This document shows positions 1-64,000 of a stretch of DNA of 64,000 bases, in pieces; positions within the stretch are counted from its first letter, which is position 1, and every line of letters starts with the position of its first letter. The DNA is from Planctomycetota bacterium. GTDB lineage: Bacteria; Planctomycetota; SZUA-567; H5-PLA8. A program made the translations under genes and the position numbers. The stretch is taken from assembly GCA_038227875.1 (NCBI GenBank), contig JBBRPR010000001.1, forward strand, positions 32,001 through 96,000, written 5' to 3'. A model generated the notes under the pieces. The model did no database searches. It saw only the letters and a program-made list of their open reading frames with translations, and was not told where the DNA came from.

Positions 1-1
1 C

Positions 2-3000
2 GCCGACCGCGCGGAAGTGATCGCGCCGTACTCCGGACATTCGACGCCCGAACAGTGGACGGCGCTGATCGTCAAAAATCCCGCGCCGTTCAAGGCAACG
101 CCGCAGATCCGCGCGCTGAACCTGCTGGTGCAAGCGCCGACGCCGGAGCTCTACAAGAAGCTTGGTGAAGTGCTGCAGGGCGTGCCGTCGTACTCCGCGG
201 CGATCATCAACACCATCAACGCCGGCAATCTGGACATGGACGCAGCCAGCGCCTACATCCTCAAGAATGAAACGTGGCACGCGAACAATCCCAACGAAAT
301 CATGAGCTGGCTGCGCAACAATGTCTGGGGAACGATCAATTCGTTCGCGCAGGTGGCGAAAAAGCCCTTCGCTGGCGATTACAACGACCGGTTCTATTCG
401 CGGGTCGGCGCGGAACTGGTTGCGTCGACGCCCGTGGCGTATTCGGACCTGGGACAGACCGGCGAATACCTGCGCGTTTCGTGGTATTACTCCGGCAAGG
501 ACGCCAACGATCATTCCAAATTCGCGGAGGTGATTCGCAGCCTCGATTGGGTGCCGTATTCCGCGCAGCAGCGGCAGCAGGTCTTCACGCCGGCGCTGAA
601 CGAATTCCGGCGCTGGTCGGAAGAAGTGAAGAAGGACGCCAAGCGCCTGGCCGAAAATAAGGCCGTGATGGATGAGATCGAAAAAGCGCTGACGCTGGCG
701 ATGTCGGATCACAAAGGCGATCCGAAAAAGGCGCCCAATGCGCTGTGCAAGGCGCTCAGCGGCTTGGGGCTGGCGATTCAGGCCAAGGACAAGGAAGCGT
801 ACACGGTTGCGGCGCGCGAACTGTACGCGCAGGTCAAGGAGTACAACGCGGCGCACACGCCGTGGGGCAAGTACATCTACGACACCATTCTCGAGAACCG
901 CCTGGAGCAATTCGACACGTGGGATTTTCAGTGCGAAGTGCTCGCCGATCAACTCACGCGCTCCGACACGCCCGCGGCTCAGGAACGGATTGTCGAGTGG
1001 AGCCACCGCGTCACCCACCGCCCGAACTGGCAGTGGTGGAACTGGAACTGGTGGCAGGCGACGCAGGTGGACGCCGACAAGGCGCGCAAGCTGCGGGGCA
1101 TCGTGGAGAAGACGATTCTCGAGCAGGCCGACAAGGGGACTCTCTGGACGGAGCTCGTGACGCTCTATCGCTCGACGCGCCAGGGACCCGGCTGGAACGA
1201 CGCCGACAGCGGACACACGGTGCTGGAAAAACTGATCACGACGAAGACGTTCTTCAAATCGCATTACCGCGAAGAGCCGTGGGTGAAATCGGACACCTCG
1301 TCGTATCCATGGCTGATCCAGCGCGAGTTTCAGAAGCAGGACGCGAAGTTTCCGGTCGGCACGTACTTCGACGACATGTACGTGGAGGAAGAGACCGCCG
1401 CGAAGTACATGGATTTTTCGTACTTCAATTTCGGCCGCGACGAGAAGAAGCGCATCCGCAACATGGCGGCGGGATTCTTCAAGGATTTCGAACGACTGCC
1501 ATTCGGGTATTCAGACAAGGCGCCCCAGTACACGCAGGATGAATTCTGGCGCTGGCACTACCAGATCCTGGAAGCCGAGCCGGCGTTGCGCGACGCGTTT
1601 ATTGCTCAAGAGGAAACGTACTACGGAAAGTCGCGCTACGACGACTTCGCCGCGGGACGCGGTTATTTCAGCCACCAGTGGCGCATCGAAAACCCCGAGA
1701 CGCGGAAGAAGTTCTTCGAACGGCTGGGGCAGTTCGTGGAACACATCAAGGATTCCGGAGACCGCGGCGGATTCTCGCCGGAGCGCACAATGGCCGGTCA
1801 ACTTCCGCCCATGCACGCGCTCTCACAGATGGGCGGGAAATTTTCCAAGGAAGAGCTGGATGCGCTGACGGGCCTCTTTCCGCAGTGCGTGCCGCTTCAC
1901 TGGTACGGCGGCTACAGCTACGAATGGTTGCTCACCGCCACGATTGAAGGACTGCTCGAGAAAAAGCGCGAAAACGAATTGATGCCGATCGCCGGGCATC
2001 TCTGGAAGATCTCGCTGGACACCGGCAACACCGACTACCAGCGCAAGATGGCGCAGTATACGGTGAAATTCTCAGAAGAGAAACATACTGAGTTGGCGAC
2101 GGTGTTCGCGATCGCGGGGCTGGAAGTGATGGGCGAAAAACTTCCTGAAGACGCGCGCGCGTCGCTGCAGGCGATCCGCAGCAAGGGGCTCGGTGCGCTG
2201 GGACACGAGATTCCCGTCGCGGCCAACGACCCACGCTACCCGATCTTTTTCGCGCAGAGCGAATTCCAGAATGGCAAGCAACCCAGCGCGTGGGAGACGT
2301 ACCAGGCCAATCCGGCGCTGGTGACCTCGTCGTACAAGGAACTGGATATTGGCTTCCTGCTCTGGCTGCTGGCGCGCAACACCGATGCCGGGCAGTTCGA
2401 CCGCGCCGATGCACTGGCTCACGCTTTAATTCCGTGGGTGGAAGGCAGTCCCGCCGCGTTTGAACCCGATGCGCGCGGCCGGTTGATGCTCTATTACGGC
2501 GACATTTCCTACGCACGAAAAAATTTCCCACGCGCGCGCAAGGATTACGAACGCGTCACGGCAAGCAAGGAATATGAAGGCACGCTGGCGCAGCGCGAAG
2601 CGGAACTGCGCATCGCGGAAGTGGATCGCGCCGTGAAGGACTACGATGCGGCGCTGCAGCGCCTGGACCGCCTGGCCAAGCGCCACGACGTGTACCTCGA
2701 GACGGAAGCCAACTACCAGATGGCACTGGTGAAGTTCGACCAGGCCGACTACGAGGGCGCACAGCGCTACCTGGAAGAAGTTTTCGCGCACACGCCCGAA
2801 CATGAAAAGGGCCGCCTGCTCGAAGCCGATGTGAATTTGAAGCGCGAGCAGCCTGACAAAGCGACAAACATCAAGGGCGGTATGACGCAGGAACAGAAGC
2901 TGCTGATTCCCGGCACGCCGCTACGCGTCAACTTGAAGGATACGAATCTTTCGGTGGTCGGAAATTCATCGCGCATCGAAGTGCGCGTCTGGACGGATTC

Positions 3001-6000
3001 CGGCGACAGCGAAACCATCAATCTGCTGCCGACAGACACGAAAACACAATTCGAAGGCGAAATCACCACCACGATGGGTCCGGTGAAGAAAGACGACCAC
3101 CAGCTGCAGGTGCTGGGCGGCGACAAAGTTCACTACGATTACTCGGAAAAGTTCAAAGAGGAACACAAGATCGCGCGCAACGAACCAGTAACATTGGAAG
3201 TGGCCTCGAACTCGCAGTTGATCGTCTCGTCGGGAAAAATTCTGACCAAGGAAGAGCAGCAGGACCTGGAGGCCGAGCGCCAGATCCGGCAGAGCCTGAA
3301 AGGTGACGACGCGCAGACGACGCTGAGCACCACGCGCGCCGAGGACCAGATCAAGCCGGGCAATAAGATCAACGTGCGTGTGATCGACTTCGACCGCAAC
3401 ATCAGCGCGGAAAAAGACACTGTGATGGTACGCGCGACGGCTTCCAGCGGCGACGTGATCGAAGCGTTCCCTCTGGTGGAGACCGATACGCACTCTGGAA
3501 TTTTTGAGGGTGAAATACCAACGGCGCCCGGCCATCCAATGGCGACAGCCTCGGATTCAGGAGAAGGCCGCGAACCGAACAACGTGATCTCCAGCGTGGA
3601 CCGTCCGGCGTGGATCGCGCAGTCCGACGGCCGCCGCCCGAAGATCTTCACCGTGAATTTAAACGACAACGTGAAGATGCAGAGCTTGAATATTCTTGCC
3701 GACGTTCCCGACCGCAAACTGAAGGCGTTTGCCGTCGAGACGTCGATGAACGGCACCGACTATTCGGCAGTCGGTATCTGGCCCGATCAACTCGCGCCGT
3801 GGGACGGCGCGCTGACGTGCGAGCTGATGAAGTGTCCGGAGGGTCCGGCGCGGTTGCAGGACGCGGTCTCGTACGCCGATGGCGGGTACCAGCGGACCGG
3901 CGCGCCGAAAGTGACACTGCCGATGAAGACCTTCGGCATCAGCCTCGACAATCAGCTCAACGGCAACGCCGACAAGATCAAACTGACGTGGCAGGAATCA
4001 ACTGCGTGGTACCTGCTGCACATGCACGGCGCGTTCTATCTTCCCAAGCGTGAACTGAAAACGTTCACGCTCGACAACAAGAAAAAGTTCAACGAGATGC
4101 GCTACTTCTTCGCTGTCGACGGTGTGGCCGCGCCGGCGAACAACGCACTGGAGATCAAGCGCGAACTGGCGAAGGGCGTGCACCGCGTTGACGTGTATGT
4201 CTGGTCGCACCGCCACACAGGCGTGACGTTCGACGTGCAGACGACGTCCTCGGAGGACGGGACGCCGGCGGTCTGCAGCGCCGAAATGTTTGACCCGGTC
4301 AAGCAGCCGGCGATCAAGGAAGCCTGCTGGGTCGAACCGGCGCAGGTGAAAGCCGGCGCGGAGAACACATCGTTCGACGTCAGCTTCGCCAAGGGCGCGC
4401 ACGCGCGGTTTTTGCGGCTGGTCATCGCCGACTACGAAAAGGACGCGCCGGGCCTCCATAAGCTCAAGCTGGTCGACACTGAAAATCAGACCGTGCTGCC
4501 GACGAAGGACGACTTCATGGCGCTGCGCGAAAACAAGACGCTGGAAATTCTACCCGGCGACAAGATCACCGTGACGTACCGAGATCCTGTTGTGGTGACG
4601 AAGGGACAGGAAGTGCAGGAACGCTTCATGACCGCGACGTTCTACAATGCGAAGCTCAGCGCTTGCTTGGTGGAATATGTGCCGACTGCGCGCGGAGACA
4701 AACTTCCGAAGTACATCCCGCTGCGCCGCTTCATTCCCGGCGACCCGGGCGATCCCAATCACACCGGCGTCAACAATGTCTTCGTCTTCATCAACGATCC
4801 CGACGAAGACACAACTGATGCGCCCGACAAGATCAAGTTCAGGGCCGTGGCCGGAAAATCGACGCTGGAATTGGAAGCGACGGAGACCGAACCGCATTCG
4901 GGCGTGTTCGTCGGCAACATTTATCCCGTTACCGGCGCGCCCAAGCGGCCCAACGAGATCACCGTCGGTCCCGATGACGACATCACCATTCATTACATGG
5001 ATAAAGAAAACACCGATCCGGGTGTGCCGTGGGACCGGATGTTCGTGGTCGAGCAGTCGTTCTCGCAGGCTCCGAAGCTCGCAATATTCGATGTCGACCC
5101 TCAGGCGTTGACGCCGGAAGAACTGAAAGTCGCCAAAGCTGCCGACGAGATGAATCGCCGCGTGACGGAATACGTGCCGATAACCTCGAAGCTCGTCGCC
5201 CACCGACCCACGCAGAAGGCCGACGACAAAACTCCGCTGCCGCCCTCGAACTTGATCTCCGATGGTCCGCTGGTGGTGGAACTCACGTATCCAGCGCTGG
5301 CGCGGTCGCCGATCAGCGAAGCGACGATTTACGTTCAATCCGCCTCGGGCCGCGAGAAGGCAGGCAAGCCGATTGAGCCCGGCAGCTTCGACGAGACCGT
5401 TCCAGGCACGTTGAAACTCACCCGGCGCCCGGAGGCTATCCACTGGCGCATCGAGCCGCCCGCGGGCTACCAGGAAGTTTTTATCCGCGATCAGCGCAGC
5501 AACGACGAACTGCTCAGCGACGGCAAGTTCATCTTTCACATCCCGCTGGAACTGGCGGAAGTCCCGGCCGAATCGCTGGTGGGCTACGTTCAGCCCGACA
5601 ACATCAATGCCAAACCGCTGACGCTCTCGGTGCGCGGCAATGACTCCGTGTTCGTCGGCTTCAAATACACGGAGGCCGGAGCCACGAAGTGGTCCGTGCA
5701 GGAAGCGCACCTCAAGAGCGAGCCGCGCTTCCACGTGATGAACAACCGCTACCAGGAAGTGCTCAGCGGAGCCCACGTCGGCGACAACCTGTACCTTCGC
5801 GTCATTCACAAAACGATGGACACCTCCAACGCACGCAACTCCGTGACGGTGCAGTTCGAAACCAGGACCGGGAAGAAGCAGAGCGTGACCCTGGCCGAGA
5901 CGCTCAATCACAGCGGCGTGTTCAAAGGCACGATCAAGCTGGCGTACGTGGGCGATAAGGAAGGCGCGCAGGAGGCCGGTACGTTGCCGGTCGATTACGG

Positions 6001-7033
6001 CGACAGCATCACCGCGACGTACGTCGTTGAAGGCGCGAAGGAACCGCTGACCAGCGTGCTGGAAGTGTACAAAGGTTCCGACGGCAAAGTCATTCCGTTC
6101 ACGCGTCGCTTTAAGGACATGAGCCTGGCGGTGCAGACTCAGTTCACGATTGCCGAATCGTACTTTGAACTGGCCAAGCAGCACCGGGGACTCAACCAGC
6201 CGGAGCAGGCGCGGCTGGAAATGGCGGAAGGCAAGAAGTTGCTCGAAGAAGCGATTCGCGATTTCCCGCGCGACGATTCAAAAGTCGAAGCCGAATACCT
6301 GCTGGCGGAATTGTCGCTCGAAGTCGCCGACGACGCGGCCGACGAGGACGCGAAGAAAAAGAGTTACACCGAGGCGCAGATACGCTTCAGTGAAATTGTG
6401 TCCGCGTACCCCACCAGCACGCGCGCGCCGCTGGCGCAGTTCAAGAAGGCGCTGATTTACGAAAAGCTGGGGATGATGGACCAAGCCTGCGAAGAGTATG
6501 TGAAACTTTCCTGCCGTTACCCGCACGACGACCTGGTCTGCGACACCATTGCGCGCCTGGGTGAGTACTTCCGCAAGAAGGCTGAAGATTTCGAAAAGCA
6601 GTCGACTGCCGAGCAGGATGCGGTGAAGGCCGAGAAGCTCCACCGGCAGGCTAAGGACACGTACGTCACTGCCGGCGAAGTGTTTTCCCGTCTGAGCGTG
6701 CGCAACCCGGCGCATCGCCTGGCGCTGAAGACCATGCTGCTCTCCGGGCATTGCTACCGGTTGTCGGAACACTGGGACAAGGCGATCGCGCAGTACAAGC
6801 TGGTGATCGACAACACCAATAAGGACCGTGAGTTGATTCCGGCGGCGATGTATTACACCGGCACTTGCTACATGGCGAAGCGCGATGAAAAGTCGGACGA
6901 ATCCGCGTACCACGCTTTCCACAATCTGATCTACGAGTACGCCGGCACCGATTGGGTCAAGAAGGCCAAGGGCCTGATGTACGAAGAGCGAATGATAGAA
7001 GCGGAAAAGAGAGACCAGAAGAACAGTCACTAG
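2..7033 (+). CDS. Giant TPR / Ig-like-repeat protein with discoidin- and PA14-like inserts (5' truncated, >2340 aa)
   Basis: Frame is open from position 2 (GCC GAC CGC GCG GAA GTG), so the gene starts left of the window. TPR-like helices lie at about nt 2350-2850 (e.g. ANYQMALVKFDQADYEGAQRYLEEV) and nt 6140-7000 (AQFKKALIYEKLG, AMYYTGTCYM). Recurrent ET-x2-HSG-[IV]-F-x-G-x-I beta repeats lie between. Confidence 0.85.
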   Translation, partial: ADRAEVIAPYSGHSTPEQWTALIVKNPAPFKATPQIRALNLLVQAPTPELYKKLGEVLQGVPSYSAAIINTINAGNLDMDAASAYILKNETWHANNPNEIMSWLRNNVWGTINSFAQVAKKPFAGDYNDRFYSRVGAELVASTPVAYSDLGQTGEYLRVSWYYSGKDANDHSKFAEVIRSLDWVPYSAQQRQQVFTPALNEFRRWSEEVKKDAKRLAENKAVMDEIEKALTLAMSDHKGDPKKAPNALCKALSGLGLAIQAKDKEAYTVAARELYAQVKEYNAAHTPWGKYIYDTILENRLEQFDTWDFQCEVLADQLTRSDTPAAQERIVEWSHRVTHRPNWQWWNWNWWQATQVDADKARKLRGIVEKTILEQADKGTLWTELVTLYRSTRQGPGWNDADSGHTVLEKLITTKTFFKSHYREEPWVKSDTSSYPWLIQREFQKQDAKFPVGTYFDDMYVEEETAAKYMDFSYFNFGRDEKKRIRNMAAGFFKDFERLPFGYSDKAPQYTQDEFWRWHYQILEAEPALRDAFIAQEETYYGKSRYDDFAAGRGYFSHQWRIENPETRKKFFERLGQFVEHIKDSGDRGGFSPERTMAGQLPPMHALSQMGGKFSKEELDALTGLFPQCVPLHWYGGYSYEWLLTATIEGLLEKKRENELMPIAGHLWKISLDTGNTDYQRKMAQYTVKFSEEKHTELATVFAIAGLEVMGEKLPEDARASLQAIRSKGLGALGHEIPVAANDPRYPIFFAQSEFQNGKQPSAWETYQANPALVTSSYKELDIGFLLWLLARNTDAGQFDRADALAHALIPWVEGSPAAFEPDARGRLMLYYGDISYARKNFPRARKDYERVTASKEYEGTLAQREAELRIAEVDRAVKDYDAALQRLDRLAKRHDVYLETEANYQMALVKFDQADYEGAQRYLEEVFAHTPEHEKGRLLEADVNLKREQPDKATNIKGGMTQEQKLLIPGTPLRVNLKDTNLSVVGNSSRIEVRVWTDSGDSETINLLPTDTKTQFEGEITTTMGPVKKDDHQLQVLGGDKVHYDYSEKFKEEHKIARNEPVTLEVASNSQLIVSSGKILTKEEQQDLEAERQIRQSLKGDDAQTTLSTTRAEDQIKPGNKINVRVIDFDRNISAEKDTVMVRATASSGDVIEAFPLVETDTHSGIFEGEIPTAPGHPMATASDSGEGREPNNVISSVDRPAWIAQSDGRRPKIFTVNLNDNVKMQSLNILADVPDRKLKAFAVETSMNGTDYSAVGIWPDQLAPWDGALTCELMKCPEGPARLQDAVSYADGGYQRTGAPKVTLPMKTFGISLDNQLNGNADKIKLTWQESTAWYLLHMHGAFYLPKRELKTFTLDNKKKFNEMRYFFAVDGVAAPANNALEIKRELAKGVHRVDVYVWSHRHTGVTFDVQTTSSEDGTPAVCSAEMFDPVKQPAIKEACWVEPAQVKAGAENTSFDVSFAKGAHARFLRLVIADYEKDAPGLHKLKLVDTENQTVLPTKDDFMALRENKTLEILPGDKITVTYRDPVVVTKGQEVQERFMTATFYNAKLSACLVEYVPTARGDKLPKYIPLRRFIPGDPGDPNHTGVNNVFVFINDPDEDTTDAPDKIKFRAVAGKSTLELEATETEPHSGVFVGNIYPVTGAPKRPNEITVGPDDDITIHYMDKENTDPGVPWDRMFVVEQSFSQAPKLAIFDVDPQALTPEELKVAKAADEMNRRVTEYVPITSKLVAHRPTQKADDKTPLPPSNLISDGPLVVELTYPALARSPISEATIYVQSASGREKAGKPIEPGSFDETVPGTLKLTRRPEAIHWRIEPPAGYQEVFIRDQRSNDELLSDGKFIFHIPLELAEVPAESLVGYVQPDNINAKPLTLSVRGNDSVFVGFKYTEAGATKWSVQEAHLKSEPRFHVMNNRYQEVLSGAHVGDNLYLRVIHKTMDTSNARNSVTVQFETRTGKKQSVTLAETLNHSGVFKGTIKLAYVGDKEGAQEAGTLPVDYGDSITATYVVEGAKEPLTSVLEVYKGSDGKVIPFTRRFKDMSLAVQTQFTIAESYFELAKQHRGLNQPEQARLEMAEGKKLLEEAIRDFPRDDSKVEAEYLLAELSLEVADDAADEDAKKKSYTEAQIRFSEIVSAYPTSTRAPLAQFKKALIYEKLGMMDQACEEYVKLSCRYPHDDLVCDTIARLGEYFRKKAEDFEKQSTAEQDAVKAEKLHRQAKDTYVTAGEVFSRLSVRNPAHRLALKTMLLSGHCYRLSEHWDKAIAQYKLVIDNTNKDRELIPAAMYYTGTCYMAKRDEKSDESAYHAFHNLIYEYAGTDWVKKAKGLMYEERMIEAEKRDQKNSH

Positions 7034-7056
7034 AGCAGGGATTTGAGGAGGACGGC

Positions 7057-8034
7057 ATGGACACACTGTGGCCCATGGTTGTGGGTGCGGGAACTGTCGA
7101 GAAAATCATTCTCGTGCTGCTGGGCGTGCTCTCGGTGGTGCTGTGGAGCACGGTGATTCTGAAAGTTCCAGAGATCCTCGCCGCGAAGCGCAACGGCGCA
7201 CGCTTTCTCGAGAAATTCCGCGAAGCCAGCGACTTTGGCGAAGTGAAGGCGCTGGAATTTCAGGGCGACTGCATCCACCACGAAGTCTTCAAGTCGGCGC
7301 TCGCGGCGTTGAACGGCAAGCCGCCGTCGAAGCAGCCGGTCGGAACAAGCGACCCGGAGCGCTTCAGGATCGCGCCCGACAGTTCCACCGAAGAGATCGT
7401 GTTGCTGAGCATGCAGCACACCAGCGCGGCGTATCTGCTTCACCTTCAGCGCGGGATCAGCATGCTGGCGACGATCGGCAGCACGACGCCGTTCATCGGG
7501 TTGTTCGGCACGGTGATCGGCATCATGAGCACCTTCCACGCGCTCGGCGCGGTGAAATCGCCGAGCATGCAGGTCGTGGCGCCGGGCATCTCCGGCGCGC
7601 TGATCGCCACGGCGGCCGGACTGGCCGTCGCGATTCCTGCGGTGATCGTGTGCAACTGGTTCTCGTCGCAGATCGGAATGATTCAGGAAAGCGTCGACGC
7701 GTTCATTGAAAAGATGATGGCACTGGTCCGCGCCAACTGCGAAGCAAAGGCGGAAGCCGCGGAGGCAAAAGCTCCCGCGGTCCGCGAAACGCCGGCCGCG
7801 CCGAAGGTACTCAAGCCGCACAGTGATGTCGCCGCGCCGAAAGTGCGCACCGACGTTCCGGTGGCGGTTCCACGGCGCGTCACCGCGCCACGGCCCGACG
7901 CGGCACTGGCGGTGGAGAAGGACGTCAGCGACACGCCGAGCACCAAACGCCCGGGCGCAAAAATGTCAGACGATCTGTTGAGCGAAAAATCGCACGTGGA
8001 ATTGGCTGTCGGTAAAAGGATGCCCAAAACATGA
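7057..8034 (+). CDS. MotA/TolQ/ExbB proton channel protein with Pro/Ala-rich C-terminal tail
   Basis: GAGGAG RBS before ATG 7057. N-terminal TM, then family motifs LATIGSTTPFIGLFGTVIGIM and VAPGISGALIATAAGLAVAIPA. Confidence 0.93.
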   Translation: MDTLWPMVVGAGTVEKIILVLLGVLSVVLWSTVILKVPEILAAKRNGARFLEKFREASDFGEVKALEFQGDCIHHEVFKSALAALNGKPPSKQPVGTSDPERFRIAPDSSTEEIVLLSMQHTSAAYLLHLQRGISMLATIGSTTPFIGLFGTVIGIMSTFHALGAVKSPSMQVVAPGISGALIATAAGLAVAIPAVIVCNWFSSQIGMIQESVDAFIEKMMALVRANCEAKAEAAEAKAPAVRETPAAPKVLKPHSDVAAPKVRTDVPVAVPRRVTAPRPDAALAVEKDVSDTPSTKRPGAKMSDDLLSEKSHVELAVGKRMPKT

Positions 8035-8462
8035 GCATGAGCGTCAGCGCAGGCCCGGCGAAAAAGGGCAAGAAGAAATTCCACGCACCCACGCCTGAAA
8101 TCAACGTGACGCCGCTGGTCGACGTCATGCTCGTGCTGCTGATCATCTTCATGATCACCGTTCAAGCAGCGAAGGATTCGATTCCTGTCGAACTTCCCGA
8201 TGCGGTGGGAACTCCGGAGGCGGGCGATAAGACGCCGCTGGAAGTCACGCTCGATGCGCGCGGCGATATTCATATCGGGAACCAGACGTTCGGCCTGGAA
8301 GTCGTCGAACAGGAATTGCCACGCCTGCTGAAAGGCCACGAAAAACAGGGCGTGACGCTCAGCGCCCACAAGAAGATGCCGTACGAATCAGTGGTAAAAG
8401 TGGTCTCGGCCATTCGCGAAGCTGGTGTGGAGACGGTCAACCTGGCGGTGGAAGGTCAGTGA
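8031..8462 (+). CDS. ExbD/TolR biopolymer transport protein
   Basis: EINVTPLVDVMLVLLIIFMIT with the conserved TM Asp, and C-terminal YESVVKVVSAIREAGVETVNLAVE. ATGA overlap with the exbB-like gene. Confidence 0.95.
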   Translation: MSMSVSAGPAKKGKKKFHAPTPEINVTPLVDVMLVLLIIFMITVQAAKDSIPVELPDAVGTPEAGDKTPLEVTLDARGDIHIGNQTFGLEVVEQELPRLLKGHEKQGVTLSAHKKMPYESVVKVVSAIREAGVETVNLAVEGQ

Positions 8463-8854
8463 AATCCAAGGAGCTGGACATGATCGATTCGGCAGATTCC
8501 AAAACGCGTCCGATTTCGCATGGGTATCCGCTGCCGCGTGTGCTGCTGGCGGTGGGCATCGCCGTGGTTGTTCACGGTGCCCTGGTCGGTGCGTCGGTGA
8601 TGAGCGCGTCGGGCAAAGCGCCAGAAACTCCGGCGGCGAACGTGAAGCCCGGCCCTGCAGACGCGAAATCCAAACCCGCTGCCGATTCCACGGGACCGGC
8701 CACAACCTCGGAAGAAAAGCCGCCCGCGACGGCCGATAAGCTCTCCGTGGATGGACCGGCAGACCCGAAACCTCCGGCGACGGAGAACGAACCCAAGAAG
8801 ACTCCCGAAAAATCCAACGATTCGCTGGATGAACTGAAACTGGACACGAAGTAA
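8459..8854 (+). CDS. Small single-TM protein with Pro/Ala/Lys-rich tail (mini TonB/TolA-like)
   Basis: GTGA overlap with exbD-like gene. TM LLAVGIAVVVHGALVGASVM contains a His, followed by a low-complexity P/A/K/E tail. Confidence 0.6.
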   Translation: MKSKELDMIDSADSKTRPISHGYPLPRVLLAVGIAVVVHGALVGASVMSASGKAPETPAANVKPGPADAKSKPAADSTGPATTSEEKPPATADKLSVDGPADPKPPATENEPKKTPEKSNDSLDELKLDTK

Positions 8855-8864
8855 GGGCGTCACT

Positions 8865-10499
8865 GTGATACGACGACTAATCTCACGAATTCCCTGGCCG
8901 GCCATTCTCGCGCTGCCGTTTGTTCTGACGGCGGCCGTGATGCTGGCGGGCGCATTTTTGGGCTCGGGAGCGCTCACGGAATTCATCGACGACAATCCCG
9001 GCGCGCCGGCCGCCTTCGCGAACTCGCTGTTGGAGCATCCCGCTCAAATCCGCCTGATTCTTCTGGCGCTTGGCGCAGTCCTGACCTTGCTGGGCGTCGC
9101 CGCGTTGATTCGAAAACCGGGCACGCTGAAGATCGTTCGCGGCGGATTCTTCGCACTCTACGCACTGATGCTGGTCTACACCTTCTTTGTAGTGCAGGTG
9201 ACGCTGCGTGTGCAGGGCGCGCACATCAAAGTCGATGGCGAAGATTTGCAGGGCGTAAACCTGGTCAGCTGGCTGGTGAGCTTCTACTGGTTCGTCTTTC
9301 CGCTGGCGATGATCGCGGGGATCACGCAGTTGTACTCGCTCCGCAGCGTAATCGACCAGGCCTACGGGCGCGACAGCGAAGAACTTCCGACGAAGGGCGA
9401 CCGCATCTTCGAAACAATCTGGTCCCGTCGCGTGCGCAGTTACGTGTACAGCGCCACTGTACATGGCTTGTTCTTGCTGTTGCCGTTTCTGCTTGCGCTG
9501 ATCAATCAAAAAGTGGAAGCGTACTCCGTGCCCTTCGGCAAAGGCCTGGCCGACGCGGGCGGTGGAGGGAAGAAAGCGCCACCGCCGAAACCTCCGGCCG
9601 CAAAGAAGCCGGCGGGACGCAAGACCGTGAAGGTCAGCACGCGCGATCCGAAAAAGCTGAAAGGCGTAATCTTCAGCCCCAGCGCCGGCCGCGAGAATTC
9701 GACGGAAATGAAAGACGCCGCGCTGGCCGCGGATATTTTGAAAGAGACCACGCAGCAGTACAGCGCCGCGTCGCGATTGGGCGAAGGCACGGGCGTCGGC
9801 CCCTGCACGAAGGCCGGTAAGATTGGCGCCGGCGGGGTGGGCGAGGGCGGGTACCCGTGGGGCAAGAAGGGCGCGATCATTCGTTTCATCCGGCTGCAAT
9901 ACGACGGCGAAGGCTGGGATGATGGCATGGACGACAGCCGCGCGGACCTGAATTTCCTCGACTTCTTCCACGAGGTCGTTGGCTTCAAAGTCTCAACGAA
10001 GACCGAAGCGATCGGCATGCATACGCTCAAGGCGTTCCGCAAGGGTGAGGCGCCGCCGTTCGTGTTCATGAAGGGCGAAAGCCACATCGGCACGGCTCCG
10101 CCTGGGGATATCGCGACGCTGCGCGCGTACCTTCTGTCGGGCGGAATGGTCTTCGCCGACGCCGGGTGTCTCTCGTGGGGGCAGGACTTCGAACGCTTCA
10201 TTGCGCGCGTGCTGCCGGACGTGCCGCTGATTGAAATTCCCGACGACGATCCGATTTTCAAAGTTCCATACACTTTCCCCAACGGCGCGCCGCAGATGTG
10301 GCATCACGCCGGCACGCGCGCGAAGGGCTGCAAATACCAGGGCCGCTGGTGCGTCTTCTACCATCCCGGCGATGTCAGCGACGCCTGGAAAAACGGCCAT
10401 GACGGGCTGACGCAGGACAAGGCCGACGTCGCCTTCCAGATCGGGTTGAACGTCGTGTTGTATTCGTTCAATCATTACTACGAATTGAACAAGCCGTGA
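8865..10499 (+). CDS. Multi-TM membrane protein with SxxxH TM helix, Gly/Pro/Lys linker and C-terminal DUF4159 domain
   Basis: Four N-terminal hydrophobic helices, then YSATVHGLFLLLPFLLA, linker GGGGKKAPPPKPPAAKKP, and DUF4159-like FIRLQY..PPFVFMKG..LRAYLLSGGMVFADAG..IPDDDPIF..GLNVVLYS. Confidence 0.8.
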   Translation: MIRRLISRIPWPAILALPFVLTAAVMLAGAFLGSGALTEFIDDNPGAPAAFANSLLEHPAQIRLILLALGAVLTLLGVAALIRKPGTLKIVRGGFFALYALMLVYTFFVVQVTLRVQGAHIKVDGEDLQGVNLVSWLVSFYWFVFPLAMIAGITQLYSLRSVIDQAYGRDSEELPTKGDRIFETIWSRRVRSYVYSATVHGLFLLLPFLLALINQKVEAYSVPFGKGLADAGGGGKKAPPPKPPAAKKPAGRKTVKVSTRDPKKLKGVIFSPSAGRENSTEMKDAALAADILKETTQQYSAASRLGEGTGVGPCTKAGKIGAGGVGEGGYPWGKKGAIIRFIRLQYDGEGWDDGMDDSRADLNFLDFFHEVVGFKVSTKTEAIGMHTLKAFRKGEAPPFVFMKGESHIGTAPPGDIATLRAYLLSGGMVFADAGCLSWGQDFERFIARVLPDVPLIEIPDDDPIFKVPYTFPNGAPQMWHHAGTRAKGCKYQGRWCVFYHPGDVSDAWKNGHDGLTQDKADVAFQIGLNVVLYSFNHYYELNKP

Positions 10500-10528
10500 T
10501 GAACGCCGCATTTCCCGAGGGCAGTGCC

Positions 10529-13500
10529 ATGCCACGAACGTGGGTGTTGACCGTCGCGTGTTTGATTCTGGGATTCGCACGCGCTGGACTTTCCGAGGAA
10601 CTGGAGCTCGATCCGCAGCCGACGAGCACAGCCGCCGCCGAAGAGATCAAGGGCGGGATGCTTTTCCGCTTCGTACCGTTGAACAAGCCGACGGAAAATC
10701 TGGAGGAGCATCTCTTCTGGCGCACGTTCGAGGGCGCGGTGGCGGCAGAGGCCGCTCCGATCAAGCTGCTGATCGACAATCAACCCGTGATCGCGCCGAA
10801 AGAGATTACGATCAAGGACCGCGGCCAGGCGCTGCAGTACCCGCTGGAAGGGCACAAGGATCTGTCCAACGGCAAGCACGTCATCGTGCCCGGCGACATT
10901 GCCATCGTGATGACCAGCGGAAAAATCACGTCGGCTCATCCCGCAATCAAGTCCGACGAAAATGAAGTGCGCGTGCTCTGCGCGCCGGTGCGGTTGGAGG
11001 CGCTCGACGCCAACGGCGTCGCGGTGCCGACCTCGATCAATCTGTCCTTCGGCAAGGAACGGCTGCTGCGCAGCGTGGAGAAGTTTTCCGTACTGACGGT
11101 CTGGCTGCCAATTGGCGTGAAGTACGCCTCGACGCTCGGTAGCTTTTCGGTGGGCGCCGACGGCAAGGTGTCCGCACTTCCAGCGGAACTGGCCAAAGAT
11201 GTAACCGTAACACCCGAAGGATTGCGCCTGCTGGTCAGCACGCCGCCTGCGGCTCCGCCCCGGACGCAGACCTTGTCGCGGGTCTTCGCGCATCCGCTGC
11301 CCGGCGGCAAGGGCACCCTGAATTGCTACTTCAATCCGGTGGTGAAGCCCGGTGAGGCCGCGCGCGTCACGTTCTCAAAGAAGCAATTTGAGAGCGGCAC
11401 GGGCTCCGCTTTTGTCGCGAACGAATTTACCTATGCATTTCCCAACGGCTCGGGCGGCGCGTGTGGGGTGGAGAAAGCCGTCGCGGATGCAGCGTTGATT
11501 GCCTCCGAGCTGCAGATGGAGGCGGCCGAGCTGGTACAGTTGAAAATTCCCAGCCCGGCATGGACTGCGACCGGCGTGATGCCGTTCAAGATCGAAAACA
11601 AAAAGCTGGGCACGATTTCCCAGACGCTGGTCTACGCGGATCCCGCCGCTTCGCTGTACGTCATACCGCATCGATTGCGCTCGGTCTTCACGGATGCGGA
11701 AAATGCCGGCTTCACCGTGCTGCTCAAGCCGAACTTTCCCGGCGGGTCGGCGAACGTCATCTGCAAGAGCGACGCCGCCGACGCCAAGCCGCTGACTCTC
11801 GGTACGTTGCAGCTTCCCGCGGTGGCCGGGAAGCAATTCGATTCGCGGTTGTTCGCGATCAAAACGAGCGCGTTGCCGGCGGGCAATTACCAGCTCTGGG
11901 TGGAAGCCGGCGGGGTGGCGAGCAGCCGCGTGCCGCTCTCGATTGTCTCGTGGTACTTCCGCAGCCCGTTTCTCGTGCATGAAATGCCCGGTTGCGCGGG
12001 TGCCTGGCCCACGGACGACGAGGGCTTGAAAGTGCTTCAGGATGCCGGCGTCGAAATGATTTCCAGCGGCGGCTTTGGCAGCATCTTTAAGGCGAGCGAC
12101 ATGCCGGGAGTCGATCAGGCACTGGCCGCAGCGCTGCGTGACGAACTGGGAATGCCCGTGGAGACGGCGCAGCAGCGCTGCCCGGCGGACTTCGCGCTCC
12201 AGGACATGCTCAAGCACCACATCCGCATCATCGACTTCTATCCGCGCGGGGAGAATTTTTATCTCGAAGGGTTGTCGTACCATCACAGTTTCAAACCCAG
12301 CGTCGATCGCATGATCCGCCGCCTGCAGATCTTTACGCAACAGACGATGGATTACCCCTCGCTGTGGGGCATGAATTATTCGTGGTTCCCGGCGCTCTTT
12401 GGTTATTCGGAAGGCGGACTGGACACGGACATCCACAAGCGCGATCGCAACGCGGCGCTGGCGGCGAACCTGAAGCAGGCGGGCCTCGAAAATCTGACCG
12501 CCGACGAACGGAATTTTTATCTCGCCAACGCGTTCTCCGATGACGAAGCAAAGCGCGCAAAGTCGCTTGAGCTGATGCAGAAAGCCACGCGCTACTGGAA
12601 GGCGCAGATGGATTTCGGTTTCGGCCGGCACAACAAATTGTACAACGACGCCGTGCGTGACGTTCAGCCGGGCGCGGCCTGCGTGCTGTTTGAAAACGCG
12701 GGACACGACGAACTCAAGCGCACCCGCTCGCTGTTCAACGACATGACGGCGATGACATACGAAAGCTACAGCGACTATCCTGAGTGGCCGATGTCGTCCT
12801 CGTTCACGACCGACTGGGGTCGCGGTAACTTTCCCGGCCGGCCGCTGTGGGTCACGATGGATCCGGGTAACAGTTCCGAAGGCCAGATGAAAAGCTTGTT
12901 CCACGCCTTTGGCCGTGGCGCGGCCGGTGCGGGCACGGTGATCGTCGAGCCGCTGAACCTGCAGGAGATCAAACGCCGCACAAAGGGCCACCAGTTTGTC
13001 GCGCAGTACGGAGCGATCGCAACTAGAGGCACGCCCGATCACCGCTTCGCCATTCTCTCCACCGCCGCGCAGCAGGTTTTCGTGGGCCGCACGCAGTATG
13101 CCTATCATGCCATGTACTACCATCTCACGCGGCTGGGCTGCGCGCCGGTCATCGTCGACGATGAAGACGTTGGCAACGCCGGCATTCCCGCCGGCACGCA
13201 GGTCCTGTTCCTCGTCCGGCAGCAGCAACCGCTGGAACCCAAGGTCTTGAGCGCAATCAAGGCATTCACAGACAAGGGTGGCAAGGTCATCGTCACCGGC
13301 GATACGAAAGTGAAGATCGACGGCTCAATCGTCGCGGGCAACACCGTGAAAAATATTTGGGACCTGGGCGGCTTCGTTTCGCACCCGCAATTGTGGGAGG
13401 AGTTCGAAAAGAATTGGGAGAAGCCCTTGACCGAAGCGCTGGCGAAGGCTGGCGTTCCTCCCGCGGCGAAAACCGATCCGCACCGCGGCGTTGTGGTTTC

Positions 13501-16500
13501 AGTCGACAGCGGCTCGGTGCGCTATGTAGTCGTGATCTCGGATGAAGAAAATCAGTCGTGGGCGGTCTTCAAACCCAATCCAGCGCTCCCGGTTTCTCTG
13601 GAAGGGACCGGCTGGACCGTGCGCGATCTGGTGAAGCAACAGCTGCTGAAAGGCGCGGAGAAGGATGGCCGGACGGATGTCTCCGTCGATCTGATCACCG
13701 AGCCGGTGACCGTGCTGGCGCTCTACAAAGAAGCACCGTCGGCCGTGACCATCAAAGTCCAAGGCGATGTTCACGCTGGCGGCGATCTGGTGCTTAACAC
13801 GGAGGTGCTGGCCGGCGCAAAACCGCTGGGCGCGGTACCAATTCAGGTCGACATCACCGATGCCGCGGGCGTGGTCCGTTTCTCGGCGTACCGCGGCGCG
13901 GGCGACGAAATCCGCTGCGCCGTTCCCGGATTGGATGTGGCCGGAAATTGGACGATCAAGGTTCAGGAGCAAATCACCGGCGTCACCGCAACTGCGGCCG
14001 TCGCGGTCGGGGCGGCAGTGAAAGCCGAAGCCGCGCTGACGTCGGTGGGTGATGTTCATGTCGTCAACGCCGATCACCTCCATAAATTCATGAAGCGCAC
14101 CAGCGAAAAGCGAATTGTCGTGGAGCCGGGCCAGGAAAAGTTTCTGCCGGTCGCCAGGAAACTCGCCGATGACCTTACCGCTGCCGGAGTGAAGACGACG
14201 GTCTGGCAGACGAAGGCCGACGACTACGACACGCTGCCGATCCGCTGGTACCCGCGCGAAGACGAAGACGTGCCGCGCTGGAACCTGCTCAACGCCGGCA
14301 AGATGATCGCCGTCCGCGAGAACATGAAGCCGTACGTCGACACGGTCAACCGCGCACACATTCCGGAAAAAGGCGGCTACGGCGAAGTCAATCCGCCCTA
14401 CATGGTCGGCTTCGATTGCATTCTTTTCTCCGGTGGGCGACTCGCGGAAAGTCTTCGCGCGCAGACGCCATGGATGGAAACGCCGAACGTTCCGGGCAAG
14501 GGGCAGGGCCGCCTGGTCGTCTGCTTCAGTCCGTTTCTCGCCAATTTTAATGCGCTGGCGCTGGTGGCCAACGATGAGGCCGGGACGAGCAAGGCCGCTG
14601 CGGAATTGCTGAACTTTGCCAAACCCGCTGCTGCTGCAGTTGTGAATGCGCCGGGCGGAGAATGGAAGTCACTGACGCCAACGGTGGCGACGGCTCCCGT
14701 CGTCGAAACGTTCGCACCCTATTCGCCGCTGCGCCACGTTCGCAATCTCTGGGCGACGCGAGACGGCAAGACCGTGGTCTGCCTGGACAGCAAGAACGAT
14801 ACACTCGCGTTCGTCGATCCGGCCGGAAAAGTCGTCGCCTCGGTCGCTACGGAAGTTCAGGACCTGAAACATTCTCACATCGATGACGGTGGACGATTCT
14901 GGACCTGCACGTCCAAACACACGAGCGGCGAATGGTACATGCAGGAGTTGACGTTCCACTGCATCGGTCCTGACGGCACGCAGCACAGCGACTCGCCCGT
15001 TTACAATGGCAGCGTGTACTTCGACACGCTGCCCACGGATTACCCGGGCGGCTTCAATGTCGCGCCCAACGGCACGACAATGCTCCTGGGTCTGCGCGGC
15101 GGTTTTCAACTCGGTGATGTCGGCACGGCAAAATGGAACCGCTTCGCCGACGAACCTTTCGTGCCGGTGCGCGATGCGATCCGGCATCCGCGCTTCCCTG
15201 TCGGGTCGGCGTTCTCGCCGGATTCCAAATACGTGTTGCTGACGATGGACACACGGCCGCCCGGTTGGGGCGGCATGAATATGCCGGCCGAACATCCGTG
15301 CGCCAGTGCCACCTTTCTTTTCGATACGGTAAGCGAAAAAGTGCTCTGGCAACTTCGCGACGATGAGATCCGCAAGTCCACGTATGCGGTGCATACCGGT
15401 TTCGGCGCCGTCTCCCGCGACGGAAGCGTCGCGGCGATTGCCGACTACCGCGGCTCGGTTTACGTCGTCGATAAGACCGGCGCGATCCAACTACAGGAAG
15501 TAATCAACACGAAAATTCCCGAGCGCTTTGCTTCCGGCCCGATCGACGGCGTGGGAGTGTGGATGAGCGAATCGGGAAATCTGACGGCGGCCGCGTTTAA
15601 GAATCTGCTTCTGGTCATCAACGGCAAACACGTGGAACGCGTGAAGTTGCCGGCGATCGCCACCGGCTGCGTCAGTCGCGATGGCACGCTGGCGGTTGCG
15701 GCGCTGGAAAGCGGTGAGGTCGAGGCGTTTGATGCAGAAGGAAAGCCCAAATGGGTGTTCAATTCCAACGGCGTCGCCCCTTTCCTCGCTCCGGTGAACG
15801 ACAACAGCACTCTCGTGGCGACCAGTGAAGGCGATCTGGTGCTGCTCGACGCCGGCGGCAAGGAAGTGCGCCGCACGCACCTGCTCGAAACTACGGAGCA
15901 GGCGCGACATGAAGTGAAGAACGCGGCGGATTTCAAACCGGCAATCATGCCGCAGGCCTACCGCGAACCGGACACGCTGGACGTGGCGAAAAAATTGCTC
16001 GGCGCCAAGGCGATTGCCGCGTGGAAGCCCGCCGGGGCTGCCGTGGCGGCGTTCAATCGCACATTCTATCCCGCCACGGAGAAAATCACGCTGACCGGCG
16101 ATTCGCCGCGCGGCGAGGCTTTCCTGCATCTGGTCTACCGCCGCTTGCCGACAAATAAATCGCTAACCGTCGTCGTGCCGCTGGGCAAGGAAGGCACCGA
16201 AGTCTTCGATCTGGATCTGGAGACGCCCGAATACCGCGTGATCGATATTCCCGTGCAGGGCGTCAAGCCGGTGGTGAACGTGATTCCGACCGGCCCGACG
16301 GAAATCGCCGAATGCACGCTCTACAGCATGCAATGGCCCAGCCCCAATCTGGCGCTGGTCAAGCAAACGAAGACGATGGAGACCTCGCTGGAGCCCGACA
16401 AACTGGACGACACCGCCGATTCCGAGTCGAAGGCCGATGCCGCGCTGATGGAGCTTAAGGGTGAGGACGGCATCATTGGAAAAATGAAGAACTGCGCGAT

Positions 16501-16915
16501 CTTCGTGCCCAATCCGGACGTCGACAAAATCAGCGGGGCATTTCTACGGGCGGGCGTGGATGCATTGAAGATGGTCGACGGCAAACGTTTTGGAAACGCG
16601 CACGTTCCAGCGTGGAAGCCGGGCCTGCTCTTCATGGGCTCGTGGATGACGATTGATTTCGCCAAGCCGGTAACGATCAGCCTGGTGGCGACCTACGATC
16701 GCGCGCAAAAGCAATCGCTGGTGAATCAGAACATTGCCGTCTTTTCCATCGATGGAACGCGTGAAAAAGTGCTCAACGGCATCACGATCAATGACCAGTA
16801 TTGGTGCGTGTTCCCCACGCCCGCGCGCGAGGTAAAAACGCTCGGCGTGCACATTATTGCGCCGAAGGACGAAGGGCTGAGCGAGATTGAGGCGTATCAG
16901 AGTCTCGAGAAGTAG
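10529..16915 (+). CDS. Giant secreted multidomain protein (Ig-like, GH42/GH-A-like barrel plus trimerisation-like domain, beta-propeller, C-terminal discoidin-like)
   Basis: Signal peptide MPRTWVLTVACLILGFARA (alternative start GTG 10496). GATase-like segment AIKAFTDKGGKVIV, propeller repeats (GEVEAFDAEGKPKWVF) and discoidin-like end (WMTIDF..LSEIEAY). Confidence 0.75.
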   Translation: MPRTWVLTVACLILGFARAGLSEELELDPQPTSTAAAEEIKGGMLFRFVPLNKPTENLEEHLFWRTFEGAVAAEAAPIKLLIDNQPVIAPKEITIKDRGQALQYPLEGHKDLSNGKHVIVPGDIAIVMTSGKITSAHPAIKSDENEVRVLCAPVRLEALDANGVAVPTSINLSFGKERLLRSVEKFSVLTVWLPIGVKYASTLGSFSVGADGKVSALPAELAKDVTVTPEGLRLLVSTPPAAPPRTQTLSRVFAHPLPGGKGTLNCYFNPVVKPGEAARVTFSKKQFESGTGSAFVANEFTYAFPNGSGGACGVEKAVADAALIASELQMEAAELVQLKIPSPAWTATGVMPFKIENKKLGTISQTLVYADPAASLYVIPHRLRSVFTDAENAGFTVLLKPNFPGGSANVICKSDAADAKPLTLGTLQLPAVAGKQFDSRLFAIKTSALPAGNYQLWVEAGGVASSRVPLSIVSWYFRSPFLVHEMPGCAGAWPTDDEGLKVLQDAGVEMISSGGFGSIFKASDMPGVDQALAAALRDELGMPVETAQQRCPADFALQDMLKHHIRIIDFYPRGENFYLEGLSYHHSFKPSVDRMIRRLQIFTQQTMDYPSLWGMNYSWFPALFGYSEGGLDTDIHKRDRNAALAANLKQAGLENLTADERNFYLANAFSDDEAKRAKSLELMQKATRYWKAQMDFGFGRHNKLYNDAVRDVQPGAACVLFENAGHDELKRTRSLFNDMTAMTYESYSDYPEWPMSSSFTTDWGRGNFPGRPLWVTMDPGNSSEGQMKSLFHAFGRGAAGAGTVIVEPLNLQEIKRRTKGHQFVAQYGAIATRGTPDHRFAILSTAAQQVFVGRTQYAYHAMYYHLTRLGCAPVIVDDEDVGNAGIPAGTQVLFLVRQQQPLEPKVLSAIKAFTDKGGKVIVTGDTKVKIDGSIVAGNTVKNIWDLGGFVSHPQLWEEFEKNWEKPLTEALAKAGVPPAAKTDPHRGVVVSVDSGSVRYVVVISDEENQSWAVFKPNPALPVSLEGTGWTVRDLVKQQLLKGAEKDGRTDVSVDLITEPVTVLALYKEAPSAVTIKVQGDVHAGGDLVLNTEVLAGAKPLGAVPIQVDITDAAGVVRFSAYRGAGDEIRCAVPGLDVAGNWTIKVQEQITGVTATAAVAVGAAVKAEAALTSVGDVHVVNADHLHKFMKRTSEKRIVVEPGQEKFLPVARKLADDLTAAGVKTTVWQTKADDYDTLPIRWYPREDEDVPRWNLLNAGKMIAVRENMKPYVDTVNRAHIPEKGGYGEVNPPYMVGFDCILFSGGRLAESLRAQTPWMETPNVPGKGQGRLVVCFSPFLANFNALALVANDEAGTSKAAAELLNFAKPAAAAVVNAPGGEWKSLTPTVATAPVVETFAPYSPLRHVRNLWATRDGKTVVCLDSKNDTLAFVDPAGKVVASVATEVQDLKHSHIDDGGRFWTCTSKHTSGEWYMQELTFHCIGPDGTQHSDSPVYNGSVYFDTLPTDYPGGFNVAPNGTTMLLGLRGGFQLGDVGTAKWNRFADEPFVPVRDAIRHPRFPVGSAFSPDSKYVLLTMDTRPPGWGGMNMPAEHPCASATFLFDTVSEKVLWQLRDDEIRKSTYAVHTGFGAVSRDGSVAAIADYRGSVYVVDKTGAIQLQEVINTKIPERFASGPIDGVGVWMSESGNLTAAAFKNLLLVINGKHVERVKLPAIATGCVSRDGTLAVAALESGEVEAFDAEGKPKWVFNSNGVAPFLAPVNDNSTLVATSEGDLVLLDAGGKEVRRTHLLETTEQARHEVKNAADFKPAIMPQAYREPDTLDVAKKLLGAKAIAAWKPAGAAVAAFNRTFYPATEKITLTGDSPRGEAFLHLVYRRLPTNKSLTVVVPLGKEGTEVFDLDLETPEYRVIDIPVQGVKPVVNVIPTGPTEIAECTLYSMQWPSPNLALVKQTKTMETSLEPDKLDDTADSESKADAALMELKGEDGIIGKMKNCAIFVPNPDVDKISGAFLRAGVDALKMVDGKRFGNAHVPAWKPGLLFMGSWMTIDFAKPVTISLVATYDRAQKQSLVNQNIAVFSIDGTREKVLNGITINDQYWCVFPTPAREVKTLGVHIIAPKDEGLSEIEAYQSLEK

Positions 16916-16967
16916 ACCCTGGTTCAAATTTGTACCAGATTCGGGGAGCGTGGCAGTGAATGTACGA

Positions 16968-18059
16968 ATGATCATCTTTCTCGGGCTGGGCTGGATCACC
17001 ATGACGATGCACGTTTCAGCGCTGGAAACAATCACTGCGACCGACCGGATTGTCTTTGTCGGCGATTCAATCACCGATGGCTTTACCTGTCCCTTGCTGG
17101 TCCAGCAGGCCCTGTCCGAGGCCGGAAAACCCGTACCGAAGCTGATCAACGCTGGCGTCGGCAGCGACACCGCGGAGATGATGGCCAAGCGCATCGAGCG
17201 CGATGTGCTGCCGCAACGCCCAACGCTCGTTTTCCTGAGCGCCGGTGTTAACGACGCGATTCGCAACGTTTCCGTGGAAGCGTATCAGAAGAGCATTAAA
17301 TCGATTACCGCGCAGCTGCAGAAGGAAAACATCCCGATCGTCATTTTCACAGCGACAATCCTGGGTGAGCCAAACGCGGACAAGGAAAAACGCATCGATG
17401 AATTCAACGTTTTCCTACGCGCGTTTGCCGCGGAATCCGGTTACCGCGTCGCCGATGTCAACGCGTTGATGCAGGCGGCACGAAAGTCCGGCGACCAGGG
17501 CATGATCATGACCGATCACGTGCACCTGACGTTCCACGGTTACGAATTCATGGCGCGCGCCGCACTGAATTCGCTGGGGCTAGGCGACCTGAGCGTGCCG
17601 ACGGAACTTAAACCGCCGCCATACTCCGGGTTGATCAAGTCCTGGAAATTCCGCACGGCCAAAGACGCGTTGACCGACCAGACGATCCGCGACGTCACCG
17701 TCGACGGCACCTGGAAGTCGTACGAACTGCCAGAAAAGCAACCCGTAACGGAGAGCTGGTGGACCGAGCACGAACGGCAGCGCGGCACGGCCGTCTCGGT
17801 CGAACGCGAATTCGGAAAGTCGCCGCGGTACATTGGCGTGACGGAACTTGAGGAGAAAGCGCCACGCAGCGTGACGTTCCACGTCGGCGCGGCGCTCGAC
17901 GCCATCTGGCTTAATGGTCAGCGCATCTACAAAGCCTCTGACTGGCGCGGCTGGCATCTGGACCGCGAACGCGCGTCGGCGGAACTGAAAGCCGGACGCA
18001 ATCAGCTCGTGATCGAGACCTGCGGACAGTTCATTTTAACGATGGATGATGGAAAATGA
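16968..18059 (+). CDS. SGNH/GDSL hydrolase with C-terminal beta-sandwich (galactose-binding/PA14-like) domain
   Basis: All four SGNH blocks present: VFVGDSIT, NAGVGSD, GVND, DHVH. Hydrophobic N-terminus. Start could be 16957-17001. Confidence 0.88.
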   Translation: MIIFLGLGWITMTMHVSALETITATDRIVFVGDSITDGFTCPLLVQQALSEAGKPVPKLINAGVGSDTAEMMAKRIERDVLPQRPTLVFLSAGVNDAIRNVSVEAYQKSIKSITAQLQKENIPIVIFTATILGEPNADKEKRIDEFNVFLRAFAAESGYRVADVNALMQAARKSGDQGMIMTDHVHLTFHGYEFMARAALNSLGLGDLSVPTELKPPPYSGLIKSWKFRTAKDALTDQTIRDVTVDGTWKSYELPEKQPVTESWWTEHERQRGTAVSVEREFGKSPRYIGVTELEEKAPRSVTFHVGAALDAIWLNGQRIYKASDWRGWHLDRERASAELKAGRNQLVIETCGQFILTMDDGK

Positions 18060-18087
18060 CCTTCTGGCAAATTTGCCAGAAGGTCAT
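18056..18087. terminator. Perfect 32-bp palindrome between convergent genes (possible bidirectional terminator or REP-like hairpin)
   Basis: ATGACCTTCTGGCAAA|TTTGCCAGAAGGTCAT overlaps the SGNH stop codon. No clear U-tract. Confidence 0.6.
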
Positions 18088-18113
18088 CATCGATAAATCG
18101 AATTGCGTCCGAA

Positions 18114-20168
18114 CTACTTCGTGATCGCCGCGGGCAGGTCGGTCTCGGTGATCGCATAGGTGTGGCACGCTTTCAGCTTATAGGACTTCGCCTGTGGCAG
18201 GTCGGTGCCGGTGGAGAGGTCCGTCACCTTGCCGGGCAGCGCAACCTCCCGGTCGGCGAAGTTCCAGACCGTCGCGCGCGTACGTTCCTTGTTATGCCAG
18301 ACCACCGCGTTGCCATCTTCCTGCAGGAAGCGGCGATGCATCTGGGCGCGATTTTTGGAGTAGTCGCGGATCGCGCGTTTGTGCTCGTCGCCCCACGCGT
18401 CGTCGATGCGGATTTGCTTGCCGTCCCGTTCAACGTGCAGCGGCAGGCCGGGGTCGGTCATGTGCGCCAGGCAGCGGTAGACGACCGCCGATTCCTCAAT
18501 CTGCTCCATTTTCATGCCGGGATGTGGAACGGTGACGTAGCCGAGTGAAACCTTGAGCTTGTAGGCGGCGAACATCTGGTCGGGCTTGCCGTAATCGGCG
18601 GGACAGCCGTGCATCGGTAGTCCCCACGGGCCGAAGGATTCGATGCGGAAGTGGTAGCCGAAATCCTGCAGATCCTTGAACGCGAGCAGCAGTTCGCGCC
18701 ACTGGGTGGTCGGCTTCATGTTCGTGTAGCTGACGGGGAAGAAGCCGAGGTTGTAGAAGCTGTCGAAGAAGATGCCTTTCAGTCCGGTCAATTCGGCATT
18801 TTTCTTCAGCCCGTTGACCCAGAAGTTCCGCGCGTCCGGCGTTTTAAAATTCAGGACGCTCATGCAGCCCATGTACGCGCCGCCCCATTTCTGGCGCGTG
18901 TCTTCCAGCAGCACGTACCAGTTTTTGCCATCCGCACGTTCGTTTCTGTTATACGGGCTGGAGAGCGCCTGATCGTTGTTGGTCCATGGATAGACTTCGA
19001 TGCCATGCTCGCGACAATCGTTGACGATCTTCTTGAGTGCTTCGGGACCGCCGAGCTTCGGCGAGACTTCGTACTCGTGGCCGCAGCACATATTCCAATT
19101 CCATACGCCGGGCATTGGTCCCTGCTCGGTCATGGCGGACTTGTTGACGTTGTCGATGAAGATCGCCTCGACGCCCATGTTGATCGCGGCGGGGACGAGG
19201 TCCTTGTAGTAACTCTCGATCGTGAACTTCTGCCAGAAATTCTGGGCCAGCATCAGCGTCAGCGGCTCTTCCTGGATGCCGTATTCGGCGCGCGCGCGAT
19301 CGTGGATTTCATCGAAGGCCCACGTCCAGAGATTGCGTTGATCAATGTCGCTCTTGCGGTCGCTGTTGAGCAGGATCGACTTGGCCGACGTCTTGTAGTT
19401 CAACGCGTGATCGAAGATGTGCTTGTCGAACGTTTTCAGCTCCGGCTTGCCGGGTTCGCGCATCACCAATGAACGGATCAGATCGACGCGCTCGAAAACG
19501 CCCATCAATGTTTCGTTGCCGCGGTACTGGAAGTCGAAGGAACCATGCGACGCCCAGCGCGGCAGATTGTGGGTCATCACCGGATTGTCATTCGGGTCGC
19601 CGAAGTAGAAACGGCCTTCGGTGCTCCATTGTGTCGTCGCGTCGAAGGTTGCCGACGGTGCGGAGCAGGACGATTGCGAAATCGCCGTCGCGCCGAGGAT
19701 ATCGCCGTTGAGTTCCCACGTGGCCTGATCGAGCAGGTAAAAGAGCGGCACGTTTTCGCTGGAGTAATCGTAGTGGTACGAGAAGCCGTCGAAGCTGTGT
19801 CTGAAGAACTGGTCCTTGGCGGGCTTGATCACCAGATCGAGTTTGCCGGTGCCCTCGACGCGTGGAGCGTCCCAGTCGCCGGTTTCGTGAATCGGGTCGA
19901 AGCTGTGATCGCGCATCAACTTCACCGGCAGCGGGCGGAAGATCGCCTCGGTGCGGATGCGGATTTCCGCGGGGCTCTGGTCGATGGCCAGCAGCCGCAG
20001 TTCGCTCGGTTCGGAACCTTGGAAACTCTGCGTGAACGGTCGCAGCGGCAAGCGGCCGGATCGGACTTCCGTTCTGCCGATCGCGATTTTTCCCAGCCCG
20101 ATAAAATTCTGGCCTTCGGTGAGCACTTCGAAACTGCAGGCGCCCAGCTTGATCGTTTCCCGTTTCAC
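18114..20168 (-). CDS. Uncharacterised cytoplasmic glycoside-hydrolase-like protein, paralog A
   Basis: GTG start with AGGAG RBS. TIM-barrel-like segment LGGPEALKKIVNDCREHGIEVYPW..GIFFDSFY..FRIESFG. Colinear with the neighbouring gene. Confidence 0.75.
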   Translation of the reverse strand: MKRETIKLGACSFEVLTEGQNFIGLGKIAIGRTEVRSGRLPLRPFTQSFQGSEPSELRLLAIDQSPAEIRIRTEAIFRPLPVKLMRDHSFDPIHETGDWDAPRVEGTGKLDLVIKPAKDQFFRHSFDGFSYHYDYSSENVPLFYLLDQATWELNGDILGATAISQSSCSAPSATFDATTQWSTEGRFYFGDPNDNPVMTHNLPRWASHGSFDFQYRGNETLMGVFERVDLIRSLVMREPGKPELKTFDKHIFDHALNYKTSAKSILLNSDRKSDIDQRNLWTWAFDEIHDRARAEYGIQEEPLTLMLAQNFWQKFTIESYYKDLVPAAINMGVEAIFIDNVNKSAMTEQGPMPGVWNWNMCCGHEYEVSPKLGGPEALKKIVNDCREHGIEVYPWTNNDQALSSPYNRNERADGKNWYVLLEDTRQKWGGAYMGCMSVLNFKTPDARNFWVNGLKKNAELTGLKGIFFDSFYNLGFFPVSYTNMKPTTQWRELLLAFKDLQDFGYHFRIESFGPWGLPMHGCPADYGKPDQMFAAYKLKVSLGYVTVPHPGMKMEQIEESAVVYRCLAHMTDPGLPLHVERDGKQIRIDDAWGDEHKRAIRDYSKNRAQMHRRFLQEDGNAVVWHNKERTRATVWNFADREVALPGKVTDLSTGTDLPQAKSYKLKACHTYAITETDLPAAITK

Positions 20169-20256
20169 AGCGGTCTCCTGTTCGCATTGACTTGAGTTTG
20201 GGTTGGTGGCCCACCCCGTCGTAAATTTACCACAGGGTTAGAAACCACCACTCGGT

Positions 20257-22296
20257 TCAGATCTTCGCCGGAAGATCCGTTTCGGTGATCGTGTACGTGT
20301 GGCACGCTTTCAGTGCGTACGTTTTCGACGCCGGCAATTCCTGGCCGGCGGTCTGGTCGATGATTTTTCCCGGCAGCGCCGCGGTGCGATCGACGAAATT
20401 CCAGAGCGTTGCGCGCGTGCGATCGGTGTTGTGCCAGATGACGCCGTTGTCGTCTTCCTGCAGAATGCGGCGCCGCATCTCGGTATGATTGGCGTTGTAG
20501 TCGGCCAGAGCCTGTTTGTGCGCGGTCGTCCAGACTTCATCGACCCGCGTTTTGCCGATGAACAACGGAATGCCCGGATCGGTCATGTGGGCGAGCACAT
20601 AGTAAAGAACGTGCGCCTCGCTGGCGTGCTTGGGCGCACAGTCGTTACCTGTGGGAATGGTGGTGTAACCGGTTCCAAGCCCGACTTTGTAACAGGCGAA
20701 AAGATTGTCGATGTTGTACGACTTCGGGCAACCGTGCTGAACCTGGCCGAAAGGCCCGAAGGATTCGATGAGAAATTTCACGCCCGCGTCTTGAAGTTCT
20801 TTGAACGATTCAAGAATTTGTTTCCACTGCGTCGCCGGCTCGAGATTGGCGTAGTTCACCGGCATGAAGCCGAGATTGTAGAAACTGTCGAAGAGATAGC
20901 CGTCGAGCCCGGTCTGCGCTTTAATTTTCTTCAGTGAATCGGCCCAGTACCTTCGCGCGCCTTCCTGCTTGAAGCTCCAGATGCTGAACGCATTCGTGTA
21001 CGCGCCGCCGTACTTGATGCGCGTGCATTCCATGCGCACGTACCACGGCTGGGTTTCGGGCTTGTACCAATGGTTCATCGGGCTGGAGAGCGCCTGACCG
21101 TTGTTGGTCCACGCGTAGATTTGAATTCCGGCGTCCTTGCAATCGGCGACGAATTTTGAAAGCATCTCCGGTCCGCCGAGTTTCGGTGCGACCTCGTATT
21201 CGTGGCCGCAACACATGTTCCATTTGTTTTCAGGATGCGGGCTGTTCTCCGTCGCCGCGGATTTGTTCATGTTGTCGATGAACAAGCTCTTCGCGCCGAT
21301 GTTCAGCGCCGCCGGCAGCAGATCCTTGCGGTACGTGTCGATGGTGAAGTTATCCCAGTAATTCTGCGAGACGCGGGGGAGGGGCAATTCCTCCCGCAGA
21401 CCGTATTCGCCGCGCGCGCGATCGTGGATCTCCTGAATCGCCCACGTCCAGATGTTCTTCTGATCGACCAGCGACTTGGGACGGGTGTTAAGCAGAATGG
21501 CTTTGGCGGACGTCTTGTATTCGAGAGTCTGGTCGAAAATGAATTTGTCGAAGGTTTTCAACTCGCGCTTGCCCGGCTCGCGCTGCTGGATCGAACGGAT
21601 CAGATCCACGCGCGCAAAAACACCCAGCAAGGTCTTGTCGCCTTTGAATTGAAAATCGAAAGCCTGATGCGATGCCCAGCGTGGAAGGTTGTGAGTCATC
21701 ACCGGGTTGCTTTTCGAATTCGAATCGTCCCAGTGAATCAGGCCTTCCGTTGACCACCGTGTGTCCTTTTCAAACGTGGTCACGGGCGCGGAACAGGACG
21801 ACTGCGAAACCACCGTTGCACCGGTAATGTCGCCGTCGAGTTCCCAGCTCGCTTTATCGAGCAGGTAAAAGAGCGGCACGTCGGTGCTGGAGTATTCGTA
21901 GCGGTAGCTGAAGCCGGAGAAATCGACGCCGCCAAATGCGTCGCGGGCGGGTTCGATTACAAGGTCGAGCGTGCCAGCCCCTCCCGAGCAGGGCACGTCC
22001 CAATCTTGGGTGTCGTGAATGGGGTCGAAGCTGTGATCGCGCATTAACTTCACGTCCAAAGGTGTGAAGTACGCTTTGCAGCGCACGCGAATCGAAGTGG
22101 CGTCCGTTTTTACCCCTTCTAACAGAAGTTTGGACAGCGCGACGCCGGTGAAGCTTTGGGTTTGAACGTGGATCGGAAGCCGCCCGGACCGCACGCGGGT
22201 GTCGCCAATCCGTATCTCTCCAATTCCCAAGTACTTATCTGAATCAGAGAGCAGTTCGAACGAACAGTTTCCCAAGCTCAGAGACTTTCGATTCAC
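20257..22296 (-). CDS. Uncharacterised cytoplasmic glycoside-hydrolase-like protein, paralog B
   Basis: GTG start. Shares long blocks with paralog A (KLMRDHSFDPIH, NPVMTHNLPRWASH, WNMCCGHEYEV, FDSFYNLGF, IESFGP). Confidence 0.75.
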   Translation of the reverse strand: MNRKSLSLGNCSFELLSDSDKYLGIGEIRIGDTRVRSGRLPIHVQTQSFTGVALSKLLLEGVKTDATSIRVRCKAYFTPLDVKLMRDHSFDPIHDTQDWDVPCSGGAGTLDLVIEPARDAFGGVDFSGFSYRYEYSSTDVPLFYLLDKASWELDGDITGATVVSQSSCSAPVTTFEKDTRWSTEGLIHWDDSNSKSNPVMTHNLPRWASHQAFDFQFKGDKTLLGVFARVDLIRSIQQREPGKRELKTFDKFIFDQTLEYKTSAKAILLNTRPKSLVDQKNIWTWAIQEIHDRARGEYGLREELPLPRVSQNYWDNFTIDTYRKDLLPAALNIGAKSLFIDNMNKSAATENSPHPENKWNMCCGHEYEVAPKLGGPEMLSKFVADCKDAGIQIYAWTNNGQALSSPMNHWYKPETQPWYVRMECTRIKYGGAYTNAFSIWSFKQEGARRYWADSLKKIKAQTGLDGYLFDSFYNLGFMPVNYANLEPATQWKQILESFKELQDAGVKFLIESFGPFGQVQHGCPKSYNIDNLFACYKVGLGTGYTTIPTGNDCAPKHASEAHVLYYVLAHMTDPGIPLFIGKTRVDEVWTTAHKQALADYNANHTEMRRRILQEDDNGVIWHNTDRTRATLWNFVDRTAALPGKIIDQTAGQELPASKTYALKACHTYTITETDLPAKI

Positions 22297-22339
22297 AGGT
22301 GACCCCTTTGCGCACGTTGTGATGGCTAACGCTCTCGTT

Positions 22340-22402
22340 CATTATTAATATACCACAGATTTAATAATGTTATGCTTTTTAATGGAAATTATTAAAAACA
22401 TA
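22340..22402. promoter_or_regulatory. AT-rich divergent promoter region with two inverted repeats
   Basis: CATTATTAA-N12-TTAATAATG (22340-22369) and imperfect TATGCTTTTTAAT..ATTAAAAACATA (22371-22402). Minus-strand TGTGGTATATT resembles an extended -10 element. Confidence 0.5.
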
Positions 22403-22440
22403 GCGTATTCTTTTAAAGGCTCGACAAGGGGAGGTGACCT

Positions 22441-22674
22441 ATGGTTGCAGCGATTGGCCAGGAAACGGTTCACACTCACAAGCGGGAAGGCGATGATCAC
22501 GCCTTCGAACTCTGCAAATGCAACCGCTGCGGAGTCGTCCGCCGATGCACGCCAGCGACAGACTTTCTCGTACGGATCGAAGATTTGGAAGACGCCGCAT
22601 TTAACGATGATGGCGCGCCGTATTTTTGTGAGCCGTGCTTTCTGGATGTGATCGCACCAGCCGTCGTCGCTTGA
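22441..22674 (+). CDS. Small Cys-rich putative Zn-finger protein (77 aa)
   Basis: Strong RBS GGAGGT just upstream of ATG. CKCNRC..C and CEPC motifs. Confidence 0.7.
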   Translation: MVAAIGQETVHTHKREGDDHAFELCKCNRCGVVRRCTPATDFLVRIEDLEDAAFNDDGAPYFCEPCFLDVIAPAVVA

Positions 22675-22746
22675 GTTCGCTCAACATCAATGGTGGCCTT
22701 TTGGCCACCATGCTTGTTTCACTTCAACGCTGCCGGGAGCTGACCG

Positions 22747-23469
22747 ATGCAAGCCGTTCTCGAAACGCCGAAAGCGGCCCCAAAGGTTTCGCCGCTGACG
22801 TACGAGCAGGTGTACCACTTCATGGAAGAGGGCTATGTCAAAGTTTCAGGACTGATTTCGCCGGAAGTGGCGGCGCGCGCAGACAACGCGGCGTGGCGCG
22901 TGGTGGGCATCGACCCGCACGAACCCGATGGCTGGAAGACGCTCACGCACGGCGTATTTACGATCGATCCGGCCGTGATGAGCATGTACACGCCGGAATT
23001 GCGCATTGCCGCGGCGCAACTGGCCTCGCAGGACCCGCATCTGTTCAACATGTCGCGCGTGCCGGAGAACGCGTTCATTCTCACGATCAAACCTGAGCCG
23101 GATGTGCCGTGGACGGTTCACGGACCGCACATCGACGGGCTGGGAAACTGGCAGTGCATCATGCAGAGTTTCCCGCGGCCGTGGACGATGTTTGCGATGA
23201 TCTATCTCCACGACGTGCCCCGTCACTGCGGCACGACGGTCGTGTATCCCAAATCGCACCGCAAGTACCAGGCGCTGATGCGCAGCGAACCGGAGCGTTA
23301 TCGCTTCCTGGCGCAGGTGCAAGACGATCTGAAACGCGTCGACGTCGGTGAGCCCGTCGATGTCCCCGTAAAGGCTGGCGACGTAGTCTTCCTCGACCAG
23401 ATGACGATGCACGCCGGCAGCACCAACAAGGGAAAGCGGCCGCGGTTTGCCTTGAATATGAAGTGGTAA
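22747..23469 (+). CDS. Phytanoyl-CoA dioxygenase (PhyH) family Fe(II)/2-oxoglutarate dioxygenase
   Basis: LTYEQVYHFMEEGYV start, HxD (PHIDG), distal His and Arg in AGDVVF..MHAGSTN..PRFALN. Confidence 0.9.
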   Translation: MQAVLETPKAAPKVSPLTYEQVYHFMEEGYVKVSGLISPEVAARADNAAWRVVGIDPHEPDGWKTLTHGVFTIDPAVMSMYTPELRIAAAQLASQDPHLFNMSRVPENAFILTIKPEPDVPWTVHGPHIDGLGNWQCIMQSFPRPWTMFAMIYLHDVPRHCGTTVVYPKSHRKYQALMRSEPERYRFLAQVQDDLKRVDVGEPVDVPVKAGDVVFLDQMTMHAGSTNKGKRPRFALNMKW

Positions 23470-23601
23470 CATGGAAGTCGGGCCGAATGGGTAGATGTTC
23501 CAATTTGAGCAAGTTCCAAAATGCTATTAAATTTGCCAATCGAGGGGTGGTATTCCCAAGGAATTTGACGAAAATGGGAATCCCACGCATCGAGGCGTCC
23601 G

Positions 23602-25311
23602 ATGGAATTTTGGTTTTGTGAAAAGTGCGGTGTCCGAGTCGCTGAAGCCGAGCTGACCAAGGGAGCGACACGCAATCCCGATTCGGGCGTGGTGTTCTGC
23701 GTTAAATGTTCGACCGCCGTTGCCCCGCCACCCGTTGTACACGCTACGCCAAAAGTTCGCACCACGCCGGCGACGGGGAACTCGGTGCCGGCGCAGGCGT
23801 CGTCCGTCCGCATGGTACCCGCGCGCGGCGTCTCGGCGCGGACGCGCGAGACGACCATTCTGCGCGCGCCATCCAGCAGCAAACGCGACACGATGCCCGC
23901 CCGCCCAGAACGCGGACAGGAGCGTGTCGATCGCGCGCCCGAGTCGGCGATGAAGAAGAACATGCCGCTGCTGATCGGCGTCGGTAGCGCGGTGGTGCTG
24001 ATTGCCGGCGCGGCCGTCTTCTCGATGACCGGCTCGCCGCCCAAGGACAAGATTGCCGACGTGACGCCGAAAACATCCGGCGGCGAAAGTTCCCAGCGGA
24101 ACGACCCCACTCCCGCGCCCGTGCATACGCCCGCGCCGCAGGCTCCGCCGCTGGCGCAGGCGAAAGACGATTCCGCAAAAGAGGAGTCGGCCGCTCAGGA
24201 CGCCTTTGCGTCGCTGGAGCGCAAAGTCAAATCGCTCTCCGAGCTCTCCAGCCAGAATGAAGCCATCGATGAGTACCTGGAGAAGTACGGCAAGAGCATT
24301 GTGGCCGCGCGCGCGCGGACGCTGAAGTCGAAACTGAAAGAAGACGCGCAACCGAAAAAGACCACGCCGCCGGTGAAACAGGTGGTCGTTGAAGACCCGA
24401 GCTCCGTCATTGCCCGCGCTCAGGAGATCCTGTCTAAACAGGATATCGCCGGCGCCATCGCCATCTACGACAAGGCGATCGCGGCGGATAAGACGGTCTA
24501 TCAATACTACCAGAACCGCGCGAATATGAGGCTGCTGGCCGGAGACTTCGACGGCGTCCGGGCCGATGCCGACAAGGCCCTTTCCATGCAGCCGGAGTGG
24601 GCCAGCTATGCCATGAAAGCCATCGCCGCGTTCGCCGAGAAGCACGATGATGACTTCCGCACGAACCTGGAGAAGGCGGCGTCGATGAACAACATCACCG
24701 CCACCGAGCTGGCGCAGAAACTGGCCGGCGATCTTCAGCGCTCGCGCTGGGTCGCGGAGGGCAAGGCCTTCGAAACCAAAGCGCCGTCCACGGGAATTGA
24801 ATACATCTTGCGCGGGCACTTCAAACTGGCGCGGGGCAAGGTCGACGACGGCATATCCGATCTGCGTGAAGGCATCAAGCGCGACGAGACACTCGGCCCC
24901 AAGGGCATCTTTGTGGAACTCGCCGACCTGGCGCGCGGTCAGAAGGATTTCAAGGCGGTGCTTGGCTACTTCAAACAATGGTCTGAAGTAAAGCCCGAGA
25001 CCGCGGTGGCACTGAATTCGTACGCCTGGGAACTGCTGACGACTCAGGACACCTCCCTGCGCGACGCGAAGACCGCGCTGCCACTGGCGGAAAGAGCCGC
25101 GGAACTGACCCAGAAGAACGACGCCGCGATTCTCGATACGCTCGCGCTGGCTTACTTCAACAACAACCGCGTTAAAGCCGCGATCACCACGGAACAGAAA
25201 GCGATTGAGCTGCTGCCCGCCGGAACGACAGCGGCAGCGCGACAAGACTACGAAAAACATCTCGCCGATTTTCAGGCAATGGAAGGCAAGGACGCGCCCG
25301 AGACGCATTGA
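23602..25311 (+). CDS. Zn-ribbon - disordered linker - single TM - TPR protein
   Basis: FCEKCG..FCVKC at the N-terminus, TM LLIGVGSAVVLIAGAAVF, TPRs (ALNSYAWELLT..ILDTLALAYF). Confidence 0.85.
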   Translation: MEFWFCEKCGVRVAEAELTKGATRNPDSGVVFCVKCSTAVAPPPVVHATPKVRTTPATGNSVPAQASSVRMVPARGVSARTRETTILRAPSSSKRDTMPARPERGQERVDRAPESAMKKNMPLLIGVGSAVVLIAGAAVFSMTGSPPKDKIADVTPKTSGGESSQRNDPTPAPVHTPAPQAPPLAQAKDDSAKEESAAQDAFASLERKVKSLSELSSQNEAIDEYLEKYGKSIVAARARTLKSKLKEDAQPKKTTPPVKQVVVEDPSSVIARAQEILSKQDIAGAIAIYDKAIAADKTVYQYYQNRANMRLLAGDFDGVRADADKALSMQPEWASYAMKAIAAFAEKHDDDFRTNLEKAASMNNITATELAQKLAGDLQRSRWVAEGKAFETKAPSTGIEYILRGHFKLARGKVDDGISDLREGIKRDETLGPKGIFVELADLARGQKDFKAVLGYFKQWSEVKPETAVALNSYAWELLTTQDTSLRDAKTALPLAERAAELTQKNDAAILDTLALAYFNNNRVKAAITTEQKAIELLPAGTTAAARQDYEKHLADFQAMEGKDAPETH

Positions 25312-25385
25312 CTTCAGCCAAGAAAACGCGCCGCACATAAAAAAGTTAGCATTATTTAGCACTCCGCGTTGTATCCTTATTTAGC

Positions 25386-26114
25386 ATGGATCGCAGCAAC
25401 CCGCTCACCCTCAACGGTCTCCGCTTCCGCTATGAAACGGCGGAGTCCAAAGCCTCTGGCTGGACCGTCGACGTGGCGAATCTCTCGCTGGGCGCGAGTG
25501 AACAACTGCTGCTGACTGGATCCTCCGGCGGTGGTAAAAGCACGCTGCTCTACCTGATCGCAGGTCTTCTCGATCCGGTGGAGGGTCGCGTGCTCGTTGG
25601 CGGCACGGACCTGCATTCGATGCGCGGCGGCGCGCGCGATCTTTATCGCGGCCGCAACATCGGGATGATTTTTCAGACGTTCAATCTGCTCCACGGCTTC
25701 AGTGCAGTGGAAAACGTGATGGCGGCGCTGATGTTCTCGTCGCTGCCCGGCCGCGAGCACCGCGGGTACGCGGTCGACTTGCTGGCGAAACTGGGCCTGT
25801 CGAATCCCGACGCCGATCCCGACACGCTGAGCGTGGGGCAGCAGCAGCGCGTGGCCGTTGCGCGCGCGGTGGCCTGCGAGCCGATACTCGTTCTCGCCGA
25901 TGAACCCACGGCGAGCCTGGATCCGGAATTGGCTGTGACCGCAATGGATCTGATTCAGGACACCTGCCGCCAGCGCGGCGCGGCGCTGCTCTGTACCAGC
26001 CACGACCCGGCGATGGCGCAGCGCTTCGATCGGCGCATTGCGTTAAGCGAATTGGGCGCACGCGGCGCATCCACACCGAATTCCGCCCCGAGCAGATCGG
26101 AGGTGGCGCGATGA
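25386..26114 (+). CDS. ABC transporter ATP-binding protein (LolD/MacB-like)
   Basis: Walker A GSSGGGKST, signature LSVGQQQRVAVARA, Walker B LVLADEPTASLD, H-loop SHD. Confidence 0.95.
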   Translation: MDRSNPLTLNGLRFRYETAESKASGWTVDVANLSLGASEQLLLTGSSGGGKSTLLYLIAGLLDPVEGRVLVGGTDLHSMRGGARDLYRGRNIGMIFQTFNLLHGFSAVENVMAALMFSSLPGREHRGYAVDLLAKLGLSNPDADPDTLSVGQQQRVAVARAVACEPILVLADEPTASLDPELAVTAMDLIQDTCRQRGAALLCTSHDPAMAQRFDRRIALSELGARGASTPNSAPSRSEVAR

Positions 26115-27442
26115 TGACGGATTTTACGATCATCAAGCGCAGCCTGCGCCTGCGTCTGTTCTCGACGCTGATCACCGCGCTGACGGTGGCCGTCGCCGTC
26201 TGCCTGATGCTGGTGCTGCTGAGCCTGCGCGACGCCAGCCGCAGCGCGTTCAACCGGGGCAGCGGCAACATTCAGTTGTTGCTCAGCGCTGATTCCAGCC
26301 CGATGGTCTCGGTGCTCAACGCGATCTTCTACGCCAACCCTCCCGCCCGCGCGGTGAAATGGCCGGCGTGCCAGGAGTTGCTCGCGAAATACCCGGTCGA
26401 CTTCGCGATTCCGATTCAGCAGGGCGATTCGTACCGCAGCTTCCCGATTCTCGCGACGACGACGCAATTCTTCAGCGCGTTTCAGCCCAACGGCGACGAG
26501 AAGTGGAAACTGGCCGACGGCGAATTTTTCAAAGCCGAATTCCAAATCGTCGCGGGCGCGTCGGTGGCGAAAGTGCTCGGACTGAAAACCGGCGACAGCT
26601 TTTTCATTACACATGGAATCAGCGGCATCAACGATACGAATGAAGAGGAGCGTGCGAGCGGCGGCGACTTCCCCACCATGAAGGCCGCGCTGGCGCAGAT
26701 GCACCGCTATTCGAAGTACAAAATCGTTGGCGTGCTGCAGCCGACCGGGACCAGCCACGATCGCGCGCTCTTCACGGATCTCAATAGCGCGTGGATCGTT
26801 CACGCGCACGAAAAGCGCAAACTGAAAGACCCAACGGTAACGCAGACGACAGCCGCCGATCTCGCCGCGTCGGATCAATTGATCACCGGAGTCTACGTGC
26901 GCTTCAAAACCGCACCGGGCAGCAGCGAATCTCCGGCGCTGTACACCGCTTACGACGATTTGAAGCGCCACCATCCGGAGTTGACCGTTGCGCTGCCGGG
27001 CAATGAGATCGACAAGCTCTTCACGATCGTCTCGAATATCGACGAAGTCTTCGTCGCGATGGCGGCGGTGGTGATGCTCTCCAGCGGCATTGCGATTCTG
27101 CTGGCGCTCTACAATTCCATGGAACAGCGCCGCCGGCAAGTCGCCGTGCTGCGTGTGCTCGGCTGCAGCCAGGTGCGCATTTTCGGGCTCGTGATCACAG
27201 AGGCCGCGCTGATTGGCGTCTTCGGCGCGCTGGGCGGCTTGGTGCTCTCGGTCATGGTCAATCAAATCGCGGCGCGGATCCTTGATGCGAAATTGGGGCT
27301 GGCATTGCAACCGGCGCTCCTGGGTACGCCCACCGTGCTCATTCTTTTTGCCGCGGTAGTACTGGCGAGTTTCGCCGGAATCATTCCAGCGGTGCTCGCG
27401 TACCGCACCACAATCACGCGCAGTTTGCGGCCTTTGGGTTGA
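26111..27442 (+). CDS. ABC transporter permease (FtsX/MacB-like, PA4065-like)
   Basis: N-terminal TM, large periplasmic loop with THG..H..VGVLQPTG..DRALF, C-terminal RRRQVAVLRVLG and three TMs. Confidence 0.92.
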   Translation: MMTDFTIIKRSLRLRLFSTLITALTVAVAVCLMLVLLSLRDASRSAFNRGSGNIQLLLSADSSPMVSVLNAIFYANPPARAVKWPACQELLAKYPVDFAIPIQQGDSYRSFPILATTTQFFSAFQPNGDEKWKLADGEFFKAEFQIVAGASVAKVLGLKTGDSFFITHGISGINDTNEEERASGGDFPTMKAALAQMHRYSKYKIVGVLQPTGTSHDRALFTDLNSAWIVHAHEKRKLKDPTVTQTTAADLAASDQLITGVYVRFKTAPGSSESPALYTAYDDLKRHHPELTVALPGNEIDKLFTIVSNIDEVFVAMAAVVMLSSGIAILLALYNSMEQRRRQVAVLRVLGCSQVRIFGLVITEAALIGVFGALGGLVLSVMVNQIAARILDAKLGLALQPALLGTPTVLILFAAVVLASFAGIIPAVLAYRTTITRSLRPLG

Positions 27443-28185
27443 GGAACGGCATGGGTCTTCGTACGTTCTGGATTCTCCTTGCTGTCTCCGCACTCGGTGC
27501 TGCCGCGCTGCTCTATCCGCGCACGAAAGCCAACACGCGAGGCCTGGCCGATACCGGAACGGAATTCACTGTCGTCGACATCGTTAAAGATCCCGTGCCA
27601 GAAGTCGCGCCGACGCCGGCCGTGCTGCCGGCTCAACATCAGCAGGCACTGGCGCCCAAGCCGGTGCAGCTCAAGCCGGACAACGGCGGCATGGTGGAGC
27701 AGGAGCGCGATCCGCGACTGGTGCGCATGCCGGACGGTTCACTGATCGTCGATCATTACTTCCGCATCGCCGGCGGAAAAGGGACCGCCGACGAACCGTA
27801 TCAACTGCTGTGGGAACTGCTGCTCTCGGCGCAGCGCAATTTTGAAGGATCCAACGCGGAGAATACGCTGCCGCGGCACGTTCAGTTTCTCGATGGAAAG
27901 TTCGTGGTGCTCAACGGCGTCACGGTGCGTTCGGCGGAGACCGGACCGGCCATGGAATTCGTTCTGACAGATATGCAGATGGATAATTGCCCCGTCTGCA
28001 GAGCGCGTTCGATTTTTGCCACGGTCGCGGTGAAGCTGAAGGCGGCGGAGCGAATGGAGCGCGGTGCGCTGAACACGTACACGATCCGCGGTCAATTCCG
28101 AGCCGCGCCGGCCCGCGACAATGGCTTTCTACTGGGCGTCTATTTTCTCGACGACGGAGAGATAATTTCGCGCACGAGGCAGTGA
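27439..28185 (+). CDS. DUF3299-like exported protein
   Basis: N-terminal TM or signal. LDGKFVVLNG..EFVLT..CPVC segment resembles DUF3299, in the usual position after a LolD/FtsX pair. Start TTG 27439 or ATG 27451. Confidence 0.6.
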   Translation: MRNGMGLRTFWILLAVSALGAAALLYPRTKANTRGLADTGTEFTVVDIVKDPVPEVAPTPAVLPAQHQQALAPKPVQLKPDNGGMVEQERDPRLVRMPDGSLIVDHYFRIAGGKGTADEPYQLLWELLLSAQRNFEGSNAENTLPRHVQFLDGKFVVLNGVTVRSAETGPAMEFVLTDMQMDNCPVCRARSIFATVAVKLKAAERMERGALNTYTIRGQFRAAPARDNGFLLGVYFLDDGEIISRTRQ

Positions 28186-28237
28186 TCGGGAATTCGAATT
28201 TCCTGAACGCACGCGGTTGGATTCGCGCTTGAGATTC

Positions 28238-31069
28238 TCACGGCTTTACCTTCTCCGGAATGTATTGCATCTGCAACCATTCCATCGGCGCGCCGATGCC
28301 ATTTTTGTTCCGGGTCGGTGCGAGGAGTTGCGTGCCCGGCTTCCCCGTGTTGCGGATGACGTTGACGCGCCAGTTCGTTCCGTGTTGTGGTGGCGGGGCG
28401 ATTTGTTTCTCGAGGACGTCAAAGGGGATGACGAGTTCTGCCGTCCAGCCGCCCTCACTCCCCGTTGAGGATTTCGCCAGCCACTGGGGTTTCCAGTCGG
28501 CCCCGGTGACGGTGAGCTTCAACGCATCGAGCACCGCCTTGATTTTCGGATCGGATGGGTCGCCGCCGGGCGCCGTCAGCAGCGCGGTGCTCGCGACACC
28601 AGCGCGCGTAAGGGAAAATTGGTACGCCACCGCGCCGTCGCCGCGCGGATCGATCACGACCGTGATGTTGTCCTCGTCGGCCGCATCCCGGCAGCTCACG
28701 CCGACGTACAGGTGTTTGGCATCCCAGAGAAACCTGGCTTCGCTGCGCGCCGCAGGCTCGAAGCCATTGGGCTTGAGCAGCGGCAGAGTCAGCGCCGCGT
28801 TCCATGACGGTTCATCGAGCAGGCCGTCGGGTGAGAGTTCCGCGACCGGCTGGCGGACCTGCTGCCCGCGAAGGCCGGGTTGATACGTGACCAGTGCGGG
28901 TTGTCCGGTGGGCCGTGAAAAGAGGCCGCGCATCTTGCTGGTAAAGCAGAGTTTGCCGTCGGCAAAAATCGGCGAACGTGAGATCTCGCCCTCTGCCGGA
29001 AGAGTATCGTGCCAGCCGACTTCGCCGGAGCCGGCATCGATCCCGAAGACTTTTCCATCGGCTGTTCCGCCGTAGATGACGGACCCGAGTAGAATCGGCG
29101 ACGCCGTCACCGGACCGCCGGCGGTGGCCGGTGCTTTCCAGAGGGACTGCCCGGTGGCGTGGTCGACGCAGTGAATGTGCCCGGCCTTGTCCCCGAAGAC
29201 GACGCGCTTTTTGTCGACGCACGATCCGCCTTCAATGGAGGCTCCGGCGGCGTAGTGCCACGCCTCTTTGCCGGTGGCCGAATCGACGGCGTAAAAAGTA
29301 CCAGTGCGCGTTCCGACGTAGACATTCTTTCCATCAGTCGTGGGGGGCGCGGAGATCGGACCATCGAGCGGCGTCTCCCAGCGTTGGATGCCCAGCGCCG
29401 CGTCGATGGCGTAAAGACTTTTATCGAGCGAGCCGAAATAAACGCGGCCATCCGCGGCACAGGGGCCACCTTCGATCCAGCCGCGTGCGGGAAAATTCCA
29501 GAGCATGCGCCCGCGGGCGATGTCGATCGCGTAGAGCCTCCGATCGAGCGTGCCGTAGTAAAGCACCCCGCAGTAGACCAACGGAGAACCGACGCATTCG
29601 CCTTCGCTGGTGAAGTTCCAGCGTTCGCTGCCATTCGCCAGTTCGACGGCGTGCATGGCGCCATTTTTGGTGCCGACGAAAAGCAGATTGTCTTCCACCG
29701 CGATGCTGCTGGTCACGCCCCACGGCGCGTCCTGGACATTAAAGGGAAGACCGTAGATCAGTTTTCCTTCCCCCCAGACGCAACTGCTGCAGTGGGTGCG
29801 ATCGTCCTGCGACAGGCTGATCGGCTGAGGGACGGCGATGAACGGCGGGAAGAAGTCGACGTCGGGCATCGTGCCGGCGCGGGTGGCGTATTTTCCTTCC
29901 GTGAGCCAGTTGCGTTCGTACGACTCGGTGTTGACGCGTTCGTACGCAGCGCTGAATTCCTTCAACGTTTGCGGATTGGCGGCGAAGCGCTGTTTCACAA
30001 ACCGGCAGACGGCGCGGGCGCTGGGGAAGCGGTTCTGTGCCAGCCACGCCGCGATGGTGGTGTGGCACGCGGCGACGAAATCTCCGCCAGCCGCCTCCAT
30101 TTCGCCGGGGGCGACTTTCTTCGCCTCATAACTGGCGAACTGGCCGCCGAGATATTCGGGGACCTTCGACGTTCCCCCGGCCAGACCCATGCGGATTTCC
30201 GGATTGCGGCGGTTGGTGTACATCTCGAGGACATGCTTGCCCGCTTTCAGTTCCACCTGACCTGTAAAGCTGGAGCAGAATGGCGACCCGCCGTAGCCCA
30301 ACACGTACCAGCCCTGCACCGCGGCGGTTTTGCGGTCCCCGTCCACGAAGATCACCCCGATGCGGTCGGAGGAGAGCGCGTTGGCGATGAGCAGATCGTA
30401 TTTCCCGGGCGTTTCAATTTCGATTTCCGCGCGAAAAATGTGAAAGTATTGATCCGGTGCGCTGATGGGTTGCGCCGCGTTGACGTAAATTCCGCTGATC
30501 ACATTTTTCGGGGCCTTCTCGTCGAGCGGCGGCGTGGCCTTCGCCTGCTCCATGACGCGCTCGTAGTAGCTCAGTAACTTTTCCTGACTGACCAGTTGCT
30601 TGCCATCCAGCGGGCTGAGCGGATTGTAGCTGACGCAGGTAAAGCCGCCCTTGGGGGCCCAATCCGCGCGGCCTGGAACCGGTACCGAAACGCCGGCGGG
30701 CGGCGGCGGAAGTTTTGGCGACGGGTTTCCAAAGTAGAGAAAATATTTCCCCGCGCCGGGAGCGCCCTCGAAAATCACGCGCACATGAGTGGCGTCGAGC
30801 GCACTGATCAGCGCGCTGACGGCTTCGCCCTGCGGGCCGACGACGCGAACGTCGCGCCCGTCGAACTGGCCAAGACCGCCGTGATCGAGCGTGATGTCGC
30901 CGGCTTCGACCGCTTCGGTCAACGTGACGGGAACCCGAAATAGCCAGCCCGCGGGCCACTCGCCGGCCTTGGGCTTTTCGTCGGCGGCTCGGCACTGCCA
31001 CGGCGTCAGTGACGCGAGGAAAGTCAACAACGCGGCGCTGAGCAGCAAATCAGGGGTGCTTTTCGGCAT
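28238..31069 (-). CDS. Secreted DUF2341-like / PA14-like / PQQ-type (BamB-like) beta-propeller / CBM9-like protein
   Basis: Signal peptide; W.FRVPVTL..DVRVV..YFLYFGNP; repeated GxxDxxLYAIDxxxGxxxW blades; C-terminal DGLLDEPSW..EARFLWDAKHLY..WTAELVIPF..WRVN. Confidence 0.82.
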   Translation of the reverse strand: MPKSTPDLLLSAALLTFLASLTPWQCRAADEKPKAGEWPAGWLFRVPVTLTEAVEAGDITLDHGGLGQFDGRDVRVVGPQGEAVSALISALDATHVRVIFEGAPGAGKYFLYFGNPSPKLPPPPAGVSVPVPGRADWAPKGGFTCVSYNPLSPLDGKQLVSQEKLLSYYERVMEQAKATPPLDEKAPKNVISGIYVNAAQPISAPDQYFHIFRAEIEIETPGKYDLLIANALSSDRIGVIFVDGDRKTAAVQGWYVLGYGGSPFCSSFTGQVELKAGKHVLEMYTNRRNPEIRMGLAGGTSKVPEYLGGQFASYEAKKVAPGEMEAAGGDFVAACHTTIAAWLAQNRFPSARAVCRFVKQRFAANPQTLKEFSAAYERVNTESYERNWLTEGKYATRAGTMPDVDFFPPFIAVPQPISLSQDDRTHCSSCVWGEGKLIYGLPFNVQDAPWGVTSSIAVEDNLLFVGTKNGAMHAVELANGSERWNFTSEGECVGSPLVYCGVLYYGTLDRRLYAIDIARGRMLWNFPARGWIEGGPCAADGRVYFGSLDKSLYAIDAALGIQRWETPLDGPISAPPTTDGKNVYVGTRTGTFYAVDSATGKEAWHYAAGASIEGGSCVDKKRVVFGDKAGHIHCVDHATGQSLWKAPATAGGPVTASPILLGSVIYGGTADGKVFGIDAGSGEVGWHDTLPAEGEISRSPIFADGKLCFTSKMRGLFSRPTGQPALVTYQPGLRGQQVRQPVAELSPDGLLDEPSWNAALTLPLLKPNGFEPAARSEARFLWDAKHLYVGVSCRDAADEDNITVVIDPRGDGAVAYQFSLTRAGVASTALLTAPGGDPSDPKIKAVLDALKLTVTGADWKPQWLAKSSTGSEGGWTAELVIPFDVLEKQIAPPPQHGTNWRVNVIRNTGKPGTQLLAPTRNKNGIGAPMEWLQMQYIPEKVKP

Positions 31070-34000
31070 CGGCCTTCTCTTCTTTGCTGGGGTTCACGGA
31101 TTTTGCAGCACGCTTCAATTCTTCCGGAATCGTTTCGTAAACTTCAATTTCATCGATCGACGAGTAACCGTTGAGCAGGTAGACGCGCAGTTTGTTCGTG
31201 TAGACGGTCTTCGGTAATTTGTAAACGTTGTAGCAACTCTGGTTGCCCTTGCGTTTGACCGCGTTCTGCCAATATCCCTTCTTCGCCTGCCGCGCTTCGG
31301 CTTCCGTGACGCCGCTGCGCGTCTCACGGCTCTCAATGAAAGTGTCGATCGTCAGCGTCTCGACGCGTGCGAGATCGGGATCCTCGGCGATGGCCACGTG
31401 CGTGATGAAATGCTTTTTCGGCAGCGTGATTTCGACATAGCAGGGAACGTGCGCGCTGTTGCTTGAAACTTGCGCCGTATTGTTGCCGCCAAACCATTTT
31501 CCGCCGAGCAGCCCCGGTTCGCGTTCCAGCATGCGGCCGTTGATCAGGCACATCGGTTCGCACCACCAACCGGTCCACTGGTCGGCCGGGACCGGATACA
31601 TTTCCACGCGCGCCGGCGGATTGGTATAGGCGGCATCGCTGTTCATGTTGCGGTAGAGCGCCGGGATGCGGATCAGGTCGTCCGACGGAAATTGAATCGG
31701 CCGCACGACAACCTGCGAGAAGACGTCCTTGTCGCCGAACGATTTCACACTGACATCCACCGTCTCCGCGCGGTCACCGAGTCGCAGGACCGCGCGCTCG
31801 ATGTATTCCTTCTCCTGTGCCTGCCCCGAACGCGCGAGTCGCGAAATTTTCGCCGCCGGCTTGCCATCTGCGGATCTCTCTGTCTCCGTGAATTCCAGCG
31901 ACAGTGAGCAGGCCGGCACGGCGCGGCCATAGTGCCATTCGACGAGGTATGTGCCGAAGGGCGCACCTTGGAATTGCGCGGTCAGAGGCTTGCCGGCGTT
32001 GAAAGTGCCACTCAGCTTCGCGATGTCCTCGCCGAGCGTCACGTTCTGCGCCAGCCGTTCCCACCAGTTTTCGCGCCCAGCGCCTTTTAGAGACGGCAGC
32101 GATTCCAGTTCGGCCCAGCGCTTCTCGATGTCTTCCGGCGGCGCGACGCGTTTGAGGGACTGTGACCAGAGCGCGTGGCCGTCCGGATCCAACAGCATCG
32201 CATCGCCGCGTGTCGTGCCGGCGGCAATGCGGCCGTCTTTCAGCAGCGCTATTTGGGCACCACCATGGAGGTCCGTCTCCCAAAGCTTCTTCAGCGTGTA
32301 GTCGAAGGCGGTGAGATGACCGGTGCTGTCGGAGATGATGATCCGCTGCCGATTTTCGTCGGAGACGAGCGACAGAATCATTGCGTTCATGCAGACGGAA
32401 TGCGCCTCCGTCCAGTCGGGATTGGTGACGCTGAGCGTGTCGCCGATCGTGAAGACGAATTGCCTGCTGCTGAGCAGCGCGTGCTGTGAGAAATTGACCG
32501 AGCCGCCCATAAACGTCGGCATGGTGAAGCGCGGGTAGGCGATTGGTTTCAGATTTCCGTCGAGGAGCACATAGATGGACGTGGGGAGCCCCGTCAATTC
32601 CGCGAGGAAGAACGCGCCCTCATTCAGTGCGGTGAGTTTCTTGAGCTTTGCCTGCTTGTCGGGCGGAAAGTGTGCGAATTCACGGATCACCGCGAGTTCC
32701 ACCGGCGCGCGGCGCTGTTCCTGGCCGGTCAGCGCGTCGCAGAAGATCACGTCATCGGCTTCTTTTCCCGCGATGCCTGGCGCTTTGCCTGTGAGCCGGT
32801 AAATGAGCGTCTTTCCGCCTTCGGCTGTCGCCATGAAGCGCGCGGCGCGCCCGAACAGGATCTCGAAGGTGTTCTCGCACTTTTCCCACTCGTCGAATTG
32901 CCAGAGCGTCTTGAGCTCCATGTCGAGCACGCGCATGGCGGTGCCTTCGTTCAGTACCAGGTAGCGGCCTTGCGGATCGACATAGTCCTGCATGTCACGA
33001 TTTCGTCCGAAGTTCAGGCGCCAGCGGAGCGAGCCATCGGGCTCGCGCAGATACAGGGTGCCATCGGAGAGCACGGCCAGGTGCTGGTTGTCGGGAAACT
33101 GTTCTAGGCCGAGCGTGTTGATGTGGCCGATCTTTTCTTCGAGCAGCGGCTTGCCGGCGGCGTCGAAGACGAACACGTTCTTCGCGTACGCCAGCGTGCC
33201 GAACGCAATGCGGTCACCGGACGGCGAGACGGAAATCGTCTCCACTGGGGATCCGTCCTGATTGGCGAATGGCGCACTATCCGCGGTGGGCGGAACGGCG
33301 GTGTCCTTTTGCGTCGCAGCCAATTTTGCTGGCGCAACCTCCGCCTTTTTCACTTCCGGCGCAGCGAGTTTCGAAAGTTCCGCCAGCGCCGCGCGGATGC
33401 CGGCGTCGTCGGGCCCGAAGGCGCAGAGTACATCGCGGCCGAAGGCAAACGGACTGCGCACGACCGTGAGCATACCGCGCCCCGGGCCGGGGTAGCTGAC
33501 AGTCAGGCTGCGTGCGAGCAACTGGCCTTCCTGCAACTCTTCGATCAATGCATTCTCGCCTTCGCCGCCGAGTAACATGAAATGGTGTTCAATGTACTGC
33601 GCGGGCGGGAGCTCCGACCAGCCCTCCCACAGATGAAGGCGTTCTTCCTTTGCATAGACGTCGGGATTGTCGGTGCGCTTGATTTCGGCCTTGATCCCCA
33701 GTGCCGCGAGCTGTTTCACGGCTTCTTCGGCCAAGGGCAGTTTGGACGCGGCCTGCGTTTCGCTGAGCAGAATCCAGATGCCTTCGCCGTCCTTCTTGCG
33801 GCTTTCAATGAATTCACGGACCAGATCGGCGCGCTGGACGTCGACGACCGGCAGTACTTTCAACGCGGCCGTGAAGGGAAGATTCTGCGGCTTGTCGACC
33901 GAAATGGACGCCTCGACGCGATGGCCGCTCAGCAAGTCGTCGACGCTGATCGTCCATTTTCCCGGAGCGAATCCCAGCGGCAGCGAGACGGCCGAGTCGC

Positions 34001-37000
34001 AGGCGTTCACGGCGGCCGCGTAGAGCGTATCGACGGGTTTGCCAGCGCCATCGAGAATGCTGATACGCAGCGGGATCGAGGCGTTGATGGGGTGGCCTGC
34101 CTTGTCGAGTGGCGTAATTTTAATGAGCGCTTGCGTTCCGAGCGTCGCGGCCTCCGGAGCTTCGAGACGCAGCGCCGCAATCGCTTGCGGCAAGCTGACG
34201 AAAATGCGATACGGCGTGAACGTCAGGTCGCAGGCGACGGACGTGCGGCCGTCTTTCTGCACGGACGTGTCGATCGGCTGCTCCGTGAGCAGATCATAGG
34301 TCGTGTAGTCGCTCTGCAGCCACAGCGTCTCGCGGCGCGGCATGACCGTCTGTTCGTTGGCTTCGCCATCGAAGGAACTGTTGTCCGGATTTCCCGTGAG
34401 GCGCGGCGTGCCCATGAAACTGGGATAGGTCATATTCCACACGAACGTATATCGCGCGTCGCCGGCGCGGTTGGTCTGGACCATGAGGTGGTCGGTCTCC
34501 GGTCTGGCGAACGGCTGCGCTTTCACGGCCGTGAGCGCTTCGCGCAGCTTCGGGATTCTGCTCCGCATCTGACTGAACCACCAGGCGTGTTCGATGTCGA
34601 GCGGATCGCGGCTGCGCGTGTTGACGTCGCCGAGTTCTTCGAAGTCGTCGTCGATTAACTTCGCGCCTGAAGGCACGAGCGTGGAGAGCGAACCGAGCAG
34701 CACGGCATTGCCCTTCGCGGCAAATTTCTCCAGCGCGAGTTTGTGCTGCGGCAGAAGGTAATGCAGCGCGGGTACGATGACGACCTTGAAGCGGTCAAGC
34801 TCACCCTTGTCGATCATCTCTTCGCTCAGCACTTCCGAGTCGTAACCCAGCAGCGCCAGTTGCGTGATGCAGGTGTACGTGCCAGAGACGCCGATGTTCA
34901 TCTTCCATTTCTCATGGTTGATCGCCATGAGTTCGTACATGGTCTGGTGGAACGGATAGAGCACTGCAATCTCGCCCTGCGGCTTGACGTGCTTGAACAT
35001 CGGGCCGTACGTGTGGAGGAAATCGCGGATCTGCTGGTAGTCTTCGGGCAGGTATGTTTTGGCGTGGTCGTCGACTTCGAGCAGAGGTCGTGTGCCGGCG
35101 AAGCCCAAGCCATGGACACCGGCAGCAAGATGTTCAATCACATGCTTTTTGATGTTTCCGTGCATGCCCGTGTAGGTGAAGAGCGTGCCCCAGATTTCAT
35201 CGCCCGTCATCTGCAGAAATTTCGGACGCAGAAACGGTTCGAGAATCAGGCTGTAGCCAAAATCGCTGAAGCCGGTCCAGACCATCAGCGGACCTTGATT
35301 GGCGTTGGCGGTGACGGGGTAAGTGCCGTTGCCGGTGAAGCCCCAGCCGGGACCTTCGTTGACCAGCTTCATGCCGGGAATGATTGGATCAACGGCCTTG
35401 CGCGCCGTGCCGTAGAAATCGCCCATGAGTGAGTTGCATTCGAACTGCCACGCTTCCCACTGTTTGGCCTGATCGGCGAGTGCTTCGGTGACGGGCGTGC
35501 CGTGGAGCAAGGCGTTGATGAACTGCGTACCGGGAGCCATCGTCGGGACGTCGTAGCCGTACTTCGCTTTGAAATTTTTGTTCTGCGCTTCCATGCGCGC
35601 GTGCCGTCCTGGGTCGACGATCTCGGAATTGCCGAGCGGATCAGTATTCGGGTAGACCAACGCGAGGCCGTCGAAATTTTCGAACTTCCGGCCGATCTGC
35701 GCGATGAGCTGAAACTTGCGCATCTCCGAATGAACGTCTTTCACGACGCTGTGCATCAGCGAGATCATGCTTAAGTTGCAGACCGCGCCGTTGACTTCGC
35801 TGATGCCTTCGCGCATCAGCGCTTCGTGGACGCTCTCGAAATGGTTTTGATAGTAGTAGACCTCGTGCGACGGCAGCGCCGGCGCGTGGCGCAGCACCTT
35901 CTCGACTTCCGCCACTTCGCTCGACGAATCGCGGCCCATGTAATCGGAGAGCGGATGGAAGCCGTACCAGTCGAGCAACACGGTATCGAGCTCGCGACCG
36001 AGGATCGAGGCGTTGCGGCGGAAGGCTTCGCGCGATTCGTTCGCGGCGGTGATGCTCGGTGGCACGTTCACCCACTGTTTGCCTGCGTCGACGTTGTAGT
36101 GGCTGAAGCGCCCCGAACCGTATATGGGAAAGCTGCTTTGTGCCCGCGCACGTGCGACGTGAAGCGACCAGGTATTGGACGTCACGGCGCCCAGCGCGGC
36201 CGAGGCGGTGTAATCTCCCGCCGCCAGCGCCGCGGTCGCCTTGCCCTGCACGACGAAGTGGAACGGATGGCAACCGGGTTCAAGCGCCGGAATCTCCTGA
36301 TCGACGAGCGCGAACTCCTCCGCGCCGCGCTTGAGCACCAGATGCAGATGCGAGGCTGGGACCGCCGCGGAACTTTTCACCACGACGCTCAGCGGCAGAT
36401 CCGCGCCATTCAGGAACGCGTGCCGGCCAGTCGGACTGAACACGGAAAGATTCGTGCGCGCCGCCGAATCGATGATGCCCTGAATGAAATCCGCGCGCAG
36501 CGGCGAGGCGGGCGAGCAGTAGCCGCGCTTGTCAATGACGATCCGCAACCAGTACACGTTGCTGGCGACAGCGGGCATGATCGCGTTGTAAATGTCGGCT
36601 TCCGACGTTCCTTCCAGGCGGAGCTGGCGCCATTCCGCGAGATTTGTCGTTTCGTCGGGCGAGCCCCGCAGTATGCCGTCGTCCTGGAGCACCGGCGGCT
36701 GCCAGAGGTACGCGGCGACTTCCGGCGGCGCGAGCGTGCCGTTGTCGAACGCATCGGTAAACTGTGCGCGAATGCGCAGCGGCTTGCCGGTCTCGGATTC
36801 GTAACCAGGCAGCGCGACCTGAAAGATGCGCGGTTCATGGGATTCGGAGGAGGTCGCGTCGACAATGATTTTGCGCCGCGGAAACGCGCCGAAGTCGCCG
36901 TGAAATCTGGCCGAGACGGCGACGCGCGTTCCCGTGCTGATGCTCGCGCCATCGCTGGCACTGTAGGCATAAAACGTCTTGGTCGTTTCCTTCTTGTTCT

Positions 37001-37922
37001 CATCGGCGTCGGCTGAAAGCCGTCCTGACGCGCCGTTGATCGAGACGTGAACTTTCTTGCCGCGCAGGACGACCGGCACCGCGGTCTTGGGAATCGTGAT
37101 CGTGAAACCGTTCTCCACGGGAACATCGGCATCCGTGGCAACCTTGCCGTTCGTATCGAGGATTTCGACGCCCTTGTCGGTGAGATGGAAATGGCGCTCC
37201 GAGGGCACAAGACGGTACCCGGTCCCGACCCTGTTCGTGAGCATGTAGAGCGTGAGGTGCTTGAACGTCGCCGTCGCGCTGAGGTACTTCTCTTTCGGAA
37301 TCAGCTCCTCCTCGCCGCTGAGGATGCGCAGCGCGACGGGCAGGCGCCGGAGTTCCGCGGGCATTTCGCGCACGGCGCTGCCGTCGACGGCGAGAATCGA
37401 GACAGGAAAAAGCGTGATGTCCAGCGTCCTGCCGTTTACGCGCAGCGTGGGATCAGCTGTCGTGATTTTATCGCCGGCGATGGTGAACGTGTGTGCACCG
37501 GGGTCGATTGTGTGTTCGCCATCGGCGAGTTTCAGTTCGAGCACGTCGGCGCGGCGCAGGAAACTGGTCTTACCGTTGCTTTCGTAGGTCAACTGAAACT
37601 GATGCGTCTTGTCGATCATGATCGCGCGCATGTAATTGCAGTAGTGATCGAACTCGGCCCTTGGATTGACCTCAGTGTCGGTCACCATCGGCTTGCCGCC
37701 GTTCCGCGCGAGCTGGCCGGAGGCTCCGGCGAGATCGGCCTTCGCTTTATCCAACTCGGCCTGAACGTTGATCTCCGTCATTGCCGTCGAGACCACTTGA
37801 TCGGGCGCGTCACTGCGGACCAGGCGCAGCGTCACCTCGAGCGCCGACGCGGCCGGGAGTATGCTCAAGGCAAGAGCAAAGGCGATTGCAGCGCGTGTCA
37901 ACGCGATTGGATTAGTGCTCAC
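31050..37922 (-). CDS. Giant secreted multidomain protein, paralog of 10529-16915
   Basis: Likely start GTG 37922 (GAGG upstream) followed by signal peptide AAIAFALALSILPAASA. GH42 trimerisation-like LDRFKVVIVPALHYL..LEKFAAKG, propeller, discoidin-like C-terminus. Confidence 0.78.
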   Translation of the reverse strand: MSTNPIALTRAAIAFALALSILPAASALEVTLRLVRSDAPDQVVSTAMTEINVQAELDKAKADLAGASGQLARNGGKPMVTDTEVNPRAEFDHYCNYMRAIMIDKTHQFQLTYESNGKTSFLRRADVLELKLADGEHTIDPGAHTFTIAGDKITTADPTLRVNGRTLDITLFPVSILAVDGSAVREMPAELRRLPVALRILSGEEELIPKEKYLSATATFKHLTLYMLTNRVGTGYRLVPSERHFHLTDKGVEILDTNGKVATDADVPVENGFTITIPKTAVPVVLRGKKVHVSINGASGRLSADADENKKETTKTFYAYSASDGASISTGTRVAVSARFHGDFGAFPRRKIIVDATSSESHEPRIFQVALPGYESETGKPLRIRAQFTDAFDNGTLAPPEVAAYLWQPPVLQDDGILRGSPDETTNLAEWRQLRLEGTSEADIYNAIMPAVASNVYWLRIVIDKRGYCSPASPLRADFIQGIIDSAARTNLSVFSPTGRHAFLNGADLPLSVVVKSSAAVPASHLHLVLKRGAEEFALVDQEIPALEPGCHPFHFVVQGKATAALAAGDYTASAALGAVTSNTWSLHVARARAQSSFPIYGSGRFSHYNVDAGKQWVNVPPSITAANESREAFRRNASILGRELDTVLLDWYGFHPLSDYMGRDSSSEVAEVEKVLRHAPALPSHEVYYYQNHFESVHEALMREGISEVNGAVCNLSMISLMHSVVKDVHSEMRKFQLIAQIGRKFENFDGLALVYPNTDPLGNSEIVDPGRHARMEAQNKNFKAKYGYDVPTMAPGTQFINALLHGTPVTEALADQAKQWEAWQFECNSLMGDFYGTARKAVDPIIPGMKLVNEGPGWGFTGNGTYPVTANANQGPLMVWTGFSDFGYSLILEPFLRPKFLQMTGDEIWGTLFTYTGMHGNIKKHVIEHLAAGVHGLGFAGTRPLLEVDDHAKTYLPEDYQQIRDFLHTYGPMFKHVKPQGEIAVLYPFHQTMYELMAINHEKWKMNIGVSGTYTCITQLALLGYDSEVLSEEMIDKGELDRFKVVIVPALHYLLPQHKLALEKFAAKGNAVLLGSLSTLVPSGAKLIDDDFEELGDVNTRSRDPLDIEHAWWFSQMRSRIPKLREALTAVKAQPFARPETDHLMVQTNRAGDARYTFVWNMTYPSFMGTPRLTGNPDNSSFDGEANEQTVMPRRETLWLQSDYTTYDLLTEQPIDTSVQKDGRTSVACDLTFTPYRIFVSLPQAIAALRLEAPEAATLGTQALIKITPLDKAGHPINASIPLRISILDGAGKPVDTLYAAAVNACDSAVSLPLGFAPGKWTISVDDLLSGHRVEASISVDKPQNLPFTAALKVLPVVDVQRADLVREFIESRKKDGEGIWILLSETQAASKLPLAEEAVKQLAALGIKAEIKRTDNPDVYAKEERLHLWEGWSELPPAQYIEHHFMLLGGEGENALIEELQEGQLLARSLTVSYPGPGRGMLTVVRSPFAFGRDVLCAFGPDDAGIRAALAELSKLAAPEVKKAEVAPAKLAATQKDTAVPPTADSAPFANQDGSPVETISVSPSGDRIAFGTLAYAKNVFVFDAAGKPLLEEKIGHINTLGLEQFPDNQHLAVLSDGTLYLREPDGSLRWRLNFGRNRDMQDYVDPQGRYLVLNEGTAMRVLDMELKTLWQFDEWEKCENTFEILFGRAARFMATAEGGKTLIYRLTGKAPGIAGKEADDVIFCDALTGQEQRRAPVELAVIREFAHFPPDKQAKLKKLTALNEGAFFLAELTGLPTSIYVLLDGNLKPIAYPRFTMPTFMGGSVNFSQHALLSSRQFVFTIGDTLSVTNPDWTEAHSVCMNAMILSLVSDENRQRIIISDSTGHLTAFDYTLKKLWETDLHGGAQIALLKDGRIAAGTTRGDAMLLDPDGHALWSQSLKRVAPPEDIEKRWAELESLPSLKGAGRENWWERLAQNVTLGEDIAKLSGTFNAGKPLTAQFQGAPFGTYLVEWHYGRAVPACSLSLEFTETERSADGKPAAKISRLARSGQAQEKEYIERAVLRLGDRAETVDVSVKSFGDKDVFSQVVVRPIQFPSDDLIRIPALYRNMNSDAAYTNPPARVEMYPVPADQWTGWWCEPMCLINGRMLEREPGLLGGKWFGGNNTAQVSSNSAHVPCYVEITLPKKHFITHVAIAEDPDLARVETLTIDTFIESRETRSGVTEAEARQAKKGYWQNAVKRKGNQSCYNVYKLPKTVYTNKLRVYLLNGYSSIDEIEVYETIPEELKRAAKSVNPSKEEKADAEKHP

Positions 37923-39345
37923 CGCTCGACCTCGTTTCCAGTTTCGTTTTGATTTTGTCCTGCCACACCCGGGAAGCGGCGCGGACTTCGCTGTTCGGAT
38001 CCAGGAGCATCGATTCCAGCAGCGGCAGGTCGTACTCATCGAGTACGCCGGTGTAGATGTAGAGCCCGAGCGTCTGCGTCGCCTCGAAGCGGACTTCGTC
38101 GGCTTCGTTGGTCAGGAAGCCCAGCAGTTCTTTGCGCGCCTCGCTGGTCCGCAATTCCGGTTCGCGCAGCAGCTTCAGAAAGACCGGTGCGAGCGTCCAG
38201 TCGCTCATGTTGCGCGCCAGGGGCCGCGCCGCCGGGCGTCCGATCTGGTGAATGGCGTCCTGGGCCGCCTCGGAAAGCTGGCGGACGCTTGTTTCCTTCA
38301 GCAGTTCGGCGATGGGACGGCCCGCGCGTTCACATTTGAACTTTCCCAGCAGCTGCACGGTCTGAATATAGAGCTCCGTGAGATCGTTGTTGGCACCGAG
38401 TTCCTTGCGCGGAAGTTTGAGCGTGTTGAGCAGCGTCGGCACGCAGCGCGCGTCGCCGAGTTTTCCGGCGATGACGGCGAGCGTGCCATTGTTGATCAGC
38501 ACCGGCAGGTGATTTTCCAGCGCGTCCTTGTCGTAGGGAATCGGCACGATGCGTCCGAGGCAGACGCCGACGACGTCGGAGCCCATCGCATCGATGGCGT
38601 GAATGATGGCCTGGCGGTTGAAACTGTTCTCGCGTTCCAGCGCTTCGATCAGCGCGGGGACGGCGTCGGTCGCTTTCGCCTCGCCCAGTGCGCGGATCGC
38701 GGCATGGCGGACCTGCGGGCTGGGTTCCTTCCAGACCACTTTGTCGACAAGCTTTGGATTGGTTTGCGGGGCACCGGGAGTGGTGTCGGGCACGCGTTCG
38801 ATTTCATAGGACAATCGCGCCGTCAAGCTGCCGAACAGATCCGTGCGGCGGCCGCGCCGGATCGCTTCGGCTGCAGCCATCCGAACCATTTCCAGCGGAT
38901 CAGCGGTTGCGGATCTCAGCGCTTGATCGCACTCCGGCGTGTGCAAATCCGTGAGCCCCATCACCGCTGCGACGCGCACCGCGGGATATGGATCGGATGA
39001 CAACGCGATCAGGGTTGCGCTCGCGCTGGCATCCGCGCCGCACTGCGTAATCGCCCACGTGACGGTGGCACGGAGTTCATCGTCCTTGGTCTGCGCGAGA
39101 GCAACGAGCGCCGGCAGCGCCGACTTTGCCTTGATCTGACCCAGCGCCTGCGCGGCAAGATCCGGTCGCGGCCCTTTCAGCGCATTCGTGAGTTCTCCGA
39201 CGGCCGCTTCGCCCTGCTTCACCACCGCGGCCAGTTCCGCGGGATTGTCGAGATGCGCGATCTGTTCGGCCAACTCCGCAGCGTACAAGTTCCACGCGAG
39301 TGTGCTGGCCAGCAGTGTTACGAGGAGTAGAGATCGTGGCATCAT
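37912..39345 (-). CDS. Secreted HEAT-repeat protein
   Basis: ATGA overlap with the upstream gene, signal peptide, repeats such as VRHAAIRALGEAKATDAVPALIEAL and DPNSEVRAAS. Confidence 0.88.
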   Translation of the reverse strand: MMPRSLLLVTLLASTLAWNLYAAELAEQIAHLDNPAELAAVVKQGEAAVGELTNALKGPRPDLAAQALGQIKAKSALPALVALAQTKDDELRATVTWAITQCGADASASATLIALSSDPYPAVRVAAVMGLTDLHTPECDQALRSATADPLEMVRMAAAEAIRRGRRTDLFGSLTARLSYEIERVPDTTPGAPQTNPKLVDKVVWKEPSPQVRHAAIRALGEAKATDAVPALIEALERENSFNRQAIIHAIDAMGSDVVGVCLGRIVPIPYDKDALENHLPVLINNGTLAVIAGKLGDARCVPTLLNTLKLPRKELGANNDLTELYIQTVQLLGKFKCERAGRPIAELLKETSVRQLSEAAQDAIHQIGRPAARPLARNMSDWTLAPVFLKLLREPELRTSEARKELLGFLTNEADEVRFEATQTLGLYIYTGVLDEYDLPLLESMLLDPNSEVRAASRVWQDKIKTKLETRSSGEH

Positions 39346-42300
39346 TTCAGTTCCAGGTGCAAGTCGGCCCAATTTGCAATGTCGTCGTCGCGGCCGTCGC
39401 CGCCATCGTTGACCCAGAGCATGATGGAGATCTGATCCGAGACGTCGAGGTCAAAGGTTTTTGGTTCGCTGTACGCGGTCATGTAGTTGGAATCGAAGAG
39501 CGTCTTCTTGTTCAGCCCGCCGACGTAAAAGCGGACCGTGCCGCGCCCATTGGTGCAGTTGTCGATGCCGACGACGCCGTGGAGCGTTTTGTATTGCTTG
39601 TTGAGGCAGAGCACGATCAGGCTTTCGTCGAGCTTTGCGCCGGAATTGGTGCCGAGGCCTTTGCGGACCGTTTCCGGTTTCTTCAGGAACGACATCGCGG
39701 AGCCGATCACGTTCTTGTCGCGGCTGATGAAGGGCGCCGCCGGTCCGGCGGTGCCGCATAGCAGCGAAAGATCCGACGCATAGATTTTCCTGGAGCGCAG
39801 CGGTCCGCCCCAGTAGCAGTAGCTGGTCGCTTCGCTGTCGGGCGCGCCGGCGTTGACGAAGCGCAGCGTCGCGGATGGTTTGCCCGCGAAGAATGAATTG
39901 GGGATGATGTATTCGATGTCGCGCCAGCGGTAGCGGCGGTCAGCCAGCGGCGCGCACCATTGTCCCACGAACTGGTCGTTGCAATACACCTTCACGAGCT
40001 GGTTGCGCACGGAGTAGTTGATGCGTTTGCGCAGCATCAAATCGGCGTTGCCGAATTTCGAGACGTCGACGCTGAAACTTTCCTGACCCTTGAAGTGGCG
40101 TCCCGTGTCGATGATGTGGCGGCCGTATTCCGAGAAGTAATAACTGTCGACGGGGCCGACGAGATGGCTCTCTGTCGCCGCGTACTGCGCTGCCTTCTCG
40201 TCCTCGGCATCGCCGACATCAAGGTAGAACGAGAACTGCGTCTTCCACGCGGATTCCGGTGCGTCGTCGTAGACGATCACCGCGCGTTCGAGCTGCCGGA
40301 TCAGCGTTGTCGCATCGCTGTTGCTGAAGAGTGCATACTGTGGCGCGGGGCGCAGCGTGAGCTGCGGGCTTTCGCCGGCGTCGACTGAATTCCCAAATGT
40401 GTCGTAGATCGCATCCGGCCTAGTTGTGAACGGCAGCACGCTGGTGCCTTCGCGCCGCCACGACGCGAGCAGCAATGTGCCATCGGGACGCTTGAAAAGA
40501 TACGCGCGAGCCAGGCCGTCGCAGCGGTCGTTGAGAAAAACTTCACGGACAATCGTGGCGTCCTTCATCAGCGTGCTGACGGTCTTGGTCGCGATCGCGG
40601 CGGGCTTGATCGCGAAGCCTTCGCCAATGGGATAGATCAGGTCCGCGGAATTCTTCTCCGCGATTGTCTGCGTGCCGTCGGGCTGGACAAGAATGTTGTT
40701 GATGCCTTGTGCCTGGCATATCACCCACGCACGCGGAATGTAAAGCGCCTGGTTGAGTTCGCTGACCGAGCCCTGCGTGTCGCCGGTATTCCACGCGAGG
40801 TTCAGCACCCACAGCTCCGGCTTCACCTGCTCTTCCTTGCGCAATTTCTGTGCGCGGGCGAGCACGGCGTCGAGGTTTCCATCCTCTGGCGAAAGCGGGG
40901 CAGGGGAGGGCATGATGCCGATGCCGTCGACGTAATTCTGGCCGCCGGCTTCGATCACGCCGGCCAGGTACGTGTTGAGATTCTCGTACGGGATCGCACC
41001 GGAGATCAGCTTCGCCTTCGGATTCGCCTCCGTTGCGGCGCGCTTCGCGACTTCGAGCATCTTGTCGGTGTACTCTTCCGGCGTCGCGAAGTTCGCCTGA
41101 TCGGGGCGGTCCCACACGACCCACGTGTCAACCTGGCCAGCGAAATGTTCGAGCGTGCGGTGGACGTATTCTTCGAAGTAGATTGACCGCGTGGGCATCG
41201 CCACGGTGCTGCCGAACCATTCGTTGTAAAGTGAAATGTAGCGCGCACTGGGGTCGTAAAATTGCGGCGTGAAGCCCAGCGTGCCGATGACCGTTAGGCC
41301 CGCGTCCGTGCGTTTCTGGATGCCCGGCGTCAGCCAGTCGAATTGGAAGTAGCCAGGGAAATTTTCAATCGCCGGGCTGTTCTGCGTTGAGTGCCAGGTG
41401 AAGAGCATGTTGTCGGTGCGAAAGCCGAGCTCGGCGACGAGCTTGTTGCGGTCCCGCAGGATCGCGAAGAGTTCCGGCGCAGCCAGCGGTTTGCCCTGCG
41501 GTTCGTAGACGAGGAAATTCTGTTCCGGGTGCGGATTCTCGGCGGTCTTCGCCGGCGGAATCGTGGCGATAACTTTGCCGTTCGCGCGAGCTTCGAAGGT
41601 AAACGCGTAGGGCCCCATCGGCAGGTTCGTCACCGATGCGCGCTGGACATGTCGCGAACCCGGCGGAATTGTGGCGGTGCCCTCGGAGATCAGCGGCAGC
41701 TGTTTGCCGAAGAGATTCTCCAGCTTCGCGTTGAACTGGACCTGGAGTGCCTCGCCCCACAGCCACGCGTTGGAGATGACCACGGCAATCGCGTCGTTGC
41801 GGTAGAGCAGTCCCGACGGCTTGTTGGAATAGGTGCGAACGATGGGGCTGTCGGTCTTCTCGGCCTGCGACCACAGTTCGATGTCGTCGACCAGAATCTC
41901 CGCGTTCGTCGGTCCAGAGATCGTGACGTGATCCAGCGTCAACGGGTAGTCCACGACGCCGTTGGATTCCGGCGACGGCGAGCGCCGCGCTTCCGGCGCG
42001 GAGTAATCCGGCATCGGCAGCTCCACGTAGCGCCAATCGCCGGCGGACACATCGACGGGGCCGACAGTCCACGTGTCGTAGCGAATTTCTCCCATGTGGT
42101 TGATGCCCGGATCGCGCAGTTGCATGCGGACCTGCGCGGCAACCGGTGCCTTTATCCACAGGCCAAGTTTGACTGGACGGCCGGTCAGCGTGAGCGACAG
42201 GGGAATGTTGGTCTGGGAGGGCGCTCCCGGCGGAATCAGTGGCGCGCCGGGAGCGGATTTCAGCGGCTGCGGCCGCACAATCACGCCGAGTTCCCCGGAG

Positions 42301-43688
42301 TGTTTGGCGAGCGGCGAGCTTTCCAGCGCGCCGCCAACGTCGGGAAACTTTACCTGCTCGAAGTCTTCCAGAACCATCCGCCAATTCGCGTGGCCGATGA
42401 CGTCGAACACGGAGTCGGAATTGTCGGAGTTCACTTCAGTCCACGTCCCGGTGACGTAAAAGGGACCCGCATTGGTTTCGGTCACCGTCAGCGTCACGAC
42501 TTTCTCCGCCGCTTGGCCCGCGGCGGCCGTAACGTCGATCTCGAGTTTTGGCAGCGTCGCGCCGCGGTAGTCGGTGACTGTGCCGCTGAAGTGAATCGTC
42601 CGGTCCTTGCCCAGCGCCGCCGCGCGCAATTTGAATTCCAGCGGCTGCGGACACGCGCCAAAGACGCGCGCTGTACTCATGCGAGCGGTGATGCCCTCAG
42701 GCTGCGAGTTGGGCTTGATCTTGCTGCCGGTATAGCTGACGGGCACCACCGCGTCGCTGCCGGTGAGGCTCACGATCGTGTCGCGTTGGGTGAGGACGTC
42801 CAGGTCGTCGATGTGAATCGCTGTGCCGGGAGGTCCCTGGAAGACCAGTTCCTTGAGCGTCGTACGGTACTCTTCACCCGGCTTCGACGTCGGCGCGATA
42901 GGCAACTCGACGTAGCGCCAGTCGGCTTGCGTCAGGGTCAGCGGTTCTGCCGTGCGCGTGTCGGGGCGGCCTTTGTCCTGCATTACCGCTGAGAACTGTA
43001 CGTTGCCGAAGCAGTGGACGAACAATCCCAGTCGTGCGGCACGGCCGGGGAGAGGCGTGTTGAATGTCAGCCGCTTCGTCGCGAATTTTCCGCCCGCGTC
43101 GAGATCTTTGGGCAGATGCAAGACCAGCCCGGTGTGGCCACGCCAGCCAACGCTGTACTGTGCGGCGAAATTGTATTCGAGCTCATCCTTTTCCGGCTTG
43201 AACTTCGGCAGCTCAAAGTCGTCGATTCGCGAGCGGCTGTTCGGTAGCGCGAAGGAGTCGGCGAGCTCACCTTTCTCAGTGCCGTCTTTTTCAGCCCACG
43301 TTCCCGTGAAGAAGAACGGCCCGACGTTCTGCGCGGAAGGCTTGGCGATGTGCGTGTCGGCTTTTGTTTCGCCTTGTTTGAGTGCGATGTCGAAGGCGAC
43401 TTTGCCGTCCGGGACTTCCGCGCCGTAGAAATCCTTGAGCGTGCCTTCGATATGTATGGTGGCGAGGGGTTGGCCAGGCTTGAGCTGCTTGGCGAGCACG
43501 CTCGCCTTCACTTCGATCTGATTCGGCTCCGGTTCAGCAAGGATCGTGAAGACCGTGAGTACCACTTTCGGCGGCGGCGGCGCGTCGCCGGCGATGGCGT
43601 GCGCGCACAGTAGCGCAGCGAGTGTCGCCAGGAGAATCCGGAATTTGCGGTCGAATGCAGCCACGCGTGCCTCTCTTCGAAAAATCAA
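39342..43688 (-). CDS. Secreted tandem (Ig + CBM11-like) x2 / GH39-GH5-like barrel lacking catalytic Glu / NPCBM(NEW2) protein
   Basis: Two DDFE/EDFE..DWRYVELP..DD[LI] modules, barrel WVVWDRPD..VDGIGIMP..LWVLNLAW, C-terminal NPCBM (KGLGTNS..GVVGID..LFDS..IANWAD). Start TTG 43688 or GTG 43664. Confidence 0.8.
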   Translation of the reverse strand: MIFRREARVAAFDRKFRILLATLAALLCAHAIAGDAPPPPKVVLTVFTILAEPEPNQIEVKASVLAKQLKPGQPLATIHIEGTLKDFYGAEVPDGKVAFDIALKQGETKADTHIAKPSAQNVGPFFFTGTWAEKDGTEKGELADSFALPNSRSRIDDFELPKFKPEKDELEYNFAAQYSVGWRGHTGLVLHLPKDLDAGGKFATKRLTFNTPLPGRAARLGLFVHCFGNVQFSAVMQDKGRPDTRTAEPLTLTQADWRYVELPIAPTSKPGEEYRTTLKELVFQGPPGTAIHIDDLDVLTQRDTIVSLTGSDAVVPVSYTGSKIKPNSQPEGITARMSTARVFGACPQPLEFKLRAAALGKDRTIHFSGTVTDYRGATLPKLEIDVTAAAGQAAEKVVTLTVTETNAGPFYVTGTWTEVNSDNSDSVFDVIGHANWRMVLEDFEQVKFPDVGGALESSPLAKHSGELGVIVRPQPLKSAPGAPLIPPGAPSQTNIPLSLTLTGRPVKLGLWIKAPVAAQVRMQLRDPGINHMGEIRYDTWTVGPVDVSAGDWRYVELPMPDYSAPEARRSPSPESNGVVDYPLTLDHVTISGPTNAEILVDDIELWSQAEKTDSPIVRTYSNKPSGLLYRNDAIAVVISNAWLWGEALQVQFNAKLENLFGKQLPLISEGTATIPPGSRHVQRASVTNLPMGPYAFTFEARANGKVIATIPPAKTAENPHPEQNFLVYEPQGKPLAAPELFAILRDRNKLVAELGFRTDNMLFTWHSTQNSPAIENFPGYFQFDWLTPGIQKRTDAGLTVIGTLGFTPQFYDPSARYISLYNEWFGSTVAMPTRSIYFEEYVHRTLEHFAGQVDTWVVWDRPDQANFATPEEYTDKMLEVAKRAATEANPKAKLISGAIPYENLNTYLAGVIEAGGQNYVDGIGIMPSPAPLSPEDGNLDAVLARAQKLRKEEQVKPELWVLNLAWNTGDTQGSVSELNQALYIPRAWVICQAQGINNILVQPDGTQTIAEKNSADLIYPIGEGFAIKPAAIATKTVSTLMKDATIVREVFLNDRCDGLARAYLFKRPDGTLLLASWRREGTSVLPFTTRPDAIYDTFGNSVDAGESPQLTLRPAPQYALFSNSDATTLIRQLERAVIVYDDAPESAWKTQFSFYLDVGDAEDEKAAQYAATESHLVGPVDSYYFSEYGRHIIDTGRHFKGQESFSVDVSKFGNADLMLRKRINYSVRNQLVKVYCNDQFVGQWCAPLADRRYRWRDIEYIIPNSFFAGKPSATLRFVNAGAPDSEATSYCYWGGPLRSRKIYASDLSLLCGTAGPAAPFISRDKNVIGSAMSFLKKPETVRKGLGTNSGAKLDESLIVLCLNKQYKTLHGVVGIDNCTNGRGTVRFYVGGLNKKTLFDSNYMTAYSEPKTFDLDVSDQISIMLWVNDGGDGRDDDIANWADLHLELK

Positions 43689-44566
43689 TGCGTCATTGCG
43701 TAAAGAATGAAATTCACGCCCATGCGGTATCCGGCTTCGCGCATGCCGCCGAACATATCCATGTTATGCATGCCGGTGCCGAGCGGATTGGACGGCGTCG
43801 GCGGGCTGGAGACTTCCCACATGCAACCGATGTCCGGCGGCGTGTAGAGAATCCGCAGGTAGCCTTGCACGATCATGCCTTCGAACGGATTGGAGCCGAG
43901 AATCTGCGGCAGGCCGCGTTCGTTCACTTTCGTCCAGGCGAATTTCAGTTTCAGAATGCTGGAGACCGCCGCCGCGCATTGTTCGATCGGCGTAAATTCG
44001 CCTTCAGGATAGACGCGCTTCATCTCGCCGTGAAAAGACGGGCCGAAAGCATTATTGCCATAGAGACAGTCATCGGCGTGGAGGAAACCGCCGTTGTCGA
44101 GGTACTTGCGCAGGCCGTCCTTCTCGCCTTCGGAGAGGCAGAAGGAATTGTGCGCGGTCATGTACACGTACGGCCAGTCGGTCAGCTCCGGGTCGTCAAA
44201 CGTGAGCGGCTTGCGCGGCTGCAGCGCCTGTGCGTCCATGCCGGTGCGTTTGTGAAATTGATCGACCATCGCCGGCACCGCGGTGGGGTCGCAGTCCCAA
44301 TCGGAATTGAATTTGATCTCGCGCATGACGAAGCGCCGGCGGTTGCGCACGAAATCCTGCGGCACTTCATCGTCCGCCTGATCCTCGGCCTGCTCTTTCA
44401 GCAGCGACTCGCGCTCTTCGGCTGACAGGCCGACGATGCCCGTGTCCGCCGACGATTCTTGCGCGTCGCCCTGGAGCTCCGCGTTCCAGTTTTCTTCGGC
44501 AGCGCAGACGCTCGCGGCGCTTAGCGCAACCATTGCGATCAGCAGCGGCACGGTCCGTAATTTCAT
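43685..44566 (-). CDS. Secreted DUF4159 domain protein
   Basis: Signal peptide, then DWDCDPTA..LTDWPYVYMTAH..LRKYLDNGGFLHADDC..GVNFILYAMTH. Confidence 0.9.
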   Translation of the reverse strand: MKLRTVPLLIAMVALSAASVCAAEENWNAELQGDAQESSADTGIVGLSAEERESLLKEQAEDQADDEVPQDFVRNRRRFVMREIKFNSDWDCDPTAVPAMVDQFHKRTGMDAQALQPRKPLTFDDPELTDWPYVYMTAHNSFCLSEGEKDGLRKYLDNGGFLHADDCLYGNNAFGPSFHGEMKRVYPEGEFTPIEQCAAAVSSILKLKFAWTKVNERGLPQILGSNPFEGMIVQGYLRILYTPPDIGCMWEVSSPPTPSNPLGTGMHNMDMFGGMREAGYRMGVNFILYAMTH

Positions 44567-44597
44567 CGCCTCGCCTCCACCTTTAAGAGAACTGCGC

Positions 44598-46457
44598 TCA
44601 CTTCACCACATTCAGATTGCTGAAGTAATCCTGGATCAACTGCTGGTCGTCGGCGCGCACGCTGTCGTCGGACTGCGGCGCGTTGAGGAGCTTCGCCGCC
44701 ACATTGGCATTGGGCTCGCTGTCAGCCGCCACGCGGGCCGGCAGTTCGCGCGCGGCGAGCGTGACTTTCTTCAGATTGTCGTACAAGCCCGGCGACCACG
44801 AATCGCGGTAGACGATGTCCTTGAACGTTTCCTCCTCGGTCACGACCGCGACGCGAAAGGCCGGCGTGCGCGCGGTGTGCGGGCCTTTCTTCGGTTCGAG
44901 ATCGTACGCGTCTTCGACTTCCGCCCAGAAGACGATGCGGTCGCCGAGATGCGCGCCGGTTTCCGAAAGGCGCAGCATGCTCAGCTGCTGAATTTCCGTC
45001 TGCGGCAGCGCGAAGGTCCGCACTTTCGTGTCCTGGGCTTTCTCCTGATTGGATTCCAGGCTTTCGATGCGGTAATGCACGGTCACCTTTGCCACGCCGC
45101 AGTCGTCTGACGCGCGAACCACCACGCCCAGGCTGGACAGTGTCTGTTCGAGCACGTGGGGTTCGTCGCTGGCGGATTTATGCGGCAGGCCGATCAGCGT
45201 TACTTTCGGCGCTTCGTCTTTGACCACGCTGAGTTCGTAGAGATGCGCGGCGTCTTCGTTGGTATAGCCGTATTCGTCGGTCAGAGTCAGCGTGTAGGTG
45301 GCATGGATGGTCTGTCCCTTCTCATCGGCGAGCCACTGCTCGTTGTCGAGCTGCATGATCGCGCGCGCGAACTGGCCGTTGCCGATCAGGTCGTCGGGTT
45401 TGTCTGTGTACGAGCGCTTCATCACAGCGGATTTCAGTTTCTTGTTCGCTTCAATCGTCAGCACCACGGAGCTTCCGAAGAGCTTGCTTTTCAAGTTGCC
45501 GTCGCTGCGCGGTTCGATCATGCGCGCGCGGTGGACGTACGCCGGCAGATCGGTTTCGACGCGCAGGTTGACGATGCGCGGCCGTTCGGTGACCAGCACC
45601 TTCCGGTGCTCGCTGGTGAAACGCCCCGAGGCGAAATAGCAGTCGAACGTTTTGCCGACGGCCTTGTTGAGCTGCTCCGCGCGCCCCGCGCCATCAACGC
45701 TCACTTTCGTCGACGCGTACTGTGTTTCGCCTTCGGCCTTGCTGAAAAAGTACATCTCGTCGCTGTGAAATCCGGTCTCGGCGGCGTGCAGGGTGATGTC
45801 GCTGCCGATCAGGTACGCGGGCTTGTCGAGCGGATCGATGGTGATCTTCGCGCCGCCGGCCGCAGCGATGACGTCGTTCATTTCGCTCCACGCCGTGGAG
45901 AAACTTCCGAGCGCGCCGCGAATGCCCGCCGCGTCAAACGCGAGTGCCGCGGCCCAGAACGCCAGCGTCCCGGCCGCGAGGAACATCTGGCGCCGCGAGG
46001 GTCGGCGATCGACGGCGGCGCAGAAATCGTCATTCAGCGTGGAGCGTTGCGCCTGAATCACGACGGCCCGAACGAGAATCGGATCGAAGCGCGGCTTGTC
46101 GCGCTGCAGATCGGCGTAGATGTCCAACGCGCTGACGACCTTCGACTGGTAATCCGGGTGCTTCTTTTCCACGAGCAGCGCCGCGCGGGAGAGACTGTAG
46201 CGCTCGAAGAGCGGCCGCACGACCTGGCGCCACGCCAGCCAAAGGAATCCAATCACCAGCGCCGGAAGGATCGGTGCGCGCATGTAATACGGCAGCCCGA
46301 TGGAGCTCTGCACGATCAGCACCGCCAGCAGCGGCAGCGCGAGGCACCAGATCAGGCGGCAAGAGCCTTCCAGCACGGCGCACGAACGCTGCAGCGCGGC
46401 GACGCGGGCTACGCGCGCGCAGAGGGTTTCGTAGGCGGATCGTGCTTCGTCGGACAT
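44598..46457 (-). CDS. DUF4175-like membrane protein of MoxR/DUF58/vWA operons
   Basis: Three TMs around AALLVEKKHP..VVSAL, then beta-rich domains with LTDEYGYTN, DEAPKVTL, RASDDCGV and GDRIVFWAEVED. Confidence 0.7.
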   Translation of the reverse strand: MSDEARSAYETLCARVARVAALQRSCAVLEGSCRLIWCLALPLLAVLIVQSSIGLPYYMRAPILPALVIGFLWLAWRQVVRPLFERYSLSRAALLVEKKHPDYQSKVVSALDIYADLQRDKPRFDPILVRAVVIQAQRSTLNDDFCAAVDRRPSRRQMFLAAGTLAFWAAALAFDAAGIRGALGSFSTAWSEMNDVIAAAGGAKITIDPLDKPAYLIGSDITLHAAETGFHSDEMYFFSKAEGETQYASTKVSVDGAGRAEQLNKAVGKTFDCYFASGRFTSEHRKVLVTERPRIVNLRVETDLPAYVHRARMIEPRSDGNLKSKLFGSSVVLTIEANKKLKSAVMKRSYTDKPDDLIGNGQFARAIMQLDNEQWLADEKGQTIHATYTLTLTDEYGYTNEDAAHLYELSVVKDEAPKVTLIGLPHKSASDEPHVLEQTLSSLGVVVRASDDCGVAKVTVHYRIESLESNQEKAQDTKVRTFALPQTEIQQLSMLRLSETGAHLGDRIVFWAEVEDAYDLEPKKGPHTARTPAFRVAVVTEEETFKDIVYRDSWSPGLYDNLKKVTLAARELPARVAADSEPNANVAAKLLNAPQSDDSVRADDQQLIQDYFSNLNVVK

Positions 46458-48776
46458 TTAAGCCAGCCCCCGCCGCTTGCGCATGAGCCACTCGGAGCTC
46501 AGCAAGACCACCAGTAGAATCGCCAGCCCCGGCGCATGCCAGAGATCCACCGTCAGCTGCGTGACGCGCGCGGACGAGGGACTATCCGGCAGCTTGAAAG
46601 CTGCTGCCTGTGCGAGCGTGCCGCTGTTGCCGCCGGTTGCTTTCGCCAGCTCCGCCAGTGCTTGCGTATCGGTCTTGATGTGGAGAAATTCCGAACGCGA
46701 CGGCGCGACGTAGACGGTCGCTTCCAGCACCTTCGGATCTTCGCCTTGCATCGAGATGATCGCTTTGATGTGGTGCGGGCCGGCCTTCACCGGCACAAAC
46801 GTAAACGGATAGCGGCCGGGGAGCGCGATGTCGGAATTCGTCTGCCCGTTGATCGTCTCGCCGCCGGGCTGATCGATGATGAAGCGCGTGCTGGCCGTCG
46901 TATCGGGATTGCCATCCTTGTCCTTGATCGTGACCGAGAACGTCGCCGGTTTGGAAACTTCCAGCACGGGATCTTCGCAGACCAGCGAGCCGATGCGTTT
47001 GTTGGTGCGCGGATCACCCGCGGACCAGCGCGCGAGCTGGCCCCAGTAGCGCTGGTGGTAATCGTTCTCGGTGGTGCGGGCCAGGCGCCAGTGCCACGTG
47101 CCGTCCAGGGCGCTGGAGAAAACGCGGCCGTGGCCGTACTGCCATGCCGCGGCGATCGGCCGCGGACCGGTGGCGGTTTTCAACGTGGGATGAACCAGCA
47201 GGACCGTCGCGCCGGGCTTGACCACGCGGAACGCGTTGCCGCCTTCCACCCACGGCAGCTTGGCCCACGCTTCGACGTTCTTTGCGGGGTCCTGTTCCAG
47301 TTGCATTGCCGGATGCATGATGCCTTGCGTTGTAGCCTGAACATTGAAACGATTGACGAGCTGAAGCTTCTTGTCGCGCGTGACATTGAGCGGGACCATG
47401 CGCGCCAGCGGGGTGTCTTCGTAATTTCCCGCCGCGTACACCTTGAATCCGCCAATGGTCACCAGCCCGCCGCCGTGGCGCGTGACGAACGATTCGAGGA
47501 TATCGAAGCGGTTGGACTGTTCGAAGATCTTGCGCTCGACGTCGCCGAGAATCAGCACGTCGAAGTAATCCAGCTCGTCGGCGACGCTCGGGAAACCGTC
47601 CTTGGGACGCGCGAGGACCGGCTTGCCGTCCGGGCGAGTGGGCTTGCCTTGGAAAAACCACTCGTCGCCGGGCAGGCGCACCAGCCCGCTGAAGTCGATC
47701 ACCGGATCGGATTCCAGCGCCTGCTTGGCGAATTTGTATTCCCAGCTCGGTTCGCCTTCGACGAAGAGCACCTTGACCTTGTCGCTGCGGACGTCGAGGT
47801 TGAAATCGATGGTATTGTTGGCTGACGTGATCTCACCGTCGACGGGAAGCACGCGCAGGCTGTAGTGCTGAAAACCCGCCTCCGTCGTTGCGAATTCAAT
47901 GTGAGCGACGGCTCCCTCGTCACCGGGCTTGACGGCCACGGTCGCGCTGCCGGCTTCCTTTTCTCCGGCGTCGTTGATCGCGAAGAGCTTCACCGAGACG
48001 TCGTGGGCAATGCCCAGCGACTGCAACTGTGCCGAAACCACCGCGTGGTCGTGAAGGTAAACATACGGCGGAACGCCGGCGCTGTGGAGCACGACATCGC
48101 GGACGTCGGTCTCATCGCCGGCGCTGAGCGTGCTGACGGGCACGGGAAGTTCGTTCGACGCTGCAGCGAGTTCGCGCCCGCCCAGCTCCACGCCGTCGGA
48201 AATCAGCAGCACCTGGTCGAGCGGCTGCTCGCTGCGCTGCGTGGTCCGGCGGACCAGCATCTTGGCCAGATCCTGCGGCGCGGCGGCGGATTCGGTGGCG
48301 GGGGTCAGCGGCTGGCCGGACGTGGTCGCGACGGTCACGGCGTAATTCTGACGGAGCTGTTCGAGCAGTCCGCGCGCATAGAGCGTGCTTTCTGTGCGCG
48401 CCAGGCGCGTCTCTGTTCCGGCGACCGGCAGCGACATGCTCGGCGAGTCGTCGACCAGTACGAGCAACTGCGGCAGCTGGGTATGCGTGACCTGGATCGC
48501 GCAAACTGCTCCGCTGGTCATCACCAGCAGCAGCAGCAGCGCGAGAAAGCGCGTCGCCGAAAGTGTGACCCGTGCGCGCCAGGTCAGGCCTTCTTGCGTG
48601 CGGAAATAACAGACTGAGGCGAGGCCCAGTGCGACGAGCGAGCCGCAGAACAGCAGCTCGTGGCCGTAAGGCGCGAACGACCACTGCGCGGCATGAACAC
48701 GCGCGGCCACGAGGTCGAAGCGACCTTCCGCGAGGAGCGCGAATCGCGCGAGGAGGTTCAGCAGCGTCTGCATCAC
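46458..48776 (-). CDS. Membrane-anchored vWA + Ig-like + class I glutamine amidotransferase-like protein
   Basis: MIDAS-like LVDDSPSM and LLISDG, KVLFVEGEPSWEYKF, FDVLILGDV..GGGLVTIGG, C-terminal EWLMRKRRGL. Confidence 0.85.
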   Translation of the reverse strand: MMQTLLNLLARFALLAEGRFDLVAARVHAAQWSFAPYGHELLFCGSLVALGLASVCYFRTQEGLTWRARVTLSATRFLALLLLLVMTSGAVCAIQVTHTQLPQLLVLVDDSPSMSLPVAGTETRLARTESTLYARGLLEQLRQNYAVTVATTSGQPLTPATESAAAPQDLAKMLVRRTTQRSEQPLDQVLLISDGVELGGRELAAASNELPVPVSTLSAGDETDVRDVVLHSAGVPPYVYLHDHAVVSAQLQSLGIAHDVSVKLFAINDAGEKEAGSATVAVKPGDEGAVAHIEFATTEAGFQHYSLRVLPVDGEITSANNTIDFNLDVRSDKVKVLFVEGEPSWEYKFAKQALESDPVIDFSGLVRLPGDEWFFQGKPTRPDGKPVLARPKDGFPSVADELDYFDVLILGDVERKIFEQSNRFDILESFVTRHGGGLVTIGGFKVYAAGNYEDTPLARMVPLNVTRDKKLQLVNRFNVQATTQGIMHPAMQLEQDPAKNVEAWAKLPWVEGGNAFRVVKPGATVLLVHPTLKTATGPRPIAAAWQYGHGRVFSSALDGTWHWRLARTTENDYHQRYWGQLARWSAGDPRTNKRIGSLVCEDPVLEVSKPATFSVTIKDKDGNPDTTASTRFIIDQPGGETINGQTNSDIALPGRYPFTFVPVKAGPHHIKAIISMQGEDPKVLEATVYVAPSRSEFLHIKTDTQALAELAKATGGNSGTLAQAAAFKLPDSPSSARVTQLTVDLWHAPGLAILLVVLLSSEWLMRKRRGLA

Positions 48777-51124
48777 GCGGCGGCCTCCGTGGCGCTCATC
48801 CAGGCCACCAGACTTTCCGCGCCGAGGACCAGGAGCGCCGCCAATAGCGTCCAGCGCCAGAGATCGCGCCCGGTGTGGAGCGCTTCAACGATCGCGGCGC
48901 TGTTGTCGGTCAACCGGTAAGAGGTGAGTTGCGTGCTGGGCGGCAGGTAGTTCTTCAGGTCGTCGACGGGAATCGCTTCGAGATCGCTTTCGCGCGGGCT
49001 GTGATTGACGGAGATGGGGATCATGTCCGTGTCGAGCGCCGGTTCGGTGAGCATGCCTTCGATGGCGCCGGGTTGCATGCTCAAGAAATAATGCCCGTCG
49101 CGCGAGGTGGAGGGCAGCACGACTGCGCGGCTGTTCTGGAGCCACGGCAGCGGTTCGTATTGCGGCTTGGTTCCCGGCGCGGAGGCCAGGCGGAAGAGCG
49201 CGGGCGTGCCGCTGGCGAGTTCGGTGGGAATGATCGTCGCGGCGCCTTCACCGACAACGCGATCGGGCAGCAGCGTGGACGGGCGGCCATCGGCGCCGAG
49301 GTAGCGGACAAGGTTGCGCGTCATCAGCACGAACGCGGGACGCAGCGGCCAGTCGCTTTCAGTGATGTGCGCGCCAGTGGCGGCGAGAATCACACGGCCT
49401 TTGCCGACGGCACCTTCGACCAGCGCGGGCGTGCCATCGGAAAAACGTGCGAGAACTTTGGCGTCGGCGTTGGGCTGCAGCACAAAATGGAGACTGGTGC
49501 TGAGGCTGTGGATGCCCGCGCCGGCGTGTTCGCGCACGCCGCTGAGCGCCGTGGCGCGTTCGTCGATGGATTTGAGGAAGACGAAATCCTTGGTCTTCTT
49601 TTCGAGCAGCTGCGCCGGGAGAAATCCCCACGCGTTGTATTCTTCGGCCGTGGAGTTGGCGCCGGGAAACACCAGCACGCCTTTGCCGTCGGCGGCGAAC
49701 TGGCGGATCTTCTCACGCAGGTCCTTGTCGATGGTCTGGACACCGGCGAGGACGACGACGTTCCATTCGGTCAGGCGGCGCTTGGTGAATTCGGTCAGGT
49801 CCACTTCTTTGGCGTCAGCGGCGGCCGGATTGCTGCTCGAGCGCGAACCCAGCGCGTTGACCAGGTAGAACGCTTCGGAATCGGCGCCGGTGTGGCCGGC
49901 TTCGCCATTGACGCAGAGCGTCTGCACGGGGAAGCGCACGCCGATCTGGAAATGCCACGTGTCGTCGTACGGGTAGGTGTCGGACGGCGACGAGAGTTCT
50001 GCGGTGCAGAGCAGGCTGCGTTCGCGGCTTAACACCTGGATCGGGAACGCCAGCGAAAGGGAGCTCTTCGCCGGAATCACGGGTACCTTGATTTCGCTGG
50101 GCTTGTTGCCTTCACCGGAGTGGACGGTGAGCTTGCCTTCATCGGAGGCCTGCGCGCTGTAATTGCGGATCGTGGCGACGCCGGTGATGGTCTGACCGAA
50201 ATCCGCTTCGCGGACGGGGACCGTGCAGCTCTCAAGGCCCAGGTTTGCTCCGGAGGACGCTTGCGGCTCGATCGGCACGGCAACCAGCGAGACACCGGCC
50301 AGCTCATCGAGTTTGTCGCCTTCCCATTCGGATTTTTGAAGGTCGGAGATGAGGATGATTTTCTTGTCGCCGTCCTGCGAGAGGCGGAGCAGCTTCGCCG
50401 CGTGTGCGAGGGCCCGCTTGACGTCGCCGGGTTGGGCAGCGACGTCGGCTTGCGCCAGCAGAGACCGCAAGCGCGTCTGGTCGTAACCGAAATCCTGAAC
50501 GCGGCTGGAATCGTATCCGCGCACGCCGACTTTTGTTCCCGCGGGAATTTTGTTCAGCGCCGTCTCCAATTGCGCGGCGTCGCGGGTGAGTCCCGGCACG
50601 CTTTGCTTCGCGGACGCTTTCTCCGACAGCCAGAGTCCCGTGGGTTCACCGGCGCGGGCGTTCAGTTCGTTGCGGAGCTGCGCGGCGTCGGTGAAGTACG
50701 TCGGGTCGTCGGTGGGCGCGGTGAAGAGCAGTTCGACGCGGTCGGCGGGGCCGAGGTGGTCGACGGCAGTCTGCGCGATCGACTTGGCGCGTTCGAAGAG
50801 CGTCTTGCCGTCGCGCAGGCGCTGCATTGATGGGGAGTTGTCGAGGACGATCACGATCGAGGCGCGTTCTTCGCCCAGTGTGCCGTGGCTGACGAACGGT
50901 CGCGCGAGGCCGAGCATCAAGGCCAGCAATGCGAGCATGCGCAGGCAGAGCAGCACCTTGTCGATCAAGCGGCGCTGAATTGTGTTGTTCTTCACCGTCT
51001 TGTCGAAGAATTGCAGCGTGGTGAAGGCGCGTTCCGGATAGCGCTGACGGTGGATCAGATGGATCACGACGGGAATCGAGACCGCTGCCAATCCGTAGAG
51101 AAACGCCGCGCTGAGAAAGCTCAT
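48773..51124 (-). CDS. BatA-domain / vWA membrane protein
   Basis: BatA N-terminus MSFLSAAFLYGLAAVSIPVVIHLI, vWA IVLDNSPSM and ILISDLQ, C-terminal TM DLWRWTLLAALLVLGAE. Confidence 0.88.
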   Translation of the reverse strand: MSFLSAAFLYGLAAVSIPVVIHLIHRQRYPERAFTTLQFFDKTVKNNTIQRRLIDKVLLCLRMLALLALMLGLARPFVSHGTLGEERASIVIVLDNSPSMQRLRDGKTLFERAKSIAQTAVDHLGPADRVELLFTAPTDDPTYFTDAAQLRNELNARAGEPTGLWLSEKASAKQSVPGLTRDAAQLETALNKIPAGTKVGVRGYDSSRVQDFGYDQTRLRSLLAQADVAAQPGDVKRALAHAAKLLRLSQDGDKKIILISDLQKSEWEGDKLDELAGVSLVAVPIEPQASSGANLGLESCTVPVREADFGQTITGVATIRNYSAQASDEGKLTVHSGEGNKPSEIKVPVIPAKSSLSLAFPIQVLSRERSLLCTAELSSPSDTYPYDDTWHFQIGVRFPVQTLCVNGEAGHTGADSEAFYLVNALGSRSSSNPAAADAKEVDLTEFTKRRLTEWNVVVLAGVQTIDKDLREKIRQFAADGKGVLVFPGANSTAEEYNAWGFLPAQLLEKKTKDFVFLKSIDERATALSGVREHAGAGIHSLSTSLHFVLQPNADAKVLARFSDGTPALVEGAVGKGRVILAATGAHITESDWPLRPAFVLMTRNLVRYLGADGRPSTLLPDRVVGEGAATIIPTELASGTPALFRLASAPGTKPQYEPLPWLQNSRAVVLPSTSRDGHYFLSMQPGAIEGMLTEPALDTDMIPISVNHSPRESDLEAIPVDDLKNYLPPSTQLTSYRLTDNSAAIVEALHTGRDLWRWTLLAALLVLGAESLVAWMSATEAAA

Positions 51125-51126
51125 CG

Positions 51127-52026
51127 TTAGCGGGTCCTCCGCGCGCGGAAGGCGAAGTAATTGGAGAGGACCGTTTCAATGGGCTGCGACGTGCGGATGA
51201 GATGGTAGTCGACGTTCGATTTCAAACAGCCTTCGCGCAAGCTGGTGCAGTAGGCGCGGACGCGGTCCTGATAAGTCGCGCGGAACGTGGCGGGATCGAC
51301 GGCCAGCCGCGAGGAGGTCTCCAGTTCGCGGAAGTTGGCGAGTTCGGCGTAAGGGAGATTGAGTTCGGCGTCGTCGAGCAGGTGAAAGACGATGACGTCG
51401 TGTTTCTTGTGCTGGAAATGCTGGAGCGCGGTCAGGATTTTGTCGGTGTCGTCGAGGAGGTCGGAAATCAGGATGATCATCCCACGGGTCTTGATCGTCT
51501 CGGCGAGATGATGGCAGACGGCGGGAATGTTCGTCGCTGGTCCGGGCTGCAACTGGCCGAGGATGTGGAGCATCATGCGCAGGTGCTGGCGGCTGCCGCG
51601 CGGCGGAAGATAGTGGCGGACTTTCGAATCGAACGTAACCAGCCCGGCCATGTCGTTCTGGTGGATCAGCGTGTAGGCGAGCGTCGCGGCGAGGTACGAG
51701 CCGTATTCGATCTTCTTCAGTTTGCCTTCGCCGAAGTCCATCGACTTGGAACCGTCGAGGACGATCGTGGCTTTGAGCTGGCTCTCCATTTCGAAGCGCT
51801 TGACGTAGTACTTGTCCTTGCGCGCCCAGACGCGCCAGTCGACGGTGCGCAGGTCGTCGCCGGCGGCGTATTCGCGGTGGTCGACGAATTCGACGCTGTA
51901 GCCGAAGTCGGGGCTCTTGTGGTAGCCGACGAAAGTACCCTTCACGAGTTTCTTGGCGGCGATCTCCAGGTTGGGGAGCTTCGCCAGCAGCGCGGGATCG
52001 AGGAAGCGTGAACCGACGATGTTCAT
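51127..52026 (-). CDS. DUF58 domain protein (vWA-like MoxR partner)
   Basis: G.HKSP..G.SVEFVDHREY..GDDLRTVDWRVWAR..YYVKRFE, LDGSKSM, ILISDL. Confidence 0.95.
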   Translation of the reverse strand: MNIVGSRFLDPALLAKLPNLEIAAKKLVKGTFVGYHKSPDFGYSVEFVDHREYAAGDDLRTVDWRVWARKDKYYVKRFEMESQLKATIVLDGSKSMDFGEGKLKKIEYGSYLAATLAYTLIHQNDMAGLVTFDSKVRHYLPPRGSRQHLRMMLHILGQLQPGPATNIPAVCHHLAETIKTRGMIILISDLLDDTDKILTALQHFQHKKHDVIVFHLLDDAELNLPYAELANFRELETSSRLAVDPATFRATYQDRVRAYCTSLREGCLKSNVDYHLIRTSQPIETVLSNYFAFRARRTR

Positions 52027-52077
52027 GGGCAGACCTGTGAGAAACGGACGCGTGAATACACGGTCGACGATGAACGG

Positions 52078-53088
52078 TTACTCTTTGGGTTCCGGCACGC
52101 TTTCGATCAGTTCCTTGATAATCTGGACGGTGTCGTTGCCTTCGGCTTCGGCAGCGAAGTTGGGGACGATGCGGTGGCGCAGCACGCTGACGGCGCACGA
52201 ACGGATGTCCTGCGTTGAGACGTGGAAGCTGCCGCGCAGAATCGCGCGGGCCTTGCCGCCGAGGACCAGGTTCTGGACAGCGCGCGGACCGGCGCCCCAC
52301 TGCAGCCACTTCTTGGCGGTCTTGGAGCCGTCGGGTTCGCCGGGGCGCGTGGCGCGGACGAGTTTCGTGGCGTAGGCCACGACCGGATCGGCGATGGGAA
52401 CTTTGCGGACGAGCATCTGGTACTTCACGATGTCGTTGCCGTTCATCACGACTTTCAGATCGGGCTTGTGATCGACGGTGGTCTGGATGCCGATCTGGAT
52501 TTCATCCTTCTCTTCGGGGTAGCCGAGATAAATGTTGAACATGAAGCGATCCTGCTGCGCTTCGGGAAGCGGATAGGTGCCTTCCTGTTCAATCGGATTC
52601 TGCGTGGCCAGGACTAGGAACGGTTCTTCGAGCTTGTAGGTCTTGTTGCCGATCGTGACTTCCTTTTCCTGCATGGCCTGAAGCAACGCAGCTTGAGTTT
52701 TCGGCGGCGTGCGGTTGATCTCGTCGGCGAGGACCATATTGGCGAAGAGCGGGCCTTGGATGAATTTCAGGGAGCGCTGCCGCGTGGCGGCGTCTTCTTC
52801 GATCACGTCGGTGCCGGTGATGTCGGAGGGCATCAGGTCGGGCGTGAACTGGATGCGCTTGAATTTCAGGTCGAGCACTTTGGCGATGGTCGAGACCAGC
52901 AGCGTCTTCGCCAGTCCGGGCACGCCGACGAGCAGCGCGTGACCGCGGCTGAAGAGGCAGGTCAGGACGTCATCGACCACGACCTGCTGGCCGACGATGA
53001 CCTTGCGGACTTCGCCAATGATCGCCTCGCGAGCCTTCTTCAAGGCTTCGACTGACTGCAGTGCTTCGTCGGTGGAGTCTTGCGCCAT
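52078..53088 (-). CDS. moxR: MoxR family AAA+ ATPase
   Basis: Walker A GVPGLAKT, RIQFTPDLMPSDITG, LADEINRTPPKTQAALLQAMQE, ATQNPIEQEGTYPLPEAQQDRF, LRHRI. Confidence 0.97.
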   Translation of the reverse strand: MAQDSTDEALQSVEALKKAREAIIGEVRKVIVGQQVVVDDVLTCLFSRGHALLVGVPGLAKTLLVSTIAKVLDLKFKRIQFTPDLMPSDITGTDVIEEDAATRQRSLKFIQGPLFANMVLADEINRTPPKTQAALLQAMQEKEVTIGNKTYKLEEPFLVLATQNPIEQEGTYPLPEAQQDRFMFNIYLGYPEEKDEIQIGIQTTVDHKPDLKVVMNGNDIVKYQMLVRKVPIADPVVAYATKLVRATRPGEPDGSKTAKKWLQWGAGPRAVQNLVLGGKARAILRGSFHVSTQDIRSCAVSVLRHRIVPNFAAEAEGNDTVQIIKELIESVPEPKE

Positions 53089-53099
53089 GATCGATGGTC

Positions 53100-53545
53100 C
53101 TCAAAGGAAGTTGGCGTCGTCTGAAGGGTATACTCCGCAAGGAGTCAAATTGTGATCAAATTGTTTAATTGATTAACTTTTTTAAATGCTTTGCGTTAAA
53201 CAAGTTGCTTAAGTTTTCTAAAGGTCACCGGAATTATGCTACTAAAAGATAGCATTTAATTCAAGCCCTGTGTGAACTTCTCCCCCGCAGCATTTGTGTT
53301 AGTGCACATTATATAATGTAAAGCGCTGAGAAGCGAACAGGAAGGTGAAACTATTTGGGCGAGGTCTTTTTGCCCATACCGCAATGCATCTGTCTATAAA
53401 TGGGATAGGAAGAGCAACGTATTCTTATAAAGGCAATAATGATAAAAGAATACACGTGTCCACTAATGAGATAACTAATATAAATAAAAGTAACATTATG
53501 GTGCTGGAGCGGTGTACTTACAGGTGCAGAGATTTGAGGGTCTTT
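53100..53545. promoter_or_regulatory. Long AT-rich divergent promoter region
   Basis: Strongly AT-rich against the GC-rich genes. Perfect palindrome ACATTATATAATGT (53306-53319) and ATGCTA-N8-TAGCAT (53236-53255). Confidence 0.55.
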
Positions 53546-53547
53546 CC

Positions 53548-54399
53548 GTGAATGCCATCAGCAGCGACCTTGTTGGGCGGCTTTACACGCAGGTCAAGCA
53601 GCGATTGGACGCTGAGCTCATTCCGCTCTGGCTGTTCCGCGCGACGGAAGTGCGCGACGGCGATGCGAAGGCGCATTCGCGGCAGGTCTGGTTGTTCTCG
53701 CGGCTGTTTCGAAAATACCCGCGGCGTGCGGAACTCGGCCGGACGGCGCGCGCCGGCGTCGACGGCTGGATCGCGAACCCCGATCCGGTTTCGCAGTGCG
53801 ACGATGCGCGCGCCATATACGCGCTTGCCGAATACTTTCTGGCGAGCGGCGATCCGCGCGGCATGGAGCACGCTTGCGCGGCGTTCGAGCGGCTGATCAC
53901 CGAACGCGATGACGGGCGGAATTTTAATTCGCAGTTGCAGCGCCTGGAAGCATTCACCGTGCTGTACGCGGCGTCGGGCAGCGACGTTCACGGCCGCCGC
54001 TTACGTGAGGTGATCGACGCGCTCGCGTGCGACGCGGCGCCGGGTGGGGAGCGCGCGCTGGAATTGCTCTGGCTGATGCGCCTGGCGTTGGAGACGCTTG
54101 GCGCGGACCTGCGTCCGTATTGGGAGCTCTGGAACGGCATGGCCACCCATGCGCTGCAACGGGGCTCCGAATGGGAGTGCATGGACGTCCGGCAGCACGC
54201 GGAGGCGCTGGTTGGCTTTCTGGACGCGTATGAACTTTTTGGCGATGAGCGGTATCTCGAGGCGTACGAATCAATCTGGAGCTTCGTGTGCCCGCGCCGT
54301 CTGCGCTGGGATGAAAAGTCTGTTGATCCGTGGGAGTTCGCTTACCATACGGGCCGCGCGATGATCGAATGCGCCGAGCGGTTGGAACGTCTCAAGTAA
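53548..54399 (+). CDS. Degenerate AGE family (N-acylglucosamine/cellobiose 2-epimerase-like) protein
   Basis: Family landmarks SRQVWLFSRL, AIYALAEY, NSQLQRLEAFTVLY, AEALVGFLDAYELFGDERYL, YHTGRAMIE. Shorter than typical members. Confidence 0.72.
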   Translation: MNAISSDLVGRLYTQVKQRLDAELIPLWLFRATEVRDGDAKAHSRQVWLFSRLFRKYPRRAELGRTARAGVDGWIANPDPVSQCDDARAIYALAEYFLASGDPRGMEHACAAFERLITERDDGRNFNSQLQRLEAFTVLYAASGSDVHGRRLREVIDALACDAAPGGERALELLWLMRLALETLGADLRPYWELWNGMATHALQRGSEWECMDVRQHAEALVGFLDAYELFGDERYLEAYESIWSFVCPRRLRWDEKSVDPWEFAYHTGRAMIECAERLERLK

Positions 54400-54417
54400 T
54401 GTCAGGTAGGAGTCGTC

Positions 54418-55854
54418 ATGAAGCATGCGCCGTCCCTGTTGCTGCTCGCGGTGTTGTGCTCCATGATCCGACTTCGGGCTGGCGAGCCTGCGCCGAAGCC
54501 GCCGGATCCGCTCACGGTTATCCTTGAAAACACGAAGCCGTTGGAAATTCCGCGCGGCAAGCGATTGCCGCTGTTGGTCTGGACGGCTGAGTACCCGCCG
54601 AATGCCGACGACGCGGAACTGGAACGGATCATCAGGGAACTCGACGCGCGCGGCATTTCGCTGCTGACGCGCTGGCGCTCCAGCCAGTTCGAAAAAAGCG
54701 TCGCCTTCGCGCTGCGCGTGGCGGCGATCCAGAAGAAGCTGGGGATTCCCGTCGCCGTCGCGGCGGAGAACGACACGATCAACGGGTTCTGCGACGGCTC
54801 TCCGGGTACCGGCCATGTCGGCGCGGACGGCAAGCCGTTCTTCGACGATACGTTCATGGTCTGGAAGGCCGGCTGTCCGTTCACGATGGCTGCCCGGTAC
54901 GACGCGATGAAAGCGAAGCTGGAGCCGTTTTTGAAAAAGTACAAAGAAGCCGGCGCGCCGCTGGATTTCTGGACGGCCGACTTCGAATTCGACGGCCCGG
55001 ACGAATGGAACACGTCGTGGGAGAAATCGAAAAAGTGCACCGTCTGCCAGGCGAAGATCAAGGAGCTCGACAGCAACTTCACCGCCTTTCAAACAGCCGT
55101 CCGCACGGTTCGCACGGAGATGCAGGCCGACGTTTTCTCGAAGACGATCAAGGCGTACTTTCCCGACGCGCGGTTTGGCGTGTACGGGATGAATCCCAAC
55201 GACGGCTTCCGCTACTGGTGGGATTTCTTCGAGAAGAAAGACGCGATCCCCGGCGTCGCGTACAAGCAGGATCAGGGCGGCGTTTACCGGCCTTGGGCGC
55301 AGGAGTTCGAGGCCAGCGGCTACACTGTCGCGATGCCGGTGATCTACAGTCTCTACAATCCGTACAAATTCAAGAACGAGGAGTACGGCTGGTTTTACAA
55401 CATGCTGCTGGAGTATTCCGGCAGCGCGAAGCATACGCCGGATGCCGTCGCGCAGGTCCCCTTCGTGCATTGGAGTGTCACGGCGCCGAATGGAATGACG
55501 CCGCTGAGCGAATCGAAATACAAGGAACTGCTCTGGCACTTGCTGCTCCGCCGCGCGAACGGATTCTGCATGTGGTGTACGCCCGAGCAGATGGCGAAGA
55601 ACATCGTGCCGCTGCAGCAGGTGTACGCCGAGTCGCAACCGTTCCGCACGTTTCTTGATCACGGCACGCCGATCACGTTCGACGTGCCGAATCAGCCCGG
55701 CACAGTGGTCTCCGGGCTGAAGTTGGGCAAACGGCTGCTTGTTCGCCGCACGGATTTTGAGGCCAACGCCAACGCGGCGGTGCTGAAGGTCGACGACAAG
55801 ACCGTGAAAGTCGAGTCGGCGCCGGGGGCTTGCCAGGTGATTGAGCTGCCGTAG
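54418..55854 (+). CDS. Secreted hypothetical protein, possible TIM-barrel glycoside hydrolase fold
   Basis: AGGAG RBS, signal peptide, LDFWTADFE segment, KAYFPDARFGVY. Family not recognisable. Confidence 0.7.
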   Translation: MKHAPSLLLLAVLCSMIRLRAGEPAPKPPDPLTVILENTKPLEIPRGKRLPLLVWTAEYPPNADDAELERIIRELDARGISLLTRWRSSQFEKSVAFALRVAAIQKKLGIPVAVAAENDTINGFCDGSPGTGHVGADGKPFFDDTFMVWKAGCPFTMAARYDAMKAKLEPFLKKYKEAGAPLDFWTADFEFDGPDEWNTSWEKSKKCTVCQAKIKELDSNFTAFQTAVRTVRTEMQADVFSKTIKAYFPDARFGVYGMNPNDGFRYWWDFFEKKDAIPGVAYKQDQGGVYRPWAQEFEASGYTVAMPVIYSLYNPYKFKNEEYGWFYNMLLEYSGSAKHTPDAVAQVPFVHWSVTAPNGMTPLSESKYKELLWHLLLRRANGFCMWCTPEQMAKNIVPLQQVYAESQPFRTFLDHGTPITFDVPNQPGTVVSGLKLGKRLLVRRTDFEANANAAVLKVDDKTVKVESAPGACQVIELP

Positions 55855-55884
55855 CAGCGGCTCTTGGCTCTTGGGAGCCTTGCG

Positions 55885-56550
55885 TTAAGCCTGTCCGCTT
55901 TTGTCCGCTTTTTCCGGACGGGGGTAGCGGAATGACTGCACGGGCTGGACGACCTGTTGTGGAGTCGCCTGGGCCTGTCCGCTTTTGTCCGCTCGTTTGG
56001 CGGCGAGTTCGGCTTTGGCGGCCTTCTCGGCGGCGATTTCGGCGTAGATCTTGTTCTCGGCGGCTTTCTTCTGCGCCTCCATCATGTTGAGCATCGTGTC
56101 AACCCGGTGCGAGGCGTTGATCAGTTTCGTGTGCTCTTCGCGGTCCACGCGCTCTTTTTCGAGACGATCGGCCTTCTTGTCGTGATGGACAAATTCGCGC
56201 CAGGCTTGAGCTTCCTCGGCGCGGCGTTCGAGGCGTTCTTCCTGCTGCAGCAGTTTCAGCGTTTGAATCACGAGGTAATCGGAGGCGTTGGGATCTTCGA
56301 GGATCGCGCGGATGCGGTTGCGGCCGAGCTTGCGGAGCTCGCGGTTTTCGCGGGCGACTTCGGCGGCTTCGTCCTGCTGGAGTTTGCGGGCGAGGGCGTG
56401 GTGCTTGTTGAGTTCGGCGACGAAGTTTTCCTCTTCGGCCCAGCGGCGGATGGTGCGCGGGTTGACGTTCAGTTCCCTGGCGACTTCGTGTTGCTTCTTG
56501 CCGGAGACGAAGAGGTCGATGGCTTTTTCGTGGAGCGGTTCGAGATTCAT
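55885..56550 (-). CDS. Helix-turn-helix protein (phBC6A51 / terminase-small-subunit-like N-terminus)
   Basis: KAIDLFVSGKKQHEVARELNVNPRTIRRW..NFVAEL, coiled-coil middle, duplicated ADKSGQA at the C-terminus. Confidence 0.75.
   Translation of the reverse strand: MNLEPLHEKAIDLFVSGKKQHEVARELNVNPRTIRRWAEEENFVAELNKHHALARKLQQDEAAEVARENRELRKLGRNRIRAILEDPNASDYLVIQTLKLLQQEERLERRAEEAQAWREFVHHDKKADRLEKERVDREEHTKLINASHRVDTMLNMMEAQKKAAENKIYAEIAAEKAAKAELAAKRADKSGQAQATPQQVVQPVQSFRYPRPEKADKSGQA
55889..55993. repeat. 21-bp direct repeat, two copies
   Basis: GCCTGTCCGCTTTTGTCCGCT at 55889-55909 and 55973-55993. Each copy holds two TGTCCGCT units. Confidence 0.9.
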
Positions 56551-56870
56551 AACGGAGATCCTTTCGGCATCCCACGGCGAAACACAGGAGCGCCAGGCGC
56601 TTATAAGGTGATTCGGGTTGTGGGTGGAAAGTGGGCGAGCGCCGGACCGCGTTTCAGCGATAAGGACGGACGTTCGCAGGTGCCAGAAAAGTACCCTAAT
56701 ATAAGGAGAATGTCAATAGGGCAGTTTTTAATTTTTAGTTTTGAGTTTTGAATTGTTTCGAGGTGGAATGTCGAATCTCCACACATTGTGCCTAAATATG
56801 AAGTTGTATCAATTTGAGCAGTCGCTTACTGTTACACCGCAGTCCTTCTATCGGGCGAGCGGGAAATTAC

Positions 56871-59800
56871 GTGCTCAACGAAACCTCTGACAACCGCTGG
56901 TACGAATTGCTCCGCGTCACGCGGCAGTGGCGTTTGGAATGGGATCTGGAGCAGTTGCTGCATCGCGTGGCCAAGGAGGCGGTGGAGTTCCTGGCCTTCG
57001 ATCGCGGCGCGGTTTTTCTGCTGGGGCCCGAAGGGATTATTCGGCGCGCGGAGTATTTGCGCCACGCGGCGCGGCCGCTGGATGAATCGCGCAGCGAGAT
57101 TCAGCGCATTGCCGAGAAGGTCGTGCAGAACGGCCGGCCGGTTTTCGCTCACGTCGTCGGCAACAACGCGGCGCTGAATAAGATTTCCGACGAAAGGATC
57201 GGCGATGCGTACTGCGTGCCGCTGACGGCGGGGCGCGGAATTCTCGGCGCGCTGTACGTGGATTCCCACGGCGGACTCAAGCGTGACAAGCAGAACCAGG
57301 AAGTGCTGGAGATGCTGGGCCTGCAGGCGGCGGCGGCGCTGGAGCACGCGCAGCTGTACCATTCGGCGATCACCGATCCGCTGACGGGGCTCTACAGCCA
57401 CCGCCATTTTCAGCAGCAGGTGGAGCAGGCGGTGCGTCGCGCGCTGCGCTCGGATCAGAAACTGTCGCTGCTGATCCTGGACCTTGACCACTTCAAGGCG
57501 CTCAACGATTCCGAAGGGCACGAAACCGGTAACCGCTGTCTGGTGCAAGTAGCGGATCTGCTGCGCACGACGCTGCGCAGCGCAGACATCATCGCGCGTT
57601 TTGGCGGCGACGAATTCGAATTGCTGCTGCCGGACACGAACCTGGCGGACGCGCTGAAGGTCGCCGAGAAGATCCGGCTGAAAATCGAGAAGCTGCGCTT
57701 TGGAAAAAATCGGCGCGTCGCGGGCACGATCGGCGCGGCGGCATTTCCAGATAACGCCACCGATGCGCAGCAGCTGTTCCTGCGCGCCGACGAAGCGCTC
57801 TACAAAGCCAAGCAGCAGGGCCGCAACCGCGCGGTGGCGTCCAGCGCAGCGGCTCAGGCGCCGGCGCGGGAAGCGCTGCGCGGGGATCCCGGGCGCGCAC
57901 CGGCCAACGACAAGCGGGCGTTGCCGCCGGAGACCGTGGCGGGCAGTTCGACGCCGCAGCGCACCACCACCGAGCAGATCGACGGGTACTCGCTGGTGCG
58001 GCGGCTGGGGCTGGGCAGCATGGGCGAAGTGCTGCTGGTGCGGCAGGAAGAACTGGAACGTGAAGTCGCGCTGAAACGGCCGCTCACGCCGCACCTCACG
58101 GCCGAGCAGGTGCATTCGTTCGAACGGGAAGCGAAGATCACGGCGTCGCTCAACCATCCCGGCGTGATCACCGTGTTCACGCTGGGCCGGGACTCCGACG
58201 GGCGGCGCTACTACACGATGAAGCCATTGCAGGGCTTGTCGCTGGCGCAGGTGCTGGAAGGCCGGCGCAAGGAAGATCTGAAAATCACGCGCCTGTTTAC
58301 GCTCAGCCGGCTGCTGGAGGTCGTGCAGCGCGTCGCCGAAACCATTGCCTACGCGCACCAGCGCGACGTGTTCCATCTCGACCTGACGCCGGCCAACGTG
58401 GTGCTGGGCGAATTCGGTGAAGTCACGGTGATCGACTGGGGCGCGAGCGCGTCGAGTACGACCAGCGGGAGTGGCCGCGGCGGGATCAACTACCACCTGC
58501 GCGGGCGGACGAACAAGAACGGCAAGCTGACATTCCTGGTTGGCTCGGCCGGATCGCTGGCGCCGGAGCAGCTTCCCGGGAGCAGGCGCAAACCCAGCGC
58601 GGCGACGGACGTTCACGCGCTCGGCGCGCTGTTGTATGAGGTGCTGACGGGGCGCGGGCCTTACGACCGCGACAACACGCATGACGTGCTCGATGCGATT
58701 CTCGGCGGCGCGATCATCCGGCCGGAAAAGGTGGTACCGAAGGCGGGCATCGATCCGACGCTCTCGCAGCTGTGCATGAACGCGCTGCACAAGGACGCGA
58801 AACTGCGGCCGAGCGCGGCGGAGTTCGCGCAGGGCCTGGGGCGGTACGTGCGGCGCGAGACGGAATACACGGTGACGCGTTTCGGACCCAACGAGGCGCC
58901 GCTGGACATGAAGGACTGGCAGGCGGTGCACGGCAAATGGAACCTGGTCGACGGCGAGTTTGTGTCGGGGGATTCAGATGGCCAGAACTGTCTGCTGCTG
59001 TGGAAGAATTCGGTGCCCGGCGCATTCCGGCTGGTAGTGGAAGGCTGGATTGAAAAGCGCGGCGAGCTGGCGCTGGTGGGACGCAACCGGGCGAGCAATG
59101 CAACCGAAGGGTACCTGTTCCAATTCGGGGCGGAATGGAACACGTGTACGAAGCTCAATTATTTCGCGGCGATCGCCGGTCGCGTTCCGCAGCCGGGACG
59201 GCACTACCGGCTGGAGATGGAATACCAGGAAGGCTGGCTCTACTGCTACATCGATGGGGAGAAAGTTTTCGAGCACCGCGAGCTGTTTCATTTTCCGGGG
59301 AACCAGATCGGGTTCTATACATGTGATCCGGGCGTGCACTTCAAGGTCCTTGAGATCCAGCGCCAGAACTGGGGCTTGAACGTGCCGGCAGTGCGCATGG
59401 CCGATGCGTATTACCACAGCCAGCAGTTCGACAAGGCCGCCGAGATGTACGCGGAGCTCAGCGAGCGGCTCGGCGACCGGTTGGAAGGACTGGAAGCGCG
59501 GTTGAAACTGGGATTGGCCTATGCCGGGATGGACCGGCGCTCCGAGGCGCGGAAGATGTTTCAAGAGCTGCGCGGGACATTGCTGGAGCCCTTTGCGCTC
59601 TCCAATGAGGCCATGCTGGATTTTCATCTGACGCCCGCCACCGGAAACCGCGACCAGCCGTGGCGCGGTTTGAAGGTGTTGAAAAAATTAATCGCCCGGC
59701 ATGCGGACAGTCCCGCGCGGTACACGGTCGTGGAAGCTTCGTACCGGTTCGTCAATGTGAAGACGACCCAGGAGCACTTGAACTTCACCGTGGAGATCAA

Positions 59801-60803
59801 GGATCTCGCGCGCAACAGCATTCCCCATCCGACGATGATGGAAATCGGCACGAACGGATCCTTCATGTCGTCGCTGATGGGGCTGGGGCAATACAAACGG
59901 GCGATGACGGAAGGAATCAAGTTTCAGAAGCGGCTGCTGCCGGGCCAGTATGACATTGGTTCCGTGCGCGCGATTCTGCAAGCGGTGATCGTGGCCAATG
60001 GGCGGGACGATCTATTGACGACCGACCCCTTTGACATTACGCGGTGGGACACAATCGACTTCGAAACGCCCCGGGCCTGTTCGATGTTCGACGTGGTGGT
60101 GCGGCAGCAGAAACTGCGGTCGTTCATTGAGCGGGTGAATGCCGAGGCTTCGCGCGTGCCGCTGCTGAGTTCGGACATCGCACAGACGGCGCTCTTCTGG
60201 GCGCATCTGGCGCTGGGCGAAAAGCGCGCAGCGCGGGAACTGCTTGACCGCCGTTTCCCCGCCAAGCAGGTTACAGATGTCACCGCCGGCATACTCCTCA
60301 CGGGGATGGTGGAGAGCCAGTACCGCGATCTGTTTGAAGATTACGCCGCGCGCCTGGAGAGCGAGCATCCCGGGGCCGCGCTGCACGTGCCGCGCCTGCG
60401 GTTGCGCGACGCCATTGAGCACCGGGAATTCGATGCCGCCGCGCGGCTGCTGCGCACGCTGGAGGGCACGCGGATGAATGCCGCCACGCGGGTGTTTAAA
60501 GTCATGCTGGAAACGCTGGGCGTGGTGAATGGCAACCGCAAGGAATTGAAAGCAATGGTGGATGCTTCGCTGGCCGGCCCGCTGCGCGATCTGGCGTATA
60601 TGTTTTTGGGACGAAAGAAGCCCGTTCCCGGAAAACTCTGGCCGCATCCCGGCTATATGCCGCAGTGGCGGCTGTGGCTGGCGCTGTGGCTGGAAGCGCG
60701 CGGACGCAAAGCGGCGGCGCAGGCGATCGTCAAACCGGCGCGCGATCCGCGGTATGGCCCCACGAACTCGCAGGCGGCAATTGAAGCCCTGCTTAAACGT
60801 TGA
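56871..60803 (+). CDS. GAF - GGDEF diguanylate cyclase - Ser/Thr kinase-like - beta-sandwich (DUF1080/LamG-like) - TPR fusion
   Basis: GAF (YCVPL..LGALYVDS), TDPLTGL, DLDHFKALND, RSADIIARFGGDEF, kinase LGLGSMGEV / VALK / HLDLTPAN / DWG / APE / DVHALG. Start GTG 56871 or TTG 56814. Confidence 0.9.
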   Translation: MLNETSDNRWYELLRVTRQWRLEWDLEQLLHRVAKEAVEFLAFDRGAVFLLGPEGIIRRAEYLRHAARPLDESRSEIQRIAEKVVQNGRPVFAHVVGNNAALNKISDERIGDAYCVPLTAGRGILGALYVDSHGGLKRDKQNQEVLEMLGLQAAAALEHAQLYHSAITDPLTGLYSHRHFQQQVEQAVRRALRSDQKLSLLILDLDHFKALNDSEGHETGNRCLVQVADLLRTTLRSADIIARFGGDEFELLLPDTNLADALKVAEKIRLKIEKLRFGKNRRVAGTIGAAAFPDNATDAQQLFLRADEALYKAKQQGRNRAVASSAAAQAPAREALRGDPGRAPANDKRALPPETVAGSSTPQRTTTEQIDGYSLVRRLGLGSMGEVLLVRQEELEREVALKRPLTPHLTAEQVHSFEREAKITASLNHPGVITVFTLGRDSDGRRYYTMKPLQGLSLAQVLEGRRKEDLKITRLFTLSRLLEVVQRVAETIAYAHQRDVFHLDLTPANVVLGEFGEVTVIDWGASASSTTSGSGRGGINYHLRGRTNKNGKLTFLVGSAGSLAPEQLPGSRRKPSAATDVHALGALLYEVLTGRGPYDRDNTHDVLDAILGGAIIRPEKVVPKAGIDPTLSQLCMNALHKDAKLRPSAAEFAQGLGRYVRRETEYTVTRFGPNEAPLDMKDWQAVHGKWNLVDGEFVSGDSDGQNCLLLWKNSVPGAFRLVVEGWIEKRGELALVGRNRASNATEGYLFQFGAEWNTCTKLNYFAAIAGRVPQPGRHYRLEMEYQEGWLYCYIDGEKVFEHRELFHFPGNQIGFYTCDPGVHFKVLEIQRQNWGLNVPAVRMADAYYHSQQFDKAAEMYAELSERLGDRLEGLEARLKLGLAYAGMDRRSEARKMFQELRGTLLEPFALSNEAMLDFHLTPATGNRDQPWRGLKVLKKLIARHADSPARYTVVEASYRFVNVKTTQEHLNFTVEIKDLARNSIPHPTMMEIGTNGSFMSSLMGLGQYKRAMTEGIKFQKRLLPGQYDIGSVRAILQAVIVANGRDDLLTTDPFDITRWDTIDFETPRACSMFDVVVRQQKLRSFIERVNAEASRVPLLSSDIAQTALFWAHLALGEKRAARELLDRRFPAKQVTDVTAGILLTGMVESQYRDLFEDYAARLESEHPGAALHVPRLRLRDAIEHREFDAAARLLRTLEGTRMNAATRVFKVMLETLGVVNGNRKELKAMVDASLAGPLRDLAYMFLGRKKPVPGKLWPHPGYMPQWRLWLALWLEARGRKAAAQAIVKPARDPRYGPTNSQAAIEALLKR

Positions 60804-60840
60804 GTTGCGCGCGGCGTGACGCGCACCCGTCGCTCATTAC

Positions 60841-61566
60841 TTACTGCTTTTCGAGGAATTCGAGGCGACCGATCCAGCGGGGGTTGTGTCGTTCGTTGTC
60901 GATGGCGAACTGGCGGATCACGCCGAAGCCGCTGACGGGGTTGCGGGGTTCGGCGAGCGTGAAATGCATGCCGGGGTTGAAGGCGCAGAGGTTGGTGCGG
61001 GTCTGGAACATCACGCCGCCGTTGCTGATGTTGAGAGTCAGCGCCTGGACTTGCTGAGTCGTGTCGTCGTGCGGGCGCAGGAGCAGCGGCAGCGCGGTGT
61101 TGAAGCGCGGCGAGCGGCGGCGGTGATCCTGGGGCGTCAGATGGCAGAGGCGCGACTGGACCTGGTGCTGCGACGCCAGTGAGACCAGGAATTTGACATT
61201 GAAGCGCTGTTCCAGACTGACGATCACCGCGGGCTGCAAGGGCGTATCCACCGCGACGCAGACGATGTGCTCGTGAGCTTCGTACGGCAGGAACTGGTAG
61301 TCGACCAGCACGCGCGGCTTGAAAAGGTTGACCAGCGCGGGGTCGGCGTCAAGGCCTTCGAGATCGATCAGCGGGAAGCCGGACTGCAGGCTCAGCGCTT
61401 CGAGAATCTCGTCGGGCGAGACCCAGCCGGACTCGCGCAGGTACTGCGTCAGGGAAATTCCCGAGGTCAGCGTGCGCTGCTCGGCTTCGAGAGCTTGAGA
61501 GACATTGAGCTGTCCGCGAGCCACGAAAATGCGCGTGATACGCTTCCCGCGAAAGGTATTGTTCAT
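60841..61566 (-). CDS. MshEN / T2SSE_N-like domain fused to a PilZ domain
   Basis: KRITRIFVARGQL..SLTQYLRESGWVSPDEILEALSLQSGFPLIDL, then RRRSPRF (RxxxR) and NISNGG (D/NxSxxG). Start 61566 preferred over 61614. Confidence 0.8.
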   Translation of the reverse strand: MNNTFRGKRITRIFVARGQLNVSQALEAEQRTLTSGISLTQYLRESGWVSPDEILEALSLQSGFPLIDLEGLDADPALVNLFKPRVLVDYQFLPYEAHEHIVCVAVDTPLQPAVIVSLEQRFNVKFLVSLASQHQVQSRLCHLTPQDHRRRSPRFNTALPLLLRPHDDTTQQVQALTLNISNGGVMFQTRTNLCAFNPGMHFTLAEPRNPVSGFGVIRQFAIDNERHNPRWIGRLEFLEKQ

Positions 61567-61802
61567 CGTTTCTGATCCATGGTCCGCACTCTTCATAACC
61601 TGTATACGAATCACTTACGCTTGTATGGCAGAGAAAGTTACGCGAAAAATTGAATAAAGTTATACTTATTTTTACAAGTTCATCCCCTCATGTATAAAGA
61701 CTTGTGAGAAAAGTGTACTTCGTGTGAGATATTGATTGCACTGGTGTAAATTTAATTTATAATGATATCATTAATTTGAAGTCGCTCCCTGCGGAGAAGC
61801 TC

Positions 61803-62501
61803 ATGTCCGATCCCGTACTGGCCGTCACCACCTCTGGACCGCAGCCCGATTTAAAGCTCGAAGCGTCCGTTTACCCGGTGCGCGATTTTGAGGTCACGGG
61901 GGACGGATCGCATATACAGTGGGAGCGCTGCCCCTGGCACCCCTTGGTGCGTGTCGGCAACGGTGCGGCAACGTATGCGACGCGGGTCAAGTTTCTGTAT
62001 TCGCCTCTAGGCATTTACTTCTTGTTTCACTGCGAGGACCGGAAGCTCTCCGTCACGCCGAGGCAGGATTTTGAGGACATTTTCAACGAAGACGTGATCG
62101 AACTGTTTCTCTGGCCGGATCAATCGCAGCGGTTGTATTTCGAATACGAACTTTCGCCGCTGGGCGTGGAGTTGCCGATCCTGGTGGCCAACAACGGAGC
62201 CACTTTCATGGGTTGGCAGCCCTGGAAGTACGCCGAAAGACCCATTCGCAAAGCCACGTCGGTGACGGACGGGGAAAAAGAATGCGGCGCGGCGGTGAGC
62301 GCCTGGTCCGCGGAGCTGTTCATTCCGTTTGCGCTGCTTCACGGCTTGGGCAACAGTCATCCGACGCGCGGCTCGGTCTGGCGCGCCAACATGTACCGCA
62401 TCGACCACGACGAGCAACCGTCCTCGCAATGGGCGTGGTGTCCGGACACGCAGGGCAATTTTCACGACTACACGAAATTCGGCACATTGAAGTTTCTGTG
62501 A
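61803..62501 (+). CDS. CBM9-like carbohydrate-binding / DOMON-like protein
   Basis: VTGDG..W, TRVKFLYS..IYFLF..D, EDVIELFL.PD, YFEYELSP, WSAELFIPF, WRANMYRID, FHDYTKFG. Confidence 0.85.
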   Translation: MSDPVLAVTTSGPQPDLKLEASVYPVRDFEVTGDGSHIQWERCPWHPLVRVGNGAATYATRVKFLYSPLGIYFLFHCEDRKLSVTPRQDFEDIFNEDVIELFLWPDQSQRLYFEYELSPLGVELPILVANNGATFMGWQPWKYAERPIRKATSVTDGEKECGAAVSAWSAELFIPFALLHGLGNSHPTRGSVWRANMYRIDHDEQPSSQWAWCPDTQGNFHDYTKFGTLKFL

Positions 62502-62526
62502 TGTTCCTCTTGAAGGCCTCCAAAAA

Positions 62527-64000
62527 ATGGAACGTGTTTATCTCGAGACCGAGCATCAGGAACTCTTTCACCGCAATACGAATCTGCACCAGCCGATTCC
62601 AGTCGCGATTCCCAGCGCGTTGAGTCCGCTGGGCTACTACGTCTGCTTGAAAGTGCCGACGGAGAAGCTGGCGGAGTTCGGCAGCGTGATCACGCGGCTG
62701 CAGGTCGGCGGATTGCGTCCCGATGATGTGACCTTGCGCGCCGGCGAGGGCATCGGCGCTCAAGAGCCGCGCGAACTGGCTTCGAAGACGCCGGGCTATT
62801 CGTGGTTGCTGCTGTGCCGAGCTCGGGCGTCGCGTGGCGATGGATGTTTGAACTTCAGCGGTGCGCCGTCGAGCGTGAGATGCGCGGACGTGCTGCTGTG
62901 TACGTGGCCGCGTTTCGTGGCCGGCGGACAGGCCGACGATTGGCTCGCCGCTCAGAGCGATCCGGCGTGGGCGCCGGGGGGCTTGCCGCTGGGCGGGATT
63001 GGTTGCGGCAAGGTGGAACTCTGCCGCGACGGACGTTTCCGCAATTTCAGCGGGAACAACAATCAGGACATGCCGCTGGAAGATCCGGACGGACTGCCGC
63101 GGGCGTTCATTTCGGTCAGCGACGGCGCCGACGAAGTGGCGCTGACCACGCGCACCATCGCCGGGTTGCGGCCCTGCGCGACGCTGCAAGCGCAGCTGGA
63201 ATTTCCGCAGGCACAGTTGACGGCGCGCGGGATTCTTTCCGGCGTCGACGTTCACGTGCGCTGTGCCGGGCCGCTGGTGCCGCATGATCTTCAGGTCTCG
63301 AGCCTGCCGGGATTCGTGCTGCGCGCGACGCTGAAAAATCGCGGCGTGTCAGAACGGACGTTAACGCTGCGATTGGCGTGGCCGAACCTGGTGGGGCAGG
63401 GCGGGGGCATTGGCGAAGCGGAAAGCCGCATCGGTTACGGCGATGGATATTATCGTTACTGGGACGCGCCGGACGGGCATTCGTCGCAGAGCGTGCAGGG
63501 GCAGGGCTTCACGGCGCTGCGCTACTCGAATAAGCCGTCGTCGATCTGCGCGACGGCCGATGGGCATCACTACGTCGCGGTCCGTTCGCGCCACAACGTC
63601 GCGGCGATCGTGAATACGGATCCGAAATTCGGATCGATTGCGCAGGCGGTTTCCGTTCCGGCTGGCGGTGAAGCGGTGATCGACATGGCCGTTGCCTGGG
63701 AGATGCCGCGGTACCTCGATCTGCTTGGCGTGGACCGCGGACACAACTGGCAGAACAGCTGCGGCGATGGCATGGCGGTGCTCGAACAACTTTTCGGGCG
63801 CTGCGAGGAGATTCTGCGCGAAGGCGGGGCGCTGAGCGAACTGCTCTCGCGCACAGAACTGCCGGCGTGGCTGCGCTCGCGACTGGTGAATTGCTGCTAC
63901 CCGCTCGTGACCAACTCGGTCTTCTACAAAGACGGGCGCTTCAGCATCAACGAGGGACCGACGGAAATGGGCGCGTGCTTCGGCACGATCGATCAGCGGC
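62527..64000 (+). CDS. GH116 family glycoside hydrolase (3' truncated), not in the ORF track
   Basis: Frame open from ATG 62527 to the window end. GLPLGGIGCGKVELCRDGRFRNF at about 62980-63048, SSLPG, LPAWLRSRLVN, DGRFSINEG..FGTID. Confidence 0.85.
   Translation, partial: MERVYLETEHQELFHRNTNLHQPIPVAIPSALSPLGYYVCLKVPTEKLAEFGSVITRLQVGGLRPDDVTLRAGEGIGAQEPRELASKTPGYSWLLLCRARASRGDGCLNFSGAPSSVRCADVLLCTWPRFVAGGQADDWLAAQSDPAWAPGGLPLGGIGCGKVELCRDGRFRNFSGNNNQDMPLEDPDGLPRAFISVSDGADEVALTTRTIAGLRPCATLQAQLEFPQAQLTARGILSGVDVHVRCAGPLVPHDLQVSSLPGFVLRATLKNRGVSERTLTLRLAWPNLVGQGGGIGEAESRIGYGDGYYRYWDAPDGHSSQSVQGQGFTALRYSNKPSSICATADGHHYVAVRSRHNVAAIVNTDPKFGSIAQAVSVPAGGEAVIDMAVAWEMPRYLDLLGVDRGHNWQNSCGDGMAVLEQLFGRCEEILREGGALSELLSRTELPAWLRSRLVNCCYPLVTNSVFYKDGRFSINEGPTEMGACFGTIDQR

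Follow-up and report, generated by a model that had tools for sequence, protein, structure and literature searches.

The window analysed here is a stretch of 64,000 nucleotides from a Planctomycetota genome (9.34 Mb, 88% complete, labelled G000 among the genomes compared). It holds two conserved gene sets that, at a probability of roughly 0.7, are independent modules, which are neighbours in no genomes but those of this organism and its nearest relatives. The left module consists of secreted TPR giants, ExbB, ExbD, a small His-helix protein, and a five-helix membrane protein with an SxxxH motif, a linker and a DUF4159 domain. The right one is a colinear ten-gene MoxR-DUF58-BatA unit, present in few genomes. 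An earlier note had treated both as one system of about 42 kb. It rightly described the operons as convergent, 11 kb apart and with one DUF4159 gene each, and the ExbBD motor and the MoxR, DUF58 and BatA/vWA domains it named all have Pfam matches. The left block reads as follows.

1..7033, + strand: last 2343 aa of a secreted TPR giant of 2677 aa (signal peptide; frame continues upstream)
7054..8034, + strand: ExbB/TolQ-type proton-channel protein with an Ala/Pro-rich C-terminal tail (PF01618, E 5.3e-31)
8031..8462, + strand: ExbD/TolR-type protein, single copy (PF02472, E 1.5e-30)
8459..8854, + strand: 131-aa His-helix protein (translation, TM scan)
8865..10499, + strand: P0001, 544 aa, DUF4159 (PF13709, E 9e-31)
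10496..16915, + strand: secreted giant of 2139 aa (GATase1-like segment; propeller blades; DUF7402/fucolectin-like domain at the C-terminus)
16887..18059, + strand: SGNH/GDSL hydrolase, last + strand gene of the left block (PF13472, E 3.2e-22)

The scaffold of the left module is encoded by the gene of the 2677-aa giant. This gene starts 1000 bases before the window, and upstream of it are two further TPR genes, of 588 and 764 aa. Inspection of the sequence left of position 1 thus leaves the left operon real, but places its beginning 5 kb before the window and not inside it. The giant had been called a TPR/Ig scaffold; the TPR half of that name stands (Pfam TPR_6, TPR_2 and YfiO), the Ig half does not, as no Pfam Ig domain is found. 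The gene after the 2139-aa giant encodes this hydrolase and not a DUF4159 protein; it has a homolog near the left module in G004 and G006.

Starts and stops of neighbouring genes meet, according to the ORF list, at 8031/8034 (a 4-base overlap of the ExbB and ExbD genes), 8459/8462, 31050/31069, 39342/39345, 43685/43688, 46457/46458 and 48773/48776. A further overlap, at 10496/10499, is that of P0001 with the 2139-aa gene. All junctions noted before are present, the one at 37912/37922 provided that the 2329-aa gene starts at an in-frame GTG before its signal peptide.

In NCBIfam the ExbB protein matches both tolQ (E 3.5e-43) and exbB (2.1e-36), both under the equivalog cut-offs. Asp31 of the ExbD protein lies inside a predicted transmembrane (TM) helix, 26-44, going by sequence and TM scan. 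The 131-aa protein has no Pfam or NCBIfam match. It has one TM helix with His39 (AxxxH) and then a Pro/Lys/Ala-rich tail without a globular head, and looks like the N-terminus of TonB. Similar small proteins occupy the same position in at least 35 of 73 related loci, as counted by crude ORF clustering. In high-GC loci, crude ORF calling loses some genes to antisense ORFs. Because of this displacement, the cluster counts for the small His-helix protein, and for the genes called c3 and c7, are lower bounds.

P0001 is the proposed force transducer, a role suggested by its sequence. Its DUF4159 score is 107.4 bits, against a Pfam gathering score of 25.9. The AF2 model (mean pLDDT 79.8) has five TM helices, a disordered, Lys/Pro-rich linker at 229-318 and a confident head, the DUF4159 domain at about 330-544. 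The fifth TM helix carries a TonB-type SxxxH, S196xxxH200. Among the 49 aligned sequences, S196 is kept in 44, H200 in 45 and P207 in 48. With this helix, the disordered linker and a periplasmic head, the protein looks TonB-like, as the earlier note had it.

Among the Foldseek and VIA matches listed, PDB 4i66 stands out, with a Foldseek E of 4e-9 and a VIA Z of 22.0 (186 residues, rmsd 1.9). Chains of the GATase1/ThuA-like kind come next, at VIA Z 7-9, and no vWA chain is among those listed. The 4i66 structure is Hoch_4089 of Haliangium ochraceum, which has the same domain (profile E 1.7e-8) but is a stand-alone chain of 200 residues, deposited as uncharacterised, whereas the head of P0001 is part of a membrane protein. 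The head has no conserved catalytic Cys. At E<=1e-30, a set of 1.84 billion proteins yields 294 representatives of the P0001 family, and short single-helix DUF4159 forms also exist (e.g. L127). A search of the literature for DUF4159 by name returned the Pfam database paper only.

Neighbourhoods were counted in the best 80 of 170 loci with P0001 relatives. The loci span Planctomycetota, Phycisphaerae, Lentisphaerae, Verrucomicrobiota and Kiritimatiellia. Where at least 3 kb of upstream sequence is available, ExbB/ExbD precede the P0001 relative in 59 of 61 loci; where at least 8 kb is, TPR proteins do so in 53 of 55. The gene order is kept in 6/6 fetched family genomes. This means that the combination of ExbBD, a TonB-like DUF4159 protein and giant TPR proteins, as first proposed from this window, is a real and widely conserved module. 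The 2139-aa giant is not a conserved member of it: its relatives follow P0001 relatives in 2 of the 36 loci with at least 8 kb downstream. The left marker is present in only 11 of 301 sampled Planctomycetota genomes, a rarity from which it follows that this is not a housekeeping system there.

The window copy is a reduced variant. It has one ExbD where most related loci have two, and it is without three accessory genes common elsewhere; tblastn with these (c3, c7 and c8) found no relatives in the window genome. We suspected the Akkermansia mucin-uptake locus MUL1 (amuc_0544) to be an example of the left module. Available passages on that locus describe mul1A as a mucin transport gene and MUL1 as Sus-like, and within them ExbB, TonB and TPR are not mentioned.

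Energised envelope systems of three known kinds can be compared with this module. The motor families, ExbB and ExbD, match those of the Ton system, and P0001 is Ton-like in its N-in TM helix, its SxxxH preceded by basic residues and its Pro/Lys-rich periplasmic linker; we liken this helix and linker to those of E. coli TonB. It differs in having four extra TM helices. The locus has no TonB C-terminal domain (PF03544) and no TonB-dependent receptor, and the conserved partners are secreted TPR giants. As to Tol-Pal, ExbB and ExbD score slightly better in NCBIfam as tolQ and tolR, and the TPR proteins match TPR_6 and YfiO, which we take to be the repeat type of CpoB and BamD. The left-module locus nonetheless has no Pal and no TolA domain III. 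TolB_N has 0 matches in the genome, at its 88% completeness. The earlier statement that a TonB-dependent receptor, TolB and Pal are absent agrees with the family searches, in which no window protein matched TonB_C, Plug, TolB or Pal. Nor does ExbBD cluster with a canonical TonB/receptor or Tol-Pal set in the related loci or, by searches with TonB_C, Plug and TolB_N, in its own genome.

The Agl-Glt gliding machinery of Myxococcus couples a TolQR-type motor to TPR and periplasmic scaffold proteins. The left module, as known from its genes alone, appears to have this pattern in common with it, and a 2025 paper (PMC12204202) also suggests, in the sections available, an Agl-Glt likeness for this type of motor plus scaffold.

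The same sections of PMC12204202 note a very similar locus, and call the head 'vWA'. The protein they describe is tethered in the inner membrane; it has a His helix of SHLS type, a disordered linker and a globular head that is not TonB's. The PVC locus order is given there as TPR gene, tolQ-like gene, tolR-like gene or genes, and transducer. Gene order around P0001 and its relatives is the same, with a single tolR-like gene in the window where most relatives have two, and a TM helix with a conserved His followed by a disordered linker is also found in P0001. There are differences with what these sections report. The published head is called a vWA fold, whereas that of P0001 is a DUF4159 domain with GATase1-like matches, as far as the descriptions can be compared. 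The paper places the His near residue 35 and a stator box at about 55-60, whereas the His helix of P0001 is the fifth of five, and a helix with His at about 35 is in the separate small headless protein. On these sections, identity of the two loci is unproven. The gene c3, common downstream of P0001 relatives, was tried as the published 'vWA' transducer; Foldseek with its fold gave weak RecA/P-loop-like matches only.

The left module may be pictured as a proton-motive-force transduction module of the Ton/Tol kind. Motif and topology suggest that the fifth TM helix of P0001 engages an inner-membrane ExbB-ExbD motor via its TonB/TolA-type SxxxH. Force would then be transmitted along the disordered Lys/Pro linker, of roughly 100 residues, to the periplasmic DUF4159 head. 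The head, which has a GATase1/ThuA-like fold, probably holds on to a partner in the periplasm or outer envelope. The likeliest candidates would be the three secreted TPR proteins of 588, 764 and 2677 aa encoded directly upstream. The headless 131-aa protein is a second candidate for binding the motor. What all this would serve is a guess: envelope tethering or remodelling, or macromolecule capture.

The right operon and the genes next to it are listed here.

25386..28185, + strand: ABC ATPase, FtsX/MacB-type permease and 248-aa protein (Pfam)
28238..31069, - strand: 943-aa secreted PQQ/BamB-like beta-propeller, last gene of the right operon (PF13360, E 2.5e-40)
31050..38039, - strand: giant of 2329 aa by longest ORF; likely start GTG 37922, directly before the signal peptide
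37912..39372, - strand: secreted HEAT-repeat protein (PF13646, E 6.7e-36; colinear orthologs)
39342..43688, - strand: 1448-aa secreted protein with C-terminal NPCBM/NEW2 (PF08305, E 5.4e-21; orthologs)
43685..44566, - strand: P0002, 293-aa secreted DUF4159 protein with signal peptide (PF13709, E 1.4e-32)
44598..51124, - strand: three inner-membrane proteins of 619, 772 and 783 aa (Pfam, TM scan; colinear orthologs)
51127..53088, - strand: DUF58 (vWA-like) protein and MoxR AAA+ ATPase, first genes of the right operon (PF01882, 7.5e-51; PF07726 (AAA_3), 2e-62)

In G004:C4 and G013:C2 the whole operon, MoxR through PQQ propeller, is colinear; in G013:C58 the part from BatA to the propeller is. 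The 943-aa propeller itself has colinear orthologs in all three places. DUF58 and MoxR orthologs in G004:C4 and G013:C2 have 74-81% identity. P0002 scores 113.3 bits for DUF4159 (gathering score 25.9) and is only 23% identical to the head of P0001. Its orthologs, at 59-81%, are in G013, G002 and G004, with none in G005 or G003. Of the three membrane proteins, the 619-aa one has a weak DUF4175 match, the 772-aa one is GATase1_like, and the 783-aa one has the BatA N-terminal double TM, a VWA domain and a ThuA-like segment (PF07584 6.8e-16, PF13519, TIGR02226 2.5e-18). The ABC/FtsX trio adjoins right-operon orthologs in G004:C4 and G013:C58, and travels with this operon.

MoxR-DUF58-BatA/BatB operons of the 'aerotolerance' type are described, in the passages available, from Bacteroides, Leptospira and Borrelia. 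MoxR AAA_3, DUF58 and BatA-N/vWA are shared with these, in the same order. Unlike them, the right operon has seven further conserved genes, namely the GATase1_like and 619-aa membrane proteins, the secreted DUF4159 protein, the NPCBM and HEAT proteins, the 2329-aa giant and the PQQ propeller. A BatD-type match is absent from it by Pfam. The operon is probably a lineage-restricted elaboration of the common MoxR-DUF58-BatA cassette. Its cytoplasmic AAA+ ATPase and the vWA-like partner would act, perhaps as chaperones, on the three inner-membrane vWA/GATase1-like proteins. Genes for five exported proteins come after these.

The two giants are homologous though distant, with 24% identity over 528 alignment columns (E 7e-18), and calling them a paralog pair was correct. 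The label 'pseudo-glycosidase' could not be confirmed. Their matches are weak: GH42M, DUF4350 and ABC_transp_aux, all GATase1-like, with DUF7402 and propeller blades. The glycosidase evidence comes down to the non-catalytic GH42M (E 0.0015) and other GATase1-like families, and Pfam, NCBIfam, a PDB profile search and the ESM Atlas gave no GH catalytic domain. ESM Atlas matches of the giant were all under 0.9. The giant has a conserved region at about 570-810. Full-length orthologs of the 2329-aa giant, at 46-64% identity, exist in G002, G004, G006 and G013 (two copies in G013). A metagenome scan with the 2139-aa giant as single query found nothing, and one with its alignment found 19 loci. Giants of this family also sit in other MoxR operons.

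Whether the two units form one system can be judged from their distribution. G005 and G003 have the left module and no right-operon ortholog. The right-operon marker has no match (E<=1e-15) in 45 of 50 other left-bearing PVC genomes, and a clear ortholog in 2, on other contigs than the left module. In G004, an assembly of 8 contigs, the left module is on C1 and the right operon on C4; the units are on different contigs in G311, G321 and G240 as well, and share one only in G000 and G013. MoxR-type genes follow P0001 relatives in 3 of 36 loci with at least 8 kb downstream, and these are 53-56% identical, versus 79-83% for true orthologs. The orthologs of the two operons thus occur independently, and a single 42-kb system that includes the MoxR operon is not supported.

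DUF4159 matches number 11 in the genome and high-scoring MoxR genes about 21, and sharing these families is therefore no link. The chance of a MoxR gene within 45 kb of a given point is about 0.18 (about 21 genes in 9.34 Mb); chance proximity of a MoxR operon to the left module is not small. G013, on the other hand, speaks against independence: a second copy of its right operon shares a contig with the left module, at a distance of 43 kb, and a MoxR operon of a distant kind is 10 kb from it.

A weak residual link exists. The right marker occurs in 6 of the 301 sampled Planctomycetota genomes, and 6/6 have the left marker too. Within the family of 17 genomes, all 5 right-bearing ones are among the 8 left-bearing (hypergeometric about 0.009, uncorrected for relatedness). 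Relatives of the 2139-aa giant adjoin the left module in G000, G002, G003, G004, L123 and L127, and the right operon in G013:C58 and L122, where the relative is directly before a MoxR with 83% identity.

This leaves some room, though not much, for facultative coupling, where the left module works alone and the right operon only in left-bearing cells, perhaps via the giants or via the GATase1-like domains that recur in both units. The co-occurrence, however, comes from about two independent lineages, one being family f1 and the other G240, with a marker of only 30% identity, and the signal is inflated by relatedness because 5 of the 6 right-bearing genomes are one family. The units rarely share a contig, and at least 5 relatives of the 2139-aa giant with full 10-kb flanks adjoin neither. 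A comparably doubtful version makes the MoxR operon a lineage-specific add-on that docks onto DUF4159/ExbBD, its AAA+/vWA proteins assembling a GATase1-like giant scaffold on which the motor pulls. The 2139-aa giant would then be an adaptor, which would explain why its relatives adjoin either unit.

It is improbable that ExbBD is the ordinary Ton motor for the genome's canonical TonB and receptors, with the DUF4159 protein and TPR giants as unrelated neighbours. The genome does have one TonB_C match (contig C5) and four Plug matches on other contigs, and the scores of its ExbB and ExbD here are those of generic tolQ/exbB and tolR/exbD proteins. Against this, neither TonB_C nor Plug matches in this contig region, and 7 MotA_ExbB matches in the genome mean that other motors are available. 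The pairing with P0001-type genes across several phyla, and the conserved SxxxH helix, also argue against it. Slightly less probable still is one obligate 42-kb machine in which MoxR-vWA assembles a giant-scaffold complex that ExbBD drives via DUF4159: the operons converge, both include a DUF4159 gene and a member of a single family of giants, and G013 too has both on one contig, but the left module mostly occurs without the right, the units often lie on different contigs, both shared families are multi-copy, and the two DUF4159 domains differ widely.

The reading of two independent modules has practical value in that it keeps the left module apart from the MoxR operon next to it, with which it had wrongly been joined. 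Since the module has already been noted in passing in print, the window copy adds little new. Reduced as it is to one ExbD, and lacking all three accessory genes, it helps to define the core of the module. Both the envelopes of PVC bacteria and their uptake of macromolecules are unusual. Of the routes by which inner-membrane energy reaches the outer envelope in diderm bacteria, Ton and Tol are the two that have been studied well. A third output head on a Ton/Tol-type motor, DUF4159, found PVC-wide alongside giant TPR partners, points to an energised process in the envelope that is as yet unstudied.

The assembly that holds the window (G000, where it spans C1:32001-96000) measures 9.3 Mb in 176 contigs and is 88% complete. 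The gene anatomy described in the earlier note is borne out by an ORF list with Pfam and NCBIfam scans, and every stop/start overlap quoted there is present in that list.

Genes of the left operon (+ strand) and the right operon (- strand), each in order
+ strand, first: end of a very large TPR protein (ORF list, Pfam/NCBIfam scans)
+ strand, after the TPR protein: ExbB (PF01618, E 5.3e-31)
+ strand, after ExbB: ExbD (PF02472, E 1.5e-30)
+ strand, between ExbD and P0001: 131-aa protein (ORF list)
+ strand, after the 131-aa protein: P0001, a 544-aa DUF4159 protein (PF13709, E 9e-31)
+ strand, after P0001: 2139-aa secreted giant
+ strand, after the 2139-aa giant: SGNH hydrolase
minus strand, first: MoxR (AAA_3, E 2e-62)
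minus strand, after MoxR: DUF58 protein (E 7.5e-51)
minus strand, third: 783-aa BatA-N/vWA membrane protein
minus strand, fourth: 772-aa GATase1_like membrane protein
minus strand, fifth: 619-aa membrane protein
minus strand, sixth: secreted 293-aa DUF4159 protein
minus strand, seventh: 1448-aa NPCBM protein
minus strand, eighth: HEAT protein
minus strand, ninth: 2329-aa giant
minus strand, tenth: 943-aa PQQ-type propeller protein

The left operon begins before the window. Inspection of the upstream DNA shows that the frame open at the 5' end belongs to a 2677-aa protein with a signal peptide, whose start codon lies 1 kb before the window. Two further secreted TPR proteins, of 588 and 764 aa, are encoded upstream of this giant. 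The genes from these TPR proteins through P0001 are called the left module here.

This module is conserved. Full-length relatives of P0001 occur in 7 of 16 other genomes of the family, and all six family genomes fetched have the identical left-module gene order: TPR588, TPR764, TPR giant, ExbB, ExbD (one or two copies), a small His-helix protein and the P0001 ortholog. A wider scan, with one genome per species, found 170 loci with P0001 relatives, and neighbourhoods were counted for the best 80 of these. The 80 span Planctomycetota, Phycisphaerae, Lentisphaerae/Victivallales, Verrucomicrobiota and Kiritimatiellia. Of these, 61 loci have 3 kb or more of upstream sequence, and 59 of them have ExbB or ExbD there; 55 have 8 kb or more, and in 53 of them a relative of the TPR giant lies upstream. 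Clustering of ORFs gives the usual order as TPR giant, a 142-aa protein (c7), ExbB, two ExbD, a His-helix protein of some 160 aa, the five-helix DUF4159 protein and c3, a membrane protein of about 420 aa. The last is seen in 47 of the 71 loci with room for it, a lower bound given the crude ORF calling. A DUF6288/HEAT/PDZ protein (c8) is present in 16 loci.

The window's copy has neither c7, c3 and c8 nor a second ExbD, and relatives of c3, c7 and c8 are found nowhere in the G000 genome. It is a reduced variant of the module. Within Planctomycetota the module is rare, at 11 of 301 sampled genomes. Against 1.84 billion proteins, a profile built from 49 P0001 orthologs retrieves 294 cluster representatives (E ≤ 1e-30), shorter single-helix forms included.

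The earlier note saw both operons as one system of roughly 42 kb, in which MoxR-vWA assembles an ExbBD-driven envelope complex. That interpretation is half right: the conserved DUF4159/ExbBD/TPR module stands, and the MoxR operon as part of the same system does not. The left module is present in two family genomes, G005 (in 6 contigs) and G003, that have no orthologs of three right-operon proteins: the 293-aa DUF4159 protein, the NPCBM protein and the 2329-aa giant. The 8 contigs of G004 include one of 3.26 Mb that carries the left module at mid-length; the right operon lies on a different one. Co-occurrence was also searched in 50 other left-bearing genomes, out of 71 distinct ones with loci. 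The 619-aa membrane protein, used as the marker of the right operon, has no match at E ≤ 1e-15 in 45 of the 50; three have weak matches (24-27% identity) and two have clear orthologs. In these two, as in G240, left and right lie on different contigs. Of 36 loci whose downstream sequence reaches at least 8 kb, 3 have MoxR-type genes after the P0001 relative, as does one shorter locus. The MoxR proteins of these loci are 53-56% identical, the level of any paralog, where true orthologs reach 79-83%.

Nor do shared DUF4159 and MoxR genes tie the operons together, as both are common in G000, with 11 DUF4159 matches and about 21 high-scoring MoxR genes. Four of the 11 lie within 9 kb of a MoxR gene. 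The DUF4159 domains of the two operons are 23% identical to each other. The G000 matches include tandem double-domain ORFs on contigs C34, C47 and C4, and one is found inside a 2337-aa ORF on C9.

The right operon has a conservation of its own. Its ten genes are colinear in G004:C4 and G013:C2, and G013:C58 is colinear from BatA to the propeller. The latter copy (L116-L117) has no MoxR and no DUF58; an ABC/FtsX trio directly follows BatA, with a giant2139 ortholog (giant2139 being the 2139-aa giant after P0001) 4.7 kb beyond. In the window, such a trio of ABC ATPase, FtsX/MacB permease and 248-aa protein lies at 25386-28185 (+); G004:C4 and G013:C58 have it too, next to their right-operon orthologs, so that the conserved right unit may comprise 13 genes. 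Its marker is found in 6 of the 301 sampled Planctomycetota genomes, five of them in one family.

Some link between the two units is a minority reading. Wherever the right marker was found, the left one is present too (in all 6 such genomes of the phylum sample and all 5 of the family); these represent about two independent lineages. G013 has a second right-operon copy, 43 kb away from the left module. Relatives of giant2139 are found beside the left module in G000, G002, G003, G004, L123 and L127, and beside the right operon at G013:C58 and L122; the L122 relative is followed immediately by a MoxR of 83% identity. Five other relatives with full 10-kb flanks adjoin neither unit. The right operon is a separate, lineage-restricted unit, which is near the left module through local synteny.

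The 2139-aa giant itself follows P0001 relatives in only 2 of 36 loci with at least 8 kb downstream, and is outside the PVC-wide left module. The two giants are homologous though distant (24% identity over 528 alignment columns, E 7e-18), as had been proposed. Their description as pseudo-glycosidases was not confirmed by Pfam, NCBIfam, a PDB profile search and the ESM Atlas, which reveal no glycosidase catalytic domain in either. What can be detected is a GATase1-like segment (GH42M, DUF4350, ABC_transp_aux), PQQ-like propeller blades and a C-terminal DUF7402/fucolectin-like domain. The strongly conserved region before the GATase1-like segment could be a degenerate barrel. G000 also has more distant giants of the same family; one of them, on C34, is 11 kb away from a MoxR gene.

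A transglutaminase-like (DUF553) protein of 526-596 aa is encoded just upstream of giant2139 relatives in L124, L126, L129 and L132, that is, in 4 of the 5 full-flank loci away from both units. In G002, a 1788-aa ORF (L033:11640-17006) lies between the orthologs of P0001 and giant2139. It overlaps the end of the former and has no similarity to window proteins.

Other neighbours can be noted. On G000:C1, from 12.9 to 5.7 kb ahead of the window and thus shortly before the left module, there is a second MacB-type set (ABC ATPase, 1104-aa FtsX protein, 597-aa protein, 468-aa PQQ propeller); it is not conserved beside the module in the family genomes fetched. Tandem paralogs of 684 aa (18114-20168, -) and 679 aa (20257-22296, -) are 58% identical, have weak GHL15/GH31 TIM-barrel matches and no signal peptide; G004 and G006 have a 64% identical homolog some 6 kb away from their P0001 ortholog. 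Just outside the two-operon span, a 1329-aa protein with GAF, GGDEF, Ser/Thr kinase and TPR parts (56814-60803, +) adjoins an MshEN plus PilZ protein (60841-61614, -), making a c-di-GMP signalling pair. The gene at 55885-56550 (-), between this pair and the right operon, codes for a protein of 221 aa with a transposase-type HTH.

The earlier note had recognised no TonB-dependent receptor, TolB or Pal in the window, and indeed no window protein matches TonB_C, Plug, TolB or Pal. Genome-wide, G000 has 7 MotA_ExbB, one TonB_C and four Plug matches, with none of the TonB_C or Plug matches in this part of contig C1. TolB_N has no match in this 88% complete genome. The ExbBD pair therefore does not cluster with a canonical partner set, the second of the findings that would have refuted the note.

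P0001 is the candidate force transducer. Its AF2 model (mean pLDDT 79.8) runs from five TM helices through a disordered Lys- and Pro-rich stretch (229-318) to a confident globular head (~330-544). The fifth helix bears S196xxxH200; of 49 orthologs, 44 keep the Ser and 45 the His. Ahead of this helix are conserved basic residues, and after it comes Pro207, kept in 48 of 49. According to PMC12204202, SHLS is the element by which TonB and TolA bind their motors; S196xxxH200 corresponds to its first half. Given the odd number of helices and the basic N-terminus, the head would be periplasmic. In most orthologs a conserved Gly-Cys (GGC/RGC/AGC; alignment A2) ends the fifth helix; P0001 itself and its two nearest relatives do not have it.

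In both fold and profile, the head resembles an uncharacterised protein of Haliangium, PDB 4i66 (Foldseek E 4e-9, profile E 1.7e-8; VIA Z 22.0, rmsd 1.9 over 186 residues). The next VIA matches, at Z 7-9, are class I glutamine-amidotransferase-like chains: ThuA-like, the GH42 middle domain and the IFT52 N-domain. Since the nucleophile Cys position is not conserved in the alignment consensus, we take the head to be a binding module rather than an enzyme. His39 lies in the single helix of the 131-aa protein, which has a Pro/Lys/Ala tail and lacks a head; a family of small His-helix proteins occupies its position in the relatives' loci.

The sole mention of DUF4159 in the papers searched is the Pfam paper. 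The closest description in print is in section 8 of PMC12204202 and its supplement. The locus order there is the same as around P0001 relatives; the fold label of the head, vWA there, and the position of the His differ from P0001. It is likely the same locus, and the left module has then likely been noted in print already. DUF4159 proteins with a single helix, about 350-420 aa long and built simply like TonB, are seen at L127:6068-7144 and among short profile matches; that of L127 stands after a 1784-aa TPR/F5-F8-type-C protein and before ExbB-ExbD. Such forms may be the ones PMC12204202 describes.

The left module is conserved and, judging from motifs, topology and neighbourhood, would be driven by its motor through a TonB-like arm tipped with DUF4159, with the giant TPR proteins as partners.

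Follow-up and report, generated by a model that had tools for sequence, protein, structure and literature searches.

The window analysed here, a stretch of 64,000 nucleotides from a member of the Planctomycetota, carries on its plus strand a gene (8865..10499, GTG start) predicted to encode a 544-amino-acid inner-membrane protein with five transmembrane (TM) helices, one of them TonB-like, followed by a linker and a DUF4159 head. The gene is part of a cluster that runs in the order TPR, ExbB/TolQ, ExbD/TolR, a small gene that we call the stub, and the DUF4159 gene, all on the plus strand, with start and stop codons that overlap or nearly abut. The first gene (17..7033) encodes a giant TPR protein of 2,338 amino acids with Pfam matches to TPR_6, TPR_2, and YfiO; its C-terminal region is YbgF/CpoB-like and BamD-like (NCBIfam tol_pal_ybgF, E 2.9e-18, residues 2104 to 2190, below cut-off). 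It is followed by an ExbB/TolQ-type proton-channel subunit (7057..8034; Pfam MotA_ExbB, E 5.3e-31), which starts at the ATG at residue 36 of the open reading frame (ORF) 6952..8034, and by an ExbD/TolR-type subunit of 143 amino acids with a transmembrane aspartate, D31 (8031..8462; Pfam ExbD, E 1.5e-30), whose start overlaps the exbB stop. The stub (8480..8854) encodes a TolA/TonB-like anchor of 124 amino acids with a single TM helix containing an invariant histidine (VVVHGALV), and an AAGGAG sequence lies 6 nt before its ATG at 8480. The DUF4159 gene is thus located two genes after exbB-exbD, as the original prediction had stated. Downstream, the ORF list gives a giant protein of 2,139 amino acids (10496..16915, plus strand), the start of which overlaps the stop of the DUF4159 gene. 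It has a hydrophobic N terminus, read by eye as a signal peptide, and only weak matches to DUF4350, ABC_transp_aux, and DUF7402, all below cut-off; homologues of it follow the DUF4159 gene in two related loci only (L011 and L084). The last codirectional gene encodes a GDSL/SGNH hydrolase-like protein (16887..18059, plus strand; Pfam Lipase_GDSL_2, E 3.2e-22). Counts of terminator-like sites (16 versus 14.4 expected) and promoter-like sites (3 versus 2.3 expected) between positions 6800 and 18300 are uninformative on the limits of the operon.

A crude hydropathy scan (Kyte-Doolittle, window 19), rather than a trained predictor, places TM segments of the DUF4159 protein at residues 15 to 33, 65 to 83, 96 to 114, 133 to 151, and 195 to 213, and the long helices of an AlphaFold2 model (mean pLDDT of 85.8, >90 over most of residues 1 to 210) agree with these five segments. 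TM helices 1 to 4 (residues 15 to 151; 8907..9317) are modelled with pLDDT values of ≥90 and are predicted to form a four-helix membrane bundle. R92 in this region is invariant in both family alignments (A1 and A2). Structural comparison of the bundle yields nothing but generic helical bundles (Z ≤9.6), and for a helical protein such matches carry no information. The predicted cytoplasmic loop before TM5 (residues 152 to 194; 9318..9446) contains a conserved G178-D179 ... R190-x-S192 motif, in which G178 and D179 are invariant in alignment A2 and kept in 113 and 115, respectively, of the 116 sequences of alignment A1; the motif is also present in single-TM relatives (P0249 and P0175). TM5 (residues 195 to 213; 9447..9503) includes the string YSATVHGLF with S196 (9450 to 9452) and H200 (9462 to 9464), as well as P207, so that the SxxxH helix and the four extra helices in front of it, both claimed from the sequence alone, were found as described. 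TM5 is followed by a periplasmic juxtamembrane motif (Y220, P223, G225, and G227) and a Gly/Ala/Lys/Pro linker (together 9504..9881). Short strands are seen in the AlphaFold2 model at about residues 223 to 228, just after TM5, and Y220 and G227 are kept in 116/116 homologues. The linker proper (residues 228 to 339; 17.9% Gly, 14.3% Ala, 14.3% Lys, and 8.9% Pro) is mostly modelled with pLDDT <50 (most of residues 232 to 318) and, at 112 residues, compares with a family median of 86 (range, 78 to 134). The C-terminal DUF4159 domain (residues 340 to 535; 9882..10469) matches the Pfam profile PF13709 from position 1 to 202 of its 202 positions (E 9e-31, 107.4 bits versus a cut-off of 25.9), which, together with the linker, bears out the remaining part of the predicted architecture. 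At E ≤0.01, the protein has no other Pfam match, TonB_C (PF03544) included.

Lysine and arginine residues number 3/1/3/2/7 in the successive loops, with the 7 in the loop before TM5, a distribution that indicates an N-in, C-out topology. An N-terminal FHA domain is found in 3 of the 25 relatives that were scanned, two of which then show five predicted TM segments; FHA domains are generally cytoplasmic. With five TM helices and the N terminus predicted inside, the linker and the DUF4159 head would face the periplasm, and both the charge bias and the FHA fusions predict a periplasmic rather than a cytoplasmic location for the head. To our knowledge, a polytopic anchor is unprecedented among TonB/TolA-type transducers.

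The Ser-x3-His motif is strongly conserved and lies on a conserved stripe of TM5. Among 116 homologues with about 35% identity (alignment A1), S196 is kept in 115, H200 in 114, and P207 in all, and positions 197 to 199 and 201 to 206 of the same helix vary freely. Full-length orthologues read from species-representative genomes gave 65/66 for Ser and 65/66 for His; the sets share members and do not count as independent evidence. The helix is also found in relatives with one TM segment (P0239, P0249, P0267, P0269, and P0175) or two (P0260), which, when their sequences were read by eye, had the His in 6/6 and the Ser in 5/6. Since these relatives keep the Ser/His helix, its conservation is not explained by packing against TM1 to TM4. 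The N-terminal module is joined to DUF4159 in 22 of the 25 relatives scanned, the other three having no Pfam match, and among full-length matches it never occurs without a periplasmic linker and head. Judged by these alignments, Ser-x3-His in TM5 is not a chance match, and the Ser/His helix forms the unchanging core of the DUF4159-anchor family. The conservation among homologues that the original prediction had named as a check was thus found.

The conserved helix agrees only in part with the SHLS motif of TonB and TolA. Positions 196, 200, 207, and 211 fit its i, i+4, i+11, i+15 register, but of the four motif residues just the first Ser and the His are retained: in place of Leu stands an invariant Pro (116/116), and the last Ser position is Q, S, T, or E in the family. 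Directly after TM5, most homologues carry Gly (110/116) and Cys (104/116), preceded by Arg/Lys and a hydrophobic stretch. This could suggest that TM5 in most members is a cleaved or uncleaved lipoprotein-like signal anchor and that the DUF4159 part is held by a lipid and not pulled through the helix. We give this very little credence, as the window's protein, the most divergent member of the family (end branch of 1.47 in a FastTree tree), has Gln-Lys at the Gly-Cys positions, Arg or Tyr frequently occupies the −2 position, an atypical choice for a lipobox, and a mere signal peptide has no need of an invariant Ser, His, and Pro.

The gene neighbourhood is conserved as well. Among the 59 related loci with enough upstream DNA, an ExbB/TolQ gene lies on the same strand within 3.5 kb upstream of the DUF4159 gene in 57, in keeping with the original prediction that homologues stand beside exbBD, and a homologue of the giant TPR protein is encoded upstream, likewise on the same strand, in 55. 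The TM aspartate D31 is invariant in all 32 cluster ExbDs, and by this measure the motor looks intact. The window's own cluster is an atypical, divergent subtype with one ExbD/TolR.

Taking conservation, topology, and synteny together, we propose, with a probability of roughly 60%, that the DUF4159 protein is the force-transducing, TonB/TolA-analogous inner-membrane component of the TolQ/TolR-type proton motor encoded upstream. The Ser/His face of TM5 would bind the ExbB/TolQ pentamer from outside, like the helices of TonB and TolA, and proton flow through ExbB5-ExbD2 would move or tension the linker, some 110 residues long. The DUF4159 head might then serve as a noncatalytic, amidotransferase-like binding module that hands the work to a partner in the periplasm or the outer membrane. 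Most plausibly, this partner would be found among the operon's own giant TPR or beta-propeller proteins; the 2,139-amino-acid protein and the C-terminal peptide of the stub are further candidates. The four additional helices, together with the conserved cytoplasmic loop, probably provide further contacts with either the motor or the small anchor. In the cell, such a device could tether the envelope of bacteria that lack Tol-Pal, or could belong to a surface or uptake apparatus. The transducer reading of the original prediction is thus partly supported by these three lines of evidence. That prediction had overlooked the stub as a rival anchor, and against the reading speak the invariant Pro in place of the SHLS Leu, the polytopic anchor, the lack of any TonB or TolA profile match to TM5 and the linker, and the divergence of the window's protein and of its cluster.

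The stub in its own right resembles the TolA anchor and carries an invariant His, and there are therefore two candidates for the TonB slot. An alternative is that the stub is the true TonB/TolA-type transducer and that the DUF4159 protein is its membrane-anchored partner or target, which may receive the acidic C-terminal peptide of the stub and whose His helix would pair with the stub helix and not with ExbB; in a variant, both proteins could sit on the same pentamer. In the stub, the one TM helix is N-terminal, with the His kept in 70/70 aligned stubs, and leads into a low-complexity linker; in 65/70 loci, the DUF4159 gene is immediately preceded by an ORF of the stub family. The last 30 or so residues of canonical stubs form a conserved motif, as expected of a docking peptide. 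A search of residues 180 to 345 of the DUF4159 protein (TM5 plus linker) against the TonB and TolA profiles of NCBIfam at E values up to 10 gave no match, whereas the stub, alone of the two proteins, matches the TolA N terminus (E 0.0011, model positions 3 to 84). However, at 18 bits versus a cut-off of 59, this match is far below threshold. The stub has a Pro/Lys/Ala-rich tail and an acidic C terminus but no globular head, its Ser position is Ala in 63/70, and the stub of this window diverges so far that the stub-family HMM misses it at E 1e-3. Moreover, the one- and two-TM DUF4159 relatives retain the Ser/His helix, in a comparison confined to the proteins themselves. On balance, we consider the stub unlikely to be the transducer in place of the DUF4159 protein.

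Structural comparison relates the DUF4159 head to a class I glutamine-amidotransferase-like fold. Its top Foldseek match is PDB entry 4i66 (E 3.8e-9), and VIA-align aligns it to 4i66 with a Z score of 24.6 (root mean square deviation of 1.8 over 186 residues) and to GATase1-type chains with Z scores of 8.0 to 9.3; apart from 4i66, the matches listed are amidotransferase-, ThuA-, and flavodoxin-like chains. No von Willebrand factor A (vWA) chain is among the best 48 Foldseek and best 50 VIA-align matches listed, which does not exclude that fold. PDB entry 4i66, titled "uncharacterized protein," is Hoch_4089 of Haliangium ochraceum, a structural-genomics protein of about 200 residues that has the same DUF4159 domain (sequence profile E 2.5e-6), and its alignment to the window's protein covers this domain only. 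Full-text literature matches for DUF4159, PF13709, Hoch_4089, and 4I66 were limited to the 2016 Pfam database paper.

This fold raises the question of whether the protein could be a membrane-tethered periplasmic enzyme or scaffold that acts in the same pathway without mechanical coupling, the Ser and His having an intramembrane role of their own. A hydrolase-like or ligand-binding DUF4159 would agree with the amidotransferase fold and with the retention of an H-P-G-D string (each position kept in 111 to 116 of 116 homologues) and a W-H-H string (114 to 116 of 116). In addition, a stand-alone DUF4159 protein is encoded in an unrelated MoxR-DUF58-BatA cluster of the same window, so that the domain as such needs no motor. 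Class I glutamine amidotransferases use a nucleophilic Cys with a His-acid pair, however, and our assignment of the nucleophile elbow, made by analogy and not by alignment, points to position 433, where no more than 78/116 homologues have Cys and the window's protein has Ala. The near-absolute exbB synteny, the match of the conserved positions to the TonB register, and the constant association of the N-terminal module with a periplasmic linker and head likewise argue against an uncoupled protein, and we regard this explanation as rather improbable.

Motor-driven transducers with a head other than TonB have recently been proposed for PVC bacteria by Williams-Jones et al. (2025; Mol Biol Evol 42:msaf138, PMC12204202). 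That paper describes SHLS-helix transducers encoded downstream of TPR-tolQ-tolR-tolR, with a head of vWA fold (YfbK-like), a single TM helix, and a "motor box," predicted to be a beta strand, within the disordered stretch that follows the helix; AF3 modelling there docks the His helix of such transducers at the TonB site. The window's protein shares with them the SHLS/His TM helix, the disordered linker of about 100 residues, the globular non-TonB C-terminal domain, and the position downstream of TPR, tolQ-like, and tolR-like genes. It differs from that description in its five-helix anchor (versus one), in the single tolR (versus two), and in its head, which is DUF4159 with amidotransferase-like matches versus vWA in the paper.

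DUF4159 is not named in the text of PMC12204202 or in one of its supplements. None of 51 neighbouring proteins scanned from 12 such loci has a Pfam vWA domain, which leaves the DUF4159 protein as the only candidate at these 12 loci for the transducer described there. In the one-TM relative P0249, we count the His at residue 35, the figure given in PMC12204202. It is probable that the window's family and the published transducer family are the same, and the DUF4159 protein probably belongs to this class of motor-driven envelope proteins. Since the concept of non-TonB motor-driven transducers is already in print, based on comparative genomics and AF3 models, the window adds detail and no new principle. 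The details are the polytopic anchor, a second His-helix protein (the stub), the DUF4159/amidotransferase-like head, and a divergent subtype with a single TolR.

The likeness to the classical systems is partial. TonB and the window's protein have in common a Ser-x3-His TM helix after basic residues, a Pro/Lys-rich periplasmic linker, and a gene beside exbB-exbD; unlike TonB, the latter has no TonB_C domain and no TonB profile match, has five TM helices instead of one, and carries Pro for the motif Leu. The cluster resembles Tol-Pal in that TolQ and TolR are the models to which its motor subunits give their highest scores (for ExbB, NCBIfam tolQ 147.6 bits versus exbB 125.4 bits, each below its own cut-off) and in that the giant TPR protein ends in its CpoB/YbgF-like region. 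Unlike in TolA, no domain III was detected in the DUF4159 protein, and it is the adjacent stub that gives the TolA-like signal. The Pfam and NCBIfam scans of cluster proteins revealed neither a TolB nor a Pal.

Ton serves nutrient import, and Tol-Pal serves envelope integrity; if the proposed coupling is true, the DUF4159 protein would represent a third periplasmic output of 5:2 motors, and tying DUF4159 to a proton-driven motor gives the domain a testable role. More tentatively, the whole cluster could constitute a third type of envelope machine akin to Ton and Tol, in which one TolQR-type motor simultaneously drives the headless stub, with its terminal docking peptide, and a polytopic DUF4159 transducer and energises several thousand residues of TPR/beta-propeller scaffold. 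We see this larger reading as possible but doubtful. Its purpose may be outer-membrane tethering or the handling of macromolecules at the cell surface, and it may be patchy among PVC-labelled genomes. DUF4159 would then be a general force-receiving adaptor, which might in addition account for its occurrence in MoxR-vWA (Bat-type) clusters.

The cluster is also present in metagenome-assembled genomes labelled Akkermansia (L024 and L025). Identity with the Akkermansia mucin-utilisation locus MUL1 was considered and dropped as unsupported, though it is not disproved; according to PMC13174399, MUL1 resembles Sus and lacks synteny in aquatic Akkermansiaceae. The 88%-complete genome yielded no TolB_N domain and no counterpart of the conserved gene found immediately behind the DUF4159 gene at canonical loci (query, the L053 protein). 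It has seven MotA/ExbB matches, the ExbB of the cluster among them, and three TonB-dependent receptors, and its sole TonB_C domain, found by the same Pfam model that does not match the DUF4159 protein, is encoded on another contig.

The gene at 8865-10499 (+) encodes a protein of 544 residues in which DUF4159 is the sole Pfam domain (residues 340 to 535; E = 9e-31; 107.4 bits against a cut-off of 25.9). A simple hydropathy scan predicted transmembrane (TM) segments at residues 15-33, 65-83, 96-114, 133-151, and 195-213, and the long helices of an AlphaFold2 model (116 homologues; mean pLDDT, 85.8) match these segments, with pLDDT mostly above 90. This agrees with the original prediction, in which four further TM helices preceded a Ser/His helix; Ser196 (codon 9450) and His200 (codon 9462) are present in the translation within the fifth helix, TM5, in the string YSATVHGLF. 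The Gly/Pro/Lys linker proposed to lead into a C-terminal DUF4159 domain was likewise recovered at residues 228 to 339 (17.9% Gly, 14.3% Ala, 14.3% Lys, and 8.9% Pro; pLDDT mostly below 50). The database gene call (P0005; 519 aa, 95% coverage) apparently begins at Met26, within TM1. Because homologues align from residues 2 to 10, we prefer GTG 8865 as the start (region 8865-8942); beginning at Met26 would truncate TM1.

At least 190 homologues of ∼35% identity came from a word-indexed search; source names, where given, are Planctomycetota, Lentisphaerae, Kiritimatiellia, and one Magnetococcus. Among 116 of these that were aligned, Ser196 is found in 115, His200 in 114, and Pro207 in all, and positions 197 to 199 and 201 to 206 interchange among hydrophobic residues. 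In 66 full-length orthologues from species-representative genomes, a set that shares members with the first, Ser and His are each present in 65. The spacing of positions 196, 200, 207, and 211 matches the one we take for the Ser-His-Leu-Ser motif of TonB and TolA; unlike that motif, the DUF4159 family has Pro at the Leu position and Gln, Ser, Thr, or Glu at the last. The motif is named in PMC12204202. Immediately past TM5 lie Tyr220, which is invariant, and the string Pro-x-Gly-x-Gly. At residues 215 and 216, Gly (110/116) and Cys (104/116) form a pair of lipobox-like appearance, for which the window protein has Gln-Lys; we consider it highly improbable that TM5 serves members with Gly-Cys as a lipoprotein-like anchor.

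By a crude hydropathy scan, the His helix is preceded by four helices in 66 of the 116 homologues, three in 24, and five in 16. When 1.84 billion representative proteins were searched with a profile built on the first 232 residues, 152 matched, of which 25 were picked for odd length or partial match and scanned with Pfam: 22 contain DUF4159, 3 have no Pfam match, and no other head was found on the N-terminal module in these 25. One TM segment is predicted for P0239, P0249, P0267, P0269, and P0175 and two for P0260; all six keep the cytoplasmic juxtamembrane motif, and by eye His is present in 6/6 and Ser in 5/6. Because these relatives keep these features, we consider the Ser/His helix and its flanks to be the core and TM1 to TM4 an add-on. 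This also argues against the Ser/His conservation being mere packing within a five-helix bundle.

The numbers of Lys plus Arg in successive loops (3, 1, 3, 2, and 7) predict that the N-terminus and the loop ahead of TM5 are cytoplasmic and that the linker and DUF4159 are periplasmic. FHA domains are cytoplasmic, and 3 of the 25 relatives scanned (P0187, P0193, and P0207; also a YscD-like domain) carry one at the N-terminus, followed by five TM segments ahead of the head in two and six in the third (crude hydropathy scan). Loop charges and fusions both predict a periplasmic rather than a cytoplasmic head. The FHA domain in front of the TM module in these three proteins hints at phospho-dependent control from the cytoplasm.

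The gene lies, as originally described, two genes past exbB-exbD. A gene for a 2338-aa TPR protein (17-7033, +), with a YbgF/CpoB- and BamD-like C-terminus, is followed by ExbB/TolQ (7057-8034, +), ExbD/TolR (8031-8462, +), a small TolA-like anchor gene, termed the stub (+; best start ATG 8480 preceded by AAGGAG, end 8854), the DUF4159 gene, a gene for a 2139-aa protein with a signal-like N-terminus (10496-16915, +) whose start overlaps the DUF4159 gene's stop, and a GDSL-type hydrolase gene (16887-18059, +). Both motor subunits score higher with TolQ/TolR than with ExbB/ExbD models, all under curated cut-offs. Sampling one genome per species gave 273 stretches encoding a relative, of which 79 loci were retained. 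Of the 59 loci that extend 3 kb or more upstream, 57 have a same-strand ExbB homologue no more than 3.5 kb upstream, which upholds the expected adjacency to exbBD, and the giant TPR gene is also upstream in 55 of the 59. The exceptions, L039 (8438-12277) and L069 (3312-7553), encode fusions of 1280 to 1414 aa that match both DUF4159 and giant-TPR queries; they have no ExbB nearby and represent a separate architecture carrying the same head.

The canonical order is giant TPR, small ORF, ExbB, ExbD, ExbD, stub, five-TM DUF4159 gene, and a gene for a conserved membrane protein of 330 to 670 aa with no Pfam match (e.g., L074:11542-12678, L027:11527-12516, and L053:11568-12680). This last protein starts with two TM helices and goes on through a charged region and another TM helix to a conserved C-terminal domain; one query did not find it in the window's genome (88% complete). 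The window cluster is an atypical subtype, with a single ExbD, giant secreted proteins downstream, and no canonical last gene. On a FastTree tree, its DUF4159 protein has the longest branch (1.47) and joins those of L011 and L012 in a group (support, 99) separate from the other 64. The usual arrangement is present in G066, a genome from the same taxonomic family.

The original prediction gave no interpretation of the stub. In the window its product has a single TM helix containing a His (VVVHGALV), then a tail rich in Pro, Lys, and Ala that ends in an acidic C-terminus, and it matches the TolA N-terminus model weakly (E = 0.0011, under the cut-off). With an HMM built from ten such genes, 65 of the 70 loci that have space for a stub ORF were found to carry one immediately before the DUF4159 gene; the window's own stub is too divergent to reach E = 1e-3. 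His is present in 70/70 aligned stubs, with Ala four residues ahead of it in 63/70. The stub family (e.g., L074:9454-9891 and L068:9304-9726) has no Pfam match; its members have a low-complexity linker after the His helix, and canonical ones a conserved C-terminal motif of ∼30 residues. The cluster therefore has two candidates for the TonB site, the stub and the DUF4159 protein. It is possible, though we think it unlikely, that the stub is the real transducer and the DUF4159 protein its partner; this would be compatible with the DUF4159 protein being a transducer if both proteins dock.

The top solved structural match of the DUF4159 head is 4i66 (Hoch_4089; Foldseek E = 3.8e-9; VIA-align Z 24.6, rmsd 1.8, 186 residues, 48,161 chains), also a sequence relative (E = 2.5e-6). 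The remaining Foldseek matches (E > 0.02) are amidotransferase-, ThuA-, and WrbA-like, and VIA-align matches at Z 8.0 to 9.3 are class I amidotransferase-type chains, the IFT52 N-terminal domain, and GH42-type domains; no vWA chain is among the matches listed by either program, and the fold could still be vWA. At the position presumed, by analogy with class I amidotransferases, to be the nucleophile elbow, 78 of 116 homologues have Cys and the window protein has Ala; H-P-G-D and W-H-H strings are almost invariant. We read the head as a probable binding module, not an amidotransferase, though this leaves a conserved polar pocket unexplained. Given the conserved Ser/His helix and adjoining exbB, we consider it improbable that the protein is a tethered enzyme or scaffold uncoupled from the motor. 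A full-text literature search for DUF4159, PF13709, Hoch_4089, and 4I66 found only the 2016 Pfam paper.

Williams-Jones et al. 2025 (PMC12204202) describe transducers, encoded downstream of TPR-tolQ-tolR-tolR in PVC bacteria, that combine a helix bearing the SHLS motif (His35) with a disordered linker of ∼100 residues containing a "motor box" and a non-TonB head termed vWA-fold by the authors; AF3 models place the transducer helix at the TonB site, and the function is given as unknown. DUF4159 is not named in the accessible parts of its text or supplement. Because none of the 51 proteins scanned from the neighbourhoods of 12 loci of this kind has a Pfam vWA domain, and because the one-TM relative P0249 has its His, counted by eye, at the same residue number, 35, the two families are probably the same. 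The concept is already published as a prediction. The feature is genuine, with strong conservation, and the original logic of a TonB/TolA-like transducer with DUF4159 in place of TonB_C/TolA-III withstands the conditions set to refute it, with Ser-x3-His conserved, the head predicted to be periplasmic, and exbB adjoining. The mechanism we infer (probability roughly 0.6) is that TM5 would dock on the ExbB/TolQ pentamer, the motor would put the linker under tension, and the periplasmic head would transmit work to a partner encoded in the operon.

Of 201 genomes sampled from the phylum, only 7 have the N-terminal module (6 of 128 when high-quality genomes alone are counted), and the system is therefore patchy, not universal. 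The window's genome (9.3 Mb, 88% complete) has 7 MotA/ExbB matches, 1 TonB_C match on another contig, 3 TonB-dependent receptor matches, 4 OmpA-family matches, no TolB_N match, and 11 DUF4159 matches, one being a copy of the five-TM protein. A second, motor-free DUF4159 context is a Bat-type cluster in the window (39342-53088, −), comprising genes for MoxR AAA (52078-53088), DUF58 (51127-52026), BatA plus VWA_2 (48773-51124), GATase1_like (46458-48776), a protein without an assigned family (44598-46457), a stand-alone 293-aa DUF4159 protein (43685-44566), and a 1448-aa NPCBM protein (39342-43688), all on the minus strand. Elsewhere in the window, a 1329-aa protein (56814-60803, +) has GAF, GGDEF, and Ser/Thr protein kinase domains in one chain.

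On the protein tree, L024, from a MAG labelled Akkermansia muciniphila, is nearly identical to L034, from a Kiritimatiellia MAG, and three MAGs labelled Anaerolineales (L015, L042, and L045) carry a PVC-type cluster; because such labels conflict with the tree, phylum counts from submitters' titles are unreliable. Some genomes have two copies of the five-TM gene (L067, 9983-11719 and 13428-15170; G012:C3; and G178), in tandem in L067 and G012, and these may match the Tichowtungia "two transducers" in the supplement of PMC12204202.

What the first reader, a model, noticed from the sequence alone, without database searches (positions are those of the whole stretch)
10529..37922. Two diverged >2100-aa paralogs, one in each operon, both apparently non-catalytic GH42-like scaffolds
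Seen colinear matches (left vs right): GKHVIVPG..GKITSAHPAI..PVRLEALD vs GEHTIDPG..DKITTADPTL..PVSILAVD; LPAGNY vs LAAGDY; LSYHHS..MIRRLQIFTQ vs ISLMHS..EMRKFQLIAQ; YGAI..PDHRFAIL vs YGPM..PQGEIAVL; PGKGQGRLVVCFSPF..DEAGTSKAAAEL vs PGPGRGMLTVVRSPF..DDAGIRAALAEL; LSEIEAY vs IDEIEVY. At the positions where GH-A Glu residues are expected, the left has WGMNYSWFP and PLWVTMD and the right has GLALVYPNTD and EIWGTL. Inference: an ancient duplication giving two subunits of one hetero-oligomer. The catalytic-loss call is less certain here than for the 1448-aa protein.
Basis: partly seen in the sequence, partly recalled or inferred. Interest (0 to 1): 0.72.

Follow-up and report, generated by a model that had tools for sequence, protein, structure and literature searches.

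The report
Two giant GH42-like envelope protein paralogs
Two very large exported proteins in this sediment bacterium are real, ancient relatives from an unnamed protein family found only in the Planctomycetes-Verrucomicrobia group; they probably bind or process envelope sugars, and they do not look like obligatory partners.

Summary
L (window 10499-16915, +, 2138 aa) and R (31050-37922, -, 2290 aa) are full-length colinear paralogs (BLASTP E 7e-18; family profiles: probability 100%, E 8.7e-59, 1865 columns).

- GH42-likeness: domain B is solid for R (hhalign 95.5%). The barrel is weak (E 7e-4, 0 of 31 controls as good).
- Catalytic residues: the GH42 nucleophile column holds Glu in 1 of 45 sequences. 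L's barrel is nevertheless its best-conserved part and keeps GH42 pocket residues, so "non-catalytic" is not settled for L.
- Obligate L+R hetero-oligomer: unlikely. Only 9 of 35 L-carrying genomes have R.

L and R are two clades of a larger superfamily of giants restricted to the PVC group.
- R is a fixed member of a MoxR-DUF58-BatA-GATase1_like-DUF4175-like-DUF4159-NPCBM-HEAT-R operon. DUF4159 lies upstream at 10 of 10 informative loci.
- L is only sometimes linked to a different, membrane-anchored DUF4159 subtype.
- DUF4159 subtypes track the giant clades.

The scan had noted MoxR/BatA/DUF4159 operons on other DNA, but no look-alike of L or R.

The parts
10499..16915 (+). L giant gene (2138 aa from ATG 10499; alternative starts GTG 10496 and ATG 10529). 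N-terminal signal-like hydrophobic stretch.
   Evidence: P0003; 1-nt overlap with the stop of the DUF4159 gene
10853..11248 (+). L residues 119-250: N-terminal domain shared with R (GKHVIVPG...PVRLEALD). Boundaries approximate.
   Evidence: The same profile segment recurs in other giants.
11951..13033 (+). L residues 485-845: barrel-like ('TIM-like') region and L's most conserved part. No Pfam or PDB sequence match. Weak colinear profile match to GH42 domain A.
13034..13732 (+). L residues 846-1078: GATase1-like domain B (GH42 'trimerisation'-like) plus domain C beta-sandwich. Boundaries approximate.
   Evidence: DUF4350 and ABC_transp_aux, below cut-off; 97-98% to R domain B; 28.6% to GH42
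13733..14653 (+). L residues 1079-1385: Ig/MG2-like domain plus a conserved alpha/beta domain of unknown family. This is the region most similar between L and R.
   Evidence: MG2, FlgD_ig weak; 98.5%
14699..15943 (+). L residues 1401-1815: PQQ/BamB-like beta-propeller.
   Evidence: PQQ_2 in 9 of 11 L relatives at E up to 0.05
16379..16912 (+). L residues 1961-2138: C-terminal discoidin/fucolectin-like domain (DUF7402, F5/8 type C; weak).
   Evidence: (2j1r E 0.016)
31050..37922 (-). R giant gene (2290 aa from GTG 37922; longest frame to 38039). Signal-peptide-like N-terminus ending ASA-LE.
   Evidence: (P0076)
34983..36137 (-). R residues 596-980: barrel-like region, less conserved than in L. 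No detectable match to GH42 domain A on its own.
   Evidence: (probability 0.2%)
34185..34982 (-). R residues 981-1246: GH42M-like domain B plus domain C.
   Evidence: 3tts E 2e-5; GH42M in 9 of 11 R relatives, 3 above cut-off; 95.5%, E 1.4e-8
33333..34184 (-). R residues 1247-1530: Ig/MG2-like domain plus the conserved alpha/beta domain.
32088..33242 (-). R residues 1561-1945: PQQ-like beta-propeller.
   Evidence: (designed propellers, E 1.7e-9)
8865..10499 (+). Long-type DUF4159 gene (544 aa; five predicted TM helices, then the DUF4159 domain), immediately upstream of L.
43685..44566 (-). Short-type exported DUF4159 gene (293 aa) of the R operon.
37912..43688 (-). NPCBM-bearing 1448-aa protein (39342-43688) and HEAT-repeat 486-aa protein (37912-39372). 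These are the two genes always found between DUF4159 and R.
   Evidence: overlaps -4, -31, -11
44598..53088 (-). Upstream half of the R operon: MoxR (52078-53088), DUF58 (51127-52026), BatA-VWA-ThuA-like (48773-51124), GATase1_like (46458-48776), DUF4175-like 619 aa (44598-46457).
   Evidence: (TIGR02226)
28238..31069 (-). 943-aa PQQ beta-propeller protein. Last gene of the R operon; overlaps R's end by 20 nt.
2..8854 (+). Upstream part of the left operon: TPR giant (5' open, at least 2343 aa), ExbB (7068-8034), ExbD-like 143 aa (8031-8462), Pro-rich 131-aa membrane ORF (8459-8854).
   Evidence: 'ExbD-like' is my reading of the sequence, not a tool hit.
16887..18059 (+). GDSL/SGNH hydrolase gene (390 aa) overlapping L's end by 29 nt.

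Best explanation
L and R are two anciently separated clades of an unnamed, PVC-restricted superfamily of exported multidomain proteins of about 2000-2900 aa. They are not two halves of one obligate complex. Both share this plan: signal peptide, N-terminal beta-rich domains, a degenerate GH42-type core (barrel-like region, GATase1-like domain B, beta-sandwich C), an Ig/MG2-like domain, a conserved alpha/beta domain of unknown family, a PQQ/BamB-like beta-propeller, and a C-terminal lectin-like domain. R is a fixed late gene of a 10-gene MoxR-DUF58-BatA-GATase1_like-DUF4175-like-DUF4159-NPCBM-HEAT-R-PQQ operon. I infer that R is an exported structural or glycan-binding component, or client, of this Bat/MoxR-type envelope machine. 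L is a free-standing relative, only sometimes wired to a second module (TPR giant, ExbB/D, membrane-anchored DUF4159). Its barrel keeps a conserved polar pocket but no canonical GH42 nucleophile. L is therefore most likely a sugar-binding module, or an enzyme with non-canonical chemistry, rather than a retaining beta-galactosidase. Shown: paralogy, domain order, operon membership, phyletic pattern, and DUF4159 subtypes tracking the giant clades. Inferred: export, glycan ligand, any oligomeric state, and the link to MoxR action.
For: Paralogy. Separate clades inside a larger superfamily: (119 rows; L and R each SH-like 100; 71 rows in neither). PVC-only and rare: 219 hits in 1.84 billion representatives; 37 loci in 35 of 185,579 species genomes, all MAGs; no Pfam or NCBIfam family. 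GH42-type core: R domain B against GH42 at 95.5%, E 1.4e-8; PDB 3tts at E 2e-5; PF08532 in 9 of 11 R relatives; combined barrel profile against GH42 domain A at E 7e-4 over 329 colinear columns, with 0 of 31 reversed or shuffled controls as good; language-model neighbours are GH42 clusters. Nucleophile column: Glu in 1 of 45 sequences; L keeps the GH42 Arg (18/18), Tyr (17/18), Trp (15/18) and Asp-to-Glu (16/18) (anchored on 5E9A Glu157 and Glu314). L's barrel is its most conserved domain, with 18 invariant polar or aromatic residues across 30 orthologs down to 30% identity. R operon: full gene order seen at 7 loci; short-type DUF4159 lies 5.5-7.5 kb upstream at 10 of 10 informative loci; gene gaps range from -31 to +51 nt. 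Not obligate partners: R is present in 9 of 35 L carriers and in 5 of 9 in the class sample. DUF4159 subtypes follow the giant clades. Signal-like N-termini on DUF4159_293, NPCBM, HEAT, R, PQQ and L.
Against: The barrel fold is not shown. On their own, the L and R barrel regions match GH42 domain A at only 3% and 0.2% probability. The L barrel profile finds nothing in the PDB at E up to 10 and no consistent Pfam family. The alignments to GH42 disagree by several residues around strand 4 and strand 7, so the residue calls are low-confidence. One alignment places a Glu that is invariant in both families (L E638, R E767) on the acid/base position. Every R carrier examined also has L or an L-like gene (6 of 6; 5 of 5), so a facultative interaction is not excluded. 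All carriers are MAGs of unknown or partial completeness, and only 10 candidates per genome were scored, so absences are soft. Export rests on reading the N-termini and a hydropathy scan only. There are no expression or biochemical data.
Confidence: 0.55

Rival explanations
1. L is an active carbohydrate-processing enzyme of a new family: a GH42-derived barrel with relocated or different catalytic residues, for example E590, E638 or E732 with H595, H596 or H736. R is its degenerate, non-enzymatic paralog recruited as a structural part of the MoxR operon.
For: L's barrel-like region is its most conserved part: 49 invariant columns of 361, of which 16 are D/E/H/K/R. Across 30 orthologs down to 30% identity, E555, R583, E590, H595, H596, R604, E638, D644, R650, N733, H736, D737, D759, W763 and W784 stay invariant. 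The GH42 substrate-pocket Arg, Tyr and Trp are retained in L but not in R. A GDSL hydrolase gene overlaps L's end. R's barrel has only 6.8% invariant columns.
Against: There is no Glu at the aligned nucleophile column: T 11, V 5, M 1, A 1 of 18 L sequences. The aligned acid/base column is variable. Nothing resembles any characterised enzyme family by HMMER. Strong conservation also fits a specific lectin-like pocket. No structure is available.
Confidence: 0.25
2. One reading: L and R are the two subunits of one hetero-oligomer, GH42-like and trimer-like, and both are purely non-catalytic scaffolds.
For: Full-length paralogy. GH42 enzymes are homotrimers built through domains A and B (PMC10688820 and PMC7105311, passages read). 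All R carriers examined also carry L or an L-like gene. L and R share a contig in this genome (14 kb apart) and in G237 (about 21 kb apart).
Against: L occurs without R in 26 of 35 L-carrying genomes and in 4 of 9 in the class sample. G237 and G374 have two R and one L. L and R lie on different contigs in the 8-contig assembly G066. They go with different DUF4159 subtypes and different neighbours. Further clades of the superfamily exist.
Confidence: 0.08
3. The GH42 resemblance is confined to the GATase1-like domain B, a fold that is common throughout this gene neighbourhood (BatA-ThuA-like, GATase1_like, DUF4159). On this reading, the region in front of domain B is not a GH42-derived barrel at all but an unrelated new domain.
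For: R's whole GH42 signal is explained by domain B alone. Barrel-only comparisons are insignificant for L and for R taken alone. No PF02449 match in 0 of 24 full-length proteins or in 0 of 30 L barrel segments. BatA-type neighbours also hit GH42M and ThuA weakly. Clade-3 giants and the two shorter paralogs in this genome share domain B onward but give no hit to the barrel HMMs.
Against: The combined barrel profile aligns colinearly with GH42 domain A over 329 of 368 columns at E 7e-4, better than all 31 controls. That alignment puts L's invariant Arg, Tyr and Trp on the GH42 pocket residues. The order A-B-C is the GH42/GH164 order.
Confidence: 0.15

Closest known systems
GH42 beta-galactosidases (e.g. 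PDB 5E9A, 3TTS, 4OIF, 1KWG; Pfam PF02449 + PF08532 + C-terminal beta-sandwich), together with the GH42-type trimeric GH164 (Bs164) and GH5 (Op5Man5) enzymes
   Same: Order of a barrel-sized region, an alpha/beta 'trimerisation' domain B and a small beta-sandwich. R's domain B is detectably homologous. L retains residues that align with the GH42 pocket Arg, Tyr and Trp. A helical insert follows strand 4, as described for GH42 and GH164 (passages; alignment).
   Different: No PF02449 match. The nucleophile Glu is absent and the acid/base Glu is uncertain. The core is embedded in a 2100-2300-aa exported protein with N-terminal domains, an Ig-like domain, a new alpha/beta domain, a beta-propeller and a lectin-like end, whereas GH42 enzymes are proteins of about 650-720 aa. 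Trimer formation is untested.
Bat / MRP-type MoxR envelope operons (MoxR-DUF58-BatA/VWA...DUF4159; e.g. the RL3499 operon of Rhizobium leguminosarum and the Bacteroides/Borrelia Bat genes)
   Same: The R operon starts with MoxR (AAA_3), DUF58, a BatA_N+VWA membrane protein, GATase1_like, a DUF4175-like protein and DUF4159. RL3499 is reported as important for membrane integrity and cell morphology (PMC3893208, passage read).
   Different: Here the module is extended by four or five exported proteins (NPCBM protein, HEAT protein, R giant, PQQ propeller). I found this extension described in none of my searches. The biochemical function of the core module is itself unknown.
BamB/PQQ-type beta-propeller proteins
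   Same: Both giants carry a PQQ_2-type propeller. The operon also ends with a separate 943-aa PQQ propeller protein.
   Different: The propeller is one domain of about 400 aa among a dozen. No BamB equivalog score is reached (TIGR03300: 16 bits against a cut-off of 285).
CAGE complex proteins (about 2300-aa exported proteins common in Planctomycetota and Verrucomicrobiota; bioRxiv 10.1101/2025.09.22.677704)
   Same: Similar size, signal peptides, PVC-rich distribution and MG/Ig-like beta-sandwich domains.
   Different: In the passages read the paper describes 15 alpha-helical and beta-sandwich domains, with 0 mentions of propeller, TIM barrel or glycoside hydrolase. Own-genome searches with L and with the R profile found only frames of 2170, 2353, 1814 and 1475 aa.

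Membership tests
GH42 (CAZy) / Pfam Glyco_hydro_42 | Match to the catalytic-domain model PF02449 | tested here: not met
   0 of 2 window proteins at E up to 1. 0 of 22 relatives at E up to 0.05. 0 of 30 L barrel segments at E up to 10. The own-genome PF02449 scan lists 20 places, none in the window.
GH42 (CAZy) / Pfam Glyco_hydro_42 | Domain A is a (beta/alpha)8 barrel | not testable with these tools
Sequence only: hhalign of the combined profile gives E 7e-4, probability 26.6%, with 0 of 31 controls as good. L alone gives 3% and R alone 0.2%.
GH42 (CAZy) / Pfam Glyco_hydro_42 | Domain B = PF08532 trimerisation domain | tested here: met
   R: hhalign 95.5%, E 1.4e-8; 3tts E 2e-5; PF08532 in 9 of 11 R relatives, 3 above the cut-off. 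The window's own R scores 18.6 bits, below the cut-off of 25.8. L: only 28.6% directly, but 97-98% to R's domain B.
GH42 (CAZy) / Pfam Glyco_hydro_42 | Acid/base Glu in the N-E motif at the end of strand 4 (Glu157 of 5E9A) | tested here: inconclusive
   The combined alignment puts variable residues (L) and Thr (13/13 R) there. Two other alignments put the Glu that is invariant in both families (L E638, R E767) on it. All of these alignments are low-confidence.
GH42 (CAZy) / Pfam Glyco_hydro_42 | Nucleophile Glu on strand 7 (Glu314 of 5E9A) | tested here: not met
   Glu in 1 of 45 superfamily sequences at the aligned column. L has T 11, V 5, M 1, A 1; R has L, I, M, Q, C and one E. Anchored. 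The alignment is low-confidence.
GH42 (CAZy) / Pfam Glyco_hydro_42 | Homotrimer through domains A and B | not testable with these tools
Bat / MRP-MoxR envelope operon | MoxR AAA_3 ATPase + DUF58 + BatA_N/VWA membrane protein in one operon | tested here: met
   AAA_3 2e-62, DUF58 7.5e-51, BatA 6.8e-16 plus VWA_2. TIGR02226 2.5e-18. Gaps of 51, 2 and -4 nt.
Bat / MRP-MoxR envelope operon | DUF4159 gene in the same operon, and R conserved downstream of it | tested here: met
   DUF4159 1.4e-32. It lies upstream of R at 10 of 10 informative loci in 9 genomes. The full order was verified at 7 loci.
Bat / MRP-MoxR envelope operon | L likewise a conserved operon member | tested here: not met
   A long-type DUF4159 lies within 10 kb upstream of L in 6 of about 23 informative loci, and within about 18 kb in 10 of them. 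These are lower bounds, since 117 of 267 PF13709 matches were not listed. Neighbours were unrelated in G405, G416, G420 and G429.
PQQ/BamB-like beta-propeller | PF13360-type repeats | tested here: met
   L profile against designed or PQQ propellers, E 1.3e-48 to 1e-10. R profile 1.7e-9. PQQ_2 in 9 of 11 L relatives.

The most novel reading that the evidence does not exclude
The giants are the exported 'output' subunits of MoxR/BatA envelope machines in PVC bacteria. Each giant clade (R, clade 3, L) has co-diversified one-to-one with its own DUF4159 subtype, which would be its direct partner. On this reading, the L barrel founds a new glycoside-hydrolase-like family whose catalytic machinery differs from the clan GH-A Glu pair. 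This would give the first handle on what the widespread but unexplained Bat/MoxR-DUF4159 systems act on: an envelope glycan.
Probability: 0.2. Interest if true: 0.7.

Novelty: new variant of a known kind. Interest (0 to 1): 0.5.

Why it matters
MoxR-DUF58-BatA-DUF4159 operons are widespread, and one of them is linked to envelope integrity (PMC3893208, passage read). What they act on is not known. In PVC bacteria these operons carry a conserved set of exported, sugar-binding-type proteins, of which R is the largest. DUF4159 subtypes track the giant clades. Together these points suggest concrete, testable partners and a glycan substrate. The L barrel region is a sequence family with no Pfam, NCBIfam or PDB relative by HMMER. 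It may be a new lectin-like or enzymatic offshoot of the GH42-type architecture. All 35 carrier genomes found are uncultured MAGs, so the family has escaped experimental study.

Tried and rejected
Each retry came after the stated wait of twenty other calls. The alignments are ready for it: A3; A4 (L barrel only); A5 (R 596-1246).
2. Complex prediction, tried with two copies of L 487-986, was not available. Nothing was folded.
3. Sequencing runs: no RNA holder was listed, only DNA runs from sediment and other metagenomes.
4. The 1448-aa NPCBM protein is not a detectable relative of L or R (BLASTP E above 0.1; hhalign 0.1-0.5%). It is not detectably related to GH42 either (1.5%).
5. The tandem 684/679-aa GHL15-like proteins are unrelated to the giants' barrel.
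6. The conserved alpha/beta domain (A6) has no PDB hit better than E 0.087 and no consistent Pfam family. It shows no profile link to DUF4159, GATase1_like, ThuA-like or domain B.
7. The weak PF02449-positive ORFs of this genome do not bridge the L or R barrel to GH42. They match only domain B.
8. Stand-alone forms of the L barrel were sought among proteins of 187-637 aa. There were 4 hits, at 38-54% identity and covering 54-97% of the query; I read them as fragments of L orthologs.
9. CAGE family: considered and rejected.
10. Literature: 'DUF4159' occurs in 1 paper, the Pfam paper. MoxR/DUF58/BatA/Planctomycetes gave 2 papers, neither on PVC. 'Giant genes' in Planctomycetes gave nothing on this family in the listing.
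11. Rfam and tRNA scans of the window found nothing.
12. The terminator and promoter scan of 16500-31200 was at chance level.
13. Earlier scan notes hold no look-alike of the L or R core.

Full report
**1. What is there**

The window (G000:C1:32001-96000) holds two very long ORFs.
- L runs from 10496/10499 to 16915 on the + strand (2139 or 2138 aa).
- R runs from 31050 to 37922 on the - strand (2290 aa). Its longest frame reaches 38039.
- The protein database holds both with starts at 10499 and 37922 (P0003, P0076).

L against R by BLASTP gives 24% identity over 528 aa (E 7e-18), plus an N-terminal piece of 96 aa (E 2e-5). I aligned 30 L-type and 26 R-type sequences (A1, A2). Comparing the two profiles gives probability 100%, E 8.7e-59 and 1865 aligned columns, from about residue 120 to the C-terminus of both. 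91 columns keep the same residue at 85% or more in both families.

**2. The families**

- The L core (residues 480-1400) finds 73 proteins at 42-69% identity. The R core finds 26 at 42-70%. All are unnamed or 'hypothetical', from Planctomycetota, Verrucomicrobiota, Kiritimatiellia and Tepidisphaeraceae records.
- An exhaustive phmmer run over 1.84 billion cluster representatives finds only 219 proteins at E up to 1e-3, nearly all long.
- A scan of one genome for each of 185,579 species finds L in 37 loci of 35 genomes. All are MAGs of PVC lineages; one record title is plainly a mislabel.
- Neither Pfam nor NCBIfam has a model that reaches its cut-off on the window's L or R.
- I built a FastTree tree of the shared region (domain B to the alpha/beta domain; 119 rows). 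I left out the two duplicate window translations and two thirds of the L rows. L and R are each one clade (SH-like 100), and 71 rows fall in further clades.
- This genome has at least four members: L, R, an 1810-aa and a 1470-aa protein. Other genomes have a 2480-2930-aa 'clade 3'.

So this is a multi-clade superfamily, not a simple pair.

**3. Domain plan**

Boundaries are approximate and come from alignments and hits.
- Signal-like N-terminus.
- A shared N-terminal domain.
- Beta-rich, Ig-like domains.
- A barrel-sized region (L 485-845, R 596-980).
- A GATase1-like domain B, then a beta-sandwich.
- An MG2/FlgD-Ig-like domain.
- A conserved alpha/beta domain with no PDB or Pfam relative.
- A PQQ/BamB-type propeller.
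- A C-terminal discoidin/fucolectin-like domain.

**4. Is the core GH42-like?**

As the reference I took 10 genuine GH42 ORFs of more than 600 aa from 12 loci of the same phylum; two shorter ORFs were dropped. One of them matches PDB 5E9A at E 6e-243. Its N-E and M-E glutamates are the published acid/base Glu157 and nucleophile Glu314 of 5E9A (PMC7105311 passages). GH42 enzymes consist of barrel A, alpha/beta domain B and beta-sandwich C, and form homotrimers (PMC10688820 passages). GH164 and one GH5 enzyme share this build.

| Comparison against GH42 | Result |
|---|---|
| R domain B | 95.5%, E 1.4e-8 |
| R profile vs PDB 3tts | E 2e-5 |
| PF08532 in R relatives | 9 of 11, 3 above cut-off |
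| L domain B directly | 28.6% (97-98% to R's domain B) |
| L barrel alone | 3%, E 0.014 |
| R barrel alone | 0.2%, E 0.32 |
| Combined 45-sequence barrel profile | 26.6%, E 7e-4, 329 colinear columns |
| Controls for the combined profile | reversed E 0.14; best of 30 block-shuffles E 0.018; 0 of 31 as good |

Language-model neighbours of both cores are GH42 or GH42M clusters, but those queries included domain B. The L barrel profile finds nothing in the PDB at E up to 10 and no consistent Pfam family. It has no stand-alone relatives. PF02449 never matches.

My reading: a GH42-type A-B-C core is likely (about 75-80%) but not shown.

**5. Catalytic residues**

In the combined alignment the nucleophile column holds Glu in 1 of 45 sequences. 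L has T 11, V 5, M 1, A 1. R has L, I, M, Q, C and a single E. The acid/base column is variable in L and Thr in 13 of 13 R sequences.

Three things complicate it.
- Other alignments place a Glu that is invariant in both families (L E638 in GYxEGG, R E767 in GNSE) on the acid/base position, and the alignments disagree with each other by several residues.
- L keeps residues aligned with the GH42 pocket: Arg 18/18, Tyr 17/18, Trp 15/18, and Asp-to-Glu 16/18. R keeps none of them.
- L's barrel is its most conserved domain (13.6% invariant columns, 16 of them D/E/H/K/R). R's has 6.8%. Thirty L orthologs down to 30% identity keep 18 polar or aromatic residues invariant.

So neither protein looks like a retaining GH42 enzyme. 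L very probably still has a working pocket, lectin-like or catalytic by other means. R's is degenerate.

**6. Gene context**

*Right operon (minus strand).* It is ten tightly packed genes with gaps of -31 to +51 nt:
- MoxR
- DUF58
- BatA_N-VWA-ThuA-like
- GATase1_like
- a DUF4175-like 619-aa protein
- a short exported DUF4159
- a 1448-aa NPCBM protein
- a HEAT-repeat protein
- R
- a 943-aa PQQ propeller

The order from GATase1_like or earlier to R is the same in G066 and G374. It is also the same in a Verrucomicrobiota, a Lentisphaerales and two Tepidisphaeraceae MAGs. A short-type DUF4159 lies 5.5-7.5 kb upstream of R at 10 of 10 loci with enough contig; three further loci are cut by contig ends. 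The last five proteins and DUF4159 have signal-like N-termini. BatA, GATase1_like and the 619-aa protein have TM segments (hydropathy plus my reading).

*Clade-3 giants.* They directly follow GATase1_like - DUF4175-like - DUF4159 in 4 of 6 loci examined.

*Left operon.* In this window it is: TPR giant, ExbB, an ExbD-like ORF (my reading of the sequence), a small membrane ORF, a 5-TM long-type DUF4159, L, and a GDSL hydrolase. It is again tightly packed. Elsewhere the linkage is partial.
- DUF4159(569) - 1788 aa - L in G298.
- Divergent neighbours in G066.
- A long-type DUF4159 within 10 kb upstream in 6 of about 23 informative loci, and within about 18 kb in 10. These are lower bounds.
- Unrelated neighbours in several genomes.

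*DUF4159 tree.* A tree of 16 DUF4159 domains groups them by the giant clade they sit beside: R-linked SH-like 92, clade-3-linked 99, L-near 100.

**7. Do genomes carry one of each?**

| Sample | L carriers | R carriers | Overlap |
|---|---|---|---|
| Phylum sample, 401 genomes | 10 | 9 with an R-type hit (E up to 1e-30) | 8 |
| Same sample, true R orthologs (42% identity or more) | - | 6 | all 6 have L or an L-like gene |
| All 62 genomes of the class | 9 | 5 | all 5 R carriers have L; 4 L carriers lack R (74-89% complete) |
| 35 L-carrying species genomes | 35 | 9 with full-length R | 8 more have only clade 3; 18 have nothing at 1e-30 |

In one search only ten candidates per genome were scored, and completeness was not given. 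G237 and G374 hold two R and one L. R therefore seems to need a genome that also has L, but L clearly does not need R. That argues against an obligate L-R complex.

**8. Mechanism, with odds**

*Best reading (0.55).* These are exported envelope proteins with a degenerate GH42-type core used for binding, or unusual processing, of a glycan. The propeller and lectin-like domains add further contacts. R is a dedicated component or client of the MoxR/BatA/DUF4159 machine. L is a semi-independent relative.

MoxR ATPases with VWA partners are described as chaperone-like maturation factors for specific complexes. The MRP-type RL3499 matters for membrane integrity and cell shape (PMC3893208, passage read).

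Rivals:
- L is a true enzyme of a new family (0.25).
- The barrel is not GH42-derived (0.15).

**9. Novelty**

The MoxR/BatA/DUF4159 core is a known, unexplained kind of system, and earlier notes of this scan saw it repeatedly on other genomes. The scan holds no look-alike of L or R. My literature searches found no description of these giants or of the NPCBM-HEAT-giant extension. I rate it a new variant of a known kind, of moderate interest. The decisive fold test remains to be done.

Noticed in passing
window 18114-20168 (-) and 20257-22296 (-): Two tandem paralogs of 684 and 679 aa, 57% identical, with only weak GHL15/GH31 barrel hits and no signal-like N-terminus. They lie between the L and R operons and are unrelated to the giants' barrel region.
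   Followed up: partly
window 56814-60803 (+): A 1329-aa fusion of GAF, a GGDEF diguanylate cyclase, a Ser/Thr protein kinase and TPR repeats. An MshEN-PilZ protein lies next to it (60841-61614, -).
   Followed up: no
window 2-8854 (+): A TPR giant of at least 2343 aa (5' end outside the window), with YbgF/BamD-like TPRs and a weak hit to an anammox S-layer family. It is followed by ExbB, an ExbD-like ORF and a Pro-rich membrane ORF. This is a Tol/Ton-like energising set in the same operon as a 5-TM DUF4159 protein.
   Followed up: partly
L115-L118 (G066:C1, G237:C2, G298:C76, G409:C19): A third clade of 2636-2923-aa giants sits directly after GATase1_like - DUF4175-like - DUF4159. It shares domain B onward with L and R but gives no hit to their barrel HMMs.
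   Followed up: partly
L058 (G000:C34:44000-63999): An 1810-aa paralog of this genome, preceded by a 673-aa PQQ propeller. It lies 6-10 kb from a second MoxR cluster on the other strand, whose MoxR carries an N-terminal FHA domain and whose DUF4159 protein has two tandem domains.
   Followed up: partly
L112 (G432:C48) and L114 (G435:C31): In Tepidisphaeraceae MAGs the L-like gene is followed in tandem by a second ORF of about 2100 aa with no detectable relation to the superfamily. A long-type DUF4159 gene lies about 18 kb downstream on the same strand. The DUF4159 spacing is also seen in G431.
   Followed up: partly
G402:C11, G423:C1, G426:C4, G428:C6, G430:C5: In five MAGs with megabase contigs, the L gene is broken into two or three frames. 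This could be assembly indels or real pseudogenes; I did not examine it.
   Followed up: no
L071: One L-bearing MAG record is titled Klebsiella pneumoniae. Its L protein is 45% identical to the window's, like the Verrucomicrobiota copies. This is probably a mislabelled bin.
   Followed up: no
L044 (G374:C61): The L-like gene of G374 sits beside an MbnB/TglH-type RiPP-modifying enzyme and two PhyH dioxygenases, unlike any other L locus examined.
   Followed up: no
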